From: Lytechinus pictus
Lineage: Eukaryota
DNA: 64,000 nt
Direction: 5' to 3'
Assembly: GCF_037042905.1 (NCBI RefSeq)
Contig: NC_087250.1
Span: 4,714,001 to 4,778,000, forward strand
Shown here: positions 1 through 64,000 of the stretch, in pieces
How positions within the stretch are numbered: position 1 is the stretch's first letter
Layout: the number at the start of each line of letters is the position of its first letter
Notes under the pieces: model-generated
What the model was told of the DNA's origin: nothing
Seen by the model: only the letters and a program-made list of their open reading frames with translations
The model's database searches: none
Program-made: the position numbers and the translations under genes

Positions 1-1486
1 TAATTGATTTCATGTAGGTGTATTCTGAATTTGTGAATCCATGAATCCCTTCAGCTTAACTGGTGATTTTCACTGGTCAGAGCAGGTTAATTTCTTTGTC
101 ACTGAGCATGAAAAGAAAAACTTTATAATTGATTCACCCTAGCCTGGAAGATGACTTCCTCTTGCATGCTAATGTGGAATTATTATAAGATGTAAAAAAA
201 AAATTACATATCAATCAACTATTTGGACTTCCCTTGATGATCACTAATTTTTTTATTTTGAAACTCCTTTTTTTTTTTAAGTTGTAAAAAAAAATCTGGA
301 AAATAAGACAAACCATGTTGTTCAAAAAAAATCTGGAAAATAAGACAAACCATATGGTTTCATGAAATGCAGAAAGGTTTGAAAAAGTAGAACCGCATTT
401 CTTTAGAAAAAAAATTATTTGTGGAATTACAAATGAGAGTTGTGACATATAATATATATAGATACATTTTATATGAAAAATTATAACATTTTACTGAGCC
501 CCATAATTGACACAAACAGTTTCATTCATTCATTGTTTAAAAAGTGTATTGGAAATCATCAGTTAATTAACTAAGATATAACTTCACACAAAACCTCAAG
601 TTTTTCAGCTCGTTAAAATGCTGTGAACCCTTGTTCATTTCCCATCATGAAAAAAAATGATAACATATTGCTCCCGATTGTATATATTGAGGTTACTTAA
701 TTATATTGTCCTGAATGACTACTTATTAACAGACTTTCATGAAAAGGGAAGAATTTAGTGGGCAATGCTCCCCTTCTGATTGATAAAAAGTTCATTGTTT
801 TATTCAGGCTGCCCAGTACAACACGCAAGTGTCCTGTACGACACACAGGTGTCCCGTACGACACAGAAGTGTCCTGTACGACACACAAGTGTCCCGTACG
901 ACACATTATTTTGTTTGTGATATATTGACAGAAATATTCAGCTAATAGCGGTTTCTAACATATGAATGTCTTTAGTTTGATAGGATTATCATTATCATCA
1001 GCCAAATAAAGTGATTGAAGAAGTCAAAGAGACATGAAGTAAGAAAGTTTGGCTTCAATTTATAGAGATGTCCCGTACGACACATTTTGAGTGTCCCGTA
1101 CGCCACAATGTTCTCGAAAATTGTAATTTGCTTTATTTATTCATGAATTTTTATTTTGCTTTCTTTCATAGATGTGTTTGTTCTTGGGTAATTGAATATC
1201 AATTTGAGTTCAGTTTCTATGAAAAATATCTGTCGAACTCACAGACTTTAGAGTACAAACTTGAGGTTTCGAAAAAAGCAACTTTTTCTGCGTCCGTACG
1301 ACACATTACTATTTTAAATCTGTATTATACAGGATGTGAATTCAAGTCATGTTAAGTCTTGGTTTTTCTAACACTCTGGTAGTACTTGATGATCACCTTT
1401 AGTTACTGGAATATTTTTAGTTTTTCTGGTAAAAAAAACTGTCAAATGTTCTCTAAATGTCCCGTACGACACGTATGGAATCACCC
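1..1486. mobile_element. Right end of a non-autonomous DNA transposon (Sola-like), left end outside the window
   Basis: Ends ...GTACGACACGTATGGAATCACCC|AATT. The terminal motif GTCCCGTACGACAC recurs subterminally (1069, 1093, 1292, 1459) and as a 20-bp tandem array at ~811-905. Confidence 0.5.
811..905. repeat. 20-bp tandem repeat, ~4.5 copies
   Basis: Unit ACACACAAGTGTCCYGTACG. Confidence 0.9.
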
Positions 1487-1548
1487 AATTCCGATATTTA
1501 TGTATTGCACACATCTGTAGAGCGCATTATTATTTTCTTATTTTTACA

Positions 1549-1673
1549 TCACGAGGGTGGGGGTTTCTTCGGTGGATTTACACGCAGAATCGCCTTGAGG
1601 TCCTGTACGATTCGAAACTCGGAGGCTGTTCGACCAAGACTAGCAATCGATTCCACGTCAGTCATGTAGAGAT
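1549..1673 (-). CDS. PDZ-IL-1-like gene, terminal coding exon (last beta-trefoil strands plus Pro/Lys tail)
   Basis: Acceptor cccctacag|. The phase-1 frame reads (D)LYMTDVESIASLGRTASEFRIVQDLKAILRVNPPKKPPPS-TGA; the other two frames stop within a few codons. The phase matches the upstream exon 9278-9392. Confidence 0.75.
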
Positions 1674-2475
1674 CTGTAGGGGTAATTGGACAAGATAAGG
1701 TTAAACGGGCCTAATTACAACCGGCAGGCAAAAGATATTCATTTGAACCAACCCATTCTCATTGTTTTTTTTTTATTTAATATTGCTGATTGACAAAAAT
1801 GAATGAATATGATTGACAATCTAACACTCATTCTATAGGGAGGGTACCTACTGAACTTCTTTTTTCCAAATCGGAAAGATATATCACTACTTTGGAACTA
1901 TTTTAAATGAAATGAAATGAAATTTTTTTCACTGGCGGAAGAATTAGGGCTATTTTACTCTATCAAGTGATAAATTGCATCCTGTCAGGTGTGGTCTTCA
2001 TAAATGCCGATTTTTTTTTTTAATGAGCTGGTCGGGGTACCCTTTTCTGGTCAGATATGGAATGTCAGACATATATCTGTGGGAATATTATAACGACTTG
2101 ATTGAAGACTAACACATGCACAGTGAAACGGAGTAAAGTCACACAACAAACCATATTACTACCCTTGTATTATCTGTTTATTCCGAGTGATTCTACAATA
2201 TCTTGTCCACTGGTAGTAAACACTCAACCCTCGAATTTCCTCTAAAAGTGCCACTTTAACACACGAGTCTATGGGAAATGAATTAGGCCTGTGATACCAT
2301 TGCAATAATGGACAATTCATTAATGGCGAGTTATTGCACCGCCACGCCAAACGAATTCAAGAGCACAATGAAATGTATTGAAATATTAATAATAATAATC
2401 AAAGATTTGTATAGCGCACATATCTGTCGATGACACTCAAGGAAATGCAAATCAAATCACAACGAACAGCTGATA

Positions 2476-2973
2476 AAGGTCTTTGTCAAAAGTTGGTGAA
2501 CCGGAACAGCAGTTTCGTCCTAAATTAAGATTCGGAGCTGAAAAAAGGGCGAATACATCGTTTGTTCAGAGTCCAGGACGAAACTGATTCGGTTGTTTGG
2601 TTTTGCGCCATTGAACCCTGCAGTATGTTAAGCATTCTCGGGAATTGTCCCGTCTTGTAAAGTCCCTAAAATCAGGTTTGGTTGTAGGATTGATTATACA
2701 GACAATAATGAAGACAACTTCGTGAGAAACTGTGCTACAATAATGATAATAGGGATTTTGTTGCATCGCCGCGCAAAACGCTTTCAAGAACACAGCAAAT
2801 GTATTGTCAAGTGCCCTACGTGACAATTCAAAGAACAACTAAGAAGTCTTTTTTGAAAATTGGAAAATCGAAACAGTATGTTCTGGAGTCGGGACAAACG
2901 AAATATTTGCGTCAGCTCCAATATTCAGGACGAAACTCCTGTAGCGGTTCACCAATTTTCGACAAAAAGTCCT
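2476..2973. mobile_element. Old MITE with degenerate ~60-bp TIRs
   Basis: ctttgtcaaaagttggtgaacc...gtttcgtcct at the left end versus aggacgaaac...ggttcaccaattttcgacaaa at the right end. Confidence 0.5.
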
Positions 2974-3023
2974 CCCCAGCTGTGCTTTGTCATTTGTCGG
3001 GCATTTCCAATGTATTAACTCAG

Positions 3024-3168
3024 GGGCCCGTTGCAGAAAGAGTTGCAATCAATCGCAACTCTAAAAATCATGTGCATCTTGATTTTCAACCAATCAACAG
3101 CGCACATTTGGAACTTGCGATTGATTTTGTGACTTGCGTTTAAACGCAACTCTTTCTGCAACGGACCC
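3024..3168. mobile_element. PIF/Harbinger-like MITE
   Basis: TIR GGGCCCGTTGCAGAAAGAGTTGC / GCAACTCTTTCTGCAACGGACCC, flanked by CAG and CTG. Confidence 0.75.
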
Positions 3169-4367
3169 CTGTTCTTGAATCCTCCGTACGCCACTGAGCC
3201 AAAAAAAAATCCGTTGTAATAACCACTACACTTTAAAGCAGATACGAACCAATAGCGCCATCTCGAGTCCTCAACTACTCATACCTGGCCAGTTTCCTGA
3301 CCCATAATGCTAGTGTAGTTTAGTAATATAGACCCACTTGAATGATAACATGCTAATTAACTACTCAATAGATTTATACCGGAATAATTATGTTACCAAG
3401 TAGCAAAACAATTACTTTTCCTCTCAAAACATTTTAGTTGTTTCTCTATACAAATACAATTATAGGTCAATTTATTCCATGTAGTATTAGTATATATCTG
3501 AAAACGTATATTTTTAAGACTATGTATTTATAACACACAGTTAATGAGAGACCACACACAGTTTAATCCCCCTTTAGAAACTGTGCTATATTATAATAAT
3601 AATTGTTCTTTGAAGGAGAGGGGACATAAAGCAAAACAAATACGGCACAACGCATGCCCTAAGCTAGATCACTACCTGGATATCCGCCATTGATATTTGA
3701 AACTCTATATTTTGAATAATTGATATGAAGGGGGGGGGGGGGGGTGTTTTACAAAGATTAAGTATGACTTATACCGTGTTTACACTTAATCGGCTTTTGG
3801 TTCAGAACCAAAAGCCGATGCAGAATCGGCGGAAGCGTCGGGTCAGCCGGGTTTTCTCTACTCTACAAATTTACTTGGATTTTGCCACTTTTTAACTTTC
3901 TTCATTGTATTTTACCTTATATGTGTGTTGCCTAACTGTACATAGTCAACCAGAAGTGATTCATTTTACTACTATCATTCATCAACGTGTGATTTTAATC
4001 AACGATTTGCAGTGGTAATGTAGCAACTATTACTACGGTCCCATTAACTGACTTTCGTGTTATTTTTGTACATTTGATTGCCACTGAACTCCACTCATGA
4101 GTCATGTACTTTATATATGGAGCTAGTCAGAGCTACGATTCTTTTTTTCTTGTTCATCGAAGTGACTGATTGCCTACTCTTGCCATTGTAGTTGAGCTTA
4201 TTCGTCTATTATCTCCTGGTATCATTGTTCATCATTCTATGCATTCTTCTATTCTTCATCCTTTCATGCCTTTGTGAGAAAAGGTGAATGAACTGAGTCT
4301 GAGTGATCACTTCAACTACATTGAGTCTAGACTATATACATTATCAGTCAATGCTTCAACTTCAAGT

Positions 4368-5087
4368 ATGACCACTAGGAGTATGGCCATGGAGAAATCA
4401 ACGGCAACTATGGTGTCTGCGGTGATTAAAGACATTCTCACTGATCCTAGGTTTGAAAGTGTTGTGGCTGGTCATATAGAGAAACGTCTGTTAGATATCA
4501 AGGAAGAACTACAAACCCAAGAAGCACGTATTCTTGACCTAGAATCAACATCGAAATCCAAGAGCGCTGAAATTGAATCCCTTCGATCCCAATTGGAAAC
4601 CCGAACGAACGCTTTAAATGCCTTGAACAATCGTCTGGAAGGTCTGGAGCAGTATTCTAGGAGAAATTCCCTTCGCTTCTTCGGCATTAAAGAATCACCT
4701 GGTGAGAACACAGATGACATCATTATAAAGCTTGCCACGGATAACCTGAAGATGAATCTGCGCAAAGAGGACATCGATCGCAGCCATCGCATAGGTCCAC
4801 CCAAGGAGTCCACCTCTGAAAACACCAAACCACGGGCTATCATCGTTAAGTTCTCTTCGTACAGGAAACGTCGCGAGGTCATCGGAAACCGGCGTAAATT
4901 AGCAGGTAAACGAATGTCCATCTTAGAAGACCTGACTGCAAAGAATGCTGTTCTTCTCAATGCCGCTCGCCTTAGTCCTAAAGTGAAATCTGCATGGTCC
5001 ATCGACGGTCGAATATTTGCATTACCAAATACTGCTGGTAGCGTGAAGAAACTCTTAACTTGTAAGGAAGATATAAACAAGCTCTGA
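4368..5087 (+). CDS. LINE ORF1p (coiled coil + RRM + CTD, Transposase_22-like)
   Basis: Motifs LEQYSRRNSLRFFGIKE, IDRSHRIG, PRAIIVKF, ILEDLT and AWSIDG. First in-frame ATG at 4368. Confidence 0.9.
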   Translation: MTTRSMAMEKSTATMVSAVIKDILTDPRFESVVAGHIEKRLLDIKEELQTQEARILDLESTSKSKSAEIESLRSQLETRTNALNALNNRLEGLEQYSRRNSLRFFGIKESPGENTDDIIIKLATDNLKMNLRKEDIDRSHRIGPPKESTSENTKPRAIIVKFSSYRKRREVIGNRRKLAGKRMSILEDLTAKNAVLLNAARLSPKVKSAWSIDGRIFALPNTAGSVKKLLTCKEDINKL

Positions 5088-5374
5088 TCACATGTATTGA
5101 TCTGCCATGTATACTTCTGGTTGACTCTTACCATTTATCCTCCTCACTATGAAACTGGACTCTTATCTCGAACTTTTTGAACTTTATAGCTACTTTTTTC
5201 CCACTTTGGCGGGACCAATGTTATTTGTAATACTGTATAGAATGTTTTCATATTTTGCATGTTTCTTGTTTCTCTTTCCTTATTATTCTCAACTACTCTG
5301 TTTTGTCTCAACTATTCCTCCTGTATCCTTTTCCTGTTATTTCTATTACTTTATTCTATTGCTTACACAACTTG

Positions 5375-8300
5375 ATGTCAGGTGATGATTTCTACAGTTG
5401 TAATACCAATGCTCCTTTGCAATTTTCATATATGTATGATTCTGTATTCCCTTTTCAGGGTATAGGTGACGATGAATTCAGTGCAATATTTCAAGATACA
5501 GTGACATGTACAGATTTTGATAGACATATGTTTAATGAACTCTCACAAAATAACGATGAATTCCATTTTAGCAGATTTCTTAACTGTAAATATTTTGTTG
5601 ACGACGATTTTACCTCTCAGTTCAACGACGTTCATAATCATTTTAGTATTCTTCATTTCAATTCTCGTAGTCTAAACAAAAACTTCAATGCTATCTCTAC
5701 TTTCATATCCACTTTGTGTATCGATTTCTCAATATACGGTTTCTCTGAAACATGGATCTGTAAAAATACTCCTTTGTTATTTAACATTCCAGGTTATTCT
5801 TTTGTCCACTCTAGCCGTCAACATGGCAAAGGTGGTGGTGTTGCTTTATTAGTTTCTGATACTTATAATTTTAATATCCGTAATGATTTTTTACAACCTT
5901 CAAATAATTATGAATCACTTTTTATTGAAATTGACATGTTTAGAGAAAAGAACATTATAATAGGTGTAATATACAGGAAACCTCAATCAAATATAAATGA
6001 ATTTTCAACCATCTTTGAAAATTGTTTAAACAAGCTTGATTCTGAAAACAAACAGGTTTATTTAATGGGTGACTTCAACATAGATATTTTGAAGTATACT
6101 AATGCTACTATAAGTAATTTTCTCAGTATAATACATTCTCACTTCTTTATTCCTTTAATTGACAAACCTTCTAGGGTTACTGCTGGATCTATGTCACTCA
6201 TTGATAATATATTTACCAATAATTTTGATTTAAATGTTTCCTCTGGTCTATTCTACAATGATATATCTGATCACTTCCCTATTTTTCAAATAACACAGAA
6301 ACAATTTCCTGTCCATGGTATTCCTGAGCTTAGTCTACGTCTTATCAATGATGATACTATTAATGCATTTAAACATGAGCTCCTAGATTATGACTGGACT
6401 AAATTATTTGATATTACTGATACAACGCTTGCTTTTGACAAATTTCTTGATACTTTTACTCTTTTATACAATAAAGTTTTTGTAACAAAATCATATAAAT
6501 CCACCCGTAAAAAATTAAAAAGCCATGGATTTCTCCTGATCTTTATAAAAAAATCAAAGATAAGAATAGAATTTATAAATCATATATATTAAACCCTTCT
6601 GAAAGCAACAGGCAAAAATATGTTAAAGCAAGAAACCATATAAATAGGTTATTAAGGTATGCTCGTAAAGACTATTACAAAACTAAATTTTTTGCAATGA
6701 AGGGAAATATGAAACAAACTTGGCGGCTCATCAATGATATATTACATAAAACAAAAAATAAATTACCAAATTACATCAATGCTGATGGAAGGCGAATCAC
6801 AGATTTTAAAGAGATAGCTGATTTTTTTAATACTTATTTCGTCAACATTGGTTTATCTTTAAACAATTCAATATCCCAGACTTCAAACAGCTCTGATAAT
6901 TTTACCAAATTCTTGCCCATGCAAAATTCAAATTCTCTTTACTTCAAACCTATTACTGAGAGCGATATCACTGATGTTGTTAAAAAGCTAAACTGTACAA
7001 ATAGTTGTGGCATTGATAATTTTAATCCTCGAGTTATAAAGAATGTTATATATTGTATAGTCAAACCATTATGTTTTATCTTTAATTTGTCTATTTTGAC
7101 TGGTATTGTACCTTTCAAATTAAAGATTGCAAAAGTTATACCTGTTCATAAGAAAAGTGATGTTCATGATGTTTTTAATTATCGACCAATTTCCATACTT
7201 CCTTATTTTTCAAAAATTCTGGAAAGGCTTATTTACAATCGACTTTATGATTTTTTATGTACAAATTCAATTTTAAATGAATGTCAATATGGTTTCCTAA
7301 AGAATGTATCAACCGAAATGGCTGTAATTGATTTACACGATTATTTAATTAATGTTTTCAATAAAAAACTTTACTCTATTGGAGTATTCTTAGACTTAAG
7401 CAAAGCTTTCGACACCATTGACTTTTCAGTACTTATATCAAAACTTTATAATTATGGAATAAGAGGGTTACCTCTTCAGTGGTTTCAGAATTATTTATAC
7501 AATAGAATTCAATACGTTTCTTTTAACAATATTTTGTCCAACCCATTAGAGATTTCATGCGGCGTGCCCCAGGGGTCAATCCTCGGGCCCCTCCTTTTTC
7601 TGATATATATCAATGACCTGCCTTTTCGTTCTGATAAATTGAAATTCATTTTATTTGCTGATGACACCAATATTTTATTTACTTCAAATGATATTACTTC
7701 TCTATATGACACATTAAACATTGAATTATTGAAAGTTTCGAACTGGTTTAAATGTAATAAATTGGTAATTAATGCTGATAAGTCTAACTTCATATACTTT
7801 TGTTCCCAATATCGACGTTTATCAGCAGATATCCTCGATTCATTTAAATTGGAAATGTCAGGAAACTATATCAAACGTGTTACCTCAACCAAATTCTTGG
7901 GTATTACTATTGATGAAAATTTATCTTGGAAAACTCATATAGCCCAAATTAACAAAACAATATCTAGAAATGTTGGTGTCATCAGCAAACTTCGCCATGT
8001 CTTGCCTCAATCCGTTTTGCTAATGTTATACAATACTCTTATTTTACCGTATCTCAGTTACTGTAATATTGTTTGGGCAAATACTCATCCAACCAAACTC
8101 AAATGTTTATACCTCCTGCAAAAGAGGGTTGTCAGAATAATTACACTTTCTCATTATCAAGCCCATTCTAGCCCACTATTTAAACAACTCAATATATTAG
8201 ATGTATACCAGTTAAATGACTATATGTGTGCAATTCTCATATTTAAACATGTAAACACTCAACTTCCTAAATACATATCGGATATGTTTGTAAAGAACAG

Positions 8301-8499
8301 TTTAATTCATACTTATAATACTAGAAACAGGAATCAATACCACAGATGGAATGTGAATACAGAATTTACTTTTTATTCATGTAGGCATCATGCTCCTACA
8401 ATCTGGAATTCACTCCCTACATTTATAACCTCTATTTCATTTTATAACAGATTTAAGCACAATGTAAAGCTATATTTGATCAAACGTGACTCTCGTTGA
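5375..8499 (+). CDS. LINE ORF2p, AP endonuclease + reverse transcriptase, with one -1 frameshift at ~6509-6514
   Basis: APE motifs HFNSRSL, SETW, GGGV, MGDFN, IDNIF and SDHFP; RT motifs YRPIS, QYGF, DLSKAFD, GVPQGSILGP, FADDT and FLG. Adding one A to the A6 run joins the two ORFs (KKIKKPWISP...). Confidence 0.9.
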
Positions 8500-9277
8500 A
8501 GTTTAAATGATTTTTGTCTTCTTTCCTTTCAACCCCCCCCCCCTCTGCTTTTCATTCTCTCCTACCCTTTTCATGTATGTTTGTTCTGGGTTAGTCTTGG
8601 TGCAAGACGCAATTCATTTTTATTTACTGAATATTTACTGAATTTGTTCTCCGCTTTTATTAATTGATCAAATCTTATGCAAGTACGGGAGCTGTCTTGA
8701 CAAGACCTTTACGGTCTTTTACAGCTATACCTAATTTCAATACTTTTCTATTCAATACGCATGTACATACCATTCATATACTTTATTTTATCTTGAATTG
8801 CATTTTTTATCCAATGTGTTGTTATAAAATGTTTTTAATATTGGAATTGAATAAAGTTGAACTTGAACTTGAATCGGCTTTTGGTTTGCGTTTACACGTT
8901 GTTACAGCTCGCGGTTCAGAACCGCGAGCCGATGCAAAAACCTGAAATGATACGCACACCAACAATATACGTCATAATAAAGACAACGCTGGATCAGTGC
9001 GCTTACAATTACGTCACAATGGTAAAGTAAATGAAATGCGCACAAATTGCCGATGCAGAATCGGCTTTCTGTTTACACGTAGTAAAAAAGCCGATTCTGC
9101 ATCGGCTCGCGGTTCAGAACCTACTACTTTGGTGGTGCAAATTGCCGGTTCTGAACCGCGAGCCGATTCAAGTTGCTCGCGTTTACACGCTATGAAAAAG
9201 CCGATTCAAATGCCGATTAAGTGTAAACACGGTAAGAGTCATACTTCAATCTTTGTGAAACAGCCTCAACGTCTTAC

Positions 9278-9392
9278 CATTAGTGTTGGCTGCCTTGATT
9301 ATGGCTGAACCGGTAGGAGGCAATGTCAAGAAAAAGAACTTGTTATTCTGTGGTATCTGGAAACGGGGATTTGTCATCCAGCGAGGAAACTC
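9278..9392 (-). CDS. PDZ-IL-1-like gene, exon (KFFF strand region)
   Basis: Acceptor ctctctctattgtcag|, donor |gtaaga. 115 bp, phase 0 to 1; only one frame is open: EFPRWMTNPRFQIPQNNKFFFLTLPPTGSAIIKAANTN. Confidence 0.85.
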
Positions 9393-10199
9393 CTGACAAT
9401 AGAGAGAGAGGGAGGAGTGAGATTCGTATAGCTAAGGCTGTGCATTGTTTTACTTTAACAAAATAACGGAAACCGGGATTCCCAGTTATATTTCTCAAAA
9501 TAGCCAAACGATTTATAGTCTTTCATTTTTCATTTACATCATCATAATATTCAGGTTGTCTTCTTTATTTTGATACCAACTTTTTTATATGAATATTTAA
9601 CGTCAGATGTAGGACTAGCAAGAAGTGTTTGAAAATTCAATGTCAAAACCAAGTTGCGCAGGAAAAATGGGTCGAGATTTGTTAAAATCTTTAGTTGTTT
9701 TTTTTTTAAGTTTATTTCACTAAAGATGGGAGTGGGTTCAGATTCACAAGTGAGTTTCTACGCAAATCGTTTCTGACAAGCTTCCGTATTCATTTTTATT
9801 CATCCAATGCGTGAACAGTTCAGTAAGTATTTGGTCTCGAATCAAATTTTAGATTCCACTCTTACTATTGGTGTTTAATTTTATTTCATTTCATTTCTTC
9901 TTTATTTCACAATCTGACTAAAAAGTCAGGCTATGATAAAATAATATTTAATTGTTGTTAAATTGTCTCTAAGGACACGTTTCGTATTCTGTTGGACACA
10001 CTATACAACATGACAACCATGAGTGTAACTATTAAATAAGGAAAATTTGAGTTTGATGAATTTATGACATATTTTAACCTAATTTAACAAAAATACGCAA
10101 AAGTAAATAGATCAATGGAAATTAGACAACCCCATAAACAGATCAAATTAAAAGCAAGCCATAGGAGGTATTAGACATTGTGTTAGTTCGACCAACACA

Positions 10200-10525
10200 A
10201 TGATGATGATGATGATGAAAATGATGATGACGACGAAGATGATGATGATAATGATGATGATATAATGAAGATGATGGTGATGATGATTATGATGATGATG
10301 ATGATGAAATGATGATGATGATGATCATTAATTCATGATCATGATGATAGTGATGATGATAACGATGGTGATAATGATGCTGATAATGATGAATACGATG
10401 GTGATGATGATGATGATGATGATAATGATGATAGTGATGATAATGATGATAGTAATATGATGGGGATGATGATGATAATGATGATAGTGATGATGATGAT
10501 GGTGGTGATGATGATCACGATGACT
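10200..10525. repeat. Degenerate (GAT)n microsatellite
   Basis: Visible directly in the sequence. Confidence 0.95.
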
Positions 10526-10621
10526 TTTTCGGCGTTGAAAGCGATGAATAATGGCAGTGTTGCAAAAATTTTCGATTATTATGACGACATCTAAGACGAC
10601 CACGTAGGGCAATGAACTTAC

Positions 10622-10758
10622 TACCACGCGAAGGGGACCCGCAGTGACACCTTTAACGCACATCGGTCTGCGGGGTGACCCGGGTTCGGAGATGGCGATT
10701 GGATCTCCAGGGGGGGTTCCTCCACCTACAACTTGATAGTAGTTCAGGGTCACGTTTT
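10622..10758 (-). CDS. PDZ-IL-1-like gene, exon (beta4-beta7 equivalent)
   Basis: Acceptor ttttctttgtgactttgtcaacag|, donor |gtaagt. 137 bp, phase 1 to 0: (Q)NVTLNYYQVVGGGTPPGDPIAISEPGSPRRPMCVKGVTAGPLRVV, resembling the IL-1 'Y...G.PVAL...LSC...L' pattern. Confidence 0.85.
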
Positions 10759-11262
10759 CTGTTGACAAAGTCACAAAGAAAAGAAAAGATGTCTGCACCA
10801 AAATCTTTATCAGATTGCAGGAGAATGGCATGATGCATCTCGTTATTAGGAGATATTTTCGTTTTAATGAGGTGATATCGTTAAAACGAGATTTAAAAAA
10901 TGTATTTTAATCATCTTCCGCCCGGACTCCGGTACATTCACCAGTACAAAAGGTGCAACTCCGTACATTCACGAGTACAAGAAAAGGCATGTTTCATTCA
11001 CCGTCCTGCCAAATTTACACACGTCACACCATTGCACTCGACTCAAAGGTGTTTAATCAGAATAATGCAAATCTTTAAAATTCAATAACTTCGTTATTTG
11101 TTATCCGATTTTGATGACATTTTTAGCATTTTGCTGTATGAATTTTACTCTATTTATTTCGATATAAATATCTTCAGCCTGGAGCATCCCTTTAAATACC
11201 CCCGCATTCAACTCTTTATATACATGAAGCTACGTCTAGCGTCCATGCCTGAATTCTTTTAC

Positions 11263-11312
<50 letters not shown>

Positions 11313-11407
11313 ACCTACACCCGACAAAATAAATTATAATTGGTATAATGTCGAAAATCTGTCTATCTGACGGTCAATCGGATCGGGGTCGCCCTAGCCA
11401 CTTACCC

Positions 11408-12701
11408 GTCTCTGTGGTCAGTGGTTAAGGCACCGGCGCATGCACAGTGGGCCGGGGCGAAACAAAAAAGCGCCAAAAGTCATTTCGGGCAATTTCAGAT
11501 TTTTAATTTTTGTCATGCCCAGCTGAAAGACAAGACTTTGAAGAATACTTCAGCAAAATATTTCATTCGGGAATTTGCATAAAGATTGTTAATTTCCTAC
11601 CCTAAATCGTAAAATGTGACATTTTGCGAAATGCCGCGAATATGACAACTTAGTTGAAAAACAAGCTATTTCACAGGAGGTTTTTCATGTAGGAATCTGA
11701 AATGGCTCCAACATAATCCTGATATATTCTTTTTTTCATGTGAAAGGGTTCAAAGTAGATAAAAGACACTTTTAAGGAGGTTTATAGGATAATTATTCCT
11801 CGAAATAGGCTGATAATCCATGTTTTTTGCATTTACATGAGAAACGTTTCGATTTCCGTGAATTTCCGTTTAAATTCTATCATCATCATTTTGCCCGATG
11901 TCTAAGCTTTAATTCGATACCAAATTTAGCTGCCCGTTTTGCCCGTTTTTATGTTAGAGCCGATTTTACTTAAGACATCACCCCCAAAACCTGTTCAAAA
12001 ACGGTTATTTTTATACAGCGCAGTCATCGCAGCGCACCGTGTAGGGTGTACATTGCCGTTCATTTTTGCAATTTTGCACGGCGGGGACGATTCCCCTTCC
12101 ATTCCATGAAATTCCGGGCATAATGTTAACAAAATGAAGGTTGATAATGCATAAGGGCTACCCAGCCCTCTTCCAGAATTAAAAGTTACTTGTAGAATAA
12201 TTTCAGCCCAAAACCCTCCTCGTAGTAAAACATTCGTGATGTTATATACTCCGCGTTTTACCCAAGTCTACACAGCTTGATAAAGCACGGTTAATATTTT
12301 TCAGATTTTCAAGTATTTTTTTAATCCAATGATCATTTTGATGCCATAAAATTATTTTCAGGATCTCATACACACTTTTTAGGCATGTGAGCAGCATAAA
12401 CCAACATTCACTCTGGTCAATCTCAAAGTAACACATAACACAAAGTTTATATACTGCACATTATTTAGCGTAATATTCCTTTTCACAGAGGTTTTAAGTA
12501 GCCAATCTAAATTTGGTATCAAAGTGACGTCATATGGGCGTTGAATTATGTTCAGTCGATTCTACGCCAAAAATAACCCTTAATCAACATGTTAAAGTAA
12601 AAATATAACACGGAAAATAATTTTGGCGCACTGTCAACTCATTCTGGCCCACTGTGCGGCGTTCCAAGCTGGGGGCCCGGGTTCGATTCCCGGCAGAGAC
12701 A
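11408..12701 (+). pseudogene. tRNA-Gly(TCC)-like cloverleaf, interrupted by a transposon
   Basis: Joining 11408-11438 with 12662-12701 gives 71 nt: acceptor stem GTCTCTG/CAGAGAC, A box TGGTCAGTGG, anticodon arm CCGGC-GTTCCAA-GCTGG, T arm CCGGG-TTCGATT-CCCGG, followed by TTTTTT. Confidence 0.8.
11443..12656. mobile_element. Non-autonomous Transib-like element with RSS-like termini
   Basis: CACAGTGGGCC...GGCCCACTGTG, with a second block GCGCCAAAA at the same offset in both ends. CGGCG is duplicated (11434-11438 and 12657-12661). Confidence 0.8.
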
Positions 12702-14028
12702 TTTTTTCGGCATCACCAAATTTTTCCAAAGGGCAGATAGCTCTGGGGAACCTTGATTTAAGCTACGCCTACCATTGTTCTCTTCATCCATTTCTTTCAA
12801 AAAATGTTTAAAGTATACATCCAAAGAAAATTCACGAAAGTGATGATTATAGACAAATTATATATGAATGGAAAGGTCTTGTCTTTTTATACACAAATAT
12901 GTCACTAAAAAGTATTATTGATGTCGTGGAAATGCAAGAAATGAAATTATTAGAGACCCTTCTCAGCCCCCCAGCCGCCCCCAGACAGACAGTCACGCGA
13001 TCAAAAACAGTCGAGAATAATGACGTCACATGATCAACTCATCACTCTGTGCAAGCCAGCAGTACACTGATAGCTGAATCACCTTCCTGGTCTCTATTTT
13101 TCTTCGAATTTACCGTTTTCTTCATGTATTGTAATATCCGAATTCTGTTTTCGACAACTTCAGACTATAAGGGAACCAGAACTGTGTTATTTTGCCCGTT
13201 TTTTATTGAATTGTGAACTAGAAAGATCGATTTTGTCCACTCGACACGACAGTCTTCGTTGTGTTGCTCTACTAACTATTGAAAAACTCCAAGCTGCACG
13301 GTCCCATTCACTTGCTCCCGATGCATGTTGCAGGCTACGCTGTTTGATCCAGTCAAAAGTCAAGGTAAGCATGTTTGGAAACTGTACTTGTTCTGACGAT
13401 GCATTCAGGTCAGATGACAGATACAGATCTGATATAAGTTTAGAATCATGCATTTTGGCATAACTACTATTAACAAAATTAAAACGTTTTTATTTTAGAA
13501 ATAATGTTTTTGCACAATTCCAGCAGATTTTTCTTCAGATTTCTAAAACTGGTCAGGACTCAGGCAGGCGATTAAATTATTTAGGAGCACTGGTATGGAC
13601 CATGGCTGAAAATCTGCTGTTTCAGAGGAATGTTTAAGTTTTTATTATACACAGAATTATATCACCATGATGCCGATGTCATGAAGCCAGACAAATTTTC
13701 AGCAGTGATTACACTGATTCCTGGCCAAAATCACTCACACGTATTGCGAGGTTAGTATTAGTATACTAACCTCGCACCACGAACCGCGTTTGGCAGTGGA
13801 TTTCTAACTAGTGGGTCGCGCGTGCTGGGATCTCACTTCTTGGGTCCACGACTTCTATGGCTTGAATTTTCTGTGCGCGGCGGCATGTAATGAACCCTTG
13901 GGTGGGCCAAAATTAGAGTCTGGTGTTTCTTTCTGATTAGAGTGTTGCTGTATATATGTATGCGTAATGCCTTCAACAATGAAGATAAATGCAATCTTTG
14001 TAATGACACAGAGACTCAGAGAGCACCG

Positions 14029-14177
14029 TACCTCAAGTGATGTTCGTGTAGTCTCCACTTCACTACTGCTACAGCCTACACTACGCTACACACCTACCCG
14101 GGTAGGTGTGGCGTACATGTACGGTAGTGTAGCGGTAGTGAAGTGGAGTGGGGCCTACACAAACATCACTTGAGGTA
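14029..14177. mobile_element. 149-bp palindromic hAT-like MITE
   Basis: TIR TACCTCAAGTGATGTTYGTGTAG; 8-bp TSD GAGCACCG. Confidence 0.9.
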
Positions 14178-14375
14178 GAGCACCGGTGTTCTGAGTGGAA
14201 CTTTTCAGGTGTCTAAACCTACTATCATTTGTTGTTGACCGGGAATTACATGCCACCGCACGTCATCAATCAGCACGATAATTAAATTCATACTTTGATT
14301 TGATTATTTAAACTATTTCTTTTTTTCTCTCTTCTACACACAGATCTGCACACTTGCTGACTCTGGTGACTTCTG

Positions 14376-16417
14376 GGGCCCGTTTCATAAAGGTACAGCG
14401 TCAGCGTCAAGTCCCAAAACAGCGTCAAATTTTCACTTGCAGCGTCAAATTTAATATTTGACGCTGCAGCGCATTTCATAAAAAGTTGACGCTCCAGTGG
14501 GAGCGTCAACTTTTTACTGGAGCGTCAAGTATGGTTACTGGAGCGTCAAATAGGGTAAAATATTTGTCGCTGGTCATAGGGGAGCGTCAAGTTGACACTG
14601 TAAAGGGTTTTTCATTGTTAAGAATGGCGTACTTTGTGCTCAGGCATGCCCAAAGGACTCTTACAAGAAAACGGATATTTAGAGCAATGTCTGTGATAAT
14701 TAATAATGGTTACACTTCGTAATTCCGAAGGTTCTATATTTCGAAGGTTCGTAATTCCGAAGGTTCGTAATTCCGAAACACGTAAATTGCCTATACCTCG
14801 ATGTTCGTCAATCCGAACATTTGTGGCGTTATTCCGAAGGTTCGATAATCTGAAAACGAAATAAGGTTCGATGTTCCAATGGTTCGTTAGTCTGAAAACG
14901 AAATAAGGTTTGTTAATCATTATGTTTTCGGAATCACGAACCTCATTTTGTTTTCGGATTAACAAACCTTCGTAATTACAAACCTCACTTTGTTTTCGGA
15001 CTAACGAACCTTCGGAATAACGAACCTTATTTCGTTTTCGGACTTACGAACTTTCGGAATTACGAACCTTCGGAATAACGAACCTTCGGAATATGCGAAC
15101 CATTGGAATAACGAAGCTTCGGAATTACGAATGTATGCGTTAATAATGCTAATAACATGAATAAAGAATATATTAAGGGAACGCTTTCTAGTAGAAATGC
15201 AGTTTCTTTTTTGTCCTACCTACCAAAAAAAAATTGTTAAAAAATTCTTCCGAAACAACAAATTTTTCAGTTTATCACAGGGCAGGCCAAGGAAAAAAAA
15301 GGGAAGTTATAGACAGACTTTAAAAAAAGAAGACAAATGGAGAGGATTTTTTTTCTTGTAGGAAAAAATAGAGGAAGGTAGATCTATCATGTGGAAGTGT
15401 TTAATTTAAAGCCTAAATTAAAAAAAGTCCTAGGCCATAAAAAAAATGATAAAACCTTTTTTTCTGTTTCTGACTTTCTCAACAACAAAAAAGTCGTGGC
15501 CATGGCATTGTGGAATCCGTTTACTTTTAAAGTTTTAGTTTACGGTACTGAATGGTTATTCGCCGTTGAAACCGATAACTTAAAAATATTTCCATTATGA
15601 ACAAAAATAATCTTTTAAGGTCATTTTCGATGTTTCATACATAATTAGAGCCTACAAATTTACTTGCTTCAGGGTGATTTTTAATAGCACTGCACCAGCA
15701 GTGGCCTGCGCCTGCCTTGTTGTTGATACAACATTGCATTACCGACACAAATAGTCAAGTGTGGGACTGGGATGGAAATTGTACGGTATAAACTTTGTTG
15801 AAGGTGAAATTTCGACCGGCAATAATAATAAATTTTCCCCCTTTTTAAAATAATTTTTTCCCTGGCATAGGGCTAAATTAAATCAATTCTCTGAAAACTT
15901 ACACAATGGAGAAACAATGCTATGCCATCCTGTGACAAATTGATATTTTCTTCTTACTCTCTTCTAGAATTGCAAACTATCGCCATAGAGCCATCACTCT
16001 GCTTCAACTGCTAGTCTTATGCTGCAGACCCTGTTTGCAGCTGCTAAATAATAATTTCGCTCCCGAAAAAATTAATAAGCAAAAAAAAATAATAATATTC
16101 TCTTTCAATTTTTTTTCTTCTAATTTTGCTTCTCAAAGGGGGGGGGGGGGGCACGGGCCGGCTGTGCCCCCCCCCCCCCCTGGATCCGCCAGTGCTTTCT
16201 ACCTAAACTTATGACTTGAATTGAAAACAAAAAACTGGAGAGAAAGGGGATTTCCCCCTAATCAGCCTCGTACATGACTATTCAAATAAATAGCTGGAAA
16301 GTCAAGCTGACTTTCCAGCGAATGTGCTTTTATGAAATGCAAAGTTGCTAGCATAGCAAGCAAAAGCTGCTATTCTACCAGAGTTGCTATGATAGCAACT
16401 CTTTATGAAATGGGCCC
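14376..16417. mobile_element. PIF/Harbinger-like non-autonomous element
   Basis: GGGCCCGTTTCATAAAG / CTTTATGAAATGGGCCC, flanked by CTG and CAG, with AGCGTCAA subterminal repeats at the left end. The two ends could belong to different copies. Confidence 0.55.
14709..15139. mobile_element. Foldback/Mutator-like MITE with modular TIRs
   Basis: Tandem TTCGTAATTCCGAAGG units on the left, inverted on the right; TTAATAATG duplicated at 14700-14708 and 15140-15148. Confidence 0.8.
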
Positions 16418-18537
16418 CAGGTCTCTGCTTGCTACCTCAATCTGGGAGATTCCATCATGTCCTTTTTACTATGATTTGGATATAGCCATTTTTTTCTTCA
16501 CTCTTTCCAGGACCTACGGTTTGCAAGTTGTGGACTGATAATGATACAAAAGAAAAATGTTCTTTATCAATCTTGGAAACAATTTTGAGCACAGTTTTGG
16601 AGAGAACTAAGAAATTTGACTTGGACAGGAATACAGCTTGTCAAAAATAATAACACACAATTTAAACGAAAGAACAATTTTAATGTTACTAGGGCATTTT
16701 GCGAGAAATTTTATACTCAATCACACCATCACACGTCCCAAATCAAGGGTAAGTCCTTTGATTAAACATGTAGTTGAATTGCGATTGCAACTCGACCTTA
16801 TTACGCTTGAATTTGAATTTAAGACTTACGCTTGATTTGCAATTGAACATAAGTTTCTTGCAGTGCCCCATAATTATGTTTTGTTATCAGATATTTAACG
16901 TGCTGATTTTTCTCGAAAGGTATAATATATTTGTCCTTTTAAACGGTATTTGAATATGGGTACGCCTTTTATTTGTTTTCCACAATATTTATTGTATGTA
17001 TGAACAGAAGTGAAATATTTATTGTGAAGCACTGTGAATGTTGTGTGATGGTTCATCATTTTTGTTATAAGACTGAAAGCCTGGTGGATGTGAGGAAGTG
17101 GCCTGGATGAAAGAAAAGTGAACATGTGTCCAATTTGCATATTCTAAGACAATTTTGTTTCTGGATAAATTTTGCTATGCATTCCCTACATTAAGAGTAA
17201 AGGAGAAGTCCACGCAATCAAAAATTCATTTGAATTCAAAGAAAAATAACAAGATATTGCAGGAAATTTCATAAAAACTTTGATTCAAATTTATATAAAT
17301 ACTATTTTAATAGTTCCGTAAATATAACCTATTGTGATCAGATGAAGAGTTTCCTATCGTCAAATCTGCAAAGAATAAAAAACAAAATGCCACAAAAAAT
17401 AGAAACGAATGTGATGTGAGTGACAACTCTAATTTGCATTGTTTTGTGTATATTACTGTTTTGAGTAAAAACAACAAGGGAAATTACTCTATTCAAATAA
17501 TTTTTAGTTGATGTGGACTTGACTTTTAACTCTACCCCTCCCATCCCAAATAAGAGTAGAAATAATCTAATCAAGAACTTGAAAATCAAAAGCAGCAATT
17601 AAGAAGCAAGATTTCATAAATACAGGTCTGAATACAATTTCACAAGAAAATAAAAAGAGAAAAAAAGATGGGTAGTTACGGGGAAGGAATAAAAAAAAAA
17701 GTACCCAGAAAAAAAAATCCGAGTTTCGAACCAGGGTCCTCGCACATGACAAAACAATGGCCAACACATTTGGCCACAGACCATCACCCTACCGGGAGGC
17801 ATTTTTAAGATATATGAAAGAAAGTCCGCTCGCCGCTGTTTCCTAATAATGCTTCGGCAATTCAACTGCATTTTCAGTCATTTCGCGATGGATATTGCCG
17901 TGTTTTTGTGTGGTTCCTGACTTCGCTACTTAATGAAATTTCATAATTTTTGTTCAGTCATAAAGAAGAATGTCTATGCTTTATATTGATTATAACATTA
18001 ATGTGACGCAAGTGTGATTTCTACGTGAAAATATGCTTTGTTTATTCACATATATTTCTTGAAAAAAAAAAAATTCTAAGCTAAATATCGGTTACCAAAA
18101 TACGTTAAATGTGCATTTTTTTTTCACTGTTCAGTAAATTCAAGCTTTTATCTATATAACAAGACCAATCTTCAGAGGAATAAACAATTCTAAGAGCAAA
18201 AAACGCTGATTGGAAAGATCGTCTCCAATTGGCTGCTGTCAGCTCAGCTGCTCACTGCTCATTGTGTGACGTCACTCAGCTGGAGCTCGCAAGAGGACCG
18301 GTGGAGGGCAGAAATATGGCATGAAAATAAATCATTTTTGAGAGCTGATTTCTGCAATCTCTGATCACTATTTTGAAAAGTGAAGTTATTTATCTGATTA
18401 GTAATACTTCCCCTTACAATGATGACCACATAAAGTCATTATAAAATACTTTTGATTCTTCGGATGTATACTTTAAATAAAAGAGTTGCCAAAGCTGTTG
18501 TACATGTATAATTTCACCAAAAAAAACCCCCCAAAAA

Positions 18538-18568
<31 letters not shown>

Positions 18569-18609
18569 CTATATATATATGTATTTATTTTTTAAAATAA
18601 TAAACTTAC

Positions 18610-18828
18610 GGCGTGTCAAAACGTACGTTGCCAGTCTTTTACCGATCTTTGTGAATAGATCGTGGCTCTTTTCAATGAGTTCAACTTGTTCTTGGCTCTT
18701 ATATTCATAGGACGGTTTCACATCAAATGCAGTCTTGGCCGAAAGTAATTCAATGAAAGAGTTGTCCTCACTTCCGCTGTCCAACAGATGCCTTGAAATG
18801 GTTTCCACAATCGGTCGTCCATCTATCA
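18610..18828 (-). CDS. PDZ-IL-1-like gene, exon (linker plus beta1-beta3)
   Basis: Acceptor tgttgtgcttcatag| (an in-frame alternative AG gives a start at 18822), donor |gtaagt. Phase 1 to 1: (V)IDGRPIVETISRHLLDSGSEDNSFIELLSAKTAFDVKPSYEYKSQEQVELIEKSHDLFTKIGKRLATYVLTR. Confidence 0.85.
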
Positions 18829-18926
18829 CTATGAAGCACAACAAAAGGTTTTTTTTTTCTTCATAAATTCGACTCGTCATATAAAAAAAAAAATGCGAGC
18901 CATATTTTGTATCCTCAACAATAATT

Positions 18927-19432
18927 GACTATCTGAATATAAAAACGGCCCAAGTCCAAGTTTTGGCGAAATTAGGTTAAATATGGGAAATTTATCCTTA
19001 TTCAATGACTCATCTTGTGTATAAATGATAAATCTGAAATCATCTCAGAAATCCCTTAAATTAAGGAGGAAAATCTGGTATGAGTGTAAGAAAAGCCCAA
19101 TTCCAAGTTCAGGACTTGGGCTTTTCTTATATCATAGCGCCCTCTCTCATTACTTCTACTACTTACTACAGAATCCTACCATGTTTATGAATGTAAGAAT
19201 GTTCATATGATTACAAATACGACTCAGGTTTGCCAGACAAAAGGCCCCGCCCATCAGTAACGTGAATATCAATTTTCATTGAAAATGAACAATTGAATTT
19301 GTTTTATGATGTTCTCTGATGTCTTTTGGCCAAATATACTTCAATTGCCCAAATTAAAAAAATAAGTTTTTTTTTTTTTATTGTCTCGAAATGACCTCCA
19401 ATAGACTTGGGCCTTTTTATATTAATATACTC
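18927..19432. mobile_element. Sola-like MITE
   Basis: AATT|GACTATCTGAATATAAAAACGGCCCAAGTC ... GACTTGGGCCTTTTTATATTAATATACTC|AATT; 4-bp TSD. Confidence 0.75.
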
Positions 19433-20152
19433 AATTGTCATAGCGTATAATGTGGTTAAGAAAAAAAAAACGGGCATTAAAACATTTTAATTACTGGTTC
19501 TGTCTAATACCAGAGAAATTAAACGCTCTTCAAATCTTCGGGTCAAATTAACACTAAAATTAGGAATGTTTGGTCACACTCAGTAAATGAAGTAACATAA
19601 ATGTACAAAAAAATGATTACAAAACTTTACGAGTGCTACATCTGTTATCAAAATGTTAACTCCATCATGTCCATGGGCGCAAATACTTACTCTTGATATT
19701 TTCTGACTATGAGCGATGACTGTTTGAAAAGTAACCGATTGTTTATTTTTTGTATCCCTCAGTACTGTTTTGGCTTGTGCAATTAAGACACCCATTTTGG
19801 CTATTTATAATTCCCATCCTTCGTAAAGGACACGAAACTGGACTTGAAGTCGTCAGATCCAACACAACTTTGACGTATTGAGCCAAAACTTTTGAGGGGC
19901 TATAGATAGGGCGTATCGGGGAAAATTTATCAAAAAATTGCAAGCGATCCAAAATTTCGATATTTTCAATACAATATCGATTTGTTCACCGTTCCTTATT
20001 TTTCTCGCCTGTTTCTTTTTCTGGGTCGTATTTTCTTGTCTCTTTTTTTTGTCTCGGTTGTTTATTTTTTTCGGGAGGGAGGGGCAAGCGCACCTGTCCA
20101 AGCCCCCCCCCCCCCATCTCTACTATATTTTGTGAAAAACAACATATCACAC

Positions 20153-20219
20153 CTTTTTCGTTGAGATGGAAAGCATATAACCACTTCTCCTCGTCTTGGT
20201 GCTCTTTCCGTTTGATAAC
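20153..20219 (-). CDS. PDZ-IL-1-like gene, small exon (end of PDZ)
   Basis: Acceptor ctttctttgaattgtag|, donor aag|gtgtga. 67 bp, phase 0 to 1: VIKRKEHQDEEKWLYAFHLNEK. Confidence 0.7.
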
Positions 20220-20502
20220 CTACAATTCAAAGAAAGTTGAGCAAAACACTTTTTATGGCTACAGTAGACTTAGGCCTTTCGGAACTCGTATTTCGAGTCA
20301 TCATCCATTTGTCTCTCTTATTACTATTCTTAATTTAATTATCTATATTTGGGGGCAATTTTATGCCTCAAATACAGAGAAAATGCTGATCATTAGAAAT
20401 ACTAGATATATCAATATCATAACTGCTCGTAAACTTAAAGTATGCAGAAATCACGCCCTTTCTTTTATTATCAGATACAATATTGCGTTCATTGACAATA
20501 AA

Positions 20503-21120
20503 TGACATTTGACCTTGATCATGTGACCCAAGACTTGTCAGTGATACTTGATTACCCCTATATCTACATTATATAAACTATGTCTATAAACTTTGAAAGT
20601 TATGACAGCAATCTAATAAACACCTCCTAAATGGTCAAAGATATGACCTTTGACTTTGGTCATGTGACCTAAAGTTAGCACTTGTTCAGTGCTACTTGAT
20701 TACTCTTACGTCCTTTTTTTATGAACTAGACCAATAAATTTTCAAAGTTATGATAGTAATTCAACAAATACCCCCAACTTGGCCAAATTTCATTGACCTT
20801 ACATGACCTTTGACCTTAATCATGTGACCTGAAATTCACACAGGATGTGAAGTGGTACTTGATTACTCTATGTCAAAGTTTTATGAACTAGACCAATAAA
20901 CTTTCAAAGTTATGATAGTAATTCTACAAATGCCCTCCAACATTTCCAAAGTTCATTGACCTTAAATGACCTTTGACCTTAATTATGTGACCTGAAACTC
21001 ACACAGGATATTCAGTGATACTTGATCACTCTTATGGCCAAGTTTCATGAATCAGATTAATAAAATATCACAGTTATGATGGTAATTCCATAGATAACCT
21101 CAACTTGGCCAAAGTTCATG
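20503..21120. repeat. ~155-bp tandem satellite, ~4 units
   Basis: Recurring TGACCTTTGACCTT..TCATGTGACC and GATACTTGATTACTC blocks. Confidence 0.8.
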
Positions 21121-21564
21121 TAAAGTTAAAAAAAGAGAATGAATGAATAGATATTATCAAAAGAGTGAGAACAAATAATATGAAATTAATATATTTTTTC
21201 ATCTGTCAATACATATTGAATGTAATAAATCAACATTAACAATACAAAAATTGTTACAGATACAAAATTACAAATCATGTGAAAAAGACAATCAAATACA
21301 CAGGAGTGAAATATCATTGAAATTGGGTACTCAGATCAATATTTGCGACAGATTGTAATTATCCAGAAAATATCTTCGAATTTATTTAACCCTATACCAT
21401 CTTCATTTTAAATAATTTATTCCACATGTAATTTAGTCTCCTTTCTCGGTGTCGCTCGTAGAAGCTTTTTTTGTGGGGGGGGGGGGGGGGGGCGGGGAAG
21501 GTGGGGTGATGCACCCAAGCCCCCCCCCCCCTCCCCTCCCCATGCTCGCCTGTGTTTGCCTTAC

Positions 21565-21673
21565 CAATCCAATACGAGTACCGATATCTGCCAAACACTC
21601 TAGGACTGCTAACTGGATTGTATTGGTCAAATCAGTCTCAATGTTGTTGATACTCAGCAATTCATCATGATTT
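21565..21673 (-). CDS. PDZ-IL-1-like gene, exon (PDZ C-terminal half)
   Basis: Acceptor attctttgctacag|, donor |gtaagg. 109 bp, phase 2 to 0: (R)NHDELLSINNIETDLTNTIQLAVLECLADIGTRIGL, matching the PDZ 'GD.ILxIN' motif. Confidence 0.85.
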
Positions 21674-22059
21674 CTGTAGCAAAGAATTAATATATATATA
21701 TATATATATATATACTGTATAACTGAAAATAATAATGATGATAATGGCAATAATGATTACAAAAATTACAATAATACTAATGATAGCAGCAATAATGATT
21801 ATAATGATTATAATAATAATAATGAAAATAATAATAGCAATAATGAGTATAATCATTATAATTTTAACTCTAATAATAAAATCAATAATTATAATAATGA
21901 TAATAATAAAAGTAATAATAATAATAGTAATAGCGATAATGATTATAATACTACTATTACTACTAATAATGTGCTTACATACAGTACTTATCAAGTATCT
22001 GAGCGCTCGACAATAATTCTGCATAATTACCCTGGATTAAGCTTGTTTAGCAGAGCAGC

Positions 22060-23084
<1,025 letters not shown>

Positions 23085-23152
23085 AGAGCAGCTGTTACGC
23101 GCACTTCATTTCAAGGATTAAATTCCTGCCATGTACCATTTTACCTCAACTG

Positions 23153-23315
23153 GGGGCCGTTTCATAAAGCTGTTCGTAAGTTAGGAGCGACTGGTGAAGC
23201 TTTCTTACTTGCTAAATAATCGTCAAAGAACATTTAATGGTGAATATCATATAAAGGATCACTGGTCGTTCTTAAAGTTGCTCTTAACTTACGAACAGCT
23301 TTATAAAACACCCAC
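23153..23315. mobile_element. PIF/Harbinger-like MITE
   Basis: TIR GG..CGTTTCATAAAGCTGTTCGTAAGTTA; 3-bp TSD CTG. Removing it restores the SINE sequence. Confidence 0.85.
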
Positions 23316-24435
23316 CTGGGTTGGGCGCAGGCTGTGCTGCACAGGGTGAATCAATTTCTTGCGAAGGAAATAAGACGCCATGGCTGGGATTCGAACCCAG
23401 TATCCTCTGTTTCAAAGACCGATGACTAATTCACTGGGCCTCGATTTATTTTACACGAGTTGTTTTACTAACCCTTCGTCCATAAATCCATATGAAATGT
23501 TTTTTTGTCCGAAACGCAATTTTCTGTTGTGTGCCCTAGGGTATATACCCAGTTCAATGTGCCTTCTCGCATTGGTGCCCCTTTTTACCGCACAAAAGTG
23601 CGGCAAAGAACATGTCCTGTGCCCCTTTCACCTGAGGAGGACTTGTTTTGTGTGTCAACGAGTGCCATTTTGCCTTCTCATATAGGTGCCCGTTCTTTAT
23701 AATCAGATAAGTTGTCCTGAAAAACACATTTTCCCGTGCCCGATGTGCGCCCGGTTTCTCTATTTAGCGCCGTTCTGCTCCCTTCTGCAAGTGCATAATA
23801 AATGAAAATTTTTTTTAAAAATAGTCCTACGTGCCTTAAGTTTCATAAGTCATGTGAATGGGGTAGATGGGTGGGGCAGGGGGTAGTTGCCCCCCCCCCC
23901 GAAATTTTGAAAACTCACATTTTTTTTAATGCAGATTTTCACAAAGTTCACCAAAAGTATACCAAAAATCATTTAATTTCACCTAACAAAATGCGAAAGC
24001 ACCTCAATGATAAACTCGGTCGCTTCACTCCCTCGCTTTTAAGCTTTTTTCCAAAAAGTTTACACGTGCTGCCCCCAGCGAAATTTTTCTGCATACGGCC
24101 ATGTTTAATATAGTGCCCTTTTTTAAAGAAACGGTGCCCTTTTTTCCCTGTGTGCCCCCCCCCCCCACTTTCAAATTCGCTCCGCCGCCCCTGGATTTGA
24201 ACTAGAATTGAACCAAACATGCGAAATGGCAAGTTGATCTGAAGGAAAAGAAAAATTTGGATAAAATCGAACGAGGCAATAAGACTCTCCCACATCTAGC
24301 GGCTAAAATTGAATAAAACAGATATTCAATTCAGTTTGTACTGTGTAGGATTCCTCGCATCGTTCCATGAAGAATATTCACGAGTTCTTTTTTTTTTATT
24401 TGCCTTGTTTTGTTTAGTTTTGTTTGGTTACTTAC

Positions 24436-24554
24436 CTTAGTCCGACATCATATGCCAATCCGGAGCCATCGATATCCCTGATCACGTGACGACAATCATG
24501 AGAGTGAAGGCGAGCTCCGAAGTAAGTGACAGCGTAGGGTTTGTCGGTGACATA
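24436..24554 (-). CDS. PDZ-IL-1-like gene, exon (PDZ N-terminal half)
   Basis: Acceptor tttttgtacag|, donor ag|gtaagt. 119 bp, phase 0 to 2: YVTDKPYAVTYFGARLHSHDCRHVIRDIDGSGLAYDVGL, with a carboxylate-loop-like YFGA and the 'G.A...GL' motif. Confidence 0.85.
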
Positions 24555-25540
24555 CTGTACAAAAATCTTCCTAATATTCGGAAGCTGAGTGTAGATTGAA
24601 TTTTCAAAAATGTGAATTAAAAATTATACATAAAGATTTACAAAGTTATAAAAAAAATATTAAGTCGAAAAATATATCGATATGTATATTCCTAATAATA
24701 TGAATTAAGATGCATACATATGAATATATATAACATTGAGCAGATGATGATATTAAAAATATTAAATAATAAGATGGATATAACATTCCTATGTATATGT
24801 ACGTATAATATTGTGCAGTTAAAACCTTTAAAGATATTAAAAATATCAAATTATTATATGTATATGTTTATACTGTGCATATCAAATAAAAGTTTACACT
24901 TTGAAAATGTCCTTGTTATTATAAACAGGGGCGTGGTTACTGGGGGCGGGGGGCACGTGTCCCCATGGTCCCCCTTTGGAGCCGTGTTATGTGCAAACGC
25001 CGGGATATGTGTAAACAACTGTATATGTCCAACATTTCGCCGGGTTTTGTGCAAACAACGGAATTTGTGCAAACGCCACGCCGGGAAACGTGCAAATCTG
25101 TCAAAATTTATCAACTGCATCTGTGCAAACGTGACGACGGGATATGTGCAAATCACTGTTTTTATCAATATAAAGGCTATTTCTCATGAAATGTTTCATT
25201 AAATTACTGTTAAAATGAGAAACATGCCTGCATAAGGGAGAAGCTACAGTGCCATCGGCAATGTAACGCTTTTCAGAGAGGCGGCGGGGGGGGGGGGGGG
25301 GGGGGCATCAGACTAAAATTTAAGGGACACTAAATTTCGAACACTGCCTGAGGCACTTTTAAGGCAAATGGGGCACAAACGTATTATTGTTTTTGGTCAT
25401 TCGGGCGAGAGATGTTATACCCATTACCCACACTGTTATAACACCCTCAAACGTATAACACATTACACACTAAGATCGCCGGCAAATGGGCAAATGGACT
25501 CAGACACACCATTGTGTGCAATGGATATATATAAACATAC

Positions 25541-25577
<37 letters not shown>

Positions 25578-25669
25578 TTGGTCTTTACCTAAGACCCGGT
25601 TATTTCAAAACTTTGAAAAAAAAATATTAAAAACTAAGACCCACTATCGATTGGAATAACATGGATATA

Positions 25670-26141
25670 CAGTGCGTATCAAAAAAAAGTTTACACTTAG
25701 TGAAAAATGCTGGAGATGTCTGATATAAACTTTTGTTCAGATTCAGTTATGTCCTCAGATCCAGCTGGCACAAAAAGGGTAAAGGTTGTGCTTACTAAGT
25801 GTTGAAATTTCAATTTGGGTGGCACAATGCTTGAATGTATGTTTTATTTCAATTGACTAAAGGCGGAAGGGAAATGTATGAGAAATGTTTCGCAGGGTAA
25901 GTTTGATTTCGCCCGTTCCCCTTGACACAGCGTGAAAACGAGCATTTCTGCGAATACAGATTTCTGCGAGCTTTACGAAAATGGACAGTGCTCACTCAAG
26001 TGTGGCATTCTGTCAAAACTTTTACTTTCATTGGATAGATGAGACCCAAACCCAAGATTATAATTGAAAAAATTACCCACATGTTGTATATTTTTATTCC
26101 CAGGGCTTTTTTAAAGTGTTAACTTTTTTTGATACGCACTG
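25670..26141. mobile_element. Tc1/mariner-type MITE
   Basis: TA|CAGTGCGTATCAAAAAAA ... TTTTTTTGATACGCACTG|TA. Confidence 0.9.
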
Positions 26142-26745
26142 TAGAGTGTAGTCTTTTAATACTCCAGACCCGGTCATTTAACAATTTGAAGATCCTTCTA
26201 AACTAAGATCCTGTACTAAAAAGCATACGTAAAGAGCATAGTCTTTCAAAAATAATTAAAAACTGCAACACCTCACCGTCTACCAAATTAAGACCCTGTA
26301 AAAATGAATATAGAATGTAATATTTACCCCAGACCCTGTTATATTAATAACAATAAAACAAATCAAATTTAAGAACCTACCGTCTCATTCCTGTGGAATA
26401 ACATGAGTATAAAGTTTAGTCTTTTACTACAGACCGGGTGATTAAACAAATTCAAAACTATTAAAACCCCGCCATCTTCCACTACTAAGACTCTGTAATA
26501 AAGAACGTATATAACGTATTCTCAATTCTCCACACCCGTTTATTTAAACAAATCTTCAAGACCCCACAGTCTCATTCCTGTGAACAACGGAATGGAGTAG
26601 GAGCGCCATTTTTTAGTTCTAGTCATGAAATTTTCATAATATGACCTTCATCGTCAGGAACCATTATTTGAGGTAAAGACCGGTTGATTATATCAATATA
26701 ACATTCGGTGTATCATCTGACGTATTTTGGGGGATTTCCCCCCTA

Positions 26746-27618
26746 ATGAAGAAAGGATACGATCTGAGAAGTAAATCCAGACCCGGTCAACATCAACGCA
26801 ATACCAATACCAGTGCGCGTGCTAGTGCATCGAGCCAACGCCCACTTCAGGTAGACCCAACGGCGCCACGTAAGCACATGAATGCCGACAACATGCCAGC
26901 TATGGAGGCATCGATCGCGGATCTTCAAAAATCATTCTCCGAGTTCTCTAGTCGGGTATGTGCTAAACTTGATATCATTCACACAGACCTGTCTTCAATA
27001 AAGAAAAAAGTATCGGATCTAGAAGCGGCTGCTGAGGATAATTCGGTGCGAATGCTGAATCTAGAGAAAGAAAAACTGCCTCAATTGGAAAAAAAGTTAC
27101 AAGATGAGATCGACTCTCTAAAGGAAAAGCTACTACTATCCGAAATATATCAAAGGAAATCAAATCTCTTGTTTTATGGGTTGGAAAGAAAAGAAAATGA
27201 AAATGTTATGAATGTTCTTCGTGATGCATTTATTTCGCTTGGTTTGAGTGACGAGGAAGCACAGTCCGTAGCCTTGATCAATGCTCACCGTCTCCCATCA
27301 ACTCGTAGAGCAACCAACACCAACGCACCAGAGCCTATCATCGCCAAGTTTGTTTACATGGCCCAAAGGAATCGGTTGCTATCTGCATTTGAAAGGAGGC
27401 CACAACGTCCAGGAAATGAGCAACCCAGCAAAGCAAGAATCAGTGTTCGCACCGACTTACCCCCAGTGTTGAAAGCTGAGAGAAGAATTCTGGCTGCAAA
27501 AGCGTACAAATTCAGGAAAGAAGACAACCTTTCAACCAAAATAGTTGTTGCCGGCACAAAAGTTGTCCTGTACACCAAATCAAAAGAATCAACAGAATGG
27601 AAGCGTTACCAAGAATAA
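26746..27618 (+). CDS. LINE ORF1p-like protein (intact, 290 aa)
   Basis: Coiled coil followed by YQRKSNLLFYGL, NAHRL, PIIAKF and ISVRTDLP. Confidence 0.85.
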   Translation: MKKGYDLRSKSRPGQHQRNTNTSARASASSQRPLQVDPTAPRKHMNADNMPAMEASIADLQKSFSEFSSRVCAKLDIIHTDLSSIKKKVSDLEAAAEDNSVRMLNLEKEKLPQLEKKLQDEIDSLKEKLLLSEIYQRKSNLLFYGLERKENENVMNVLRDAFISLGLSDEEAQSVALINAHRLPSTRRATNTNAPEPIIAKFVYMAQRNRLLSAFERRPQRPGNEQPSKARISVRTDLPPVLKAERRILAAKAYKFRKEDNLSTKIVVAGTKVVLYTKSKESTEWKRYQE

Positions 27619-30023
27619 AAGAATAAGAACCCACGATTATTCTTGTTGCCCTAATACTAGAGCAAAGTTTTTCCGGAATGTTCTTCAAATTCTAGTAACT
27701 CATATCCTATGTAAAAATCAAAACGCCTTAGTTGGATCAAAGCTCACCAACACGGTCATAGGCCTACAGTCTTTATACACAGGTGTATGCTGTTTGAATT
27801 GCTTACAAGAAGCTAACCTTGTGTTAGTGTCTCTACCAAATATCTGTAATATCGAATTCTTATAGGCCTGGTAGTGTATAATCCATATTTTGACATAAAC
27901 ATTGTTTCCAAATCGTTTAGTAAACGAAACACATTTTAATATTCATACAGCTATAATGTAAAGGTTGTAATTTATCCCCCAAGCAAACAAAAACAACAAC
28001 ATCCAAATCTTCATAAGTCCTTCACCTAAAGCAAATACAAAAAAAAATATCTGCAATGATTAGTAAACAAAAAATATATATTGTGAGATGCATTCGCCAA
28101 AATGTGAGGACTTGTATTAGTATGTGAATCTTTTATTTGAAATCTGTCAATTTCTACAGAGATTGCTAAACATAATATTATCTTCATACCTTACTATGCA
28201 CTTATTATGATATCCATTTAGCCAGATGTGCAGATATTATGTGGTATTGTTGTTTGGGGAAAAGAAAAACTATAAATGTCACAATTCATATAGATTGTAT
28301 AATGGAAGAATATGGAGAAAAAAATTTTTGTAAACAAATCAATTTGAATGAATTGAAGATACAGTGTGTATTTCATCTAACTACATATGAATTTGCACGC
28401 GGTTGTATAGCTTGCTCAAATACATCCGAGTCGGGATCTATCTTTAACTTAAATAGTGACGATTTATGCAGATGTTAAACACAAGACTATTATAAGTATA
28501 TAAATCCTTCACTAAATGTGAAATATATATAATCCTAAAATACATCTAATTCAATGTGGAACTTCTGTTTCAAATGTGACAATTACTGCAGATATTGTCA
28601 TCAAAGCATAAGATTATCATTAGTATATAAATCATATCTCACTATATATTATCAGATCCATTCAGCCAAAAGTTGAAAATATTTGGTTGTGTTTTGTTCG
28701 AGGAAATTATCAAATATATTATTTTTGTAAACAACAAAATCTGAATAATTTGACAATATATCGTGAGACTCATAGATGTGAATGTTTACACGCGGTTGCA
28801 TTTTATTAAAATACATTCGATTCATTATCAATCTTTTACTTGGAATGTAACGACTCTGTAGACACTTTTTTTCAATCATAACTAAAAAATGAATATGTCA
28901 TTTTTTGTATCAAATATATCTAGCTCCAGTTAAATCTTTTATTTATATGTGATCCGACAATTTCTGCAAAAGTTGTTAAACATTGAACTATCATTAGTAT
29001 ACAAACCATATATACAGTGAGATGCATTTGCCAAATGTGAAGATATGAGGTAATATTTTATCCAAACATATATCTAATTCTATGTGGATCTAATATTTGA
29101 AATTTGTCATTTTCTGCAGATATTTTTTATTAAACATATAAGATTATCATCAATATACAAATTATATTTCAATATGCATTATTAGATTCAATCAACAAAA
29201 TATGAAAATATGTGGTTGTGTTTTGTTCGAGGGAAAACAACTACCTGTAAGTCTTTATAGAGCTTCAGTTAAATGCGATAATTTCTAGATTATCTAGAAG
29301 GAAAATATTGAATATATTATATTGTCTTTGTAAACACCACAATTAAATGTCAACATATCATGATATTCATTTAGCTAGTTGTGAAAGTGTACGCTAAATC
29401 TAGCTCTATGTGAATTTTCCTTTTTTTTCATACTGGCGATGCGAAATTTCTGCAGAAATTGTTAAAGAAGTGACTACCATTAGTATACTTCATATTTCAT
29501 CACATATTGTGAGACTCTAATATGAAGACATGTGGATGTATTTTGTGGATCTCGTTTTTTTTTTATTGCTGTAGAACTAGAATGTGAAGGTGCACACGCG
29601 GGTGTAGTTTATTCACCGTGAGCTGATATCAATCTTTTACGGGAATTCAATTCTCCAATAATCACCTCCATCATCATTGTCATCATTGTCATAATTTTCA
29701 TCATCATCATCATCATCATAATCACCAACAGCAAATTCGATTTCACATTCATCCTTTATTAGTTTTTTTAAACTTCATCCTCTCTTCATCTCATCTCCAT
29801 TACTACCACCATCTTGCTGTTATGACACAGAAAATTTACACACAAATCACATATCATACCAATAATCTTAAGTTTTCGGTAATACCAAATTATCCTCCTG
29901 AGTAATGACATGGACATTTTTTCTATTTTCTATTTTTTATTTTCATGGACATTTTTTCTATATTCTATTTTCTATTTTCTATTTTTTCTATTTTTTCTAT
30001 TTTCTATATTCTATTTTCTATTT

Positions 30024-32911
30024 TCAATACAAACAATATATCATCTGATAATAATTATTACTCAACCGAAGAATTTACATCTAGATTTAGAGACATGGAA
30101 CATAAATTCAGTTTGCTTCATATTAATGCTCGTAGTTTGAACAAAAATTTTGAGTCATTGAGTCACTTTAAACAATTTCAAATTTTCCATTATTGGTGTC
30201 ACGGAAACATGGCTTCACAATACTTCACCTAACTTATTCAGTTTAAAAAACTATAATCTCATTAGGCGTGACCGGGAAGATCAAAGAGGAGGAGGTGTAG
30301 CATTTTACATCAGTGAACATTTACAATTCAAAGTAAGGAAAGAAATATCATTAAAACAGAGTGAAACTTTATTCATAGAAATCACGAAGCCAAAAAGCAA
30401 AAATATAATTATTGGATTGATTTATAGACCCCCTCATGATAAAGTAAATTTATTTTGTTAAGACCTTGAAATGTGCCTTCATACTATTAGAAAAGAAGAG
30501 AAACAAATATATTTAATGGGTGATTTTAACATCAACCTGTTATCCCAAAATAATGAACATGATTTATTCCTACACACAATGCATTCATTTGGCTATTATC
30601 CCCATATAGATAGACCGACTAGAATTGATAGCCATTCATCAACACTTATTGACAACATTTTTTCAAATATATTAAACAGAGATATTACCAGCGGATTGTT
30701 AATATCTGATATATCGGATCATTTGCCGGTTTTTTCATTTTGCGATAATGATATTCCAAAAGAAAATATACTCAAATCGACAATGTATAGAAAAGAATCT
30801 CAAAATAACATTGAATCGTTTAAAAGGGATCTTGCTATTGAAGAATGGTTGGATGTATTTCATGAGTCTAATTCAAACATTGCATACACAAATTTTAACA
30901 ATAAATTGCAGACATTTTACGAGAAAAAGTTTCCTGTGATACCACTGGTCAAAAGAAAGAAGGCAAAAATGCCATGGATATCTAAAGCAATTTTAAGATC
31001 CATACGTACCCGAAATAAACTTTACAAGGCATTTTTAAAGAACCCTTCTATTCAAAACAAAAATAAATACAGAACTTATAGAAATAGACTAACCAATACA
31101 ATTCGAGCTTCTCGCAAATTATTTTATTCCGAGAAGCTTTACAAAGTCAAATCAAACATGAGAGCAACATGGGAGATTATAAATGATTTGATTGGCAAGA
31201 AACCCAAAATATTACCCAAAGATAATTTCACAGCTCATGATGTTGCGATAAATTCAGAAGATGTAGCTGATACCTTTAATTCCTTTTTTGTTAACTTAGG
31301 ACCCTCATTGGCAAACAAACTTGACAGAACTGATGAAAATTTTGGAAAATTTCTTCCCACACCCATTAACTCTTCTTTATTCTTTAACCCAACAAATGTT
31401 CAGGAATTAATTGAAATAACAAAAAATCTCAAATCAAGCAAATCACAGGGAATTGATAGAATTAGTACTTTCCTTCTTAAGCAGATCATACACTATATTG
31501 CCTCTCCTTTGTGTCATATTTTTAATCTGTCGATTAGCACCGGAATATGTCCTGATTCCCTAAAAATTGCAAAGGTAAATCGTGTTAAAAAAAAAGACAA
31601 TCCGCATGAAATAACAAATTACAGGCCTATTTCTATTCTTCCCAGCATTTCCAAAATATTAGAGAAAATTTTTTACAATAGACTTTATAAGTTTCTAGAT
31701 ACTTTTCATTTTCTAAATTCTAACCAATATGGATTCAGGAGAGGACATTCGACTGATCAGGCGTTAATACAAATATACGATAAAATTTTTAATGCAATGG
31801 CAAAAAAGAACATATAATAGGCGTATTCATGGACTTAAGCAAAGCCTTTGACACTCTTGACCACCAGATATTACTTAAAAAACTTGAAAATTTTGGAATT
31901 CGCGGAATTACACTATCTTGGTTTAAGAGTTATTTGTCCAATGGAAAACAATATGTAATTCACAATAATATTCGTTCTGATTTTCAGTTAATACAATGCG
32001 GAGTTCCACAAGGATCAATCCTAGGCCCCTTGCTTTTTTTAATATATATCAATGATTTGACTTCTGTAACACCTTTATTATCATATGTATTATTTGCAGA
32101 TGACACCAACATTTTTTGTTCACATAATAGCTTAGAAACGTTAGGAGATATAATTAACCGTGAATTACCAAAACTATCTTTGTGGTTTAAGTGTAACAAG
32201 CTTTCACTCAATATAGATAAAACAAACTTTATATATTTCAAGCATACACACTCACATGATAACGAATTTCCTTACAATATAAACATAGACAAAAGAGAAA
32301 CAAAGTTTTTAGGTGTCACAATATATGAAAATTTAAATTGGAATGAACATGTACGTTGTATAACTACTAGTATTTCTAGAAACTTTGGTATACTTTACAA
32401 AATGAAAAACTTAATTCCACATACAACTCTTGTCATACTCTACAATTCATTAATATTGCCTTATATATCATATTGCAACATAGTTTTGGCAACATGTGCA
32501 AAAACTGAAATTAATACAATATACTTAATACAGAAAAAAGCAATTCGAATCTGTACTGATTCCCAATATTTATCACACACAAATCCATTATTCCATAAAC
32601 TAAAGACTCTAACCGTATTTGGCATAAATACTCTTCAAAGTTTACTACTTATGTTTAAGTACGTAAATAACATGCTCCCACCTTCATTCCACAATTTTTA
32701 TACTCTGAATACATCTATTCATTCTTACCCTACCCGTAACTCTTCAAATTTCCATTTAATCAACCCTAAATTGCTTATTGCGCAGAGATCCATAAGACAC
32801 CATGGTCCAGATTTGTGGAACTCTCTAGCAGAGCCTGTAAAACAATCTTCGTCTCTTCACTCATTTAAGGCAAACGTTAAATCTATGTTATTATCAGAAT
32901 ATTTGAAGTAA
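30024..32911 (+). pseudogene. LINE ORF2 (APE + RT), disrupted
   Basis: Motifs HINARSL, TETW, GGGV, MGDFN, SDHLP, DLSKAFD, GVPQGSILGP and FADDT. Frameshift/deletion at ~30160, stop at 30459, frameshift at ~31805. Confidence 0.92.
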
Positions 32912-35900
32912 AATTTCTGTGTCGTATCCTTTTTATCGTGAATTTATTCCTCCTTCGATTTAGTCATTACCAATATCTTCATCATGACCACCGTCATCTC
33001 CATGGCCTTCATCATCATCATCATCATCAACATCATCATATCACCGTCACCCTCAGCTTTATCATCTTCATCTTCATACTATATTATACTCGGCAAACAA
33101 AATGACAAAACAAAATAATATGCGATTATGTCGTGGCTTTATTCAATAGAGATGAACACTTTTCCGAATCTGGTGTCACAATCACATAAGTATAAAACAT
33201 GGATATGAATACCTCTGATTAGAGACTTACATTCATGTATGTCTGGAACCAACCGATAGCCTTGGTTTAGCTCCCCGAAGGGGGGTTAAACCCCCGGCTA
33301 GAAGGCCCCCCTCCCAGAAAATTCAACGTTAAATTTCACGGCTGCTTTCCCACTGGTTCTCTGCTAGCCGGACAGGAATACCAGCACAGCTATTAACTAC
33401 ATGTATGAGCTATCGGCAAATCGGTGGATTACAGATGGCATACTTATATCATATAATATACATATATATACCAGCCTTCCCGCATGAGAACTTGGGTGAG
33501 GCCAAAATTTCACGAAAAATATAAATGTATACAGAATACCAGCCTCCCCGCCTATGAGATCAGGTGAGGCCTAAACTGAAAGTTCGAGCGTGACACCCTT
33601 AAATTCAAATTACAATTGCGTTCCTAAAGTACTATGTAAAGTTATAAATAAATCCCCTTCGTCTAGGTACCGAATGAGGACCCGATTCAATATGAAATAT
33701 TAATCAACGTACATGGTATCAAAGTGGAAAATCTAATAACTAGAGGCTAAAATATCATTCACTGCTTTACACACCTTGCAAAAGTGACCATTGTGGATTA
33801 AAGAACATATGCCATGCCAATAATATGAGAACTCAATTCATGTGAATTACCAAAATATAACGAACACCCAGTCCCAAAAACGGGTAAGGGCGAAAACCCA
33901 CCTGACCACAGACCAAAATAGATCAGAAGGATAAAAAATCCCTTACGGCCCACACTTCTAAATACACGACAATCTTTATATTGTTTTGATGTGCGACCAG
34001 GCAAACTGCCCCCGGATTTGAATTCGTGTTTCGTTATAATAAATCAACATTAAATTCATATAAGTAAAATAATTCAAATGTCCATATATCATATAACAAT
34101 TCTACATCCGTTATTCCATTCATAACGAGCTATACACTCCAATAAAACACAAATCAACTCTGAATGATATCTAGAGTATCTTCATTCTCGACCTTCCCCA
34201 TTGCATGTGTTTAAACAACATTCCAACATTGTTTGACCCAAACGTACCCTTTACATGGATGGTTGTTGGGGAGGAGGTGGGAAAATTACAAGCCAATATT
34301 TTGGACGTTCATCTCCGTTGAAAGCCAAGACTAAAATGAAGGATTTTTCGCGCCTTCACCTAGGCGAGCGCGCCAAAATATCGCGCTCCTTGCGCCCAGT
34401 ATAATTTATTGTCATTGGGCGCATAAACAATACCGTCTGGCGCGCCATTGTGACGTATCACCTCGTCAACCGCGCCATTCCAAATTACAAACACCTTCAT
34501 GACCTGGCTTTGTTCGCCGACCTATAAATCATTTTAAATCGCCGAGTCGTCTTTAAAATACATTATACTCGGCAAACAAAATGACAAAACAAAATAATAT
34601 GCGATTATGTCGTGGCTTTATTCAATAGAGATGAACACTTTTCCGAATCTGGTGTCACAATCACATAAGTATAAAACATGGATATGAATACCTCTGATTA
34701 GAGACTTACATTCATGTATGTCTGGAACCAACCGATAGGCTTGGTTTAGCTCCCCGAAGGGGGGTTAAACCCCCGGCTAGAAGGCCCCCCTCCCAGAAAA
34801 TTCAACGTTAAATTTCACGGCTGCTTTCCCACTGCTGGTTCTCTGCTAGCCGGACAGGAATACCAGCACAGCTATTAACTACATGTATGAGCTATCGGCA
34901 AATCGGTGGATTACAGATGGCATACTTATATCATATAATATACATATATATACCAGCCTTCCCGCATGAGAACTTGGGTGAGGCCAAAATTTCACGAAAA
35001 ATATAAATGTATACAGAATACCAGCCTCCCCGCCTATGAGGTCAGGTGAGGCCTAAACTGAAAGTTCGAGCGTGACACCCTTACATTCAAATTACAATTG
35101 CGTTCCTAAAGTACTATGTAAAGTTATAAATAAATCCCCTTCGTCTAGGTACCGAATGAGGACCCGATTCAATATGAAATATTAATCAACGTACATGGCA
35201 TCAAAGTGGAAAATCTAATAACTAGAGGCTAAAATATCATTCACTGCTTTACACACCTTGCAAAAGTGACCATTGTGGATTAAATAACATATTCCATGCC
35301 AATATATCTTATGACATCAGTGTTTAGGCGGCATAATTTGACAAATTACCGCCAAACGAGAATATATTTTATATATATGATCGGCCGCCAAAACACTTCA
35401 TTCATTTTTAAGCGTTCGTTCATAATTTACTCCAGTTTTGTGTTAGCTGGCCAAGCTAAATCAGTTATGCATAACAGGCCTCCAAGCCCTCCATCAATAA
35501 ATTTAAATGAATCAAAATTATACATCTTTGTACAGCCTTTGACGTCGCTGTCTTCCCTGACACAATTACCTGAAGGCTTGCATTCTTTGCCTCTAGATAT
35601 TATTCATTATTTTTTTCCAGAATACCTGCTTTCTATCCTTGACCAACATACCAGCTCCCTATTAAACCAGCATGAAATGAAATTTAAAAACCAGATAGAA
35701 ATATTCAATTCAAGTATATGAACAAATATCTATCTCAAGTTTAATGAGAGCATGGAAAACACTTCTACAGGTATGTATTCAGTTGTTGGAAACAATCTCC
35801 CATTAGAAATACATTAAACATAAACCGTGTCAGAACTTCCTTCACAATTAAAATCTGATTACCATGCACAAAACTAAACAAAACATGAAGGAAGACAAGA

Positions 35901-36011
35901 TAATATGCAATTTTAAGTATCATGGTTTTGATACAAACCTTTTGCAAGCTTCAAAATTGAAATTCATTGCATCACTAATTTTTTTTTTTTTAATCACTAA
36001 GTTATCAATGG

Positions 36012-36818
36012 TGGCCGCACGCCATCGGTTTGACCTTATAATTAACAAATACTAGCATCCCAACATTGCTAAACTAGCAATGCATGCCGCACTGAGGTAC
36101 TGCCTCTTTCTTGTTGCCCCATTTGCCATAAATTTATAACAGTGCATGATTTAACCCTATGCACACAAATAATTCAATTGTGGACAATCGATCATTAAAA
36201 TCCAACCACGGCATTTAGCTAGTCACCTCACACTTAATTCCAACAAATACATATCATACCATTCCTGAGTTATAATTGTATTTTTATGGATTTTGTATAC
36301 TGTTCTGTTGGAAATGAGATAAAATAAAATCTGAAACTGAAAACTTGAGTAACATCCACAGAATAACCCCATTGGATAATGGGGTATAACCATGATAACT
36401 GAAGGCACTAAAACTAATTTGATGGCCGAACGCCATCAGTTTGACCATATAGTTAACACATAGTAGCATCCCAACATTGCTAAACCAACAATGCATGCCG
36501 CACTGAGGTACTGCCATTTTCTTGTTGCCCCATTTGCCATTCATAACAGTGCATGATTTAACCCTATGCACAAATATAATTCAATCGCAGACAATCGATC
36601 AATTAAATCCAACCACAGCATTTAGTTAGTTACCTCACACTTAATTTCAACAAATACATAATTATACCATTCCTGAGTTATAATGGATTTTGTAAATTGT
36701 TCTGTTGAATTGTAGATAAAATAAAAAAAAACTGAAAGCTTGCGTAACATCCACAGAATAACCCCATATAACCCATGGAGTATAATCATGATAATTGAAG
36801 GCACTAAAACTAATTTGA
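36012..36818. repeat. ~405-bp tandem duplication (2 diverged units)
   Basis: TGGCCG.ACGCCATC.GTTTGACC ... AGGCACTAAAACTAATTTGA occurs twice. Confidence 0.9.
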
Positions 36819-39800
36819 ATATGAAACCTTCCCGATCAGGACTATTCGGTTAGAGCTACACTCCTCAATTAAATATGCTGTTAAACTTAGAACCATTTAA
36901 CATAAATGGAATGGAATTTAACACTGGAATTTTACCCGGGATGAATCATTTCAATAATGTTTTCACATATCAACGTAAAACATGACTGCCTTTTTATTGT
37001 TTTATCATCCTCGCCACATCCATGAAATAATTATTTATTTCAAACATTAAATAACATCCGAACGAGTAGTCCTTCAAACGATAATGAATAAAATTTGAAG
37101 TGCCGTATACATTGATACATTCATATAATATATGCTTATCCTGAATAATATGTTCCATTCTTGTTGGCAAAAGCATACGTACAAAGGGCTTTCTTCATAT
37201 GTTCCACATGTTCAAGTTCCAATCCCATCCAAGTGAACAATATGGGGGACCTCATAAAAAGTCTGAAACTGAAATCATGACGAATTCATCCTCATATTAT
37301 ATGAACTCATCATTCAAGACAGCCCACTGTATCATGATGTTTCAAATATGATCTTTCCCTGTTGCTTGAAGGCTAAAATGTTTGTTCACCAGTTTTTTGA
37401 CTGAAGAAAAACCTCTATTCCTTGGAATACGTGTTAAAACCACCTTGTCGGTAAATTAGTTCTATGAAGATGAAGACGTTGACCACTGCTCCAATAAGTG
37501 TCATTGCTGGCAGCAATACCCAGTTCAGTTCTATTTATTATAAGAGCGTATTAACGCCCCAAATGACATCCTACACTATGGACTCTAAGCTAACTGGTCA
37601 GGAAATAGATCCAACCAAAGGGGAACTCTTTGGCAGCCAGACTTGGAGCGTTCTAGATCATACTATAGTAGGTCTAATTGTCATCAGACTTTCCTGCCAG
37701 CCTACCTTGCCTCGCAGTAGCCCACTTGAATCCCTTTCATCCAAAGATCCGGCACTGCAAAAGAAAAGAAGAAAAAAGCCTGGGCAGAACACCAAATTCT
37801 ATATCTAGTACCAAAACGGGTCTGTCCCTCTGCTATCCTTTTCAATTTATCACTCTTGTCCCTCTTCGCACCTTGTAGGCCCGAAAACCGGAGGACGTAT
37901 ATAACAGAGGTTATAAACATTTCTTCATCTACTGCAAACTCACAAGCACTAGTGAAATGCATATTAAATAATTTGTAAGATTACAATCCTCACCAGTATG
38001 GGGGGGGGGGGGGCTCAATTGAACCCCTTAAATGCCTATGGGGTTGTACCATTTATTCAGAAACAACTTGTAAAATATATATATCCTTCGCCCTCTTTAT
38101 CGTAGCTTTTTTCAATATACGCGTACTTAAATTTTGAGCTTTATACGAAACGAGCAGCTTCCCGAAACATCTGAAACCGCCTTCACAGAGTAATCATTAG
38201 TCCCGCTCCTTATGTTTCATTTATAACTGCTATTTTCCAATTCCTTACAGTATAACCCCAACCAGCGATGCAATATCATCTGCATATATGTGCGTGTTGC
38301 AACTTCGACAATATTTCAAAACCAGATTCAATAAGTTTCAAATAATCTGTTTAATTTTAGACTATAACTTCTCTTATCATTTTTATTATTTATTATTCTT
38401 ATTTCAGTATTCGGTTTTACCTCTAGACCACTGCAGAAATAATCAAGCCAAATTACTGCATACAGCCCATTAGATACATTTTCATAATCAACGGGCCACC
38501 AACACGAATATTTCACACGCTGTCCAATTCCAAGAAGAAAATATACTTTTTGGAACCTGGTTTCTGCTTGAGCAATCGGTAAATTTCGTTTGATTAGCCA
38601 GTATACCTATGTGGCTTATTGCATAATTAAGGCATCCGTATATTGTGTCCCCCGAAGCAACAAAGGGAAATGACAGTATGGTACAATATTTCAGACACTT
38701 TCCAACACAGGATCATGTCAATTGATCGACTACATCAATTTCCACTGAATGCCTTCAAGGAATTAGCTCATAATTATAAGCTCATCATCATTATGTATTA
38801 TTTTATTTGCCGCCTTGATCATATATACCGGTACCAAATCTATAATATATTATCATTATTTTGAATGATACTATCGATATTATCTCAGTTCAAATCATTG
38901 ACCAGTCATATAGGCCTATTTGATATTGAACCATGAGGTGTAAGGTTCAATTCTGAAGCGCTTTGAGCGGTTAGAGGCTGATAAAGCGCTATATAAAAAC
39001 AAGTAATTCAATTCCAATAGGGCCTAAGCATTTATATTTTTTCATTTCCACAAGATATAAACCATACAAAATCATAAAAATTCAAGGTATCTTTTTAGGA
39101 GGCCCATACTATTATAACAACTGCTCGTTGAACCCCTTGACTTCAATCTAAACTAAATTGGGGATTCCAAGCTAATTCGAAATTACATCCGATTTAATAG
39201 TATGTGCATGGTAAGTTTACTTTTACATGTACCATGTTTCCTCGAAACTTCGAGCTCACAGTTTTACCAAGCATCGGTATTTAATTCATGCAAAGTGAAT
39301 TCCCAAAACCAACCTCCTTTCAAGGCGTACATGTTTAAACAGAACTGCTTGGTGCAAGTGGAGGTATTTTATAATTTGATTATCAAAGTGTATTATTACA
39401 AAATGCTAATCACATAATCATAATGATAAGCATCATCTGCTACTTTCCAAAATAATGACTGATTCAACAATAACATTTCAAACAGAAAGCTGAGTAGAAT
39501 CTATAATTATTACCACTACCGGTCTATCCACATAATTTTGCGACCAAGAACACAGCTCTCGCTGGCCCATAATCCAGAAAATGTCATAGAGGTCAAATAC
39601 TACTTTTATAGGCCTAACTGAACCATCTGATAATAGGGTCTATCCCCAAACAGACATGTAAAACTGCGTCTACTGTAAGTAGATCTAACGTTAGGCCGAG
39701 CCTAGTTTCACTCTGTGGTGTCACCATGCACTGCTGCAGTGCAGTAGACTACTTGTAAATTTATAACAAAGTGACATTTCCCACTCAATTATTTATCAAT

Positions 39801-40778
39801 ATTCAATAATAGTACCGAAAAGTTTGAACTTTTCGCCAATCACTACCGGTAGTAGACCCTCTATTATTATTCTCACAATTTTTCAACAAAAAAACGGTGG
39901 CTCAAAATTAATCATGGTATTAAATAGATCTTAGCCTAGACCATAACTAGGCCTTAAAATAAGCTGTTAGTGTTACTGTTAGCACCAATATAGACTACAA
40001 TTTCCTTTTGATTTTCCATCGTATATACATATTCGATACCAGCCGAAATTTTAGAACCGCAATGTTGGCATTCACTGGGCCAAATCCAAACCACCGGCTT
40101 CGAAATTGTATATTACAACCGTATTAACCATAGGCCTAGATCTAGTCATGCAGATGCACTAGGGCCTACGCTACGCCTACGCTACGGTAACCAACGTTAA
40201 AATTGTTGAACTCATTCTCAAAACCTCCAATCTCCATCATGACACACCTGGTTCAGACACCAAAACAAGTAGTCAAGTAGGACCAGGTCTAGCCCAGGCT
40301 AGGCCTGTGCTTGAATTTTGAAGCTGACCCCTCCCTTTTCCATCATGATCGTAATTAAAACACCTGGACCAAGTTTAAAATTAATTCCAGGCCAAGTCCA
40401 AGTTATGTCTAGCCTAGGATCTATGGCTTGACATTTGACCTACATGTAAATCCCCAATTGCGTTAGCAAGCCAAATGGCAAATGCCCCCCCCCCCCTGTT
40501 TGCCTGACTACATGAACTAGGCCCTAGGCATTTGATTTGCCTAGCACAAACATGGGAATGGGATCTTCGCGTGCTAACGTAAGAACCGGGGGGGGGGGGG
40601 TATTGAAGGGCCATGAAATTGAAAAAGATTTGTGTCAGACTCAGAGCGTAACTAATCGACTTCTGACCAATAAGAACATTATTTTATTTTTATTTTTTTT
40701 TTTTTCTTCTTCAAAATCTCAGACTAGGATCTAGGCAGGCCTACCTGCGCTAGTCTAAAGAAAGTTCCAAAAGTTACA

Positions 40779-41053
40779 AATAATAATAATAATATAGGAA
40801 ATTTATATTGCGCACATATCCACCTTGTTAGGTGCTCAAGGCGCTCCTATATTACCCGGCTAAGCTAGGCGTTCATAGCGCACACAGCTTTTTAAGGAAT
40901 TACTTCCTACCGGTACCCATTTACCTCACCTGAGTTGAGTGCAGCACCATGTGGATCAGTTTCTTGCTGAAGGAAATTACGCCATGGCTGGGATTCGAAC
41001 CCACGACCCTCTGTTTCAAAGTCCGAAGACTAATCCACTGGGCACAACGCTCC
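40779..41053 (-). mobile_element. Intact tRNA-derived SINE
   Basis: Minus strand reads GGAGCGTTGTGCCCAGTGG (A box) ... GGTTCGAATCCC (B box), then a core with GTAAATGGGTACC and an (ATT)n tail. Confidence 0.9.
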
Positions 41054-41083
41054 ACCCCGATACTACCGTAGTACTACTTGTAT

Positions 41084-41717
41084 GGTTGGAACTACCCCTT
41101 ATCGACCACCTAATCTTCTAAGCATCGTATCTGCGAAAATATTCATCAATTTTACCCAGTTTTCGTCTCATTTGTGCAGAAAATTGAGCAGATCAGATTC
41201 CTATGTTTCGCTCGGCGACTCCAATTCAATCCGCGTATATATCGACGAACAACGAATACGACGATTTTACATTTGATCATTTGCACCCGTCTTTTGAAAC
41301 CGACCACCCGCGATACACTATGTTTACGGTCGATTCTTGTCGCGGTGGCGAAATATTTTTATTCATCCAAATCAGTTTTATGATGTAAACATGCTAAATG
41401 ATCGTCTCACTACTTCCACTGCGAGCTCCGGCACATGATTCGACGAGTCACGATTGACGACGGATATTTGTTCTAAAGCCGTTTCCTATCGGATTTCTTG
41501 GTTTTTCAGCGGGGTTTGGGTCTGGTCAATACAATTTTGATTAATTCTACTAAATTTTTACTTTTTGTTGATTTTTTTTTCTCATAAAATCGATTCTTAC
41601 CGTTTCTATGGACACTGCGCCTACTCTCCCGCGCGTATCGTTTGTAATACGCAATAATTTTAACGCGCGCAAGGTGGTCGGTTTCAAAAGAGGTGGTCGA
41701 TATGTGGTAGTCTCACC
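41084..41717. mobile_element. MITE with GG...CC termini and AT flanks
   Basis: GGTTGGAACTACCCCTTATCGACCACCT / AGGTGGTCGATATGTGGTAGTCTCACC. Confidence 0.65.
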
Positions 41718-43134
41718 ATACTACTACTTTGTACTAGCACTGTAACTTTTTTACTCTGTAGCAGGCCTCGATCATTCAACAAGCCTAACTAATAGGCTTA
41801 AGTTAGGCCTGGCCCTAGGCCCTGGCCTAGGCCTACTACTACTAGTACATGTACTAACACTAATCCAGACTGAGTCTAGGCTCTAGCCTAGAATAGATCT
41901 AGATCTATTGCTGCTTCCGTACTCACCGGATAGGCTAGGTCTTGCAAAGACTTGAACTTGTAAATTGTCTGGTACCGACCCCGTTCCGTCTGCTAATCCA
42001 GACCGTTGCCTCGGCTCAGCCAGCCCACCTGCTTCACATCATACTCGGGAGCTAGTAGTAGTACGGTAGTAGGACCTCTGACTACCGTAACATTCAATAC
42101 TCATAATCATGATGGATCCCAGTCGACCGTATGTCGTTGAACGGAATTCCATCTAGCAGCTCGAGTCAATTTCTCATCGTTGCTGAAACCAAAAAGTTCT
42201 AGGACCCAGCCGATCTACTACTAGTGTTATATAGGCCGACAACACGTAGCGTAGCTCCTTGTACCGTCGTATAAAACTCGGTTCAATTCAAAGCAGACGG
42301 TTAATCGTTAGGCCAGGCAAGAAATAGAGAATCCTCAAGTAATTCGGACAGCATTTAAAGCATTTAAAGCAAAATTAAGATGATTCCCGATCGATGATGG
42401 TTTTTTTGGACGTTCATCTCCGTTGAAAGCCAAGACTAAAATGAAGGATTTTTCGCGCCTTCACCTAGCTAGGCGAGCGCGCCAAAATATCGCGCTCCTT
42501 GCGCCCAGTATAATTTATTGTCATTGGGCGCATAAACAATACCGTCTGGCGCGCCATTGTGACGTATCACCTCGTCAACCGCGCCATTCCAAATTACAAA
42601 CACCTTCATGACCTGGCTTTGTTCGCCGACCTATAAATCATTTTAAATCGCCGAGTCGTCTTTAAACTACAATATTGCATGAATTCATGTTTCGTATTTG
42701 AAAATGTGTGCCCATTCTGCTTAATAAATGTATTAATTAATTCAATTAGTATAAGTTTGGGATTGTCATTTTTTTAAAGCAATCTGCTTATGATGACAAT
42801 CCTTCTCCTGCAAATTCATATAGTTAATCATTTTTGTCTGAAATTATCTTTTTAATACTCTTTATTTATGATTCATGCCAAAAATGCTAGCATATTATGT
42901 TTATTATGTTATGAAAAATGTATTATACGAATGTTATGGATGCAGAAGAAAACAATAAATCAAATCAAATCAAAGATGGATATAGAGTGTAGTCTTTACT
43001 CCAGACCTGTGATTAAAAACCTTCAAAATTAAGACCCCAAACTAAGACTCTGTTATTTATAAAGCAAGGGTACATAATATAGTCTTTACTCCAGACACGT
43101 TAAAAAATGTTATTATCTTTAGAAATAAGACTCT

Positions 43135-46100
43135 TAGTCTGGTCTGTTAGCGAAATTATGTGGACACGGTGGACAAAAGCATGATTTTTTTCTCCAGACC
43201 TTTGTTTATGTATAAGAATTAAAAATGGGGTATGCTCCAAAAAATCTGGCTGCAGGAACAGTGAAAAAATGGGTGAAAATGTCAGAATTTATGAGTTTAG
43301 ATTGGTCTGATATATAGACTAGCGCCAGTGCAAAACTCAATGGTAGTGCATTATTTTGCATTGGTGTAGTTCTTAAATTCAGACCCTTTTTGAACGGATG
43401 TTCTGTTTGTCCTCACATCTCAATGCACCAAATATCTGAATGCAGATGCTAAACAAGCCGAAGGGTGGCGGAGGACTTGGTGGAGGGGGTTGAATGTTGG
43501 TGTGTATGTACATATTTTGGTCTTGGGGTAAAGATGTGCAAAACACATTTTTGCATGTTTTGGAATTGGTGTTGCCATGGTAACAGTGTATTATGGCAAA
43601 ATAAGGTAAAAATCTTGCAGTTAGAACTACTTCCTCTGTTTTCATCCGATTCTCATGAAATTTGGCACACACATTGTTCTTGAGGTGAAGATGTCTAAGA
43701 CACTTTTGTGTGTCTTTCAGAAATCCCGTTGCCATGGTAACAACATGTTATATGGTGAAAATTGGGAAAAAACTTACAATTCAAACTGCTTCATCAGTTT
43801 TCAATCAATTCACATGAAATTCGGCACACGCATTGGTATTGAAGTAAAGATGTACAAGGCACTTTTTTGTGTGTTTCAGAAATTGTGTTGCCATGGTAAC
43901 AACATATTATATGGCAAGATTTAGGTAAAAACCTTGCAATTTGAACTACTTTATCAGTTTTGAACCAATTTTCATGAAATTTGGCTCACACATTTGCCTT
44001 GGGGTAAAGATGTGCAAGAACCATTTTTTTGTGCATTTGTCAGAGAGTGCATTGCCATGGTAACCACATATGATAGCCAGAAATGCAGGAAAAGTCATTG
44101 TGGATCAAACTACTTCCCCTGATTTTAGTCAGTGCTCATAAAAGTTGGAAGAAATGTTCATCTTGGGGTAAAGATTCATATTAACTTCTAAATGTCTTCT
44201 CTGCATTAAAATGTTCACTCCAGAGTGTGGGGGTATTAATCACCTTCAGTAATATTTCTAGGTTTTGGGGGGGAGGGGCGGGATTGGTCCTTCAAATCTG
44301 ACATCAAAATAAAGAAGGTTAAAGGCGGTGGCTATTAGGAACATAAAAATGATAAACACTCTTAAAATAAGCATCCCCTCAAGGGCATAGGCTGGGGGTA
44401 CACTGGGTGAATGTGAAACCTTTCGCTGAGGCAGAGGAGTTCCAACACTGGCAAGCAAAACGAAATGTGTACCCCTTCTACTTTCAACAGCTGATTTTCC
44501 AAACCTTAGTTCCACCTCCCCAAGATGTGCACCCCTCCCCATACCACTTTTAGTTCTACCTCCCCATGCTCAAACCAGTCTACGCCTTTGCCCCTCAGTG
44601 GTCTTTGCATTTTTAAAGCGAGACATTACTCCTTTTTTTTTGGGGGGGGGGAGGTCTTTAGAAAATGACCTCATAAAAGTAAAAGTTAAAGGATTATGAC
44701 TAGGAACTTAACCCCCCCCCAAAAAAAAAAAAAATAGGGGGCTGATATATTTTTTGAGCAGAAAATTGCCCCCCCCCCCCCCCCTTAAAAGGTAAGAAGA
44801 GTCCTTTGCACTTCAGACCATTCATTTGAAGTTTAATGCATTCTGATTTGATAAAAAATTGTTTACTTACCCGATTAATCATTGTTTATTTATATTCTCC
44901 TACTCAGTCTTTTATTCATATTCCGTTCCTACCCTTTCTTTTTAACTTTATCACATCACTCTTGATTTTGAGCTTCACCATACCATCTCTTTCTGTTTCC
45001 TCTCTCCTTTTTTATTCTCTATTTTTTCTGACATATTTTAAAGTGTACCTTTAATCATGCAACTAATTATAGAAATATGAATATATACAAAAATCTCTGC
45101 ACTTGTTTTAGAAATTCACTTGCAAATCCATGACTCAATAACATACCATATCAAAAATATACATATGTGCACAATAGATTTTAGCCTTCTATTTTCTTTC
45201 AATTGATTTTTTCAGTATATTTCTGTGACAGCCCTTGCTTTATACATCCTACATCTCCCATTGTCAAAAAATAAATATTATGTTTCAGTAGCAAAATTGT
45301 CGGATGCAAACTCTGACAATCATAAAAAAAATGCAAATAATTTTCCATTGGAGTAAAGACAAACTTATTCACTGTTCATTGAGCAAAAATTTAATGATGA
45401 CTTTTATTTCTCTACATATAATCATATTCTAGTCATATCCCTTTCAGATGGTGGTAACTGCAGGAATGGGAAAACTGAGTGATAAACTAAAATTTTCACA
45501 GAGGATTTACGGAAAATAACTAAATCCATTTTTTTCAAGCAACAGTTATTCCATTCTGAATGCTGCAACCTTGTTAATATGAATTTGATGCACCTTTACC
45601 AAAATATAATATCATGACAGTCATTTCTTCAATTTTTTAAACTAGACATTAAATATTGCTTATAGTATTGTTTAGGACAGTGTAGCCAAAATGGAGTTTA
45701 AAAGATTATGAAAAATATGAATGTCAGGTATTATATTTCGGAGTAGGTGTAAGCATTCAAAATGGAATAATTGTTGCTAGATAATAATGGATTAAAATAG
45801 CAAAGAAAAATGTACTTAGAGAGGGAGACAAAGAGGGGGAGAGAGGAAACAAAATAAGAATATATGGTAAAGATCAAAAGTGCAAAAAGTGATGTAAGAA
45901 AGTCAGAGTAGGAACTGAAATGAACAAAAACTGAGTAGAAGCAAAATAAAAGATTGATCAATAATTGGGCACCGGAAACGATCTTTTATCAAAGCAGAAT
46001 GTTTTAGGCTTTAAATTAATATGCTGAAGTGTAAAGGATTTTTCTTCCCCCCTTTTTTTTTTGGGGGGGGGGTTAAGTTCCTAGTCGTAATAATTTCCTT

Positions 46101-47952
46101 AAATTACTCTTTATGTGGCAATTTTCTAAAGCCCCCCCCCAAAAAAAAAAAATGGAAGGGGTGCTTTTTTCAAGAGTGTTTAAGTTCCTAATGGTCATAT
46201 GGTCATGGCCTTTAACCTTCTATATTTTTATGTTGTCAGTTTTTAATTACCTCCTCTGCCCCAAAAAAGAAGCTATAAATATTATTGAAAGTGATTAATA
46301 CCCTGCGCTATTATATGACGTTAAAGGGGAATCCAACCCAAATAAACACTTGTTTTTAGAGGAAAAATCAGACAAGTTTATAGGTCAAAGTTTGAACAAT
46401 ATCGGACAAACCATAAGAAAGTTGTGAATATATAAAAGTTGTAAACATTGGTAATCACTATACCCATGAAGACTTCAAATTGGCCGCATATGTGATGTCA
46501 TAGTGATGTATTAAGGCAAGGACCACTCTTCCATGTACTGGAATAATTGGCTAAAATGTCTTTTTCAAAAGTTTTACAAATTATATCTTTCTTTCATGAG
46601 GACATAAAACAATATACTACTAGGTTCATATTACGGCCCTAATGGAATAGGGATTTAGGAGAAAACCAAATATCCTGATAATTAAGCACAAGGCCTATGG
46701 GAAAGTTGTCCTTGCGGCCTCGCCCCTTGTCATAATTTACTTACCCAGTTGCCAATTTGAAATCTACATACTAGTAGTCTTAATTTTAAAGCAACCATAA
46801 ATTTTGCTTCCGATTTCTTTCAAACTTTCACCATTCTTATGTTTCTCCTTTTCCACACAACATTTTATGACCAAGGCTGGATTCCCCTTTAACACTGAAT
46901 ATGAATCTTTACCCAAAATGAATATTTGTGTCAAATTTTATGAGCACAGGCTGAAAACTGAGAAGTAGATTGATCCACAATGAGTTTTCCTGCATTTCTA
47001 GCTATCATATGTGGTTACCCTGGCAATGCACTTTCTGACAAATGCAAAACAAAGGTTCTTGCACATCTTTACCTCAAGGCCAATGTGTGAGCCAATTTCA
47101 TGAAAATTGGTTCAAAACTGATAAAGTAGTTCAAATTGCAAGGTTTTTACCTAAATCTTGCCATATAATATGTTGTTACCATGGCAACACAATTTCTGAA
47201 ACACACAAAAAAGTGCCTTGTACATCTTTACTTCAATACCAATGTGTGTGCCGAATTTCATGTGAATTGATTGAAAACTGATGAAGCAGTTTGAATTGTA
47301 AGTATTTTTCCAGTTTTCACCTTATAATATGTTGTTACCATGGCAACAAGATTTCTGAAAGACACACAAAAATGTGTCTTAGACATCTTCACCTCAAGAC
47401 CAATGTGTGTGCCAAATTTCATGAGAATCGGATGAAAACAGAGGAAGTAGTTCTAACTGCAAGATTGTTACCTTATTTTTGCCATAATACACTGTTACCA
47501 TGGCAACACCAATTCCAAAACATGCAAAAATTTGTTTTGCACATCTTTACCCCAAGACCAAAATATGTACATACACACCAACATTCAACCCCTCCACCAA
47601 GTCCTCCGCCACCCTTCGGCTTGTTTAGCATCTGCATTCAAATATATGGTGCATTGAGATGTGAGGACAAACAGAACATCTGTTAAAAAAGGGTCTGAAT
47701 TCAAGAACTAAACCAATGCAAAATAATGCACTGCTATTGAGTTTTGCACTGGCGCTAGTCTATATATCAGACCAATCTAAACTCATAAATTCTGACATTT
47801 TCACCCATTTTTTCACTGTTCCTGCAGCCAGATTTTTTGGAGCATACCCCATTTTTAATTCTTATACATAAACAAAGGTCTGGAGAAAAAAATCATGGTT
47901 TTGTCCACCGTGTCCACAAGTAGGGTATTTTTGACGCTAACAGACCGGACTA
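43135..47952. mobile_element. Academ-like non-autonomous element with >1-kb inverted arms
   Basis: TAGTCTGGTCTGTTAGCG / CGCTAACAGACCGGACTA. Arms are highly similar over ~1 kb and recognisable to ~44780 and ~46030, with ~158-bp subrepeats. Confidence 0.7.
46325..46887. mobile_element. TTAA-flanked MITE (Kolobok/Crypton-like) inserted in the right arm of the palindrome
   Basis: TTAA|AGGGGAATCCA ... TGGATTCCCCT|TTAA; absent from the left arm. Confidence 0.85.
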
Positions 47953-50900
47953 TATGTAATAAAGCATGGATATAAGAGCATAGTCTTTACCCCAGACGCT
48001 GTTATATAAAAAAAATAGGAGATTTTCAATTTGAAGGCCCCACCGTCTCATCCCTGTGAAAAAATGGATATAGAGTGTAGTCCTTACTCCAAACCTGGTG
48101 ATTAAAAAAAAAATTCAATACTAAGACCCCATCATCTTCCAAACTAATAGTCTATAATAAAACACGGGTATATAGCATAGCCTTTATTCCATACCCATTT
48201 ATTAAAAAACTACACTGTACACTGTATACCCACTGCATACTAGTAATTACACTGAATACCCATGTGCTACATTACAGGGTCTTAGTATTGAAGATGACGG
48301 GATTGAAGTTTCGAAGATACTTGATTTTTTTTCTTCAAATGATTGGGTCTGGAGAAAAGAATGCACTCTATATCCATATGCTTGGTTTAGAAGATGGTGA
48401 GGTCTAAGTTTTAAAGTTTATTTCCCTTTTTTAACCACCGGGTCTTGAGTAAAGACTACGCTTTAATCTAGCTCAGGTATGGCGTTAATCCTGATGCTTG
48501 GAAGAGCATATGGCCAAGAGTATAAAAAAGTAGACTAATAACATTCATCGTGTACGGTACGGTCGCATTGGGTCAAGAAAAAGAAACTACCAGCATTCGT
48601 TTCGTATGGATTTGTCACAAATTAAAGGGTCTAAAAAGTAGAGTAGCACCCTTTGTCTCATACAGAATGGTCCACTAGGTCTGAGAAAATAGATAAATGT
48701 TCATCCAGGGTCGGCGGAGCGAAATTGAAAGTGGGAGGGGGGGGCACAGGGAAAAAATGGCACTTCCTCTTTTGAAAATGGCACTTGAAACAAAACAAAA
48801 AAACCCAAATAGCATATGTATACCCTAGTAGGGTAATGAACAAAATAATTGAGGGGGCAGACATGGCGTATGGGGCAACATTTCTTTAAAACGGCGAGCG
48901 AGCAAAATTTTGAAACTTTTAATGAAAAAAATAGCATTTGTGATAGATTTTAACCTAGAGAACAATTTCATATTTCACCACTTTTCTTTTATTTTCTGCT
49001 TTTTTTTCTTGGTCTTGAAAACTTTTGGGGTCCATGGATCGAGGTTCAATTTTAGGGGGGGGCAATGCTCCCCCTTCCCCCGGTTAAGATGCCCCTGCAG
49101 AAAAGAAAGGACGCTAATTGCAAATACATATAACTTATATTAGCAAACTGGACATTTGAACAAATCAGAAGAGAAGGGGCATTTATCAGAAGTAAACAAG
49201 GACATATTCATATGGGGCACTTGATCAAAGGTGAAAATGTACACACTGCAGAAGAAGAATTTCATTCTGAAAAGGGGTAACTAAAAGGGGCTAGAAGAAC
49301 ATTTTAAAAGGATTTTTATTATTTAAAAATGCACTTTTAGAAGGGATAAGAACGCGAAATAGGGAAAACGGGCGATGATCGGGCGTGAAAAGAGCGGTTT
49401 TAAGAATGGAAACTCATCTGATACGAGAATGGGCACTTATAAAAAGGTAAAGGGGAGCTCTTTAACACATAAAACGGACCCTTCTAAGATGAAAGGGGCT
49501 GAACGCGTTGTAAGGGGCATGGTTCTTGGGTTAAAAGGGGAAAACTTTTTAGTGCTTCAAAAAGTGGTGGCACTGTGCACCCCCTGCCCCCCCCCCCCCG
49601 GATCGCCGCCCCTACATTCATATCATATGGAAGCAGTCGTTGTAAAATCGAGGAAAACGTGTATGAATTACAACTTAAAAATATTACATTTTGAGCGTAA
49701 AGTGCACCGCATCTGTATATAGTTCAAAATTAATGCCTTATGTTGGTGAAGTGCGCCATGACATTTGTGGGAAATATTATTATATACGTTAGTGGGTACA
49801 GTGTTTTTACATATGTGGCTGTTATTACACTAGTGGGCGTTTGTACATCACTCTGGGTGTGTAAAAGGTGTTAGCAAACAATACCTTGTTTGTATATTCA
49901 TAGATTCATAACAATTAATATCCAAGACTATAGTAATCAAGAAATTTTGGGTTTAAAAATAAGTTTTAAAGAAATTCGACAACTTCTGATGAAATCTGGA
50001 AATGAAAACAACAGATCAAGTTCAATGTGTGGATCAGTGGAAATCATGCTTGCCTCCCCCACCCCCTTAATTAGTTACCCCATGCAGTGTTCGAAACAAT
50101 ACTGAATGTCCCTTTAAGCCTGGTGCCGCCCCCCTTCCACCCTGGCCTCTTTGAAAAACGTTTCATTGCCAATGGTCTTGAGCCTACTCCCTGTTCAGGC
50201 AGAAATAGTCTTAATCTGGATAAAAAACAGTGATTTGCACATATCCCGGAAGTTTGCACATTTCCCGTGAAAATTGTTCATTTGCACATATCCCGTCGTC
50301 ACGTTTACACAGATGCCGTTGATAAATTTTGACAGATTTGCACATTTCCCGGCGTGGCGTATGCACAAATTCCGTTGTTTCCACAAATCCAGGCGACATT
50401 TTGCACATATACCGTTGTTTACACATATCCCGGCGTTTGCACATAACACGGCTCCAACCCCCCCCCCCCCCCCCCCCCAGAAATGAAAATTGGCGGAGCA
50501 AAACAAAAGAAGAAAAGGGAGAAATAAAGGAAAAAAAAGAAAGATAGAAAGAAAAAAAGACGAGGAAAGATTTGAATCAATTGAAAAAAAATCAGACAAG
50601 CATAATGCTGAAAATTTCATCAAAATCGAATGTAAAATAAGACAGTTAATTGAAATTTTTAAGTTTCGCTTAGTTTTCAGAAATGGTTACATGCACAATA
50701 TTTAGTCACAAGTAAATTAAAGAATTGATGATGTCCCTCACTCACCATTTCTTATGTTATCGGTTTGAATTATCCAATACTTCAATTTTTACCGATTTGA
50801 CAATAAGGACCAACTTGACTGAACCATAAAATGTTAAACAATGGTAATTCTACATGTTCAGGGAGAAACTTTGTTTCACAGGACAATGATGAAAAATTTA

Positions 50901-51486
50901 GAATAATCTATATTTCATATATTAAAATAAAAATAAACAGTGAGTGAGTGATGTCATCCGTTTCATAATTTGCACACCGAAATTAAGCGAAACTTAAAAA
51001 TGTCATAGCTTTCTTTTTTTACATTCGATTTTGATGAAATTTTCAGTGTTATGCTTGTCGGATATTTCTCCTTTTATTCCAATCAACTTTTTGTTGGGGT
51101 GGACTTGTCCCTTACATAAGCATATAAGATTAAGAAATAAGAAAATAACATTTTCATAAATTCCTAATAACTAAATTGGCCCTTTTTCAAAATGGAATAT
51201 CGGCAAGTTTCATCTCACGCTTAGGAATAATAGGAAGATATTCATCATTTTTATATGATGACAAACTGTCCTTAGAATGTCCCGGTCCTTGGTCAAAATA
51301 ATAAAAATATCAGCTCGCGCTTCGCGCTCGCATCTTTTATAAAGTGTGATCCCTTCCACTTAGAAATTTTCCTACACAGTGCTTGAAATAGTGCTTAAAG
51401 ATATTTAAAACATTTAGTTCAGAGTTAGGGTTTTCGATCCATATTTCGGATTGAGGGCTGGGTTCACTTCTCCCCGGCCCGGTCAC

Positions 51487-51573
51487 CACATTCCTCTTGA
51501 AAATAGGAATTTTACGTTCTTTAATTAGGCTCACTCCTGTCAAGTTAAACGAAAAGCCTTGAAAGTGTAACAT
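51487..51573 (-). CDS. PDZ-IL-1-like gene, probable 5' coding exon (PDZ betaA)
   Basis: ATG at 51573 (gcaATG) reads MLHFQGFSFNLTGVSLIKERKIPIFKRNV|gtgacc, phase 0, in frame with the exon at 24554. RKIPIFK fits the first PDZ strand. The 5' boundary is uncertain (alternative acceptor at 51536). Confidence 0.5.
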
Positions 51574-51764
51574 TGCACGACATCTTCTTAATCGTTGTCC
51601 CTCTTATCGTGAAGTGAAATCATATGCCCTCATCTACATTATATAACACCAATCAGTACCTGATGGGTGTATATACAAGTAGATGAAATAGTTATGAAAT
51701 AACTCTGTTGACGTGCCTAATTAAAACATTAAATTTTGTGTGTCTTAATTACCCCAGATCTTAC

Positions 51765-52061
51765 CCGATGTTCGTCATTATTAAGTTCATCTGGTGATTC
51801 TTGCGGTGAAGCGGTGTTTACTGCGGTTCCTTCCGCATTAGGTGGGGGATTCCCTCCAACCGCTTCCTTCTCTACCGCTTCCTTCTCTACCGCCCGCTTC
51901 GCGCGTATTTCTTCTTGTTTCGCACCCTCACTTACGCCAACGCTGCGTTGGACTTGGCCTTCCGTTACCGGTGATCCCGCTGCGGTAACCCTATCGGTTC
52001 CTTGGCTTTTAGAGGCTGAAGCCCTCCCTTTGGAGCCATGTACTTCCATTGTCGAATTCAT
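51765..52061 (-). CDS. Candidate alternative N-terminal exon, 99 aa, low complexity (A/E/S/G-rich)
   Basis: Acceptor ttttcactgcacag| (exon starts 52070), ATG at 52061, donor cgg|gtaaga, phase 0. GC-rich open frame MNSTMEVHGSKG...DELNNDEHR, in phase with the exon at 24554. Confidence 0.5.
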
Positions 52062-52513
52062 ACGATGTCTCTGTGCAGTGAAAATATTTATAGCAACGTG
52101 TGTACGAACGCTTGGTCCACCACGGCCCGTTGAAATCAAGTTTATATAATTCACTGGCGTAGCATGCTTTGAAGTTTGGCATTTATACAAATTTTGATTT
52201 CAAAAGAACCATGGATCGATGGATGGAGATAATTCAATATAAAATAAAGAATTCAAAAGGGGAAGTCTGAGCCCCAGTACATTTATCACTGATCCGTGAC
52301 TGTAGAAATCTCGTTACAGAGCGTGACGAGTAAAAGAGTTCCATTTAACTATTCCAGATATTTTTTTTATATTGCAGTCAAGCCGGATGTTTTCAAAAGT
52401 AATATCACAGAATAAGGGCCTTCGTCTATTTTAGGGGCGTCGGTTAAACTAAGTTTATGATTACATCGAGTTTCTGAGAATATCATTGCCACAAAAAAAT
52501 TATTGACCTTATA

Positions 52514-54298
52514 CAGTGCGTCCCAAAAAAACCTATACACTTTTGAAAAGGCTGCCACATAAAAAATGTAGCACTTTGGGGAAAAAGACTAACATATATG
52601 GAAAGCCAATAAAGTCAACTTTTAAGTGACACCAAAAAGTTGGGAAACTATTCATGCTTGAGCGAGCACTGCCCACTGAAACAAAGGGTAGGAAAATTAG
52701 GGTTGGCTGGAATTAGCCTTCCAATTTATGTAAGTTTTTGAGAGGCAAATCCTTTCGAACTTGCAAAGTTAAGGGCATTGTGATAAATTAATGATCAACC
52801 GTGACCAGTTTTGGTTGTTTAAACAAATTTTATAAATTATTAAATTGAACTTTAATGCATGAGTGAACACAAATTACATTTTTGGGCAGTATTTCAACTT
52901 TATCATTTGGATCCCTTTTTGGGCAGCATTTCAACTTTATCATGTGGATCTCAGCAATGTGTTCATGGGAGTCGGGAGAATAGGGGGTGAGATAGGACTT
53001 AAGTGGGAGAAGTAGGTTGATGGAATAAGGGTCAACAGAACATTCAACCCCCGCCCCCTCCCTCTTTCCCGCCCTCCCCTCCTGTTGAGAGACTGATGGC
53101 TATTGTCATGTACGTGTGAATTCCAGAGCAGAATGTTGATTTAATGATTAATTCTGAATTGGGGCATCAACTTTTTCCTATCAATCATTTAATCAACAAT
53201 TTATCAGTAAATCAACTCATTCAATGTGCAATGTGATCAATCAAACATTCAGTTTTTTTTCAATAAATTATGTCATAAATCATCATAATCATTGAATATT
53301 TTGGTAATCATTCAATAAAAAAAACTGACCATCAACCACCGGTCACTTGGCAGTTCAGTTTTAAATAGGCTACAATCCAGGAAGTGAGACAGAGAGAGAG
53401 AGAGAGTGGGGGGGGGGGGGGGCTGAGAGAGGGGAGGGTACATATGACTTTTAATTTGTAAAAGGACAAAAAGAAGAGGAATGCCCTTTTAACCAAGTCT
53501 TAGCATATCTCACCCTCTTGCATGTAACAGGTACCATCACATTACTCTGACTCTCACGAACACACTGCTGAGGTCCACAAGATGAATATGCTACACTAAA
53601 ATTACGATTCCTGTTCACTCATGCATTACATTTCAATTTAGTAACTCCTGAATTTGCCTAAGAAACCATAACTTATCTCACTCATAAATAGCAAAACACC
53701 CTTATCTTTGTAAGTTCCTAAGGACTAACCTCTCAAAAAAAAACTGTAAGGCTAATTCCTACCCAGCCTAGCCAAGCTTTGTCTCTCAGGAGGAGAGATG
53801 TGGGGGAGGGGTTGCTAAATGTTATGTTGACCTTTATCCCATCAACGTACTTCACCTACCTACGTCATATTACCCCCTCTTCTCCTGAATGTCATGCCAT
53901 TAATGAGATCCACATGATAAAGACAAAATGCTGCACTAAAAATTGTAATTCATGATCATTCATGCATTAAATTTCAATTTAATAACGCATTAAATTTTCA
54001 CAAACAACAAACTGATCACATCTGATCTTTAATTCACCAAATAACCCTCAACTTTGCAAGTCCCAAACAAAAAGACCTGAAAGAAATTGGAAGGCTAATT
54101 CCGGCCCACCCTAATTTGTATACCCTTTGTTTCAGCGGGCAGTGCTCGCTCAAGCATGAATAGTTTTCCAACTTTTTGGTGTCATTTGAAAGTTGACTTT
54201 ATTGGCGTTCCATATCAGTAAGTCTTTTCCCCAAAGTGCTACATTTTTTTTATTTGGCAGCCATTTCAAAAGTGTATAGTTTTTTTTGGGACGCGCTG
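52514..54298. mobile_element. Tc1/mariner-type non-autonomous element with long TIRs
   Basis: TA|CAGTGCGTCCCAAAAAAA ... TTTTTTTGGGACGCGCTG|TA; TIR similarity extends over >200 bp. Confidence 0.9.
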
Positions 54299-54310
54299 TA
54301 TATATGTTTC

Positions 54311-54320
54311 GGGATTTCCC
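54311..54320. promoter_or_regulatory. Consensus NF-kappaB site upstream of the PDZ-IL-1-like gene
   Basis: GGGATTTCCC matches GGGRNWYYCC and lies in non-repeat sequence just outside the TcMar element. Confidence 0.3.
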
Positions 54321-55112
54321 GGTTTTTTTCCTTTTGAACCCCATTTTGGAAAAGCCACTTAAGGGCATTTGAAATCCGTGTAATTCTCGAAATTAGAATA
54401 GAGGTGAAATGCTATATACACATAATCGTTTGGTATATCGCCAATATACTCAAATATGACAACTATATATAGATTTAATTGGTTTAATACATTCAGCCAA
54501 AACATAGATTATGCATCTACATGAAATTAAAGGAAACTACATATTACAGATTCCGCAGGTCACAGAAAAATAACCCATTTCGACTTAAAAATCAAAAACA
54601 TTTTCCATGCCAAATCGCAATTTCCCTTTCTACTTTTGTTTCCCCAAAATATATCATTTTAAAGGTTATTCTTTTTCTTTTCCTTTCTTCCACCCCCTCC
54701 CCCTCTCCTCCCCCTCTCTCTCTCCCTCTCTCTCTCTCCCTCCCTCTCTCTCGCTCTTTATATATATATGTGGGGTGTTTTGTCCCGGAGAATTTGTCCT
54801 ATCTTTGAATTAGAGGGTCGTGGGCTCAAATCCTGGCCATTGCGTTATTTCCTTCCTCGAAAAACTGGTCCACATTTTACTCTATTCCACCAAGATTAGA
54901 AATGAGAGCAGGGGGTGTTGCATAATCGCTGTTCGATAGTAGAGTAACTTTAAGAACGACTGGTGATCCTTTCTTGTGGTAAATGATGTTCACCAGTAAA
55001 TGGTCAATGGTGATTATTCAGCGCATAAGAAAGGTTCACCAGTTATTTGACATTCCGACCTAAAAATTGACATTATAAGCTTTTTTTTAAATAAACGGTA
55101 TATTAGGTATAA

Positions 55113-57871
55113 TAGTCCAGGATAGGCCCCATAGACAAGGGGTCGAACCTTGTTTTTTTAGATATACAATGTTTTTTGATGGTTTCTTGTCAATTCGAGG
55201 GTGCTGATTCCGAATCTGAATGATGCCACTCTTGTAACCTTGAGCATTTCCCGCAAATTGGCAAAATCCAATATGGCCGCCAAAATATGCAAATTACCCA
55301 TGAAAATCATAAAATTGCCAACACATTAGCTATAAAATGCATGTAGTTGTTGTGCAGAAGTGACATACCAATTGGAAAAGCGATATTGACAAAATATTTA
55401 TTTTATTGATATTCAAAATGGCCGCCATAACCCCTGTATACTTTATTATGTAGAATATGAATGGGGAAAATATTTTTTCAATCAAGAGCACTATTATTGC
55501 ATGTGATTGTGACCTGCGAGTGTACTACTGTATGAAAACATGACTATTAACAAAACTATGTCATTTGTATACTATCTAATGTGATAAATGCTGTATTATG
55601 ATATTCAAAATGGCTGTCATAGACCCCTTATACTGTGTACAATATATAAAAGGGGACAAATAATTTTCACAACCTTTGAATTTGTTTGACTTTAAAATGC
55701 CAATAACTGCGAAATATTGGTGTAACACTGTCTGACAACAAGGATTTCTAACGAAACATATCATTTCCCTTGCAATTTCGGTAATTATGCTGCATGTTGA
55801 CATTCAAAATGGCTGCCATAGGCCCTATCTGTATTATGACCAAAGCGAATGAAGAAACTAATTTTCACAAGAGTAAAAACAATAAAATGAATGTAATTGT
55901 AATCTATACGAGTGAAATATTGTCTAAACACATGATTTCTGGCGAAACATATCATTTCATTTTTCATGCATGAGATAAATGCTGTATTGTAAAATTCAAA
56001 ATGGCCCCTATGGGCCCTTACAGTATTATCTACAATGTAAATGGGGACAAATACTTTTGAAAGAATTAGGATTTGCCTGACTATGAAATCCATATAATTC
56101 TGTTGTATAAGGAAAATATTGTTTGAAAACGTGATTTTTTTTAATGAAATATAACATTTCCTCTCCCATAGGTGATAAATACTGTATTTTGACTTTCAAA
56201 ACGGCCGCACAAGCCCCTACAAATTCTGTAACATGCGTATAGGGAAACTAATCATCACCAGAATGAGAACCAAAAACGCACGTAACTATGTGATGTATGG
56301 GTAAAATTTGGTCTTGAACATGATTTCTGACTAAATACATCACATAATGGTTGAGAAGGTATTAAAGGCCTTACTTTGAAATTCAAAATTGCTGCCATAG
56401 CCCAAAGTAGTATGTACATTGTAACTGGGGACAGATAGTTTTGACAAAATTTTTACTATGAAAATGGCTTAATTTTGATGTAAGTGTTAAGTATTGTCTA
56501 AACCCAATGATTTCTAACGAAATATATCATAGCTTGTGTCATAAAGGTGATGAATGCAGCCTTTTAAAAATGAAAAATGGCCGCCATAGTCCCTTATCTT
56601 AATATGTAAAATTTGAATGGGGAAAGATAATTTCCACAAAGAAACATATTGCAGCCATTTTGAAATTTAAATATAGCATTTATCACCTAAATAACATAAG
56701 AAATGATCTATTTGGTTACAAAATCATATTTTCAGACGATATTTCACTCATACATGCAACACCATTTAGTCAAGCAAAGCCAAATTCTGTTAAAATTATA
56801 TGTTCCCATTCACAAAGTACATAATAGGCCTACCGTTAGGGCCTGTAGCGGCCATTTTGACCTTCACAGAATGAATGATATATCTTGTTAGGAATTATGT
56901 TTTCAGACAATATTTTACTCTTAAATCACAATTATATGCATGTTATGGTGCTGACTCATGTGAAAATTGGTTTCCCAGATCGATTGTACATAATACAGTC
57001 AATGTCTTTTGGCGGCCATTTTGAAAGTCAAAATACAATATTTAATACAAATATGAAACCCGAATAATATATTTCGTTGCAAATTATATTTGAAGACAGT
57101 ATTCCACTAATTTACCACAAAAAAAAAACGTTTTAGTGCTCACCCTGTGATTGTTTTTGTCCTCTCTCACATCGTAGATCATAATTTTAGGGCCTTTGGC
57201 GGTCATATTAAATATCAAAATACAGGGTTTATCACATACATGGCATGTTAAATAATAAATTTCGTTAACAATAATGTTTTTAGTCAGTATTCCACTCGTT
57301 TATCTCAACAAAATGCATTTTAGTGCTCACTCTTGTGATTTTTTTGTGTCACCATTCACATTGTACATAATAGTGTTAGGGCTTTTGAAGGCCATTTTGA
57401 ATATAAAAATACAGGATTTATCACATAACTGACATAACAAATGATATACATCGTTAGCAATCATGTTTACAGACATTGCTTCACTCATAGATCATAATTA
57501 CTTGCATTTCAGTGCTCAGTTTTGTAAAAATTGATTTTCCCCATTCATATTGTACAGGGGTCTATGATGGCGGCCATTTTGATATCAAGAAAATAAATAT
57601 TTTGACAAAAATATTTTTTTCAGATATTATTTCACTCCGGCAGCACAATTGCATGTACTTTAAAGCCAATGTGTGGACAATTTTATGATTTTCATGGGTA
57701 ATTTGAATATTTTGGCGGCCATATTGGATTTTGCCAATTTGCAGAAAATGCTCAAGGTTACACGAGTGGCATCATTCAGATTCGGAATCAGCACCCTCGA
57801 ATTGACAAGAAACCATAAAAAAACATTGTATATATAAAAAAACAAGGTTCGACCCCTTCTATCCTGGACTA
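55113..57871. mobile_element. Academ-like palindromic non-autonomous element
   Basis: TAA|TAGTCCAGGATAG ... CTATCCTGGACTA|TAA. ~190-bp subrepeats containing CAAAATGGC switch orientation near 56645. Confidence 0.8.
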
Positions 57872-58199
57872 TAAACCTAAACAATTGATGCGAGCGCAAA
57901 GCGCAAGCAGAAACTAAAATGAGATTTCAGACCTAAAAATGGGACATTCTATTCATGTTTTGTAAATCATGAAAAAGGATGGGTAATTTGGTATCTTCCT
58001 ACGTTAATAATGCGAGCGCATCTAGATAATTTTAGCACGTTTTGAATAAAGATCAAGCTGCGAATCTCAATAAACATGTGCGCGCGTGTTTTAGAGTTAG
58101 AAAGAATCTGGGCATTCTAAATACATTTCATTTTTTATCATGAAAATCAATAAAGCGGAAAATATTTGATATTCCGGTATGAAAAGGGTGAATTTAAGC

Positions 58200-61100
58200 G
58201 GTTCCATGACAATTGCTCCGCCGAAATTTGCTCCGCCGACAATTGCTACGCAAAATACGACAACTGCTCCGCCGACAATTGCTCCGGACAGTTGCTCCGC
58301 CGACAGTTGCTCCGTCGACACTTGCTCCGCCGATATGTGCACCGTCGACACTTGCTCCGCCGATATTTGCTCCGCCGATATTTGCTCCGCCGACATCTGC
58401 TCCGCCGACATCTGCTCCGCCGAAAATTGCTCCGCCGACAATTGCTCCGCCGATAATTGCTCCGCCGACATCTGCTCCGATTATACGACAATTGCTCCGC
58501 CAATATTTGCTCCGCCGAAAATTGCTCCGATTATACGACAATTGCTCAGCGATATTTGCTCCGCCGATATTTGCTCCGCCGACATCTGCTCCGATCATAC
58601 GACAATTGCTCCGCCGATAATTGCTCCGCCGACATCTGCTCCGCCGTAAATTGCTCCGATAATGCGACAATTATTTATTTATTTTTTTATTCGTACTTTC
58701 ATACGCATAACAATTTTAGCACAGGCTTAAGGCGTCAATTTACCATGGAGCATAGCTCCATGAATTTACAAAGTAAACTTAAACTATGCTTGCATGATAT
58801 ATTAAATGTCATACACAGGGGCCGCGGAACGGTTTTCAAAGTGAGGGCTGAGTCAAAAGTGGGGGCTGTCCATGCTAAAAATCACAATCATATGGTCATT
58901 CTTACGTTTTTTGTACACGGCTTTGGAAAATTGGGGGGCTAAAGCCCCCCGGCTCCGCGGCCCCTGATACATGCATATAGAAAGAAATTGAAAAAAAAGG
59001 GGTAAGCACAAAGGAGGGATAGATATTCTTAATGCTTATTCATGGTGGGGGGGGGGAGCATTTGTGTAAGTTTTATTACGTGCCTGGCGATTAAAATGGA
59101 AAAAAAAAACGCGTTTTCATGTAATTATTATAACCATATAGCTCCATGTTATAACAGTAGAAACAAATTAGACATACCCCATTCTTAGCGTCAAAATCGC
59201 TCAGACTGGCGAAATATGCTCCGAAGTGGAGACATTTGCTCCAGGTGAAATTCAACGGTATACCCCACCTTATTTTGTCGAAAACTTGTACTGTAGTCAC
59301 GCAAAATGTTTACTGTCGGCAAATTGTGTGCCATGCAAACATGACCAAGACATTCAGTAAGTAAAAATTAATATTCAAGAAAATACCAACTTGTGAAAGG
59401 CTACATGTCGTGTCACCTTCTCGGCACACCCCTCCACTCTGGTTTCCATATCCTCTCGTACACACAGTGCTCTCAGTCTGGTCTCCACATCCACATCATG
59501 TCATACACACCGTAGGTTTTTAGATTATGATAATACTGTATATAATAGTGAGTTGCTTTTTTGTTTTATGTTGATCATGATTGTTTTCTTCACTGATAGA
59601 AAAAGGATAATTAATTTTTTTTAAATAAACCAAAAATAAAATCCATATGTTCTGTTTTATATAGTTATTAGTCAAGGTTACTTTAGTTCGCATTAGTTCT
59701 CATTGTTTATACGTTCTAATTCTTATGCATTATACCGATTGATATTGTACTTTAAATTTGACTATGTATTGTTACTTTGATTTTGTTGTGCTTTGTGAAC
59801 GGAAAATGAATAAATCTTAATCTAAATCTAAATATGGTCCGCCAATAGTCGAATTATATTCATTATGATGTTATAATGTAAGTAACAATTTGTTGTTGAT
59901 GGGGGATATAATTTTACACGTAGTTTCAAAAAGAAAAAAAAATCAATCAAACAAGATTTTCTTCTGTATAAATGATATACCTTCATGTGTATATGGCCGC
60001 CTATGTATTTTCCAAGAATGAACTATATGAGAAGAAAACGTGTGTTCATGTACTTATTATCATTATCATTGTACCGCCATTATCATCATCAGCATCATTA
60101 TCAGCATCTTCATCATCACCATCATTATCATTGTTGTCGTCGTTTTGCTTATGCGGAAATCAAACAAAAATGATTGTGAAAAGGGTTATGGAGGGAAAGA
60201 GAGAGAGAGAGAGAGAAAGAGGGGGAGTGAGTGAGAGCTTGAGGAAAAAAGGAGGTGTATGACTTATTATTTCTGAATATCGCGATTTCTGTTTATTCAT
60301 GGGATTGAAATAGAAGGATAAACTTAACAAGTTCTTGTCATTATAATTTTTTATTTGATTTACTGATCAGAACATGAGATAAATGAAATCATGAAGACTG
60401 TACGTTCTCGACAGTTTTATTAACGTTTTCCAACCAAAACTACACTTTAATGACTGCAAACACCTTCATTTTCACAAACTCGCAACTATGGACACAGTAT
60501 ACATGTAATTGAGAGTAGTGTCATGTTCAAAACCTTTCTTAGCTGCAAGGAATACTGAATCTCATTTCCACAATGTGAATCTGAATGCACAATGCCTGTG
60601 TTTTTAACATGTACCCAAATTACCCAATTTAAAGAACACATGTTAAGATCTAATGAATCAGCAAAATAGTCCACATTCTATCATGATCAGCAGGCATAAC
60701 AGCCTATATACTCTTCAATACTTCAATTACAGTTTGTCGAAAGAAATAACACAAAGAAAAAGAAATATATAGAATTGTTACTCTGGTAAATATATCCAAA
60801 ATATTAAATTAACGCATCGTGCTCTCATTTCTTTTACGAGATATCCCCCCCCCCCCTGAGATATGCTTCATGTTTACAATTTAAAAAAGGCGTATAAATG
60901 TCCCCTTTCAATGTCAATAACAGCTCGTGCTTTGTGCTCGCATTATAAATTCAGTGAGATGCGTATTGGGTTTCATGAATTTGTAACTATATTATTGCTG
61001 GTATATATATTATTGTCTTTTAAAAATAACATTATTTGTTTAGACGTAATGAGAGAGATACATACATATATTCATTTATTATAATATATTTATATTGTCG

Positions 61101-62344
61101 CTTTGCACAGAATAGAACAAAAATACAACCGAAGTCTAGTTTTATAGTAACTCACCAGTAGCGTAATGAGCCAACAACAAAAAATGGAGGGGGCGAGACA
61201 AGGATGACATTTATTTTCCTTTCCTTTATTCTTTTTTTTTTCATTGGCAGGGAGAATGGGGGGATCCGTGACCGCTAGCACGCCCATCTCCCATCTGTAC
61301 GCCAGTGATGATCATACTTTCGTTTGAAACAAATTGAAGGAAAAAAAGTGCAAGGGTAGATAAGGCCGAAGACGCAAATAAAAATTATTGATACAAATAT
61401 TAATAATTATAATACTGATAAATATACAATAAATCAAGCGGTCACCAATAAAAATAAACAACGTGAAAGAACAAAACGAGAAAGAGGGGGAGAGAGAGCC
61501 CGCGCGAATGTATGGTGTATAAGTTGCTGGAAAGCAGAAGAGATATTGTGTCCAGCACCCCCCCCCCCCCCAGTTCTCTCCCCGCTCAAGACCGGAGTGA
61601 AACCAATAATAATAATATATGAACACAAATCCAGATTCACAATTTCAATGGGGAGTGTGTCATTCCCCTTCTCCGTTACAATTTGTCAAGTGGCAGCGGC
61701 AGGGACAACAATTTGTTTTGTTTTTTAAGCAGAAAGCTGTGATGATAGGGGGAGAATAAAATAAATAAAACATTAACGAATAACAAGAACAAAACAACGA
61801 CAAAACAATTTGTATCAGGATGAATTTCTTATCAATTAACATACCCAACTTGGAGAAATAAGATGTTCATGCAATTGTCGTATAATCGGAGCAGATGTCG
61901 GCGGAGCAAATATCGGCGGAGCAATTGTCGCGGAGCAATTGTCGTATAATCGGAGCAATTTTCGGCGGAGCAAATATCGGCGGAGCAATTGTCGCGGAGC
62001 AATTGTCGTATAATCGGAGCAATTTTCGGCGGAGCAAATATCGGCGGAGCAATTGTCGTATAATCGGAGCAGATGTCGGCGGAGCAATTATCGGCGGAGC
62101 AATTGTCGGTGGAGCAATTTTCGGCGGAGCACATGTCGGCGGAGCACATGTCGGCGGAGCAAATATCGGCGGAGCAAATATCGGCGGAGCAAGTGTCGAC
62201 GGAGCACATATCGGCGGAGCAAGTGTCGACGGAGCAACTGTCGGCGGACCAATTGTCCGGAGCAATTGTCGGCGGAGCAACTGTCTTATTTTGCGTAGCA
62301 ATTGTCGGCGGAGCAGATGTCGGCGGAGCAATTGTCGGGTCACC
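58200..62344. mobile_element. Foldback (TU-type) transposon with 15-bp modular TIRs
   Basis: (TTGCTCCGCCGACAA)n at 58207-58672, inverted at 61871-62338; 8-bp TSD ATTTAAGC at 58192-58199 and 62345-62352. Confidence 0.9.
58816..58966. mobile_element. Small MITE nested in the foldback element
   Basis: CAGGGGCCGCGGA / TCCGCGGCCCCTG; ATACA on both flanks. Confidence 0.75.
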
Positions 62345-62659
62345 ATTTAAGCACTATCTAAAGCACTGTGTAGGGAAATTGTGAAGTGTATGTGGAGAAA
62401 ACTTAATAAATGATGCAAGTGCGAAGCGCGAGCTGATATTATTATTATTATTTTGACCTAGGATCTGGACATTCTAGGCCTAAGGACATTTTGTCATCAT
62501 ATGAAAATGATGACTCTGTTCCTATTCCTCTTCCTAGGCGCGAAATGAAACTTGTCGATATTCCTCTCTGAAAAAGGGACAATTTAGTTATTAGAAATTC
62601 ATGAACATTTTATTAATATTTATTAATGTAATAAGCCTAATGAGTGGGTGAAATTTGAG

Positions 62660-63207
62660 GGTAAGCCCGCCAGTCATAAGGACCATAAGTCATAATACTA
62701 ACTGGTCATAAGGACCGTTAGTCATAACGTGTACAATCCTATACCCAAATGTTCGCTAGTCATAATAGGGACAAAGGGTCACTAGTCATAAGGTCATAAG
62801 GACCATGAGTCATAAGGTCCGATTTTCATAATGCAAGGTAAGGGTCGCTATTCATAATGCACGATAAGGGTAAATGATCATAAGGAACGCTAGTCATAAT
62901 CAACAATGAGGGTCGGTATTCATAATAATAGATGAGGGTCGCTAGTCATAAAAAGAAAGAGGCTACATTAATCATGAGGGTCGCCAGTCATAATAGGGGA
63001 AGAGGTTCACTAGTCATAATAGTAGATGAGGTTCGCCAGTCATAATAGTAGAAGAGGGTCGCTATTCATGACTGGCCAGTCATAATAGAATAAGGGGTTC
63101 GCCAGTCATAATAGTAGATGAGGGTCGCTAGTCATAATAGTAGAAAGCATTGGCGTACCTAGGATTTTTCACAGGGGGGGCAAAACCGTCCACCAAAAAA
63201 TTTGACA

Positions 63208-63250
<43 letters not shown>

Positions 63251-64000
63251 TCTTCAAGCTCGTCAGGGGGGCATTGAAGGTCTTCAAGCTCGTCAGGGGG
63301 GGCAAAAAAGGTTTTTCAAGCCCGTCAGGGGGGGGCAAAGATACGTTTTTGCATGGGTTGTGACTCGTCAGGGGGGGCAGAGTGCCCCCCCTGCCCCCCC
63401 GTAGGTACGCTAGTGGTAGAAAGGGTTCGCCAGTTATAATAGTAGATGAGGGTCGCTAGTCATAATAGTAGAAAGGGTTCGCCAGTCGTAATAGTAGAAG
63501 GGGTTCGCCAGTCATAATAGTAGAAGGGATTCGCCAGTCATAGTAGAAGGGGTTCGCCAGTCATAATGGTAGATGAGGGTCGCTAGTCATAATAGTAGAG
63601 GGGTTCACCAGTAATAATAGTTGATGAGGGTCGCCAGCCATAATAGTAGAAGGGGTTCGCCAGTTATGATAGTAGAAGGAGTTCGCCAGTCATAATGGTA
63701 GAAGGGGTTCGCTAGTCATAATGGTAGAATGGGTTCGCTATTCATAATAGTAGAAGGGGTTCGCCAGTCATAATAACATATGGGGCTCGCCAGTCATAAT
63801 AATACATGACGGTCGCCAGTCATAATAGAAGAAGGGGTTCGCCAGTCATAATAGTAGATGAGGGTCGCTAGTCATAATAGTAGAAAGGGTTCGCCAGTCA
63901 TAATAGTAGAGGGGGTTCGCCAGTCATAATAGTAGAAGGGGTTCGCCAGTCATAATAACAGATGTGGTTCGCCAGTCATAATAGAAGAAGGGGTTCGCCA
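62660..64000. repeat. 26-bp minisatellite, possibly the arm of another foldback element; runs off the window
   Basis: Unit GGGGTTCGCCAGTCATAATAGTAGAA, degenerate at its left edge. Confidence 0.9.
63148..63415. mobile_element. hAT-like MITE in the minisatellite
   Basis: CATTGGCGTACCTA / TAGGTACGCTAGTG; 8-bp TSD GTAGAAAG. Confidence 0.9.

What the first reader, a model, noticed from the sequence alone, without database searches (positions are those of the whole stretch)
1549..51573. Hidden multi-exon gene: PDZ domain fused to an IL-1-like beta-trefoil (candidate invertebrate ancestral IL-1 cytokine)
Seen: eight minus-strand exons (51573-51487, 24554-24436, 21673-21565, 20219-20153, 18828-18610, 10758-10622, 9392-9278, 1673-1549) with GT-AG sites join in matching phases (0,2,0,1,1,0,1) into a stop-free ~325-aa protein: MLHFQGFSFNLTGVSLIKERKIPIFKRNV-YVTDKPYAVTYFGARLHSHDCRHVIRDIDGSGLAYDVGLR-NHDELLSINNIETDLTNTIQLAVLECLADIGTRIGL-VIKRKEHQDEEKWLYAFHLNEK-VIDGRPIVETISRHLLDSGSEDNSFIELLSAKTAFDVKPSYEYKSQEQVELIEKSHDLFTKIGKRLATYVLTR-QNVTLNYYQVVGGGTPPGDPIAISEPGSPRRPMCVKGVTAGPLRVV-EFPRWMTNPRFQIPQNNKFFFLTLPPTGSAIIKAANTN-DLYMTDVESIASLGRTASEFRIVQDLKAILRVNPPKKPPPS. 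Known: the N-terminal ~110 aa carry PDZ hallmarks (YFGA loop, G.A...GL..DELLSIN, terminal LVIKR). A PDZ plus IL-1 architecture is described for fish nIL-1Fm and, as I recall, for invertebrate 'IL-1anc' proteins. Inference: the C-terminal ~150 aa follow the 12-strand IL-1 pattern (VTLNYY..G.PIAI..MC..LRV..KFFF..IIKA..LYMT..ASL..EFRI, versus IL-1beta VVFSM..IPVAL..LSC..LQL..RFVF..FES..WYIS..VFL..DFTM). There is no signal peptide, as in IL-1. The ORF track misses the gene because the exons are tiny and separated by TE-filled introns.
Basis: partly seen in the sequence, partly recalled or inferred. Interest (0 to 1): 0.92.

Follow-up and report, generated by a model that had tools for sequence, protein, structure and literature searches.

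The report
Unlisted sea urchin PDZ–IL-1-like gene
This is a real multi-exon sea urchin gene encoding a PDZ domain joined to an interleukin-1-like beta-trefoil, a further member of the recently described ancestral IL-1 family that the published catalogue for this species does not list.

Summary
The window is Lytechinus pictus DNA. The minus-strand gene is real and is NCBI's "uncharacterized protein LOC135154474".

**Gene model.** Exon 2 starts 30 nt too late. Exon 1 is intronic; the homology-supported first exon is 52049-51765.

**Fold.**
- The PDZ domain is weak in Pfam (15 bits) but clear by family profile (Shank PDZ, E 2.6e-7) and by AlphaFold.
- The C-terminal domain of the 81%-identical tandem paralogue folds confidently as a 12-strand beta-trefoil. 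Its Foldseek rows 1-31 are IL-18, IL-1beta or IL-1alpha.
- For the window's own NCBI isoform, an all-against-PDB structural search ranks six IL-1 family chains first.

**Family.** The protein is sequence-homologous to published "IL-1anc" members: LpicIL-1.4 (E 2e-17), PminIL-1.3 and AplaIL-1.6. It shares all six intron positions and phases with LpicIL-1.4. IL-1anc was published in 2026 (Fontenla-Iglesias et al.). This gene, three L. pictus paralogues and at least seven S. purpuratus gene models (at least six loci) are absent from that paper's tables.

**Open points.** Most relatives begin with MGxxxSK, a likely N-myristoylation motif; this copy has Glu at position 2. I found no expression evidence, and cytokine function is inferred, not shown.

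**Verdict.** New member of a known kind, of moderate interest.

The parts
51765..52049 (-). Exon 1, homology-supported. ATG at 52049, 95 codons, a disordered hydrophilic N-terminus beginning M-E-V-H-G-S-K, donor GTAAGA, phase 0.
   Evidence: tblastn of paralogue P0002 residues 1-86 gives E 7.5e-32. Reading of the sequence. The 8-exon model is open over 399 codons. The 150 nt upstream are 93% and the 150 nt downstream 98% identical to the paralogue.
24436..24584 (-). Exon 2: start of the PDZ domain, including the ...YFGA... loop. Acceptor ...ACTCAG|CTT, donor phase 2.
   Evidence: P0001 and P0002 both align from 24584/24587. Sequence read. Same intron position and phase as LpicIL-1.4.
21565..21673 (-). 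Exon 3: central PDZ. Ends in phase 0.
   Evidence: 100% identical to P0001 and P0002. Identity to the paralogue is 107/109 nt. Phase shared with LpicIL-1.4.
20153..20219 (-). Exon 4: end of the PDZ domain and start of the conserved beta-hairpin linker (...KWLYAFHLNEK). Ends in phase 1.
18610..18828 (-). Exon 5: linker plus trefoil strands 1-3. The acceptor is 18828 or 18822, both in frame. The donor is 18610 (GTAAGT, phase 1). NCBI's model uses a GTAAAA donor after 18643 and so drops 11 residues, including strand 3.
   Evidence: Strand positions come from the paralogue model. The intron position is identical in LpicIL-1.4.
10622..10758 (-). Exon 6: trefoil strands 4-7. Ends in phase 0.
9278..9392 (-). 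Exon 7: trefoil strands 8-9. Strand 9 reads ...IIKA... where other family members have FES, FEA or FKA. Ends in phase 1.
1549..1673 (-). Exon 8: trefoil strands 10-12 and an 18-residue tail. Stop TGA at 1551-1549. Compared with the paralogue it has 12 nt fewer in the strand 10-11 loop, and a 5-nt indel just after strand 12 puts the tail in another frame.
26381..26404 (-). Alternative first coding exon used by NCBI's model (8 codons, donor GTAGGT). It lies inside the 27-kb intron 1. No homologue shares it.
52085..52092 (-). TATAAATA, 36-43 nt upstream of the ATG at 52049: a possible core promoter element. The paralogue has AATAAATA at the same place.
   Evidence: Sequence read. Inference only.
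5231..8499 (+). Non-LTR retrotransposon ORFs (endonuclease, reverse transcriptase) inside intron 7, on the opposite strand.
   Evidence: Pfam Exo_endo_phos_2 at E 2.7e-7 and RVT_1 at E 2.8e-35.
30462..32911 (+). Reverse-transcriptase ORFs, split over two frames, inside intron 1.
   Evidence: Pfam RVT_1 at E 1.7e-8 and 2.5e-26.

Best explanation
This is an intact eight-exon Lytechinus pictus gene spanning about 50.5 kb on the minus strand (NCBI LOC135154474). In the homology-based model it encodes a protein of about 399 residues with five parts:
- a hydrophilic, disordered N-terminus;
- a divergent PDZ domain;
- a conserved beta-hairpin linker;
- a 12-strand IL-1-like beta-trefoil;
- a short tail.
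There is no signal peptide.

It belongs to the IL-1anc family (PDZ plus IL-1 trefoil) defined by Fontenla-Iglesias et al. 2026. It sits in an echinoid clade that their catalogue does not list. It is the upstream member of a tandem pair.

**Shown here:** the gene structure, the predicted folds, homology and shared intron phases with listed IL-1anc genes, the tandem duplication, and stronger constraint on the PDZ domain than on the trefoil.

**Inferred by analogy with the published family (about 35-40% likely in detail):**
- It is made as a leaderless precursor, probably in phagocytes on immune challenge.
- The N-terminal part (disordered region plus PDZ) positions or restrains the precursor.
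- The trefoil is the signalling end, released by cleavage or cell lysis to bind an Ig-domain IL-1R-like receptor.

Its relatives start with MGxxxSK and are probably N-myristoylated and membrane-tethered. This copy has Glu at position 2 and would be untethered if the ATG at 52049 is used.
For: **Gene model.**
- Exons 2-8 equal NCBI P0001.
- A paralogue-guided eight-exon model is open over 399 codons with canonical splice sites.

**PDZ.**
- The family profile hits Shank3 PDZ in the PDB at E 2.6e-7.
- 12 of 24 family members hit Pfam PDZ at E up to 1.
- The model has pLDDT 80-95 over residues 11-130.

**Trefoil.**
- Paralogue model: pLDDT above 90 over residues 38-185 of 201.
- Foldseek: 32 matches at E<=1e-3. 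All listed rows at ranks 1-31 are IL-18, IL-1beta or IL-1alpha, with target TM 0.61-0.80.
- VIA-wide on the window's own isoform: ranks 1-6 are IL-1alpha 13.7, IL-36gamma 11.5, IL-33 11.3, IL-37 10.7, IL-1beta 10.5 and IL-1Ra 10.4. FGF8b follows at 9.9.
- Language-model neighbours are IL-18 clusters (score 0.90; 14 of 30 hits fall in the IL1 set).

**Family membership.**
- phmmer of P0001 against 1.84 billion representatives gives 18 hits at E<=1e-3.
- They include LpicIL-1.4 (2.2e-17), PminIL-1.3 (1.2e-6) and AplaIL-1.6 (5.9e-4), identified.
- BLASTP of P0002 against LpicIL-1.4 gives 2e-22 across both domains.
- All six introns sit at identical positions with phases 2,0,1,1,0,1.

**No leader.** The maximum Kyte-Doolittle 15-residue mean in the first 70 residues is -0.22.

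**Constraint against the paralogue.**
- dN/dS is 0.26 over the PDZ exons (5 nonsynonymous and 5 synonymous changes in 108 codons).
- dN/dS is 0.81 over the C-terminal domain.
- dS is 0.13 overall.

**Indels.** Coding indels of 15, 18, 3, 3 and 12 nt are in frame; only one, of 5 nt, is not, and it lies after the last strand.

**Age.** The tree places the window copy outside the pair formed by its paralogue and the L. variegatus orthologue (support 93/85 within a 100/100 clade). The duplication therefore probably predates the species split.
Against: **Sequence level.**
- The window protein has no Pfam IL1 hit at E up to 10, and its PDZ scores 15 bits against cut-offs of 23-27.
- Only 1 of 24 family members (PminIL-1.3) touches PF00340, below threshold: E 0.0017, 18.4 against 25 bits.
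- The family profile found no IL-1 chain among the 60 best of 265 PDB sequence matches.
- The [F/L]ES motif of strand 9 reads IKA here.

**Structure level.**
- Other trefoils (haemagglutinin and lectin modules, FGFs) score only 2-3 Z units lower.
- Foldseek on the window's own isoform gave no match at E<=1e-3; the best was IL-18 at 4.5e-3.
- The high-confidence fold is of the paralogue, not of the window protein. The window's homology-based spliced protein could not be folded.

**Expression.**
- Three raw RNA-seq runs of the same species label, of unknown tissue and about a quarter of each read, were laid on 4601-24600.
- Mean depth was 0-0.43 in the bins holding exons 2, 5 and 7.
- None of the expected exon-exon joints was among the 15 listed (116 not shown).
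- Most laid reads were partial, 95-99% matches to repeats.

**Possible decay.** Glu at position 2, a cryptic donor, an extra acceptor AG, a 27-kb first intron and trefoil dN/dS near 0.8 are also what a decaying copy would show.

**Function.** The defining paper itself states that receptor binding is undemonstrated for any IL-1anc.
Confidence: 0.8

Rival explanations
1. A decaying or silent duplicate. The gene is a true IL-1anc-type paralogue by descent, but this copy is no longer used. The neighbouring paralogue LOC129263531 carries the function.
For: - Gly2 of the conserved MGxxxSK start is Glu here.
- A GTAAAA site inside exon 5 is strong enough for NCBI's pipeline to choose it, and there is an extra acceptor AG.
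- Intron 1 has grown to 27,180 nt against 1,673 nt in the paralogue and holds retroelement ORFs.
- dN/dS is 1.04 in exon 5 and 0.81 over the C-terminal domain.
- The window isoform's trefoil is modelled with lower confidence: pLDDT 49-53 over residues 261-290.
- No exon-exon joints or exon depth were seen in three RNA runs.
Against: - All eight exons are open and all splice sites canonical.
- Coding indels of 15, 18, 3, 3 and 12 nt keep the frame. The one that does not lies after the last strand.
- The PDZ exons show dN/dS 0.26.
- The tree suggests the copy has persisted since before the L. pictus / L. variegatus split.
- The defining paper reports that several sea urchin paralogues are undetectable in unchallenged tissue, so silence in three runs of unknown tissue is weak evidence.
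- Fast trefoil evolution is expected of cytokines.
Confidence: 0.2
2. An intracellular scaffold rather than a secreted cytokine. The PDZ domain and, in relatives, an N-terminal myristate would place the protein at membranes. The trefoil would then act as a protein-, lipid- or glycan-binding module inside the cell. The IL-1 likeness would be one of fold and descent, not of mode of action.
For: - There is no signal peptide.
- PDZ domains are scaffolding modules (stated in PMC13736523).
- The MGxxxSK start is conserved in 8 of the 17 N-termini printed, including Diadema.
- Trefoils of lectins, fascin, FGF-homologous factors and IP3/ryanodine-receptor domains score within 2-4 Z units of IL-1.
- No IL-1anc has been shown to bind a receptor, and only one of the tested proteins was cleaved by a caspase.
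Against: - IL-1 family chains rank first in three structural searches and in the language-model search.
- Published relatives are induced in phagocytes on infection.
- Mammalian IL-1alpha and IL-1beta are also leaderless and partly intracellular, so these features do not separate the two readings.
Confidence: 0.25
3. A chance open frame stitched from unrelated fragments, with no gene present.
For: The single exon peptides have no Pfam hit.
Against: - Exons 2-8 are identical to an independent gene model.
- They are conserved exon by exon in the paralogue and in other echinoderms.
- Exon structure is shared with LpicIL-1.4.
Confidence: 0.01

Closest known systems
IL-1anc family (Fontenla-Iglesias et al., Nat Ecol Evol 2026, PMC13736523). 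The nearest listed members are LpicIL-1.4 (LOC129260728), LvarIL-1.3, PminIL-1.3 (LOC119723835) and AplaIL-1.6 (LOC110982596).
   Same: - N-terminal PDZ, C-terminal IL-1-type trefoil, no signal peptide, under 500 residues.
- Detectable sequence homology across both domains (E 2e-17 to 6e-4; BLASTP 2e-22).
- Six introns at identical positions and phases.
- Lineage-specific tandem expansion in echinoderms.
   Different: - Only 24-29% identical to the nearest listed member.
- It forms a separate, well-supported camarodont clade (98/98).
- None of that clade's gene models checked here appears in the paper's seven supplementary files: L. pictus LOC135154474, 129263531, 129263514/5/6 and 129263511; L. 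variegatus LOC121416645 and 121417426; S. purpuratus LOC100892317, 100889353, 105442755, 105437773, 105445920 and 100893893 (positive control). S. purpuratus LOC105445138 and 115920486, which look like relatives of LpicIL-1.4, are absent too.
- Strand 9 has IKA, not [F/L]ES.
- Most clade members start with MGxxxSK, a feature the paper's main text does not mention ('myristoyl' occurs 0 times).
Vertebrate IL-1 superfamily (IL-1alpha, IL-18, IL-33, IL-36gamma, IL-37, IL-1beta, IL-1Ra; Pfam PF00340)
   Same: - A leaderless precursor with a non-trefoil N-terminal part.
   Different: - 9-17% identity in the structural alignments.
- No PF00340 hit for the window protein.
- A PDZ domain instead of the IL-1 propeptide.
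- No receptor, processing site or activity is known.
Lumpfish nIL-1F (PMC7144542). Seen only as a search listing and as cited in PMC13736523.
   Same: PDZ plus IL-1 trefoil architecture, according to PMC13736523.
   Different: It is a vertebrate orthologue in a different syntenic setting. It was not compared by sequence here.
Canonical PDZ domains (Shank, PSD-95, Scribble, CASK, PALS1; Pfam PF00595 / PF17820)
   Same: - Profile-level sequence match (E 2.6e-7).
- Fold match.
- The Φ-G-Φ loop reads F-G-A.
   Different: - Below Pfam's gathering score for the window protein (15 against 23-27 bits).
- The domain is followed by a conserved beta-hairpin extension.

Membership tests
IL-1anc (as defined in PMC13736523) | N-terminal PDZ domain | tested here: met
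   - Profile against PDB: Shank3 PDZ at E 2.6e-7.
- AlphaFold pLDDT 80-95.
- The single-sequence Pfam match is sub-threshold.
IL-1anc (as defined in PMC13736523) | C-terminal beta-trefoil that structure prediction places with the IL-1 family | tested here: met
   - Paralogue (81% identical).
- Window's NCBI isoform: (ranks 1-6 are IL-1 family). Foldseek on it was weaker.
- The window's homology-based spliced protein itself was not folded.
IL-1anc (as defined in PMC13736523) | No signal peptide | tested here: met
   Hydropathy only: no hydrophobic stretch in the first 70 residues, with a maximum 15-residue mean of -0.22. No dedicated signal-peptide predictor was available.
IL-1anc (as defined in PMC13736523) | [F/L]ES motif in strand 9 (the paper calls it 'largely conserved') | tested here: not met
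   The window and its paralogue have IKA. Clade relatives have FKA or FEA. PminIL-1.3 has FES in the same alignment columns.
IL-1anc (as defined in PMC13736523) | Conserved intron positions and phases in the PDZ and trefoil domains | tested here: met
   Six of six introns are at homologous positions with phases 2,0,1,1,0,1 in both the window gene and LpicIL-1.4. Human IL-1 genes were not compared, because the paper gives the phases only in a figure.
IL-1anc (as defined in PMC13736523) | Sequence homology to listed members | tested here: met
IL-1anc (as defined in PMC13736523) | Induction in immune cells on challenge | tested here: inconclusive
   Three RNA runs of unknown tissue and condition show no exon depth or listed joints. 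No challenge data set was available.
IL-1 superfamily (Pfam PF00340) | Match to the IL1 profile above the gathering score | tested here: not met
   The window protein and its paralogue have no hit at E up to 10. Only the relative PminIL-1.3 reaches E 0.0017 and 18.4 bits, below the cut-off of 25.
IL-1 superfamily (Pfam PF00340) | Binding to an IL-1R-type receptor and signalling | not testable with these tools
   Not shown for any IL-1anc, according to the paper's discussion.
N-myristoylated proteins | Gly at position 2 within an MGxxx[S/T] start (consensus recalled, not from a call) | tested here: not met
   - The window copy reads M-E-V-H-G-S-K (GGA in the paralogue, GAA here).
- The motif is present in 8 of the 17 relatives' N-termini printed: the L. 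pictus paralogues, L. variegatus, three S. purpuratus models and two Diadema species.

The most novel reading that the evidence does not exclude
The window gene belongs to an unrecognised, ancient echinoid clade of IL-1-like proteins that are membrane-tethered by N-terminal myristoylation. The MGxxxSK start is conserved from Diadema to camarodont urchins. If so, sea urchins hold roughly twice the published IL-1anc repertoire. Within the clade, tandem duplicates would be diverging into a tethered form (the neighbour) and an untethered form with a fast-evolving trefoil (this copy, Gly2 to Glu), for instance as a soluble agonist/antagonist pair analogous to IL-1 and IL-1Ra.
Probability: 0.2. Interest if true: 0.65.

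Novelty: new member of a known kind. Interest (0 to 1): 0.45.

Why it matters
IL-1anc was proposed only in 2025-2026 as the invertebrate root of IL-1 cytokines. Its catalogue lists five genes each for L. pictus and S. purpuratus.

This locus shows that the published screen missed a whole clade. That screen used PF13180 hits together with an FES motif. The missed clade comprises:
- four loci in L. pictus, as two tandem pairs on one chromosome;
- at least five loci in S. purpuratus, plus an unlisted S. purpuratus relative of LpicIL-1.4;
- relatives in Diadema.

In this clade the PDZ domain scores below Pfam thresholds and strand 9 lacks FES.

This matters in three ways:
- Repertoire counts, expression analyses and knock-down designs in the sea urchin model should include these genes.
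- A conserved likely myristoylation signal would add a new way of localising a leaderless IL-1-like precursor.
- The tandem pair, with a constrained PDZ and a fast-evolving trefoil, is a natural case for studying how such ligands diversify.

Tried and rejected
**Searches that gave little.**
- Pfam on the eight single-exon peptides gave 0 families at E up to 10. The exons are too short to be informative.
- phmmer of P0002 against PDB sequences gave only 5 weak hits, the best being Tiam1 PDZ at E 0.29. The family profile did better.
- A profile search of the word-indexed protein collection returned 8 proteins at E<=1e-3 among 8000 scored candidates. All were echinoderm, and two were new S. purpuratus loci.

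**RNA evidence.**
- No RNA holder was listed for exon 5.
- Laying three raw RNA runs and one contig set on 4601-24600 showed mostly repeat-derived partial reads (5392 of 5690 laid only partly in X4). None of the expected joints was among the 15 listed, with 116 not shown.
- The exon 1-2 and exon 7-8 junctions lay outside the 20-kb stretch and were not examined.

Single proteins were used instead.
- Two look-ups of earlier scan findings returned nothing.
The fold evidence therefore rests on NCBI's isoform and on the paralogue.

**Readings rejected or left open.**
- The 'C-terminal frameshift means a broken gene' reading is rejected, because the 5-nt indel lies after the last strand. Its direction is unresolved. 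The L. variegatus orthologue shares the paralogue's tail frame, whereas the window's tail resembles S. purpuratus tails.
- A D-x-x-D caspase motif like the DEPD of SpurIL-1.3 was not found in either copy.
- The ORFs of 154-173 aa at about 58.2-58.9 kb and 61.8-62.4 kb, some with 'pentapeptide repeat' Pfam hits, are translations of 15-nt tandem arrays, not genes.

Full report

The first donor (GTGACC) is weak; the others are good.

A search with the longest exon (72 residues) among longer proteins found three relatives (3 at E<=0.001 among 53 candidates). The best, P0001, is 100% identical. It is NCBI's "uncharacterized protein LOC135154474 [Lytechinus pictus]", 303 aa, so the window is sea urchin DNA. 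The own-genome search places it at contig C6:4,714,001-4,778,000 of an 812-Mb assembly. Mapping P0001 and two relatives back onto the window shows that exons 2-8 are the exons of an independent gene model, and that each is conserved in a paralogue. The gene is therefore real.

**2. Corrections to the model**

- *Exon 1.* The paralogue P0002 (LOC129263531, 394 aa) and its L. variegatus counterparts start with an 86-residue exon. It matches the window at 52049-51765: ATG, 95 codons, donor GTAAGA, phase 0. It joins to an exon 2 that begins at 24584, behind ...ACTCAG.
Its counterpart in the paralogue's intron 1 is about 95% identical, as flanking intron is. It carries a 4-nt indel and TAA in place of the window's GAA codon.
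- *NCBI's first exon.* NCBI's model instead starts at a small exon at 26404-26381 that no homologue shares.
- *Exon 5 donor.* NCBI uses a GTAAAA site 33 nt upstream and drops 11 residues.
- *Exon 5 acceptor.* It is 18828 (reader and NCBI) or 18822, the only AG in the paralogue. Both are in frame.
- *Resulting model.* The homology-based model is 52049-51765, 24584-24436, 21673-21565, 20219-20153, 18822/18828-18610, 10758-10622, 9392-9278 and 1673-1549. It is open over 399 codons.
- *Introns.* Introns measure 27,180, 2,762, 1,345, 1,330, 7,851, 1,229 and 7,604 nt.

**3. The PDZ domain**

Pfam gives only sub-threshold matches for the single protein: PDZ_6 at E 0.019 and PDZ at E 0.03, about 15 bits against cut-offs of 27 and 23.2. 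The single exons give nothing.

A profile of 24 family members finds PDZ domains of Shank, PSD-95, Scribble, NHERF3 and SNX27 in the PDB at E 2.6e-7 to 1e-3. Twelve of the 24 members hit Pfam PDZ individually.

**4. The C-terminal domain**

I could not hand in the window's spliced protein, so I folded two stand-ins:

(a) *The C-terminal 201 residues of the tandem paralogue, with a 24-row alignment.*
- Mean pLDDT is 80.6, and above 90 over residues 38-185, with 12 strands plus a short helix.
- Foldseek against the PDB gives 32 matches at E<=1e-3. Every listed row from rank 1 to 31 is IL-18, IL-1beta or IL-1alpha, at E 5e-6 to 9e-4 and target TM 0.61-0.80. One row, 4hjj_A, is a 157-residue chain of an antibody complex whose title does not name it.
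- The first other fold family, a ryanodine-receptor N-terminal domain, appears at rank 32 with TM 0.42.

(b) *NCBI's isoform of the window gene.*
- The trefoil is less confident, with pLDDT 49-66 in places. This is expected because one strand is missing.
- Foldseek gives no match at E<=1e-3; the best is IL-18 at 4.5e-3.
- VIA-align still ranks six IL-1 family chains first: IL-1alpha 13.7, IL-36gamma 11.5, IL-33 11.3, IL-37 10.7, IL-1beta 10.5 and IL-1Ra 10.4. FGF8b follows at 9.9.

A language-model search with the paralogue's domain returns IL-18 clusters first (score 0.90; 14 of 30 hits in the IL1 set).

So the fold is a beta-trefoil beyond reasonable doubt, and IL-1 is its nearest kind. The margin over other trefoils is only a few Z units.

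At sequence level the link is thin. The window protein has no PF00340 hit. Only the sea star relative PminIL-1.3 reaches E 0.0017, below threshold.

Strands 1-3 lie in exon 5, so the domain is encoded by exons 5-8.

**5. What is known**

[quoted passage not shown] I read the outline, sections 6, 7, 11 and 12, passages, and Table S1/S2 rows. "IL-1anc" occurs in 3 held records, of which 2 were listed: this paper and its preprint.

The paper defines IL-1anc as N-terminal PDZ plus C-terminal IL-1 trefoil without a signal peptide. It traces the family from cnidarians to fish and shows:
- induction of S. purpuratus members in phagocytes;
- cytoplasmic or nuclear localisation;
- caspase cleavage of one member.

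It states that receptor binding remains to be demonstrated.

L. pictus (assembly Lp3.0) was among its genomes. Five genes are listed: LpicIL-1.1 to 1.5 (LOC129278821, 129278820, 129260727, 129260728 and 129279149).

**6. Is this gene a member, and is it listed?**

*Homology.* phmmer of P0001 against 1.84 billion representatives gives 18 proteins at E<=1e-3 (8 at 1e-10, 5 at 1e-30). All 14 that I could name are echinoderm; one more (P0007) is an unnamed run-assembly protein, the 558-aa hit (P0017) is an unnamed metagenome cluster, and the 880-aa hit (P0018) is an unnamed protein matched in seven short stretches. Three listed IL-1anc proteins are among them:
- LpicIL-1.4, E 2.2e-17;
- PminIL-1.3, E 1.2e-6;
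- AplaIL-1.6, E 5.9e-4.

BLASTP of the paralogue against LpicIL-1.4 aligns both domains at E 2e-22. P0001 against PminIL-1.3 gives 6e-14.

*Gene structure.* I reconstructed the LpicIL-1.4 gene from the genome (C20:5,455,610-5,465,243, seven exons). All six of its introns fall at positions homologous to introns 2-7 of the window gene, with the same phases 2,0,1,1,0,1.

*Membership tests.* Five tested criteria are met:
- PDZ domain;
- trefoil fold;
- no hydrophobic leader;
- homology to listed members;
- shared gene structure.

The [F/L]ES motif is not met. Strand 9 reads IKA here, FKA or FEA in close relatives, and FES in PminIL-1.3.

*Absence from the paper's catalogue.* None of the following occurs in the paper's seven supplementary files:
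- LOC135154474, its paralogues and L. variegatus relatives;
- the S. purpuratus relatives LOC100892317, 100889353, 105442755, 105437773, 105445920, 100893893, 105445138 and 115920486;
- four peptide motifs of the window gene and its paralogue, and one (WLFAFHL) shared by other clade members.

Control motifs from LpicIL-1.4 and PminIL-1.3 are found.

*Why the screen probably missed it.* The paper searched with PF13180 and looked for FES. P0001 and P0002 have no PF13180 hit at E up to 10 (P0003 reaches only E 0.1), and the clade lacks FES. The authors warn that divergent members may have been missed.

**7. Family context**

- The paralogue LOC129263531 lies directly downstream on the same strand (C6:4,689,230-4,709,758), forming a tandem pair.
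- A second pair lies 1.07 Mb away on the other strand, at C6:5,784,729-5,811,757 and 5,820,803-5,866,212.
- The tree has 18 rows. Truncated fragments P0009, P0011, P0015, P0016, P0020 and P0035, the isoforms P0021, P0024 and P0031, the superseded model P0008 and NCBI's isoform P0001 were left out. P0038 and P0046 were fetched only later.
- The window copy groups with its neighbour and L. variegatus LOC121416645 at 100/100. The latter two pair at 93/85, so the duplication probably predates the species split.
- S. purpuratus has its own four-gene clade.
- The camarodont clade (98/98) is distinct from the LpicIL-1.4 clade, a Diadema clade and a sea star clade.

**8. State of this copy**

Against its neighbour (Nei-Gojobori):

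| Region | dN/dS | Detail |
|---|---|---|
| Whole alignment | 0.66 | dS 0.13 |
| PDZ exons 2-4 | 0.26 | 5 nonsynonymous and 5 synonymous changes in 108 codons |
| Exon 5 | 1.04 | |
| Exons 6-8 | 0.68 | |
| C-terminal domain | 0.81 | |

The counts are small.

Coding indels of 15, 18 and 3 nt (exon 1), 3 nt (exon 7) and 12 nt (exon 8) keep the frame. One of 5 nt, just after the last strand, changes the tail frame. Its direction is unresolved.

The start codon is followed by GAA (Glu) where the paralogue has GGA (Gly).

Eight of the 17 relatives' N-termini printed begin MG-x-x-x-S-K, including two Diadema species. By recalled knowledge this fits the N-myristoylation consensus. The paper's main text has no occurrence of 'myristoyl'.

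**9. Expression**

No RNA holder was listed for exon 5. Three raw RNA-seq runs with the same species label were laid on 4601-24600. About 25% of each was read, and the tissue is unknown.
- Mean depth was 0-0.43 in the bins holding exons 2, 5 and 7.
- Depth in the other exon bins was higher but repeat-associated.
- None of the expected joints was among the 15 listed (116 not shown).

This leaves expression unshown. It does not refute the gene, because the paper reports paralogues undetectable in unchallenged tissues.

**10. Mechanism**

*Shown:*
- the gene structure and the predicted domain architecture;
- homology to listed IL-1anc members;
- absence of a signal peptide;
- the tandem duplication;
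- stronger constraint on the PDZ domain than on the trefoil.

*Inferred by analogy with the published family and with IL-1alpha/beta:* a leaderless precursor made in immune cells. Its N-terminal part localises or restrains it, and its trefoil acts on an IL-1R-like receptor after release.

I give 0.8 to the identity as an IL-1anc-type gene and about 0.35-0.4 to the cytokine mechanism. The rivals are a silent, decaying duplicate (0.2) and an intracellular scaffold role (0.25).

**11. Verdict**

The kind of gene is already in print, so this is a new, unlisted member, and with it an unlisted clade, of a known family. Interest is moderate: it enlarges the sea urchin IL-1anc repertoire and raises a testable point about myristoylation.

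Noticed in passing
Outside the window: G000 C6:4,689,230-4,709,758 (-), loci L011-L013: The closest paralogue (LOC129263531, 81% identical protein) lies immediately downstream on the same strand, as a tandem duplicate. It has the same eight exons but much shorter introns: intron 1 is 1,673 nt against 27,180 nt here.
   Followed up: yes
Outside the window: G000 C6:5,784,729-5,811,757 and 5,820,803-5,866,212 (+): A second tandem pair of the same clade (LOC129263514 and a 65-91% identical neighbour) lies 1.07 Mb away in the opposite orientation. NCBI's older models split it into LOC129263514/5/6.
   Followed up: partly
N-termini of relatives (P0002, P0003, P0004, P0006, P0025, P0012, P0032, P0033); window 52049-52029 (-): A conserved MG-x-x-x-S-K start, a likely N-myristoylation signal, occurs in 8 of the 17 relatives' N-termini printed, including Diadema. 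The window copy has Glu at position 2. The IL-1anc paper's main text does not mention it.
   Followed up: partly
S. purpuratus proteins P0004, P0005, P0006, P0033, P0034, P0038: At least six S. purpuratus loci encode PDZ-trefoil proteins of this clade or of the LpicIL-1.4 clade. None is among the five published SpurIL-1 genes, which have other LOC numbers.
   Followed up: partly
window 18643/18610 and 26404-26381: NCBI's model of this gene uses a weaker internal donor, dropping 11 conserved residues that include a trefoil strand. It also uses a first exon that no homologue shares, so the RefSeq protein is probably not the main product.
   Followed up: yes
P0001 model residues about 91-132 (window exons 4-5): Between the PDZ domain and the trefoil, AlphaFold predicts long beta-hairpin strands over the most conserved stretch of the family (...W-L-x-A-F-H-L... 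and ...R-P-x-V...). They may extend the PDZ sheet rather than form a floppy linker.
   Followed up: no
window 58208-58658 and 61887-62338: Two arrays of about 450 bp, each with about 29 copies of the same 15-nt unit, lie in inverted orientation 3.2 kb apart. This resembles the ends of a foldback-type element. Their translations give spurious 'pentapeptide repeat' Pfam hits.
   Followed up: partly
window 63416-64000, also 62877-63145: A 26-nt tandem repeat (22.7 copies) runs off the window's end. Related 66-94-nt repeats lie just before it.
   Followed up: no
window 12605-13271, 14606-15272, 22610-23943: Intronic repeats are covered by many RNA-seq reads that are 95-99% alike and laid only partly, at both mate orientations. 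These are transcribed repeat families elsewhere in the genome, not this gene. A recurrent joint 12797>18472 (203 reads in run X4) joins two repeat pieces.
   Followed up: no
window 52085-52092 (-): TATAAATA lies 36-43 nt upstream of the homology-supported ATG, within a stretch 93% identical to the paralogue's upstream region.
   Followed up: no

Follow-up and report, generated by a model that had tools for sequence, protein, structure and literature searches.

Whether true IL-1 exists in invertebrates has long been an open question, and IL-1-like activities were reported from sea stars in the 1980s. The locus described here lies in a window of 64,000 nucleotides from the sea urchin Lytechinus pictus, and it poses the question at the level of gene structure: do the introns that interrupt its C-terminal domain mark descent in common with the vertebrate IL-1 genes?

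Overall organization of LOC135154474

The introns in question belong to LOC135154474 of L. pictus, a gene of ~50 kb on the minus strand that carries the RefSeq label "uncharacterized" and with which exon 6 is 100% identical. The gene product comprises a divergent PDZ domain together with a β-trefoil at the C-terminus. Splicing of the window sequence rebuilt the RefSeq protein P0001 exactly, with GT-AG at every intron; the intron phases run 0,2,0,1,1,0,1, all eight exons are open (8/8), and all splice sites are canonical. The features of the gene, in the order of its transcription, are as follows.

51765..52049, minus strand: first coding exon in its ancestral form, MEVHGSKG...DEHR (95 codons), phase 0 at the donor, located by tblastn of P0002, P0003 and P0035
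29909..32908, plus strand: second LINE fragment, reverse transcriptase across two ORFs (RVT_1 E 1.7e-8 and 2.5e-26)
26381..26404, minus strand: alternative first coding exon of P0001, MLFHRNET, 24 nt, phase 0 out, from the exact P0001 reconstruction
24436..24584, minus strand: exon 2, PDZ domain (first half), 149 nt, phase 0 in and 2 out (reconstruction, Pfam, AF2)
21565..21673, minus strand: exon 3, PDZ domain (second half), 109 nt, phase 2 in and 0 out (reconstruction, Pfam, AF2)
20153..20219, minus strand: exon 4, final PDZ strand plus the opening arm of a long β-hairpin, 67 nt, phase 0 in and 1 out
18610..18828, minus strand: exon 5 in its long form, second hairpin arm, disordered linker of ~23 residues and β1-β3, phase 1 in and out
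10622..10758, minus strand: exon 6, β4-β7 (xNVTLNYY...PLRVV), 137 nt, phase 1 in and 0 out
9278..9392, minus strand: exon 7, short helix (FPRWM) and β8-β9, 115 nt, phase 0 in and 1 out
4278..8499, plus strand: LINE in the last intron, with coiled-coil ORF1, endonuclease and reverse transcriptase (Pfam Exo_endo_phos_2 E 2.7e-7, RVT_1 E 2.8e-35)
1549..1673, minus strand: exon 8, β10-β12 (DLYMT...EFRIV), C-terminal tail and stop, starting ATCTCTACATG

The ancestral first exon (51765..52049) codes for a disordered N-terminal region and is left unused by the RefSeq model P0001. A TATA-like ATAAATA lies ~40 nt upstream of it, and is common to the tandem paralogue. The LINE fragment at 29909..32908 is located in the 25-kb stretch between this exon and the RefSeq first exon. 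The last intron (9277-1674, phase 1) spans 7.6 kb and ends just before DLYMT; much of its length is due to the LINE at 4278..8499 that sits inside.

A sequence-only reading of this DNA had placed a phase-1 intron just upstream of the strand VTLNYY and a phase-0 intron right after PLRVV, the two bounding a 137-bp exon, and an additional phase-1 intron before DLYMT. All of these are borne out by the exact spliced reconstruction of P0001. The bounded exon is exon 6 (10758-10622), which is flanked by the acceptor caacag|AAAACG and the donor GTGGTA|gtaagt, and whose counterpart in the paralogue is likewise 137 nt long. The span covered by that reading, 9278-18828, opens with exon 5 and closes with exon 7, and the DLYMT exon (1549-1673) falls outside it.

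The C-terminal domain is predicted to adopt an IL-1-type β-trefoil

An AF2 model was made on the tandem paralogue P0003, which is 79% identical to the product of LOC135154474 (pTM of 0.71; pLDDT of at least 90 in 209 of 394 residues). Residues 89-177 are confidently predicted to form a PDZ-like fold, as judged from the model. The C-terminal domain is modeled as a 12-strand β-trefoil with pLDDT mostly above 90, and the IL-1-type assignment of this fold concerns the paralogue model, not the product of LOC135154474 itself. A second AF2 job on the trefoil alone (P0009) gave a poor model with a pLDDT of 60.9, and was left out.

Structural similarity searches with the P0003 trefoil gave three rankings, each of which is topped by chains of the IL-1 family. 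In Foldseek, the matches at E<=0.001 are without exception IL-1β or IL-18 (20/20). In the second look with VIA, IL-18 (Z 15.5-17.7) and chicken IL-1β (Z 15.2-15.7) take up the first 19 rows, the best IL-18 chain reaching a Z of 17.7 with an RMSD of 2.2 over 137 aligned residues, compared to a Z of 14.9 for the best non-IL-1 trefoil. The wide VIA search put IL-1α first at a Z of 16.3, with a runner-up at 14.7. The nearest named clusters in the ESM Atlas are IL-18, IL-33 and IL-1 (0.75-0.81), which serve as a lead only. Altogether, the vertebrate IL-1β and IL-18 structures (PDB 2I1B, 3WO2, 4XFT and others) share with the model a 12-strand trefoil over 131-139 residues, with RMSDs of 2.1-2.6 and Z of 15.2-17.7.

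Trefoils of other families also fit the model, as would be expected of a domain that reached this fold by convergence, for instance from a lectin- or FGF-like origin, with coincidental intron matches. Many β-trefoil families score a Z of 12-14.9. FGF and ricin-type lectin trefoils have the same fold and reach a Z of 13.8-14.9 (FGFs, 13.8-14.1), but with 114-128 aligned residues, and they are absent from the Foldseek matches at E<=0.001. On these grounds, an FGF- or lectin-like identity was set aside. However, because lectin modules, FGFs and IL-33 trail by merely 1.5-3 Z units, the fold alone is insufficient to establish membership of the family.

Trefoil introns agree with vertebrate IL-1 genes in position and phase

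The introns were placed on the paralogue model at the resolution of strands, not residue by residue, the structural matches being known as ranges only. The first of the two trefoil introns, of phase 1, falls in codon Q265, two residues ahead of β4 (267-276). The second, of phase 0, separates V310 from A311 where β7 (308-311) ends. For human IL1B we take the intron residues to be QQV/VFSM and LQLE/SV, in keeping with its exon sizes.

The vertebrate IL-1β gene has the intron phases II,0,I,I,0, and its last three exons encode all 12 strands; as in LOC135154474, a phase-1 intron lies upstream of β1 and is followed by phases 1 and 0 inside the trefoil (PMC4880838). The phases 1,1,0 of the IL-1 superfamily around and within the 12-strand region are thus found in LOC135154474 at the level of strands. 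According to PMC13736523, the two central trefoil introns have kept both phase and place between the human IL-1 genes and invertebrate PDZ-IL-1 genes.

In a simulation that placed three random introns in a domain of 147 residues, a chance match to the two vertebrate-type introns, in place as well as phase, arose in 0.1% of cases within ±2 residues, 0.5% within ±5 and 1.1% within ±8. A probability of ~0.001-0.01 for the double match argues against coincidence in an unrelated trefoil. In FGF genes, the middle exon measures 104 bp and the phases are 0 and 2, unlike the phases 1 and 0 in LOC135154474.

Comparison with LpicIL-1.4 (LOC129260728) extends the agreement within the species. All six introns of LpicIL-1.4 align with introns 2-7 of LOC135154474 in the same phase, one of them being off by one codon; the intron of exon 3 is also found there in the same place and phase. 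LpicIL-1.4 shares as well the phase-1 intron before β10, which is extra with respect to vertebrate IL-1β. Since the two genes keep this intron in the same place and phase while their products are only 29% identical, it is an old trait of echinoid genes, which vertebrate IL-1β has either lost or never had.

As the simplest reading of the intron agreement, these data support common descent of the exons that encode the trefoil. The claim that the introns point to homology with IL-1 is supported by strand-level position, phase and fold; it is not new, having been reported for the family by Fontenla-Iglesias et al. (Nat Ecol Evol, 30 Sep 2026, PMC13736523).

Sequence relatives within the IL-1anc family

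A phmmer search against 1.84 billion representatives found 18 proteins at E<=0.001, ten of them named and all ten from echinoderms. Among the matches are LpicIL-1.4 (E 2.2e-17) and PminIL-1.3 (LOC119723835; E 1.2e-6), both of which are listed in Table S2 of PMC13736523 and hence accepted members of the IL-1anc family. The N-terminal PDZ domain that characterizes this family is present in LOC135154474. In P0001, the Pfam profiles PDZ_6 (E 0.019) and PDZ (E 0.03) match residues 27-98, both below the curated cut-offs, and Pfam PDZ was matched in 12 of the 18 family members, with a best E of 1.7e-8. The gene structure of IL-1anc is found as well, with phases 2,0 in the PDZ domain and 1,1,0,1 around and in the trefoil, the same as in LpicIL-1.4.

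The trefoil itself has diverged from IL-1 in sequence, which by itself would suit a trefoil of other origin. No significant match of the LOC135154474 protein to IL-1 was found: the Pfam IL1 profile (PF00340) gave no match at E<=10 on P0001, P0002 or P0003, leaving the product short of the gathering score for the IL-1 superfamily, a profile of ten trefoil domains matched no PDB chain at E<=10, and the 22 weak matches of P0001 in the PDB (best E 0.4) are mainly PDZ domains and include no IL-1. The (F/L)ES motif of strand β9, an IL-1anc hallmark that is "often" but not always conserved (PMC13736523), is absent and reads IKA in both LOC135154474 and P0003. By contrast, PminIL-1.3, which was found by plain phmmer, has FES and is the one member of the 18 matched by Pfam IL1 (E 0.0017; 18.4 bits against a cut-off of 25). 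Its trefoil aligned by phmmer with IL-36α in the PDB at E=1, the FES region included. A match of the same trefoil to Nup120 (E 0.23-0.36) was judged to be chance.

An alternative donor would restore strand β3

For the intron that precedes VTLNYY there are two possible donors, and the phase is 1 with either of them. The first, ATCG|gtaaaa, ends exon 5 at 18643 and is the RefSeq choice; the second, CGCC|gtaagt, ends it at 18610 and is intact in LOC135154474. The tandem paralogue uses the downstream C|gtaagt, as read from its DNA, and the relatives' protein models imply this site as well. The RefSeq end at 18643 removes GKRLATYVLTR, which corresponds to strand β3, and among the 17 sequences that cover this block of the alignment only P0001 has a gap. 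The RefSeq model therefore probably uses the wrong donor and so loses β3; the long form, with its donor at 18610 and β3 kept, is most likely the one that functions. At the other end of exon 5 there are two candidate acceptors, 6 nt apart (start at 18828 or 18822).

RNA was checked over 9200-20300 with three raw runs (~6% of each) and one contig set. In the ~6% samples, depth was 0-0.05 in the exon 6 bins, 0-0.11 in the exon 4 bin and 0.4-2.3 in the exon 7 bin, where the reads may be intronic. None of the splice joints from this region came from LOC135154474 among the 15 listed of 91. Mapping of the runs also revealed an abundant RNA in 9200-20300; tRNA and Rfam scans of 11000-19000, in search of its source, gave no match.

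Proposed identity and alternative readings

Taken together, LOC135154474 is very probably a gene of the IL-1anc family, coding for an apparently leaderless protein in which a disordered N-terminus is followed by a divergent PDZ domain, then a flexible linker and, at the C-terminus, an IL-1-type β-trefoil whose exons derive by common descent. The assignment builds on the observed exon phases, the predicted fold of the paralogue, the sequence homology to two published members and the strand-level agreement of introns. By analogy with the S. purpuratus genes (PMC13736523), the pro-form would be made in the cytosol of phagocytic coelomocytes after immune challenge and cut in the linker upstream of β1, as a caspase cuts SpurIL-1.3 at Asp184 (PMC13736523). 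Following the same analogy, the cut protein would leave the cell without a signal peptide, and the released trefoil may bind an Ig-TIR receptor of the IL-1R type.

A protein of IL-1 fold and ancestry could instead serve inside the cell, as a PDZ scaffold or nuclear factor rather than a secreted ligand. No signal peptide is apparent, both candidate N-termini being hydrophilic as judged by eye, and within the protein constraint is strongest in the PDZ domain. According to PMC13736523, the S. purpuratus proteins localize to the cytoplasm or nucleus when expressed in 293T cells, and IL-1 genes are linked with IL-1R-like genes except in sea urchins. Against this, the vertebrate IL-1α, IL-1β and IL-33 are likewise leaderless and cytosolic or nuclear before release (PMC13736523), and the fish nIL-1F, of the same architecture, is a reported binder of IL-1R1 (PMC7144542). 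We consider an exclusively intracellular role rather unlikely.

It is improbable, too, that LOC135154474 is a true IL-1anc duplicate that is decaying or silent and yields no working cytokine, although the copy bears some marks of this. Against the tandem paralogue, dN/dS is 0.5-1.05 in the trefoil exons, and changes affect 19 of 78 strand residues and 20 of 64 residues outside (p=0.45), with no significant sparing of strands; relaxed constraint on LOC135154474 is therefore possible. In addition, the ancestral exon 1 has Glu at codon 2, where the paralogue and an older RefSeq model that shares this exon have Gly, the RefSeq donor removes β3, and LINEs swell the gene to 50 kb compared to ~20.5 kb in the paralogue. 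However, the open exons, the canonical splice sites, the intact conserved donor C|gtaagt and a dN/dS of 0.11 in the PDZ exons all speak for a maintained gene. The C-terminal tail QDLKAIL retains the motif of other urchin members (SLKDIF, SLKQLF, DFLKLF); the frameshifted tail is that of the paralogue. As for silence, several S. purpuratus members are undetectable before infection (PMC13736523).

A trefoil unrelated to IL-1 by descent, for which the Z scores of other families, the lack of a sequence match and the missing FES would speak, is very improbable in view of the structure rankings, the intron match, PminIL-1.3 and the fish nIL-1F, an accepted IL-1 family member with the same PDZ-plus-IL-1 architecture (PMC7144542).

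Relation to known systems and significance

As an IL-1anc gene, LOC135154474 falls into a known family without having been catalogued there. The published members (LpicIL-1.4, PminIL-1.3 and SpurIL-1.1 to 1.5) have the same N-terminal PDZ domain and C-terminal IL-1 trefoil, as well as eight exons, of which 2-3 encode the PDZ and 5-8 the trefoil, according to the authors' reply to reviewers (PMC13736523). They lack a signal peptide, and none is apparent in LOC135154474. LOC135154474 differs in reading IKA instead of the (F/L)ES hallmark, and its relatives begin with MGxxxSK. The fish nIL-1F and nIL-1Fm also have a PDZ followed by an IL-1 family domain (PMC7144542), and nIL-1F is grouped within IL-1anc (PMC13736523). 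Vertebrate IL-1β and IL-18 have a leaderless pro-form with an N-terminal pro-piece, as LOC135154474 probably does, but have no PDZ domain and are only 10-15% identical to it; LOC135154474 also lacks the FES motif.

The L. pictus IL-1anc genes given in Table S2 of PMC13736523 are LOC129278821, LOC129278820, LOC129260727, LOC129260728 and LOC129279149. In the seven supplementary files of that paper, no match was found to LOC135154474, to its paralogues LOC129263531 and LOC129263514, to L. variegatus LOC121416645, or to S. purpuratus LOC100889353 and LOC100892317. We tentatively suggest that these genes, together with Diadema proteins, might form an echinoid branch of IL-1anc outside the published catalogue, FES-less, starting with MGxxxSK, perhaps lipid-anchored, and combining a fast cytokine domain with a constant PDZ. 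The missing FES hallmark may be one cause for such a branch to have been overlooked by a motif-guided screen. MGxxxSK is an N-myristoylation-type motif, by which a lipid anchor may attach the pro-cytokine to membranes.

Introns that agree in place and phase provide evidence of descent that is independent of sequence likeness, and for this family the case has been published (PMC13736523). The present analysis adds modestly to it an independent check on a gene unlisted there, evidence for a further urchin tandem cluster, a probable RefSeq error and the idea of a putative N-myristoylation. If the suggested branch is real, the IL-1-like genes of sea urchins would exceed the five counted per species, and if its members are anchored to membranes, this would be relevant to the exit route of leaderless IL-1s.

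Gene identity and exon organization

The 45-residue peptide encoded by exon 6 had matches at E<=10 in two of 76 candidate proteins. It is 100% identical to part of P0001, the 303-aa RefSeq product of L. pictus LOC135154474, annotated as "uncharacterized protein", and shares 76% identity with L. variegatus LOC121416645. P0001 was rebuilt exactly from the window DNA, with GT-AG required at each intron and every exon on the minus strand.

Exons of LOC135154474 in the window
26404-26381, minus strand, exon 1 (RefSeq), 24 nt, phase 0 out
24584-24436, minus strand, exon 2, 149 nt, phase 0 to 2
21673-21565, minus strand, exon 3, 109 nt, phase 2 to 0
20219-20153, minus strand, exon 4, 67 nt, phase 0 to 1
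18828-18643, minus strand, exon 5 (RefSeq form), 186 nt, phase 1 to 1
10758-10622, minus strand, exon 6, 137 nt, phase 1 to 0
9392-9278, minus strand, exon 7, 115 nt, phase 0 to 1
1673-1549, minus strand, exon 8, 125 nt including the stop, phase 1 in

This reconstruction agrees with the sequence-only reading, which had described a 137-bp exon with phase-1 and phase-0 borders and a phase-1 intron ahead of DLYMT. The span it assigned (9278-18828) takes in exons 5 to 7 end to end, but the DLYMT exon falls outside it. The intron before that exon is 7.6 kb long and contains a LINE with endonuclease and reverse transcriptase. This element (4278-8499, plus strand) has a coiled-coil ORF1 of 269 aa, together with endonuclease and reverse-transcriptase ORFs of 453 and 662 aa; at 6511-6589 the latter pair overlap in different reading frames, which leaves ORF2 split by one frameshift. 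A long ATC/ATT-rich microsatellite (10180-10560) begins ~60 nt past the donor of exon 6, and the raw ORF reaches 192 aa because the open frame through exon 6 continues into it. The L. variegatus RefSeq model P0002 terminates by read-through of the same donor (...DVVVS).

The window occupies 4,714,001-4,778,000 of contig 6. Directly downstream of LOC135154474, on the same strand, lies the tandem paralogue LOC129263531 (contig 6 4,689,230-4,709,758; product P0003). Further relatives are found ~1 Mb away on contig 6, where P0003 has eight or more additional exon-sized matches (5,785,598-5,861,963, plus strand). These probably come from LOC129263514, LOC129263515 and LOC129263516, which would form a second cluster of the branch. 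Elsewhere in the window, two blocks of short tandem repeats (58100-58939 and 61835-62381) yield identical repetitive peptides (SAEQ..., APPT...), each block on the strand opposite to the other, and resemble inverted copies of a single satellite-like array.

Probable corrections to the RefSeq gene model

The relatives P0002, P0003 and P0035 (an older RefSeq model, XP_054757412.1) match a 95-codon exon further upstream (52049-51765), which has a phase-0 donor and is preceded by a TATA-like ATAAATA common to LOC135154474 and its paralogue. By sequence comparison it is the ancestral first exon, and the gene would therefore span about 50 kb. Codon 2 of this exon (52044-52046) reads GAA (Glu) here and GGA (Gly) in exon 1 of the paralogue; P0035 carries the same exon with Gly2 (MGVHGSKG), and Glu2 may reflect allelic variation or a fault in the assembly. 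P0035 itself looks like a chimera of the two genes: its exons 1 and 2 match LOC135154474 best (98% and 94%, vs 70% and 90% for the paralogue), exons 5-8 are closer to the paralogue, and exon 3 is uninformative.

Exon 5 has two phase-1 donors, the RefSeq choice ATCG/gtaaaa (end 18643) and CGCC/gtaagt (end 18610), 33 bases further on. An open frame encoding GKRLATYVLTR spans the interval, and the downstream donor is the one used in the DNA of the tandem paralogue. Among 17 aligned sequences spanning this block, P0001 alone is gapped. The block forms strand β3 in the structure model of P0003, so the RefSeq product would be without one trefoil strand. The long form, with the donor at 18610 and β3 kept, is likely the functional product, and the RefSeq model is probably wrong at this one donor site. 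Exon 5 also has two acceptors 6 nt apart (start 18828 or 18822), the choice of which adds or omits Val-Ile.

Sequence relatives and fold of the C-terminal domain

Pfam search of P0001 gave a weak PDZ match alone (E 0.019-0.03, under cut-offs), with no match in the C-terminal 190 residues; comparison with PDB sequences returned weak matches, mostly PDZ domains, and no IL-1. A phmmer search against 1.84 billion representatives found 18 proteins at E<=0.001, and the ten looked up are all echinoderm (Strongylocentrotus, Lytechinus, Diadema, Patiria, Asterias and Acanthaster). Twelve of the 18 are hit by PDZ profiles and one, from Patiria, by the Pfam IL1 profile, at E 0.0017 and 18.4 bits against a cut-off of 25. 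Two are entries in Table S2 of PMC13736523, LpicIL-1.4 (LOC129260728) and PminIL-1.3 (LOC119723835), which ties LOC135154474 by plain sequence homology to IL-1anc, the PDZ + IL-1 trefoil family of that paper. This architecture is shared by fish nIL-1F (PMC7144542).

AlphaFold2 modelling used an 18-sequence alignment and the tandem paralogue P0003, which is 79% identical, shares the exon structure and retains β3; pTM was 0.71, with pLDDT>=90 at 209 of 394 residues.

Regions of the P0003 model (residues)
1-85, disordered N-terminus
89-177, PDZ-like domain
180-207, long hairpin
between hairpin and trefoil, low-confidence linker
231-377, 12-strand trefoil

Structural similarity search of the trefoil against the PDB using Foldseek gave IL-1β or IL-18 for all 20 matches at E<=0.001, the first other protein standing at rank 29. 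VIA-align against 48,161 representative chains placed IL-1α at the top (Z 16.3, rmsd 2.2 over 137 residues), above a band of trefoils from many families (Z 12-14.7). In a second look at the Foldseek list with VIA, the top 19 entries were IL-18 (Z 15.5-17.7) and chicken IL-1β (Z 15.2-15.7), with the best non-IL-1 trefoil at Z 14.9. These three rankings therefore point to a predicted trefoil closest to the IL-1 cytokines, by a margin over other trefoils that is moderate, not overwhelming. The ESM Atlas agrees with this placement, as a lead only.

Introns on the fold and the vertebrate pattern

Introns mapped on the model (P0003 numbering)
codon D194, phase-1 intron, hairpin tip, 37 residues before β1
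codon Q265, phase-1 intron, two residues before β4 (267-276)
V310/A311, phase-0 intron, end of β7 (308-311)
codon D350, phase-1 intron, two residues before β10 (352-358)

Exon 5 thus carries β1-3, exon 6 β4-7, exon 7 a short helix and β8-9, and exon 8 β10-12. The coding exons of human IL-1β measure 47, 52, 202, 165, 131 and 213 bp, which fits the QQV/VFSM and LQLE/SV places named in the sequence-only reading. IL-1β genes are described as having the "typical arrangement (II, 0, I, I, 0)", with 1, 1, 0 as the last three phases and the twelve strands within the last three exons (PMC4880838). LOC135154474 follows the same order of phase 1, strands, phase 1, strands, phase 0, strands, but has one further intron. 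With three introns placed at random in the 147-residue domain, the chance of both vertebrate-type introns matching in place and phase was 0.1% within ±2 residues, rising to 1.1% within ±8. The proposal that intron places and phases mirror those of vertebrate IL-1 genes and support homology is thus supported, at the level of strand order and of the phases quoted from PMC4880838.

In the paralogue, introns 1/2, 2/3, 6/7 and 7/8 (compared by script) and 5/6 (by eye), that is, all but the two junctions flanking its exon 4, lie at the same places and in the same phases, and its exon 6 is likewise 137 bp. LOC129260728, on another contig, has six introns of phases 2, 0, 1, 1, 0 and 1 at the aligned places of introns 2-7 of LOC135154474, one being off by a single codon. 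This comparison is the more telling because the protein is only 29% identical. The intron before DLYMT is shared with LOC129260728, so among these genes it is old, and not peculiar to LOC135154474.

Selection and transcription

In LOC135154474 every exon is open and every splice site canonical. Nei-Gojobori comparison with the tandem paralogue gave a dN/dS of 0.11 for the PDZ exons, 0.68 for the first exon, and 1.05, 0.52 and 0.83 for exons 5, 6 and 7, respectively; exon 8 was left out because the two tails run in different frames after EFRIV. The tail peptide of the paralogue's last exon (contig 6 4,689,230-4,689,366), ...PQGGSACKSTEETPTLVM, matches window 1609-1547 in another frame. The tail of LOC135154474 keeps the motif of other urchin members, so the paralogue is probably the frameshifted copy. 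Differences between the two are not rarer in strands (19/78) than elsewhere (20/64; p=0.45). The fast change of the cytokine domain would fit either diversifying selection or relaxed constraint.

In three thinly sampled RNA runs, which carry little weight, the exons of LOC135154474 were not covered by reads. Thousands of reads, mostly at 95-99% identity, fall on 11331-11438, 12657-12797 and 18472-18596; they join the three stretches with extra letters in between, and, provided that the libraries follow the common stranded protocol, their mate orientation suggests plus-strand RNA. The stretch at ~12640-12720 contains a tRNA-like T-arm box (GGTTCGATTCCCGG), and ARAGORN and Rfam found nothing on the covered stretches. 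These resemble a dispersed SINE-type repeat of which other copies are abundantly transcribed.

N-terminus and proposed mechanism

An MG start with a pattern of the N-myristoylation type (e.g. MGIHASKG, MGGKASKK, MGSKASKH, MGCAATK) occurs in 14 of the 35 sequences examined (P0002, P0003, P0005, P0006, P0008, P0012, P0020, P0021, P0023, P0024, P0029, P0030, P0032 and P0035). Sea star and amphioxus entries of Table S2 also begin MGC.. or MGK... (PMC13736523). The words myristoyl, palmitoyl and lipid are absent from the main text of that paper, and myristoyl from its supplements. That pro-IL-1anc could be lipid-anchored is put forward as an idea from these N-termini.

The gene structure, domain architecture, fold and family membership of LOC135154474 are shown by the present analysis; for its mode of action, we infer the following by analogy with published proteins of S. 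purpuratus and of vertebrates. A leaderless pro-form would be made in phagocytes on infection and cut in the exposed linker upstream of β1, as caspases cut SpurIL-1.3 at Asp184 and IL-1β at Asp116 (PMC13736523). Candidate Asp residues in this linker lie in LLDS, SEDN and AFDV. The product would then leave the cell without a signal peptide and be sensed by an Ig-TIR receptor.

Relation to the published family

The inference of IL-1 homology made in the sequence-only reading is correct and already in print for the family (PMC13736523). LOC135154474 has no match in the seven supplementary files of that paper, nor have LOC129263531, LOC129263514, LOC129263515, LOC121416645, LOC100889353 or LOC100892317, and the word Lytechinus is absent from its main text. 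The authors' reply to reviewers mentions >80 further annotated ambulacrarian members and names subfamilies eI, eIV and eV, so they may know this branch. The β9 hallmark (F/L)ES reads IKA in the branch of LOC135154474, which may explain why a motif-guided screen passed it over. LOC135154474 belongs to a known family but is missing from its catalogue: with the intron-sharing principle already published, what it adds is this member and a probable donor error in RefSeq.
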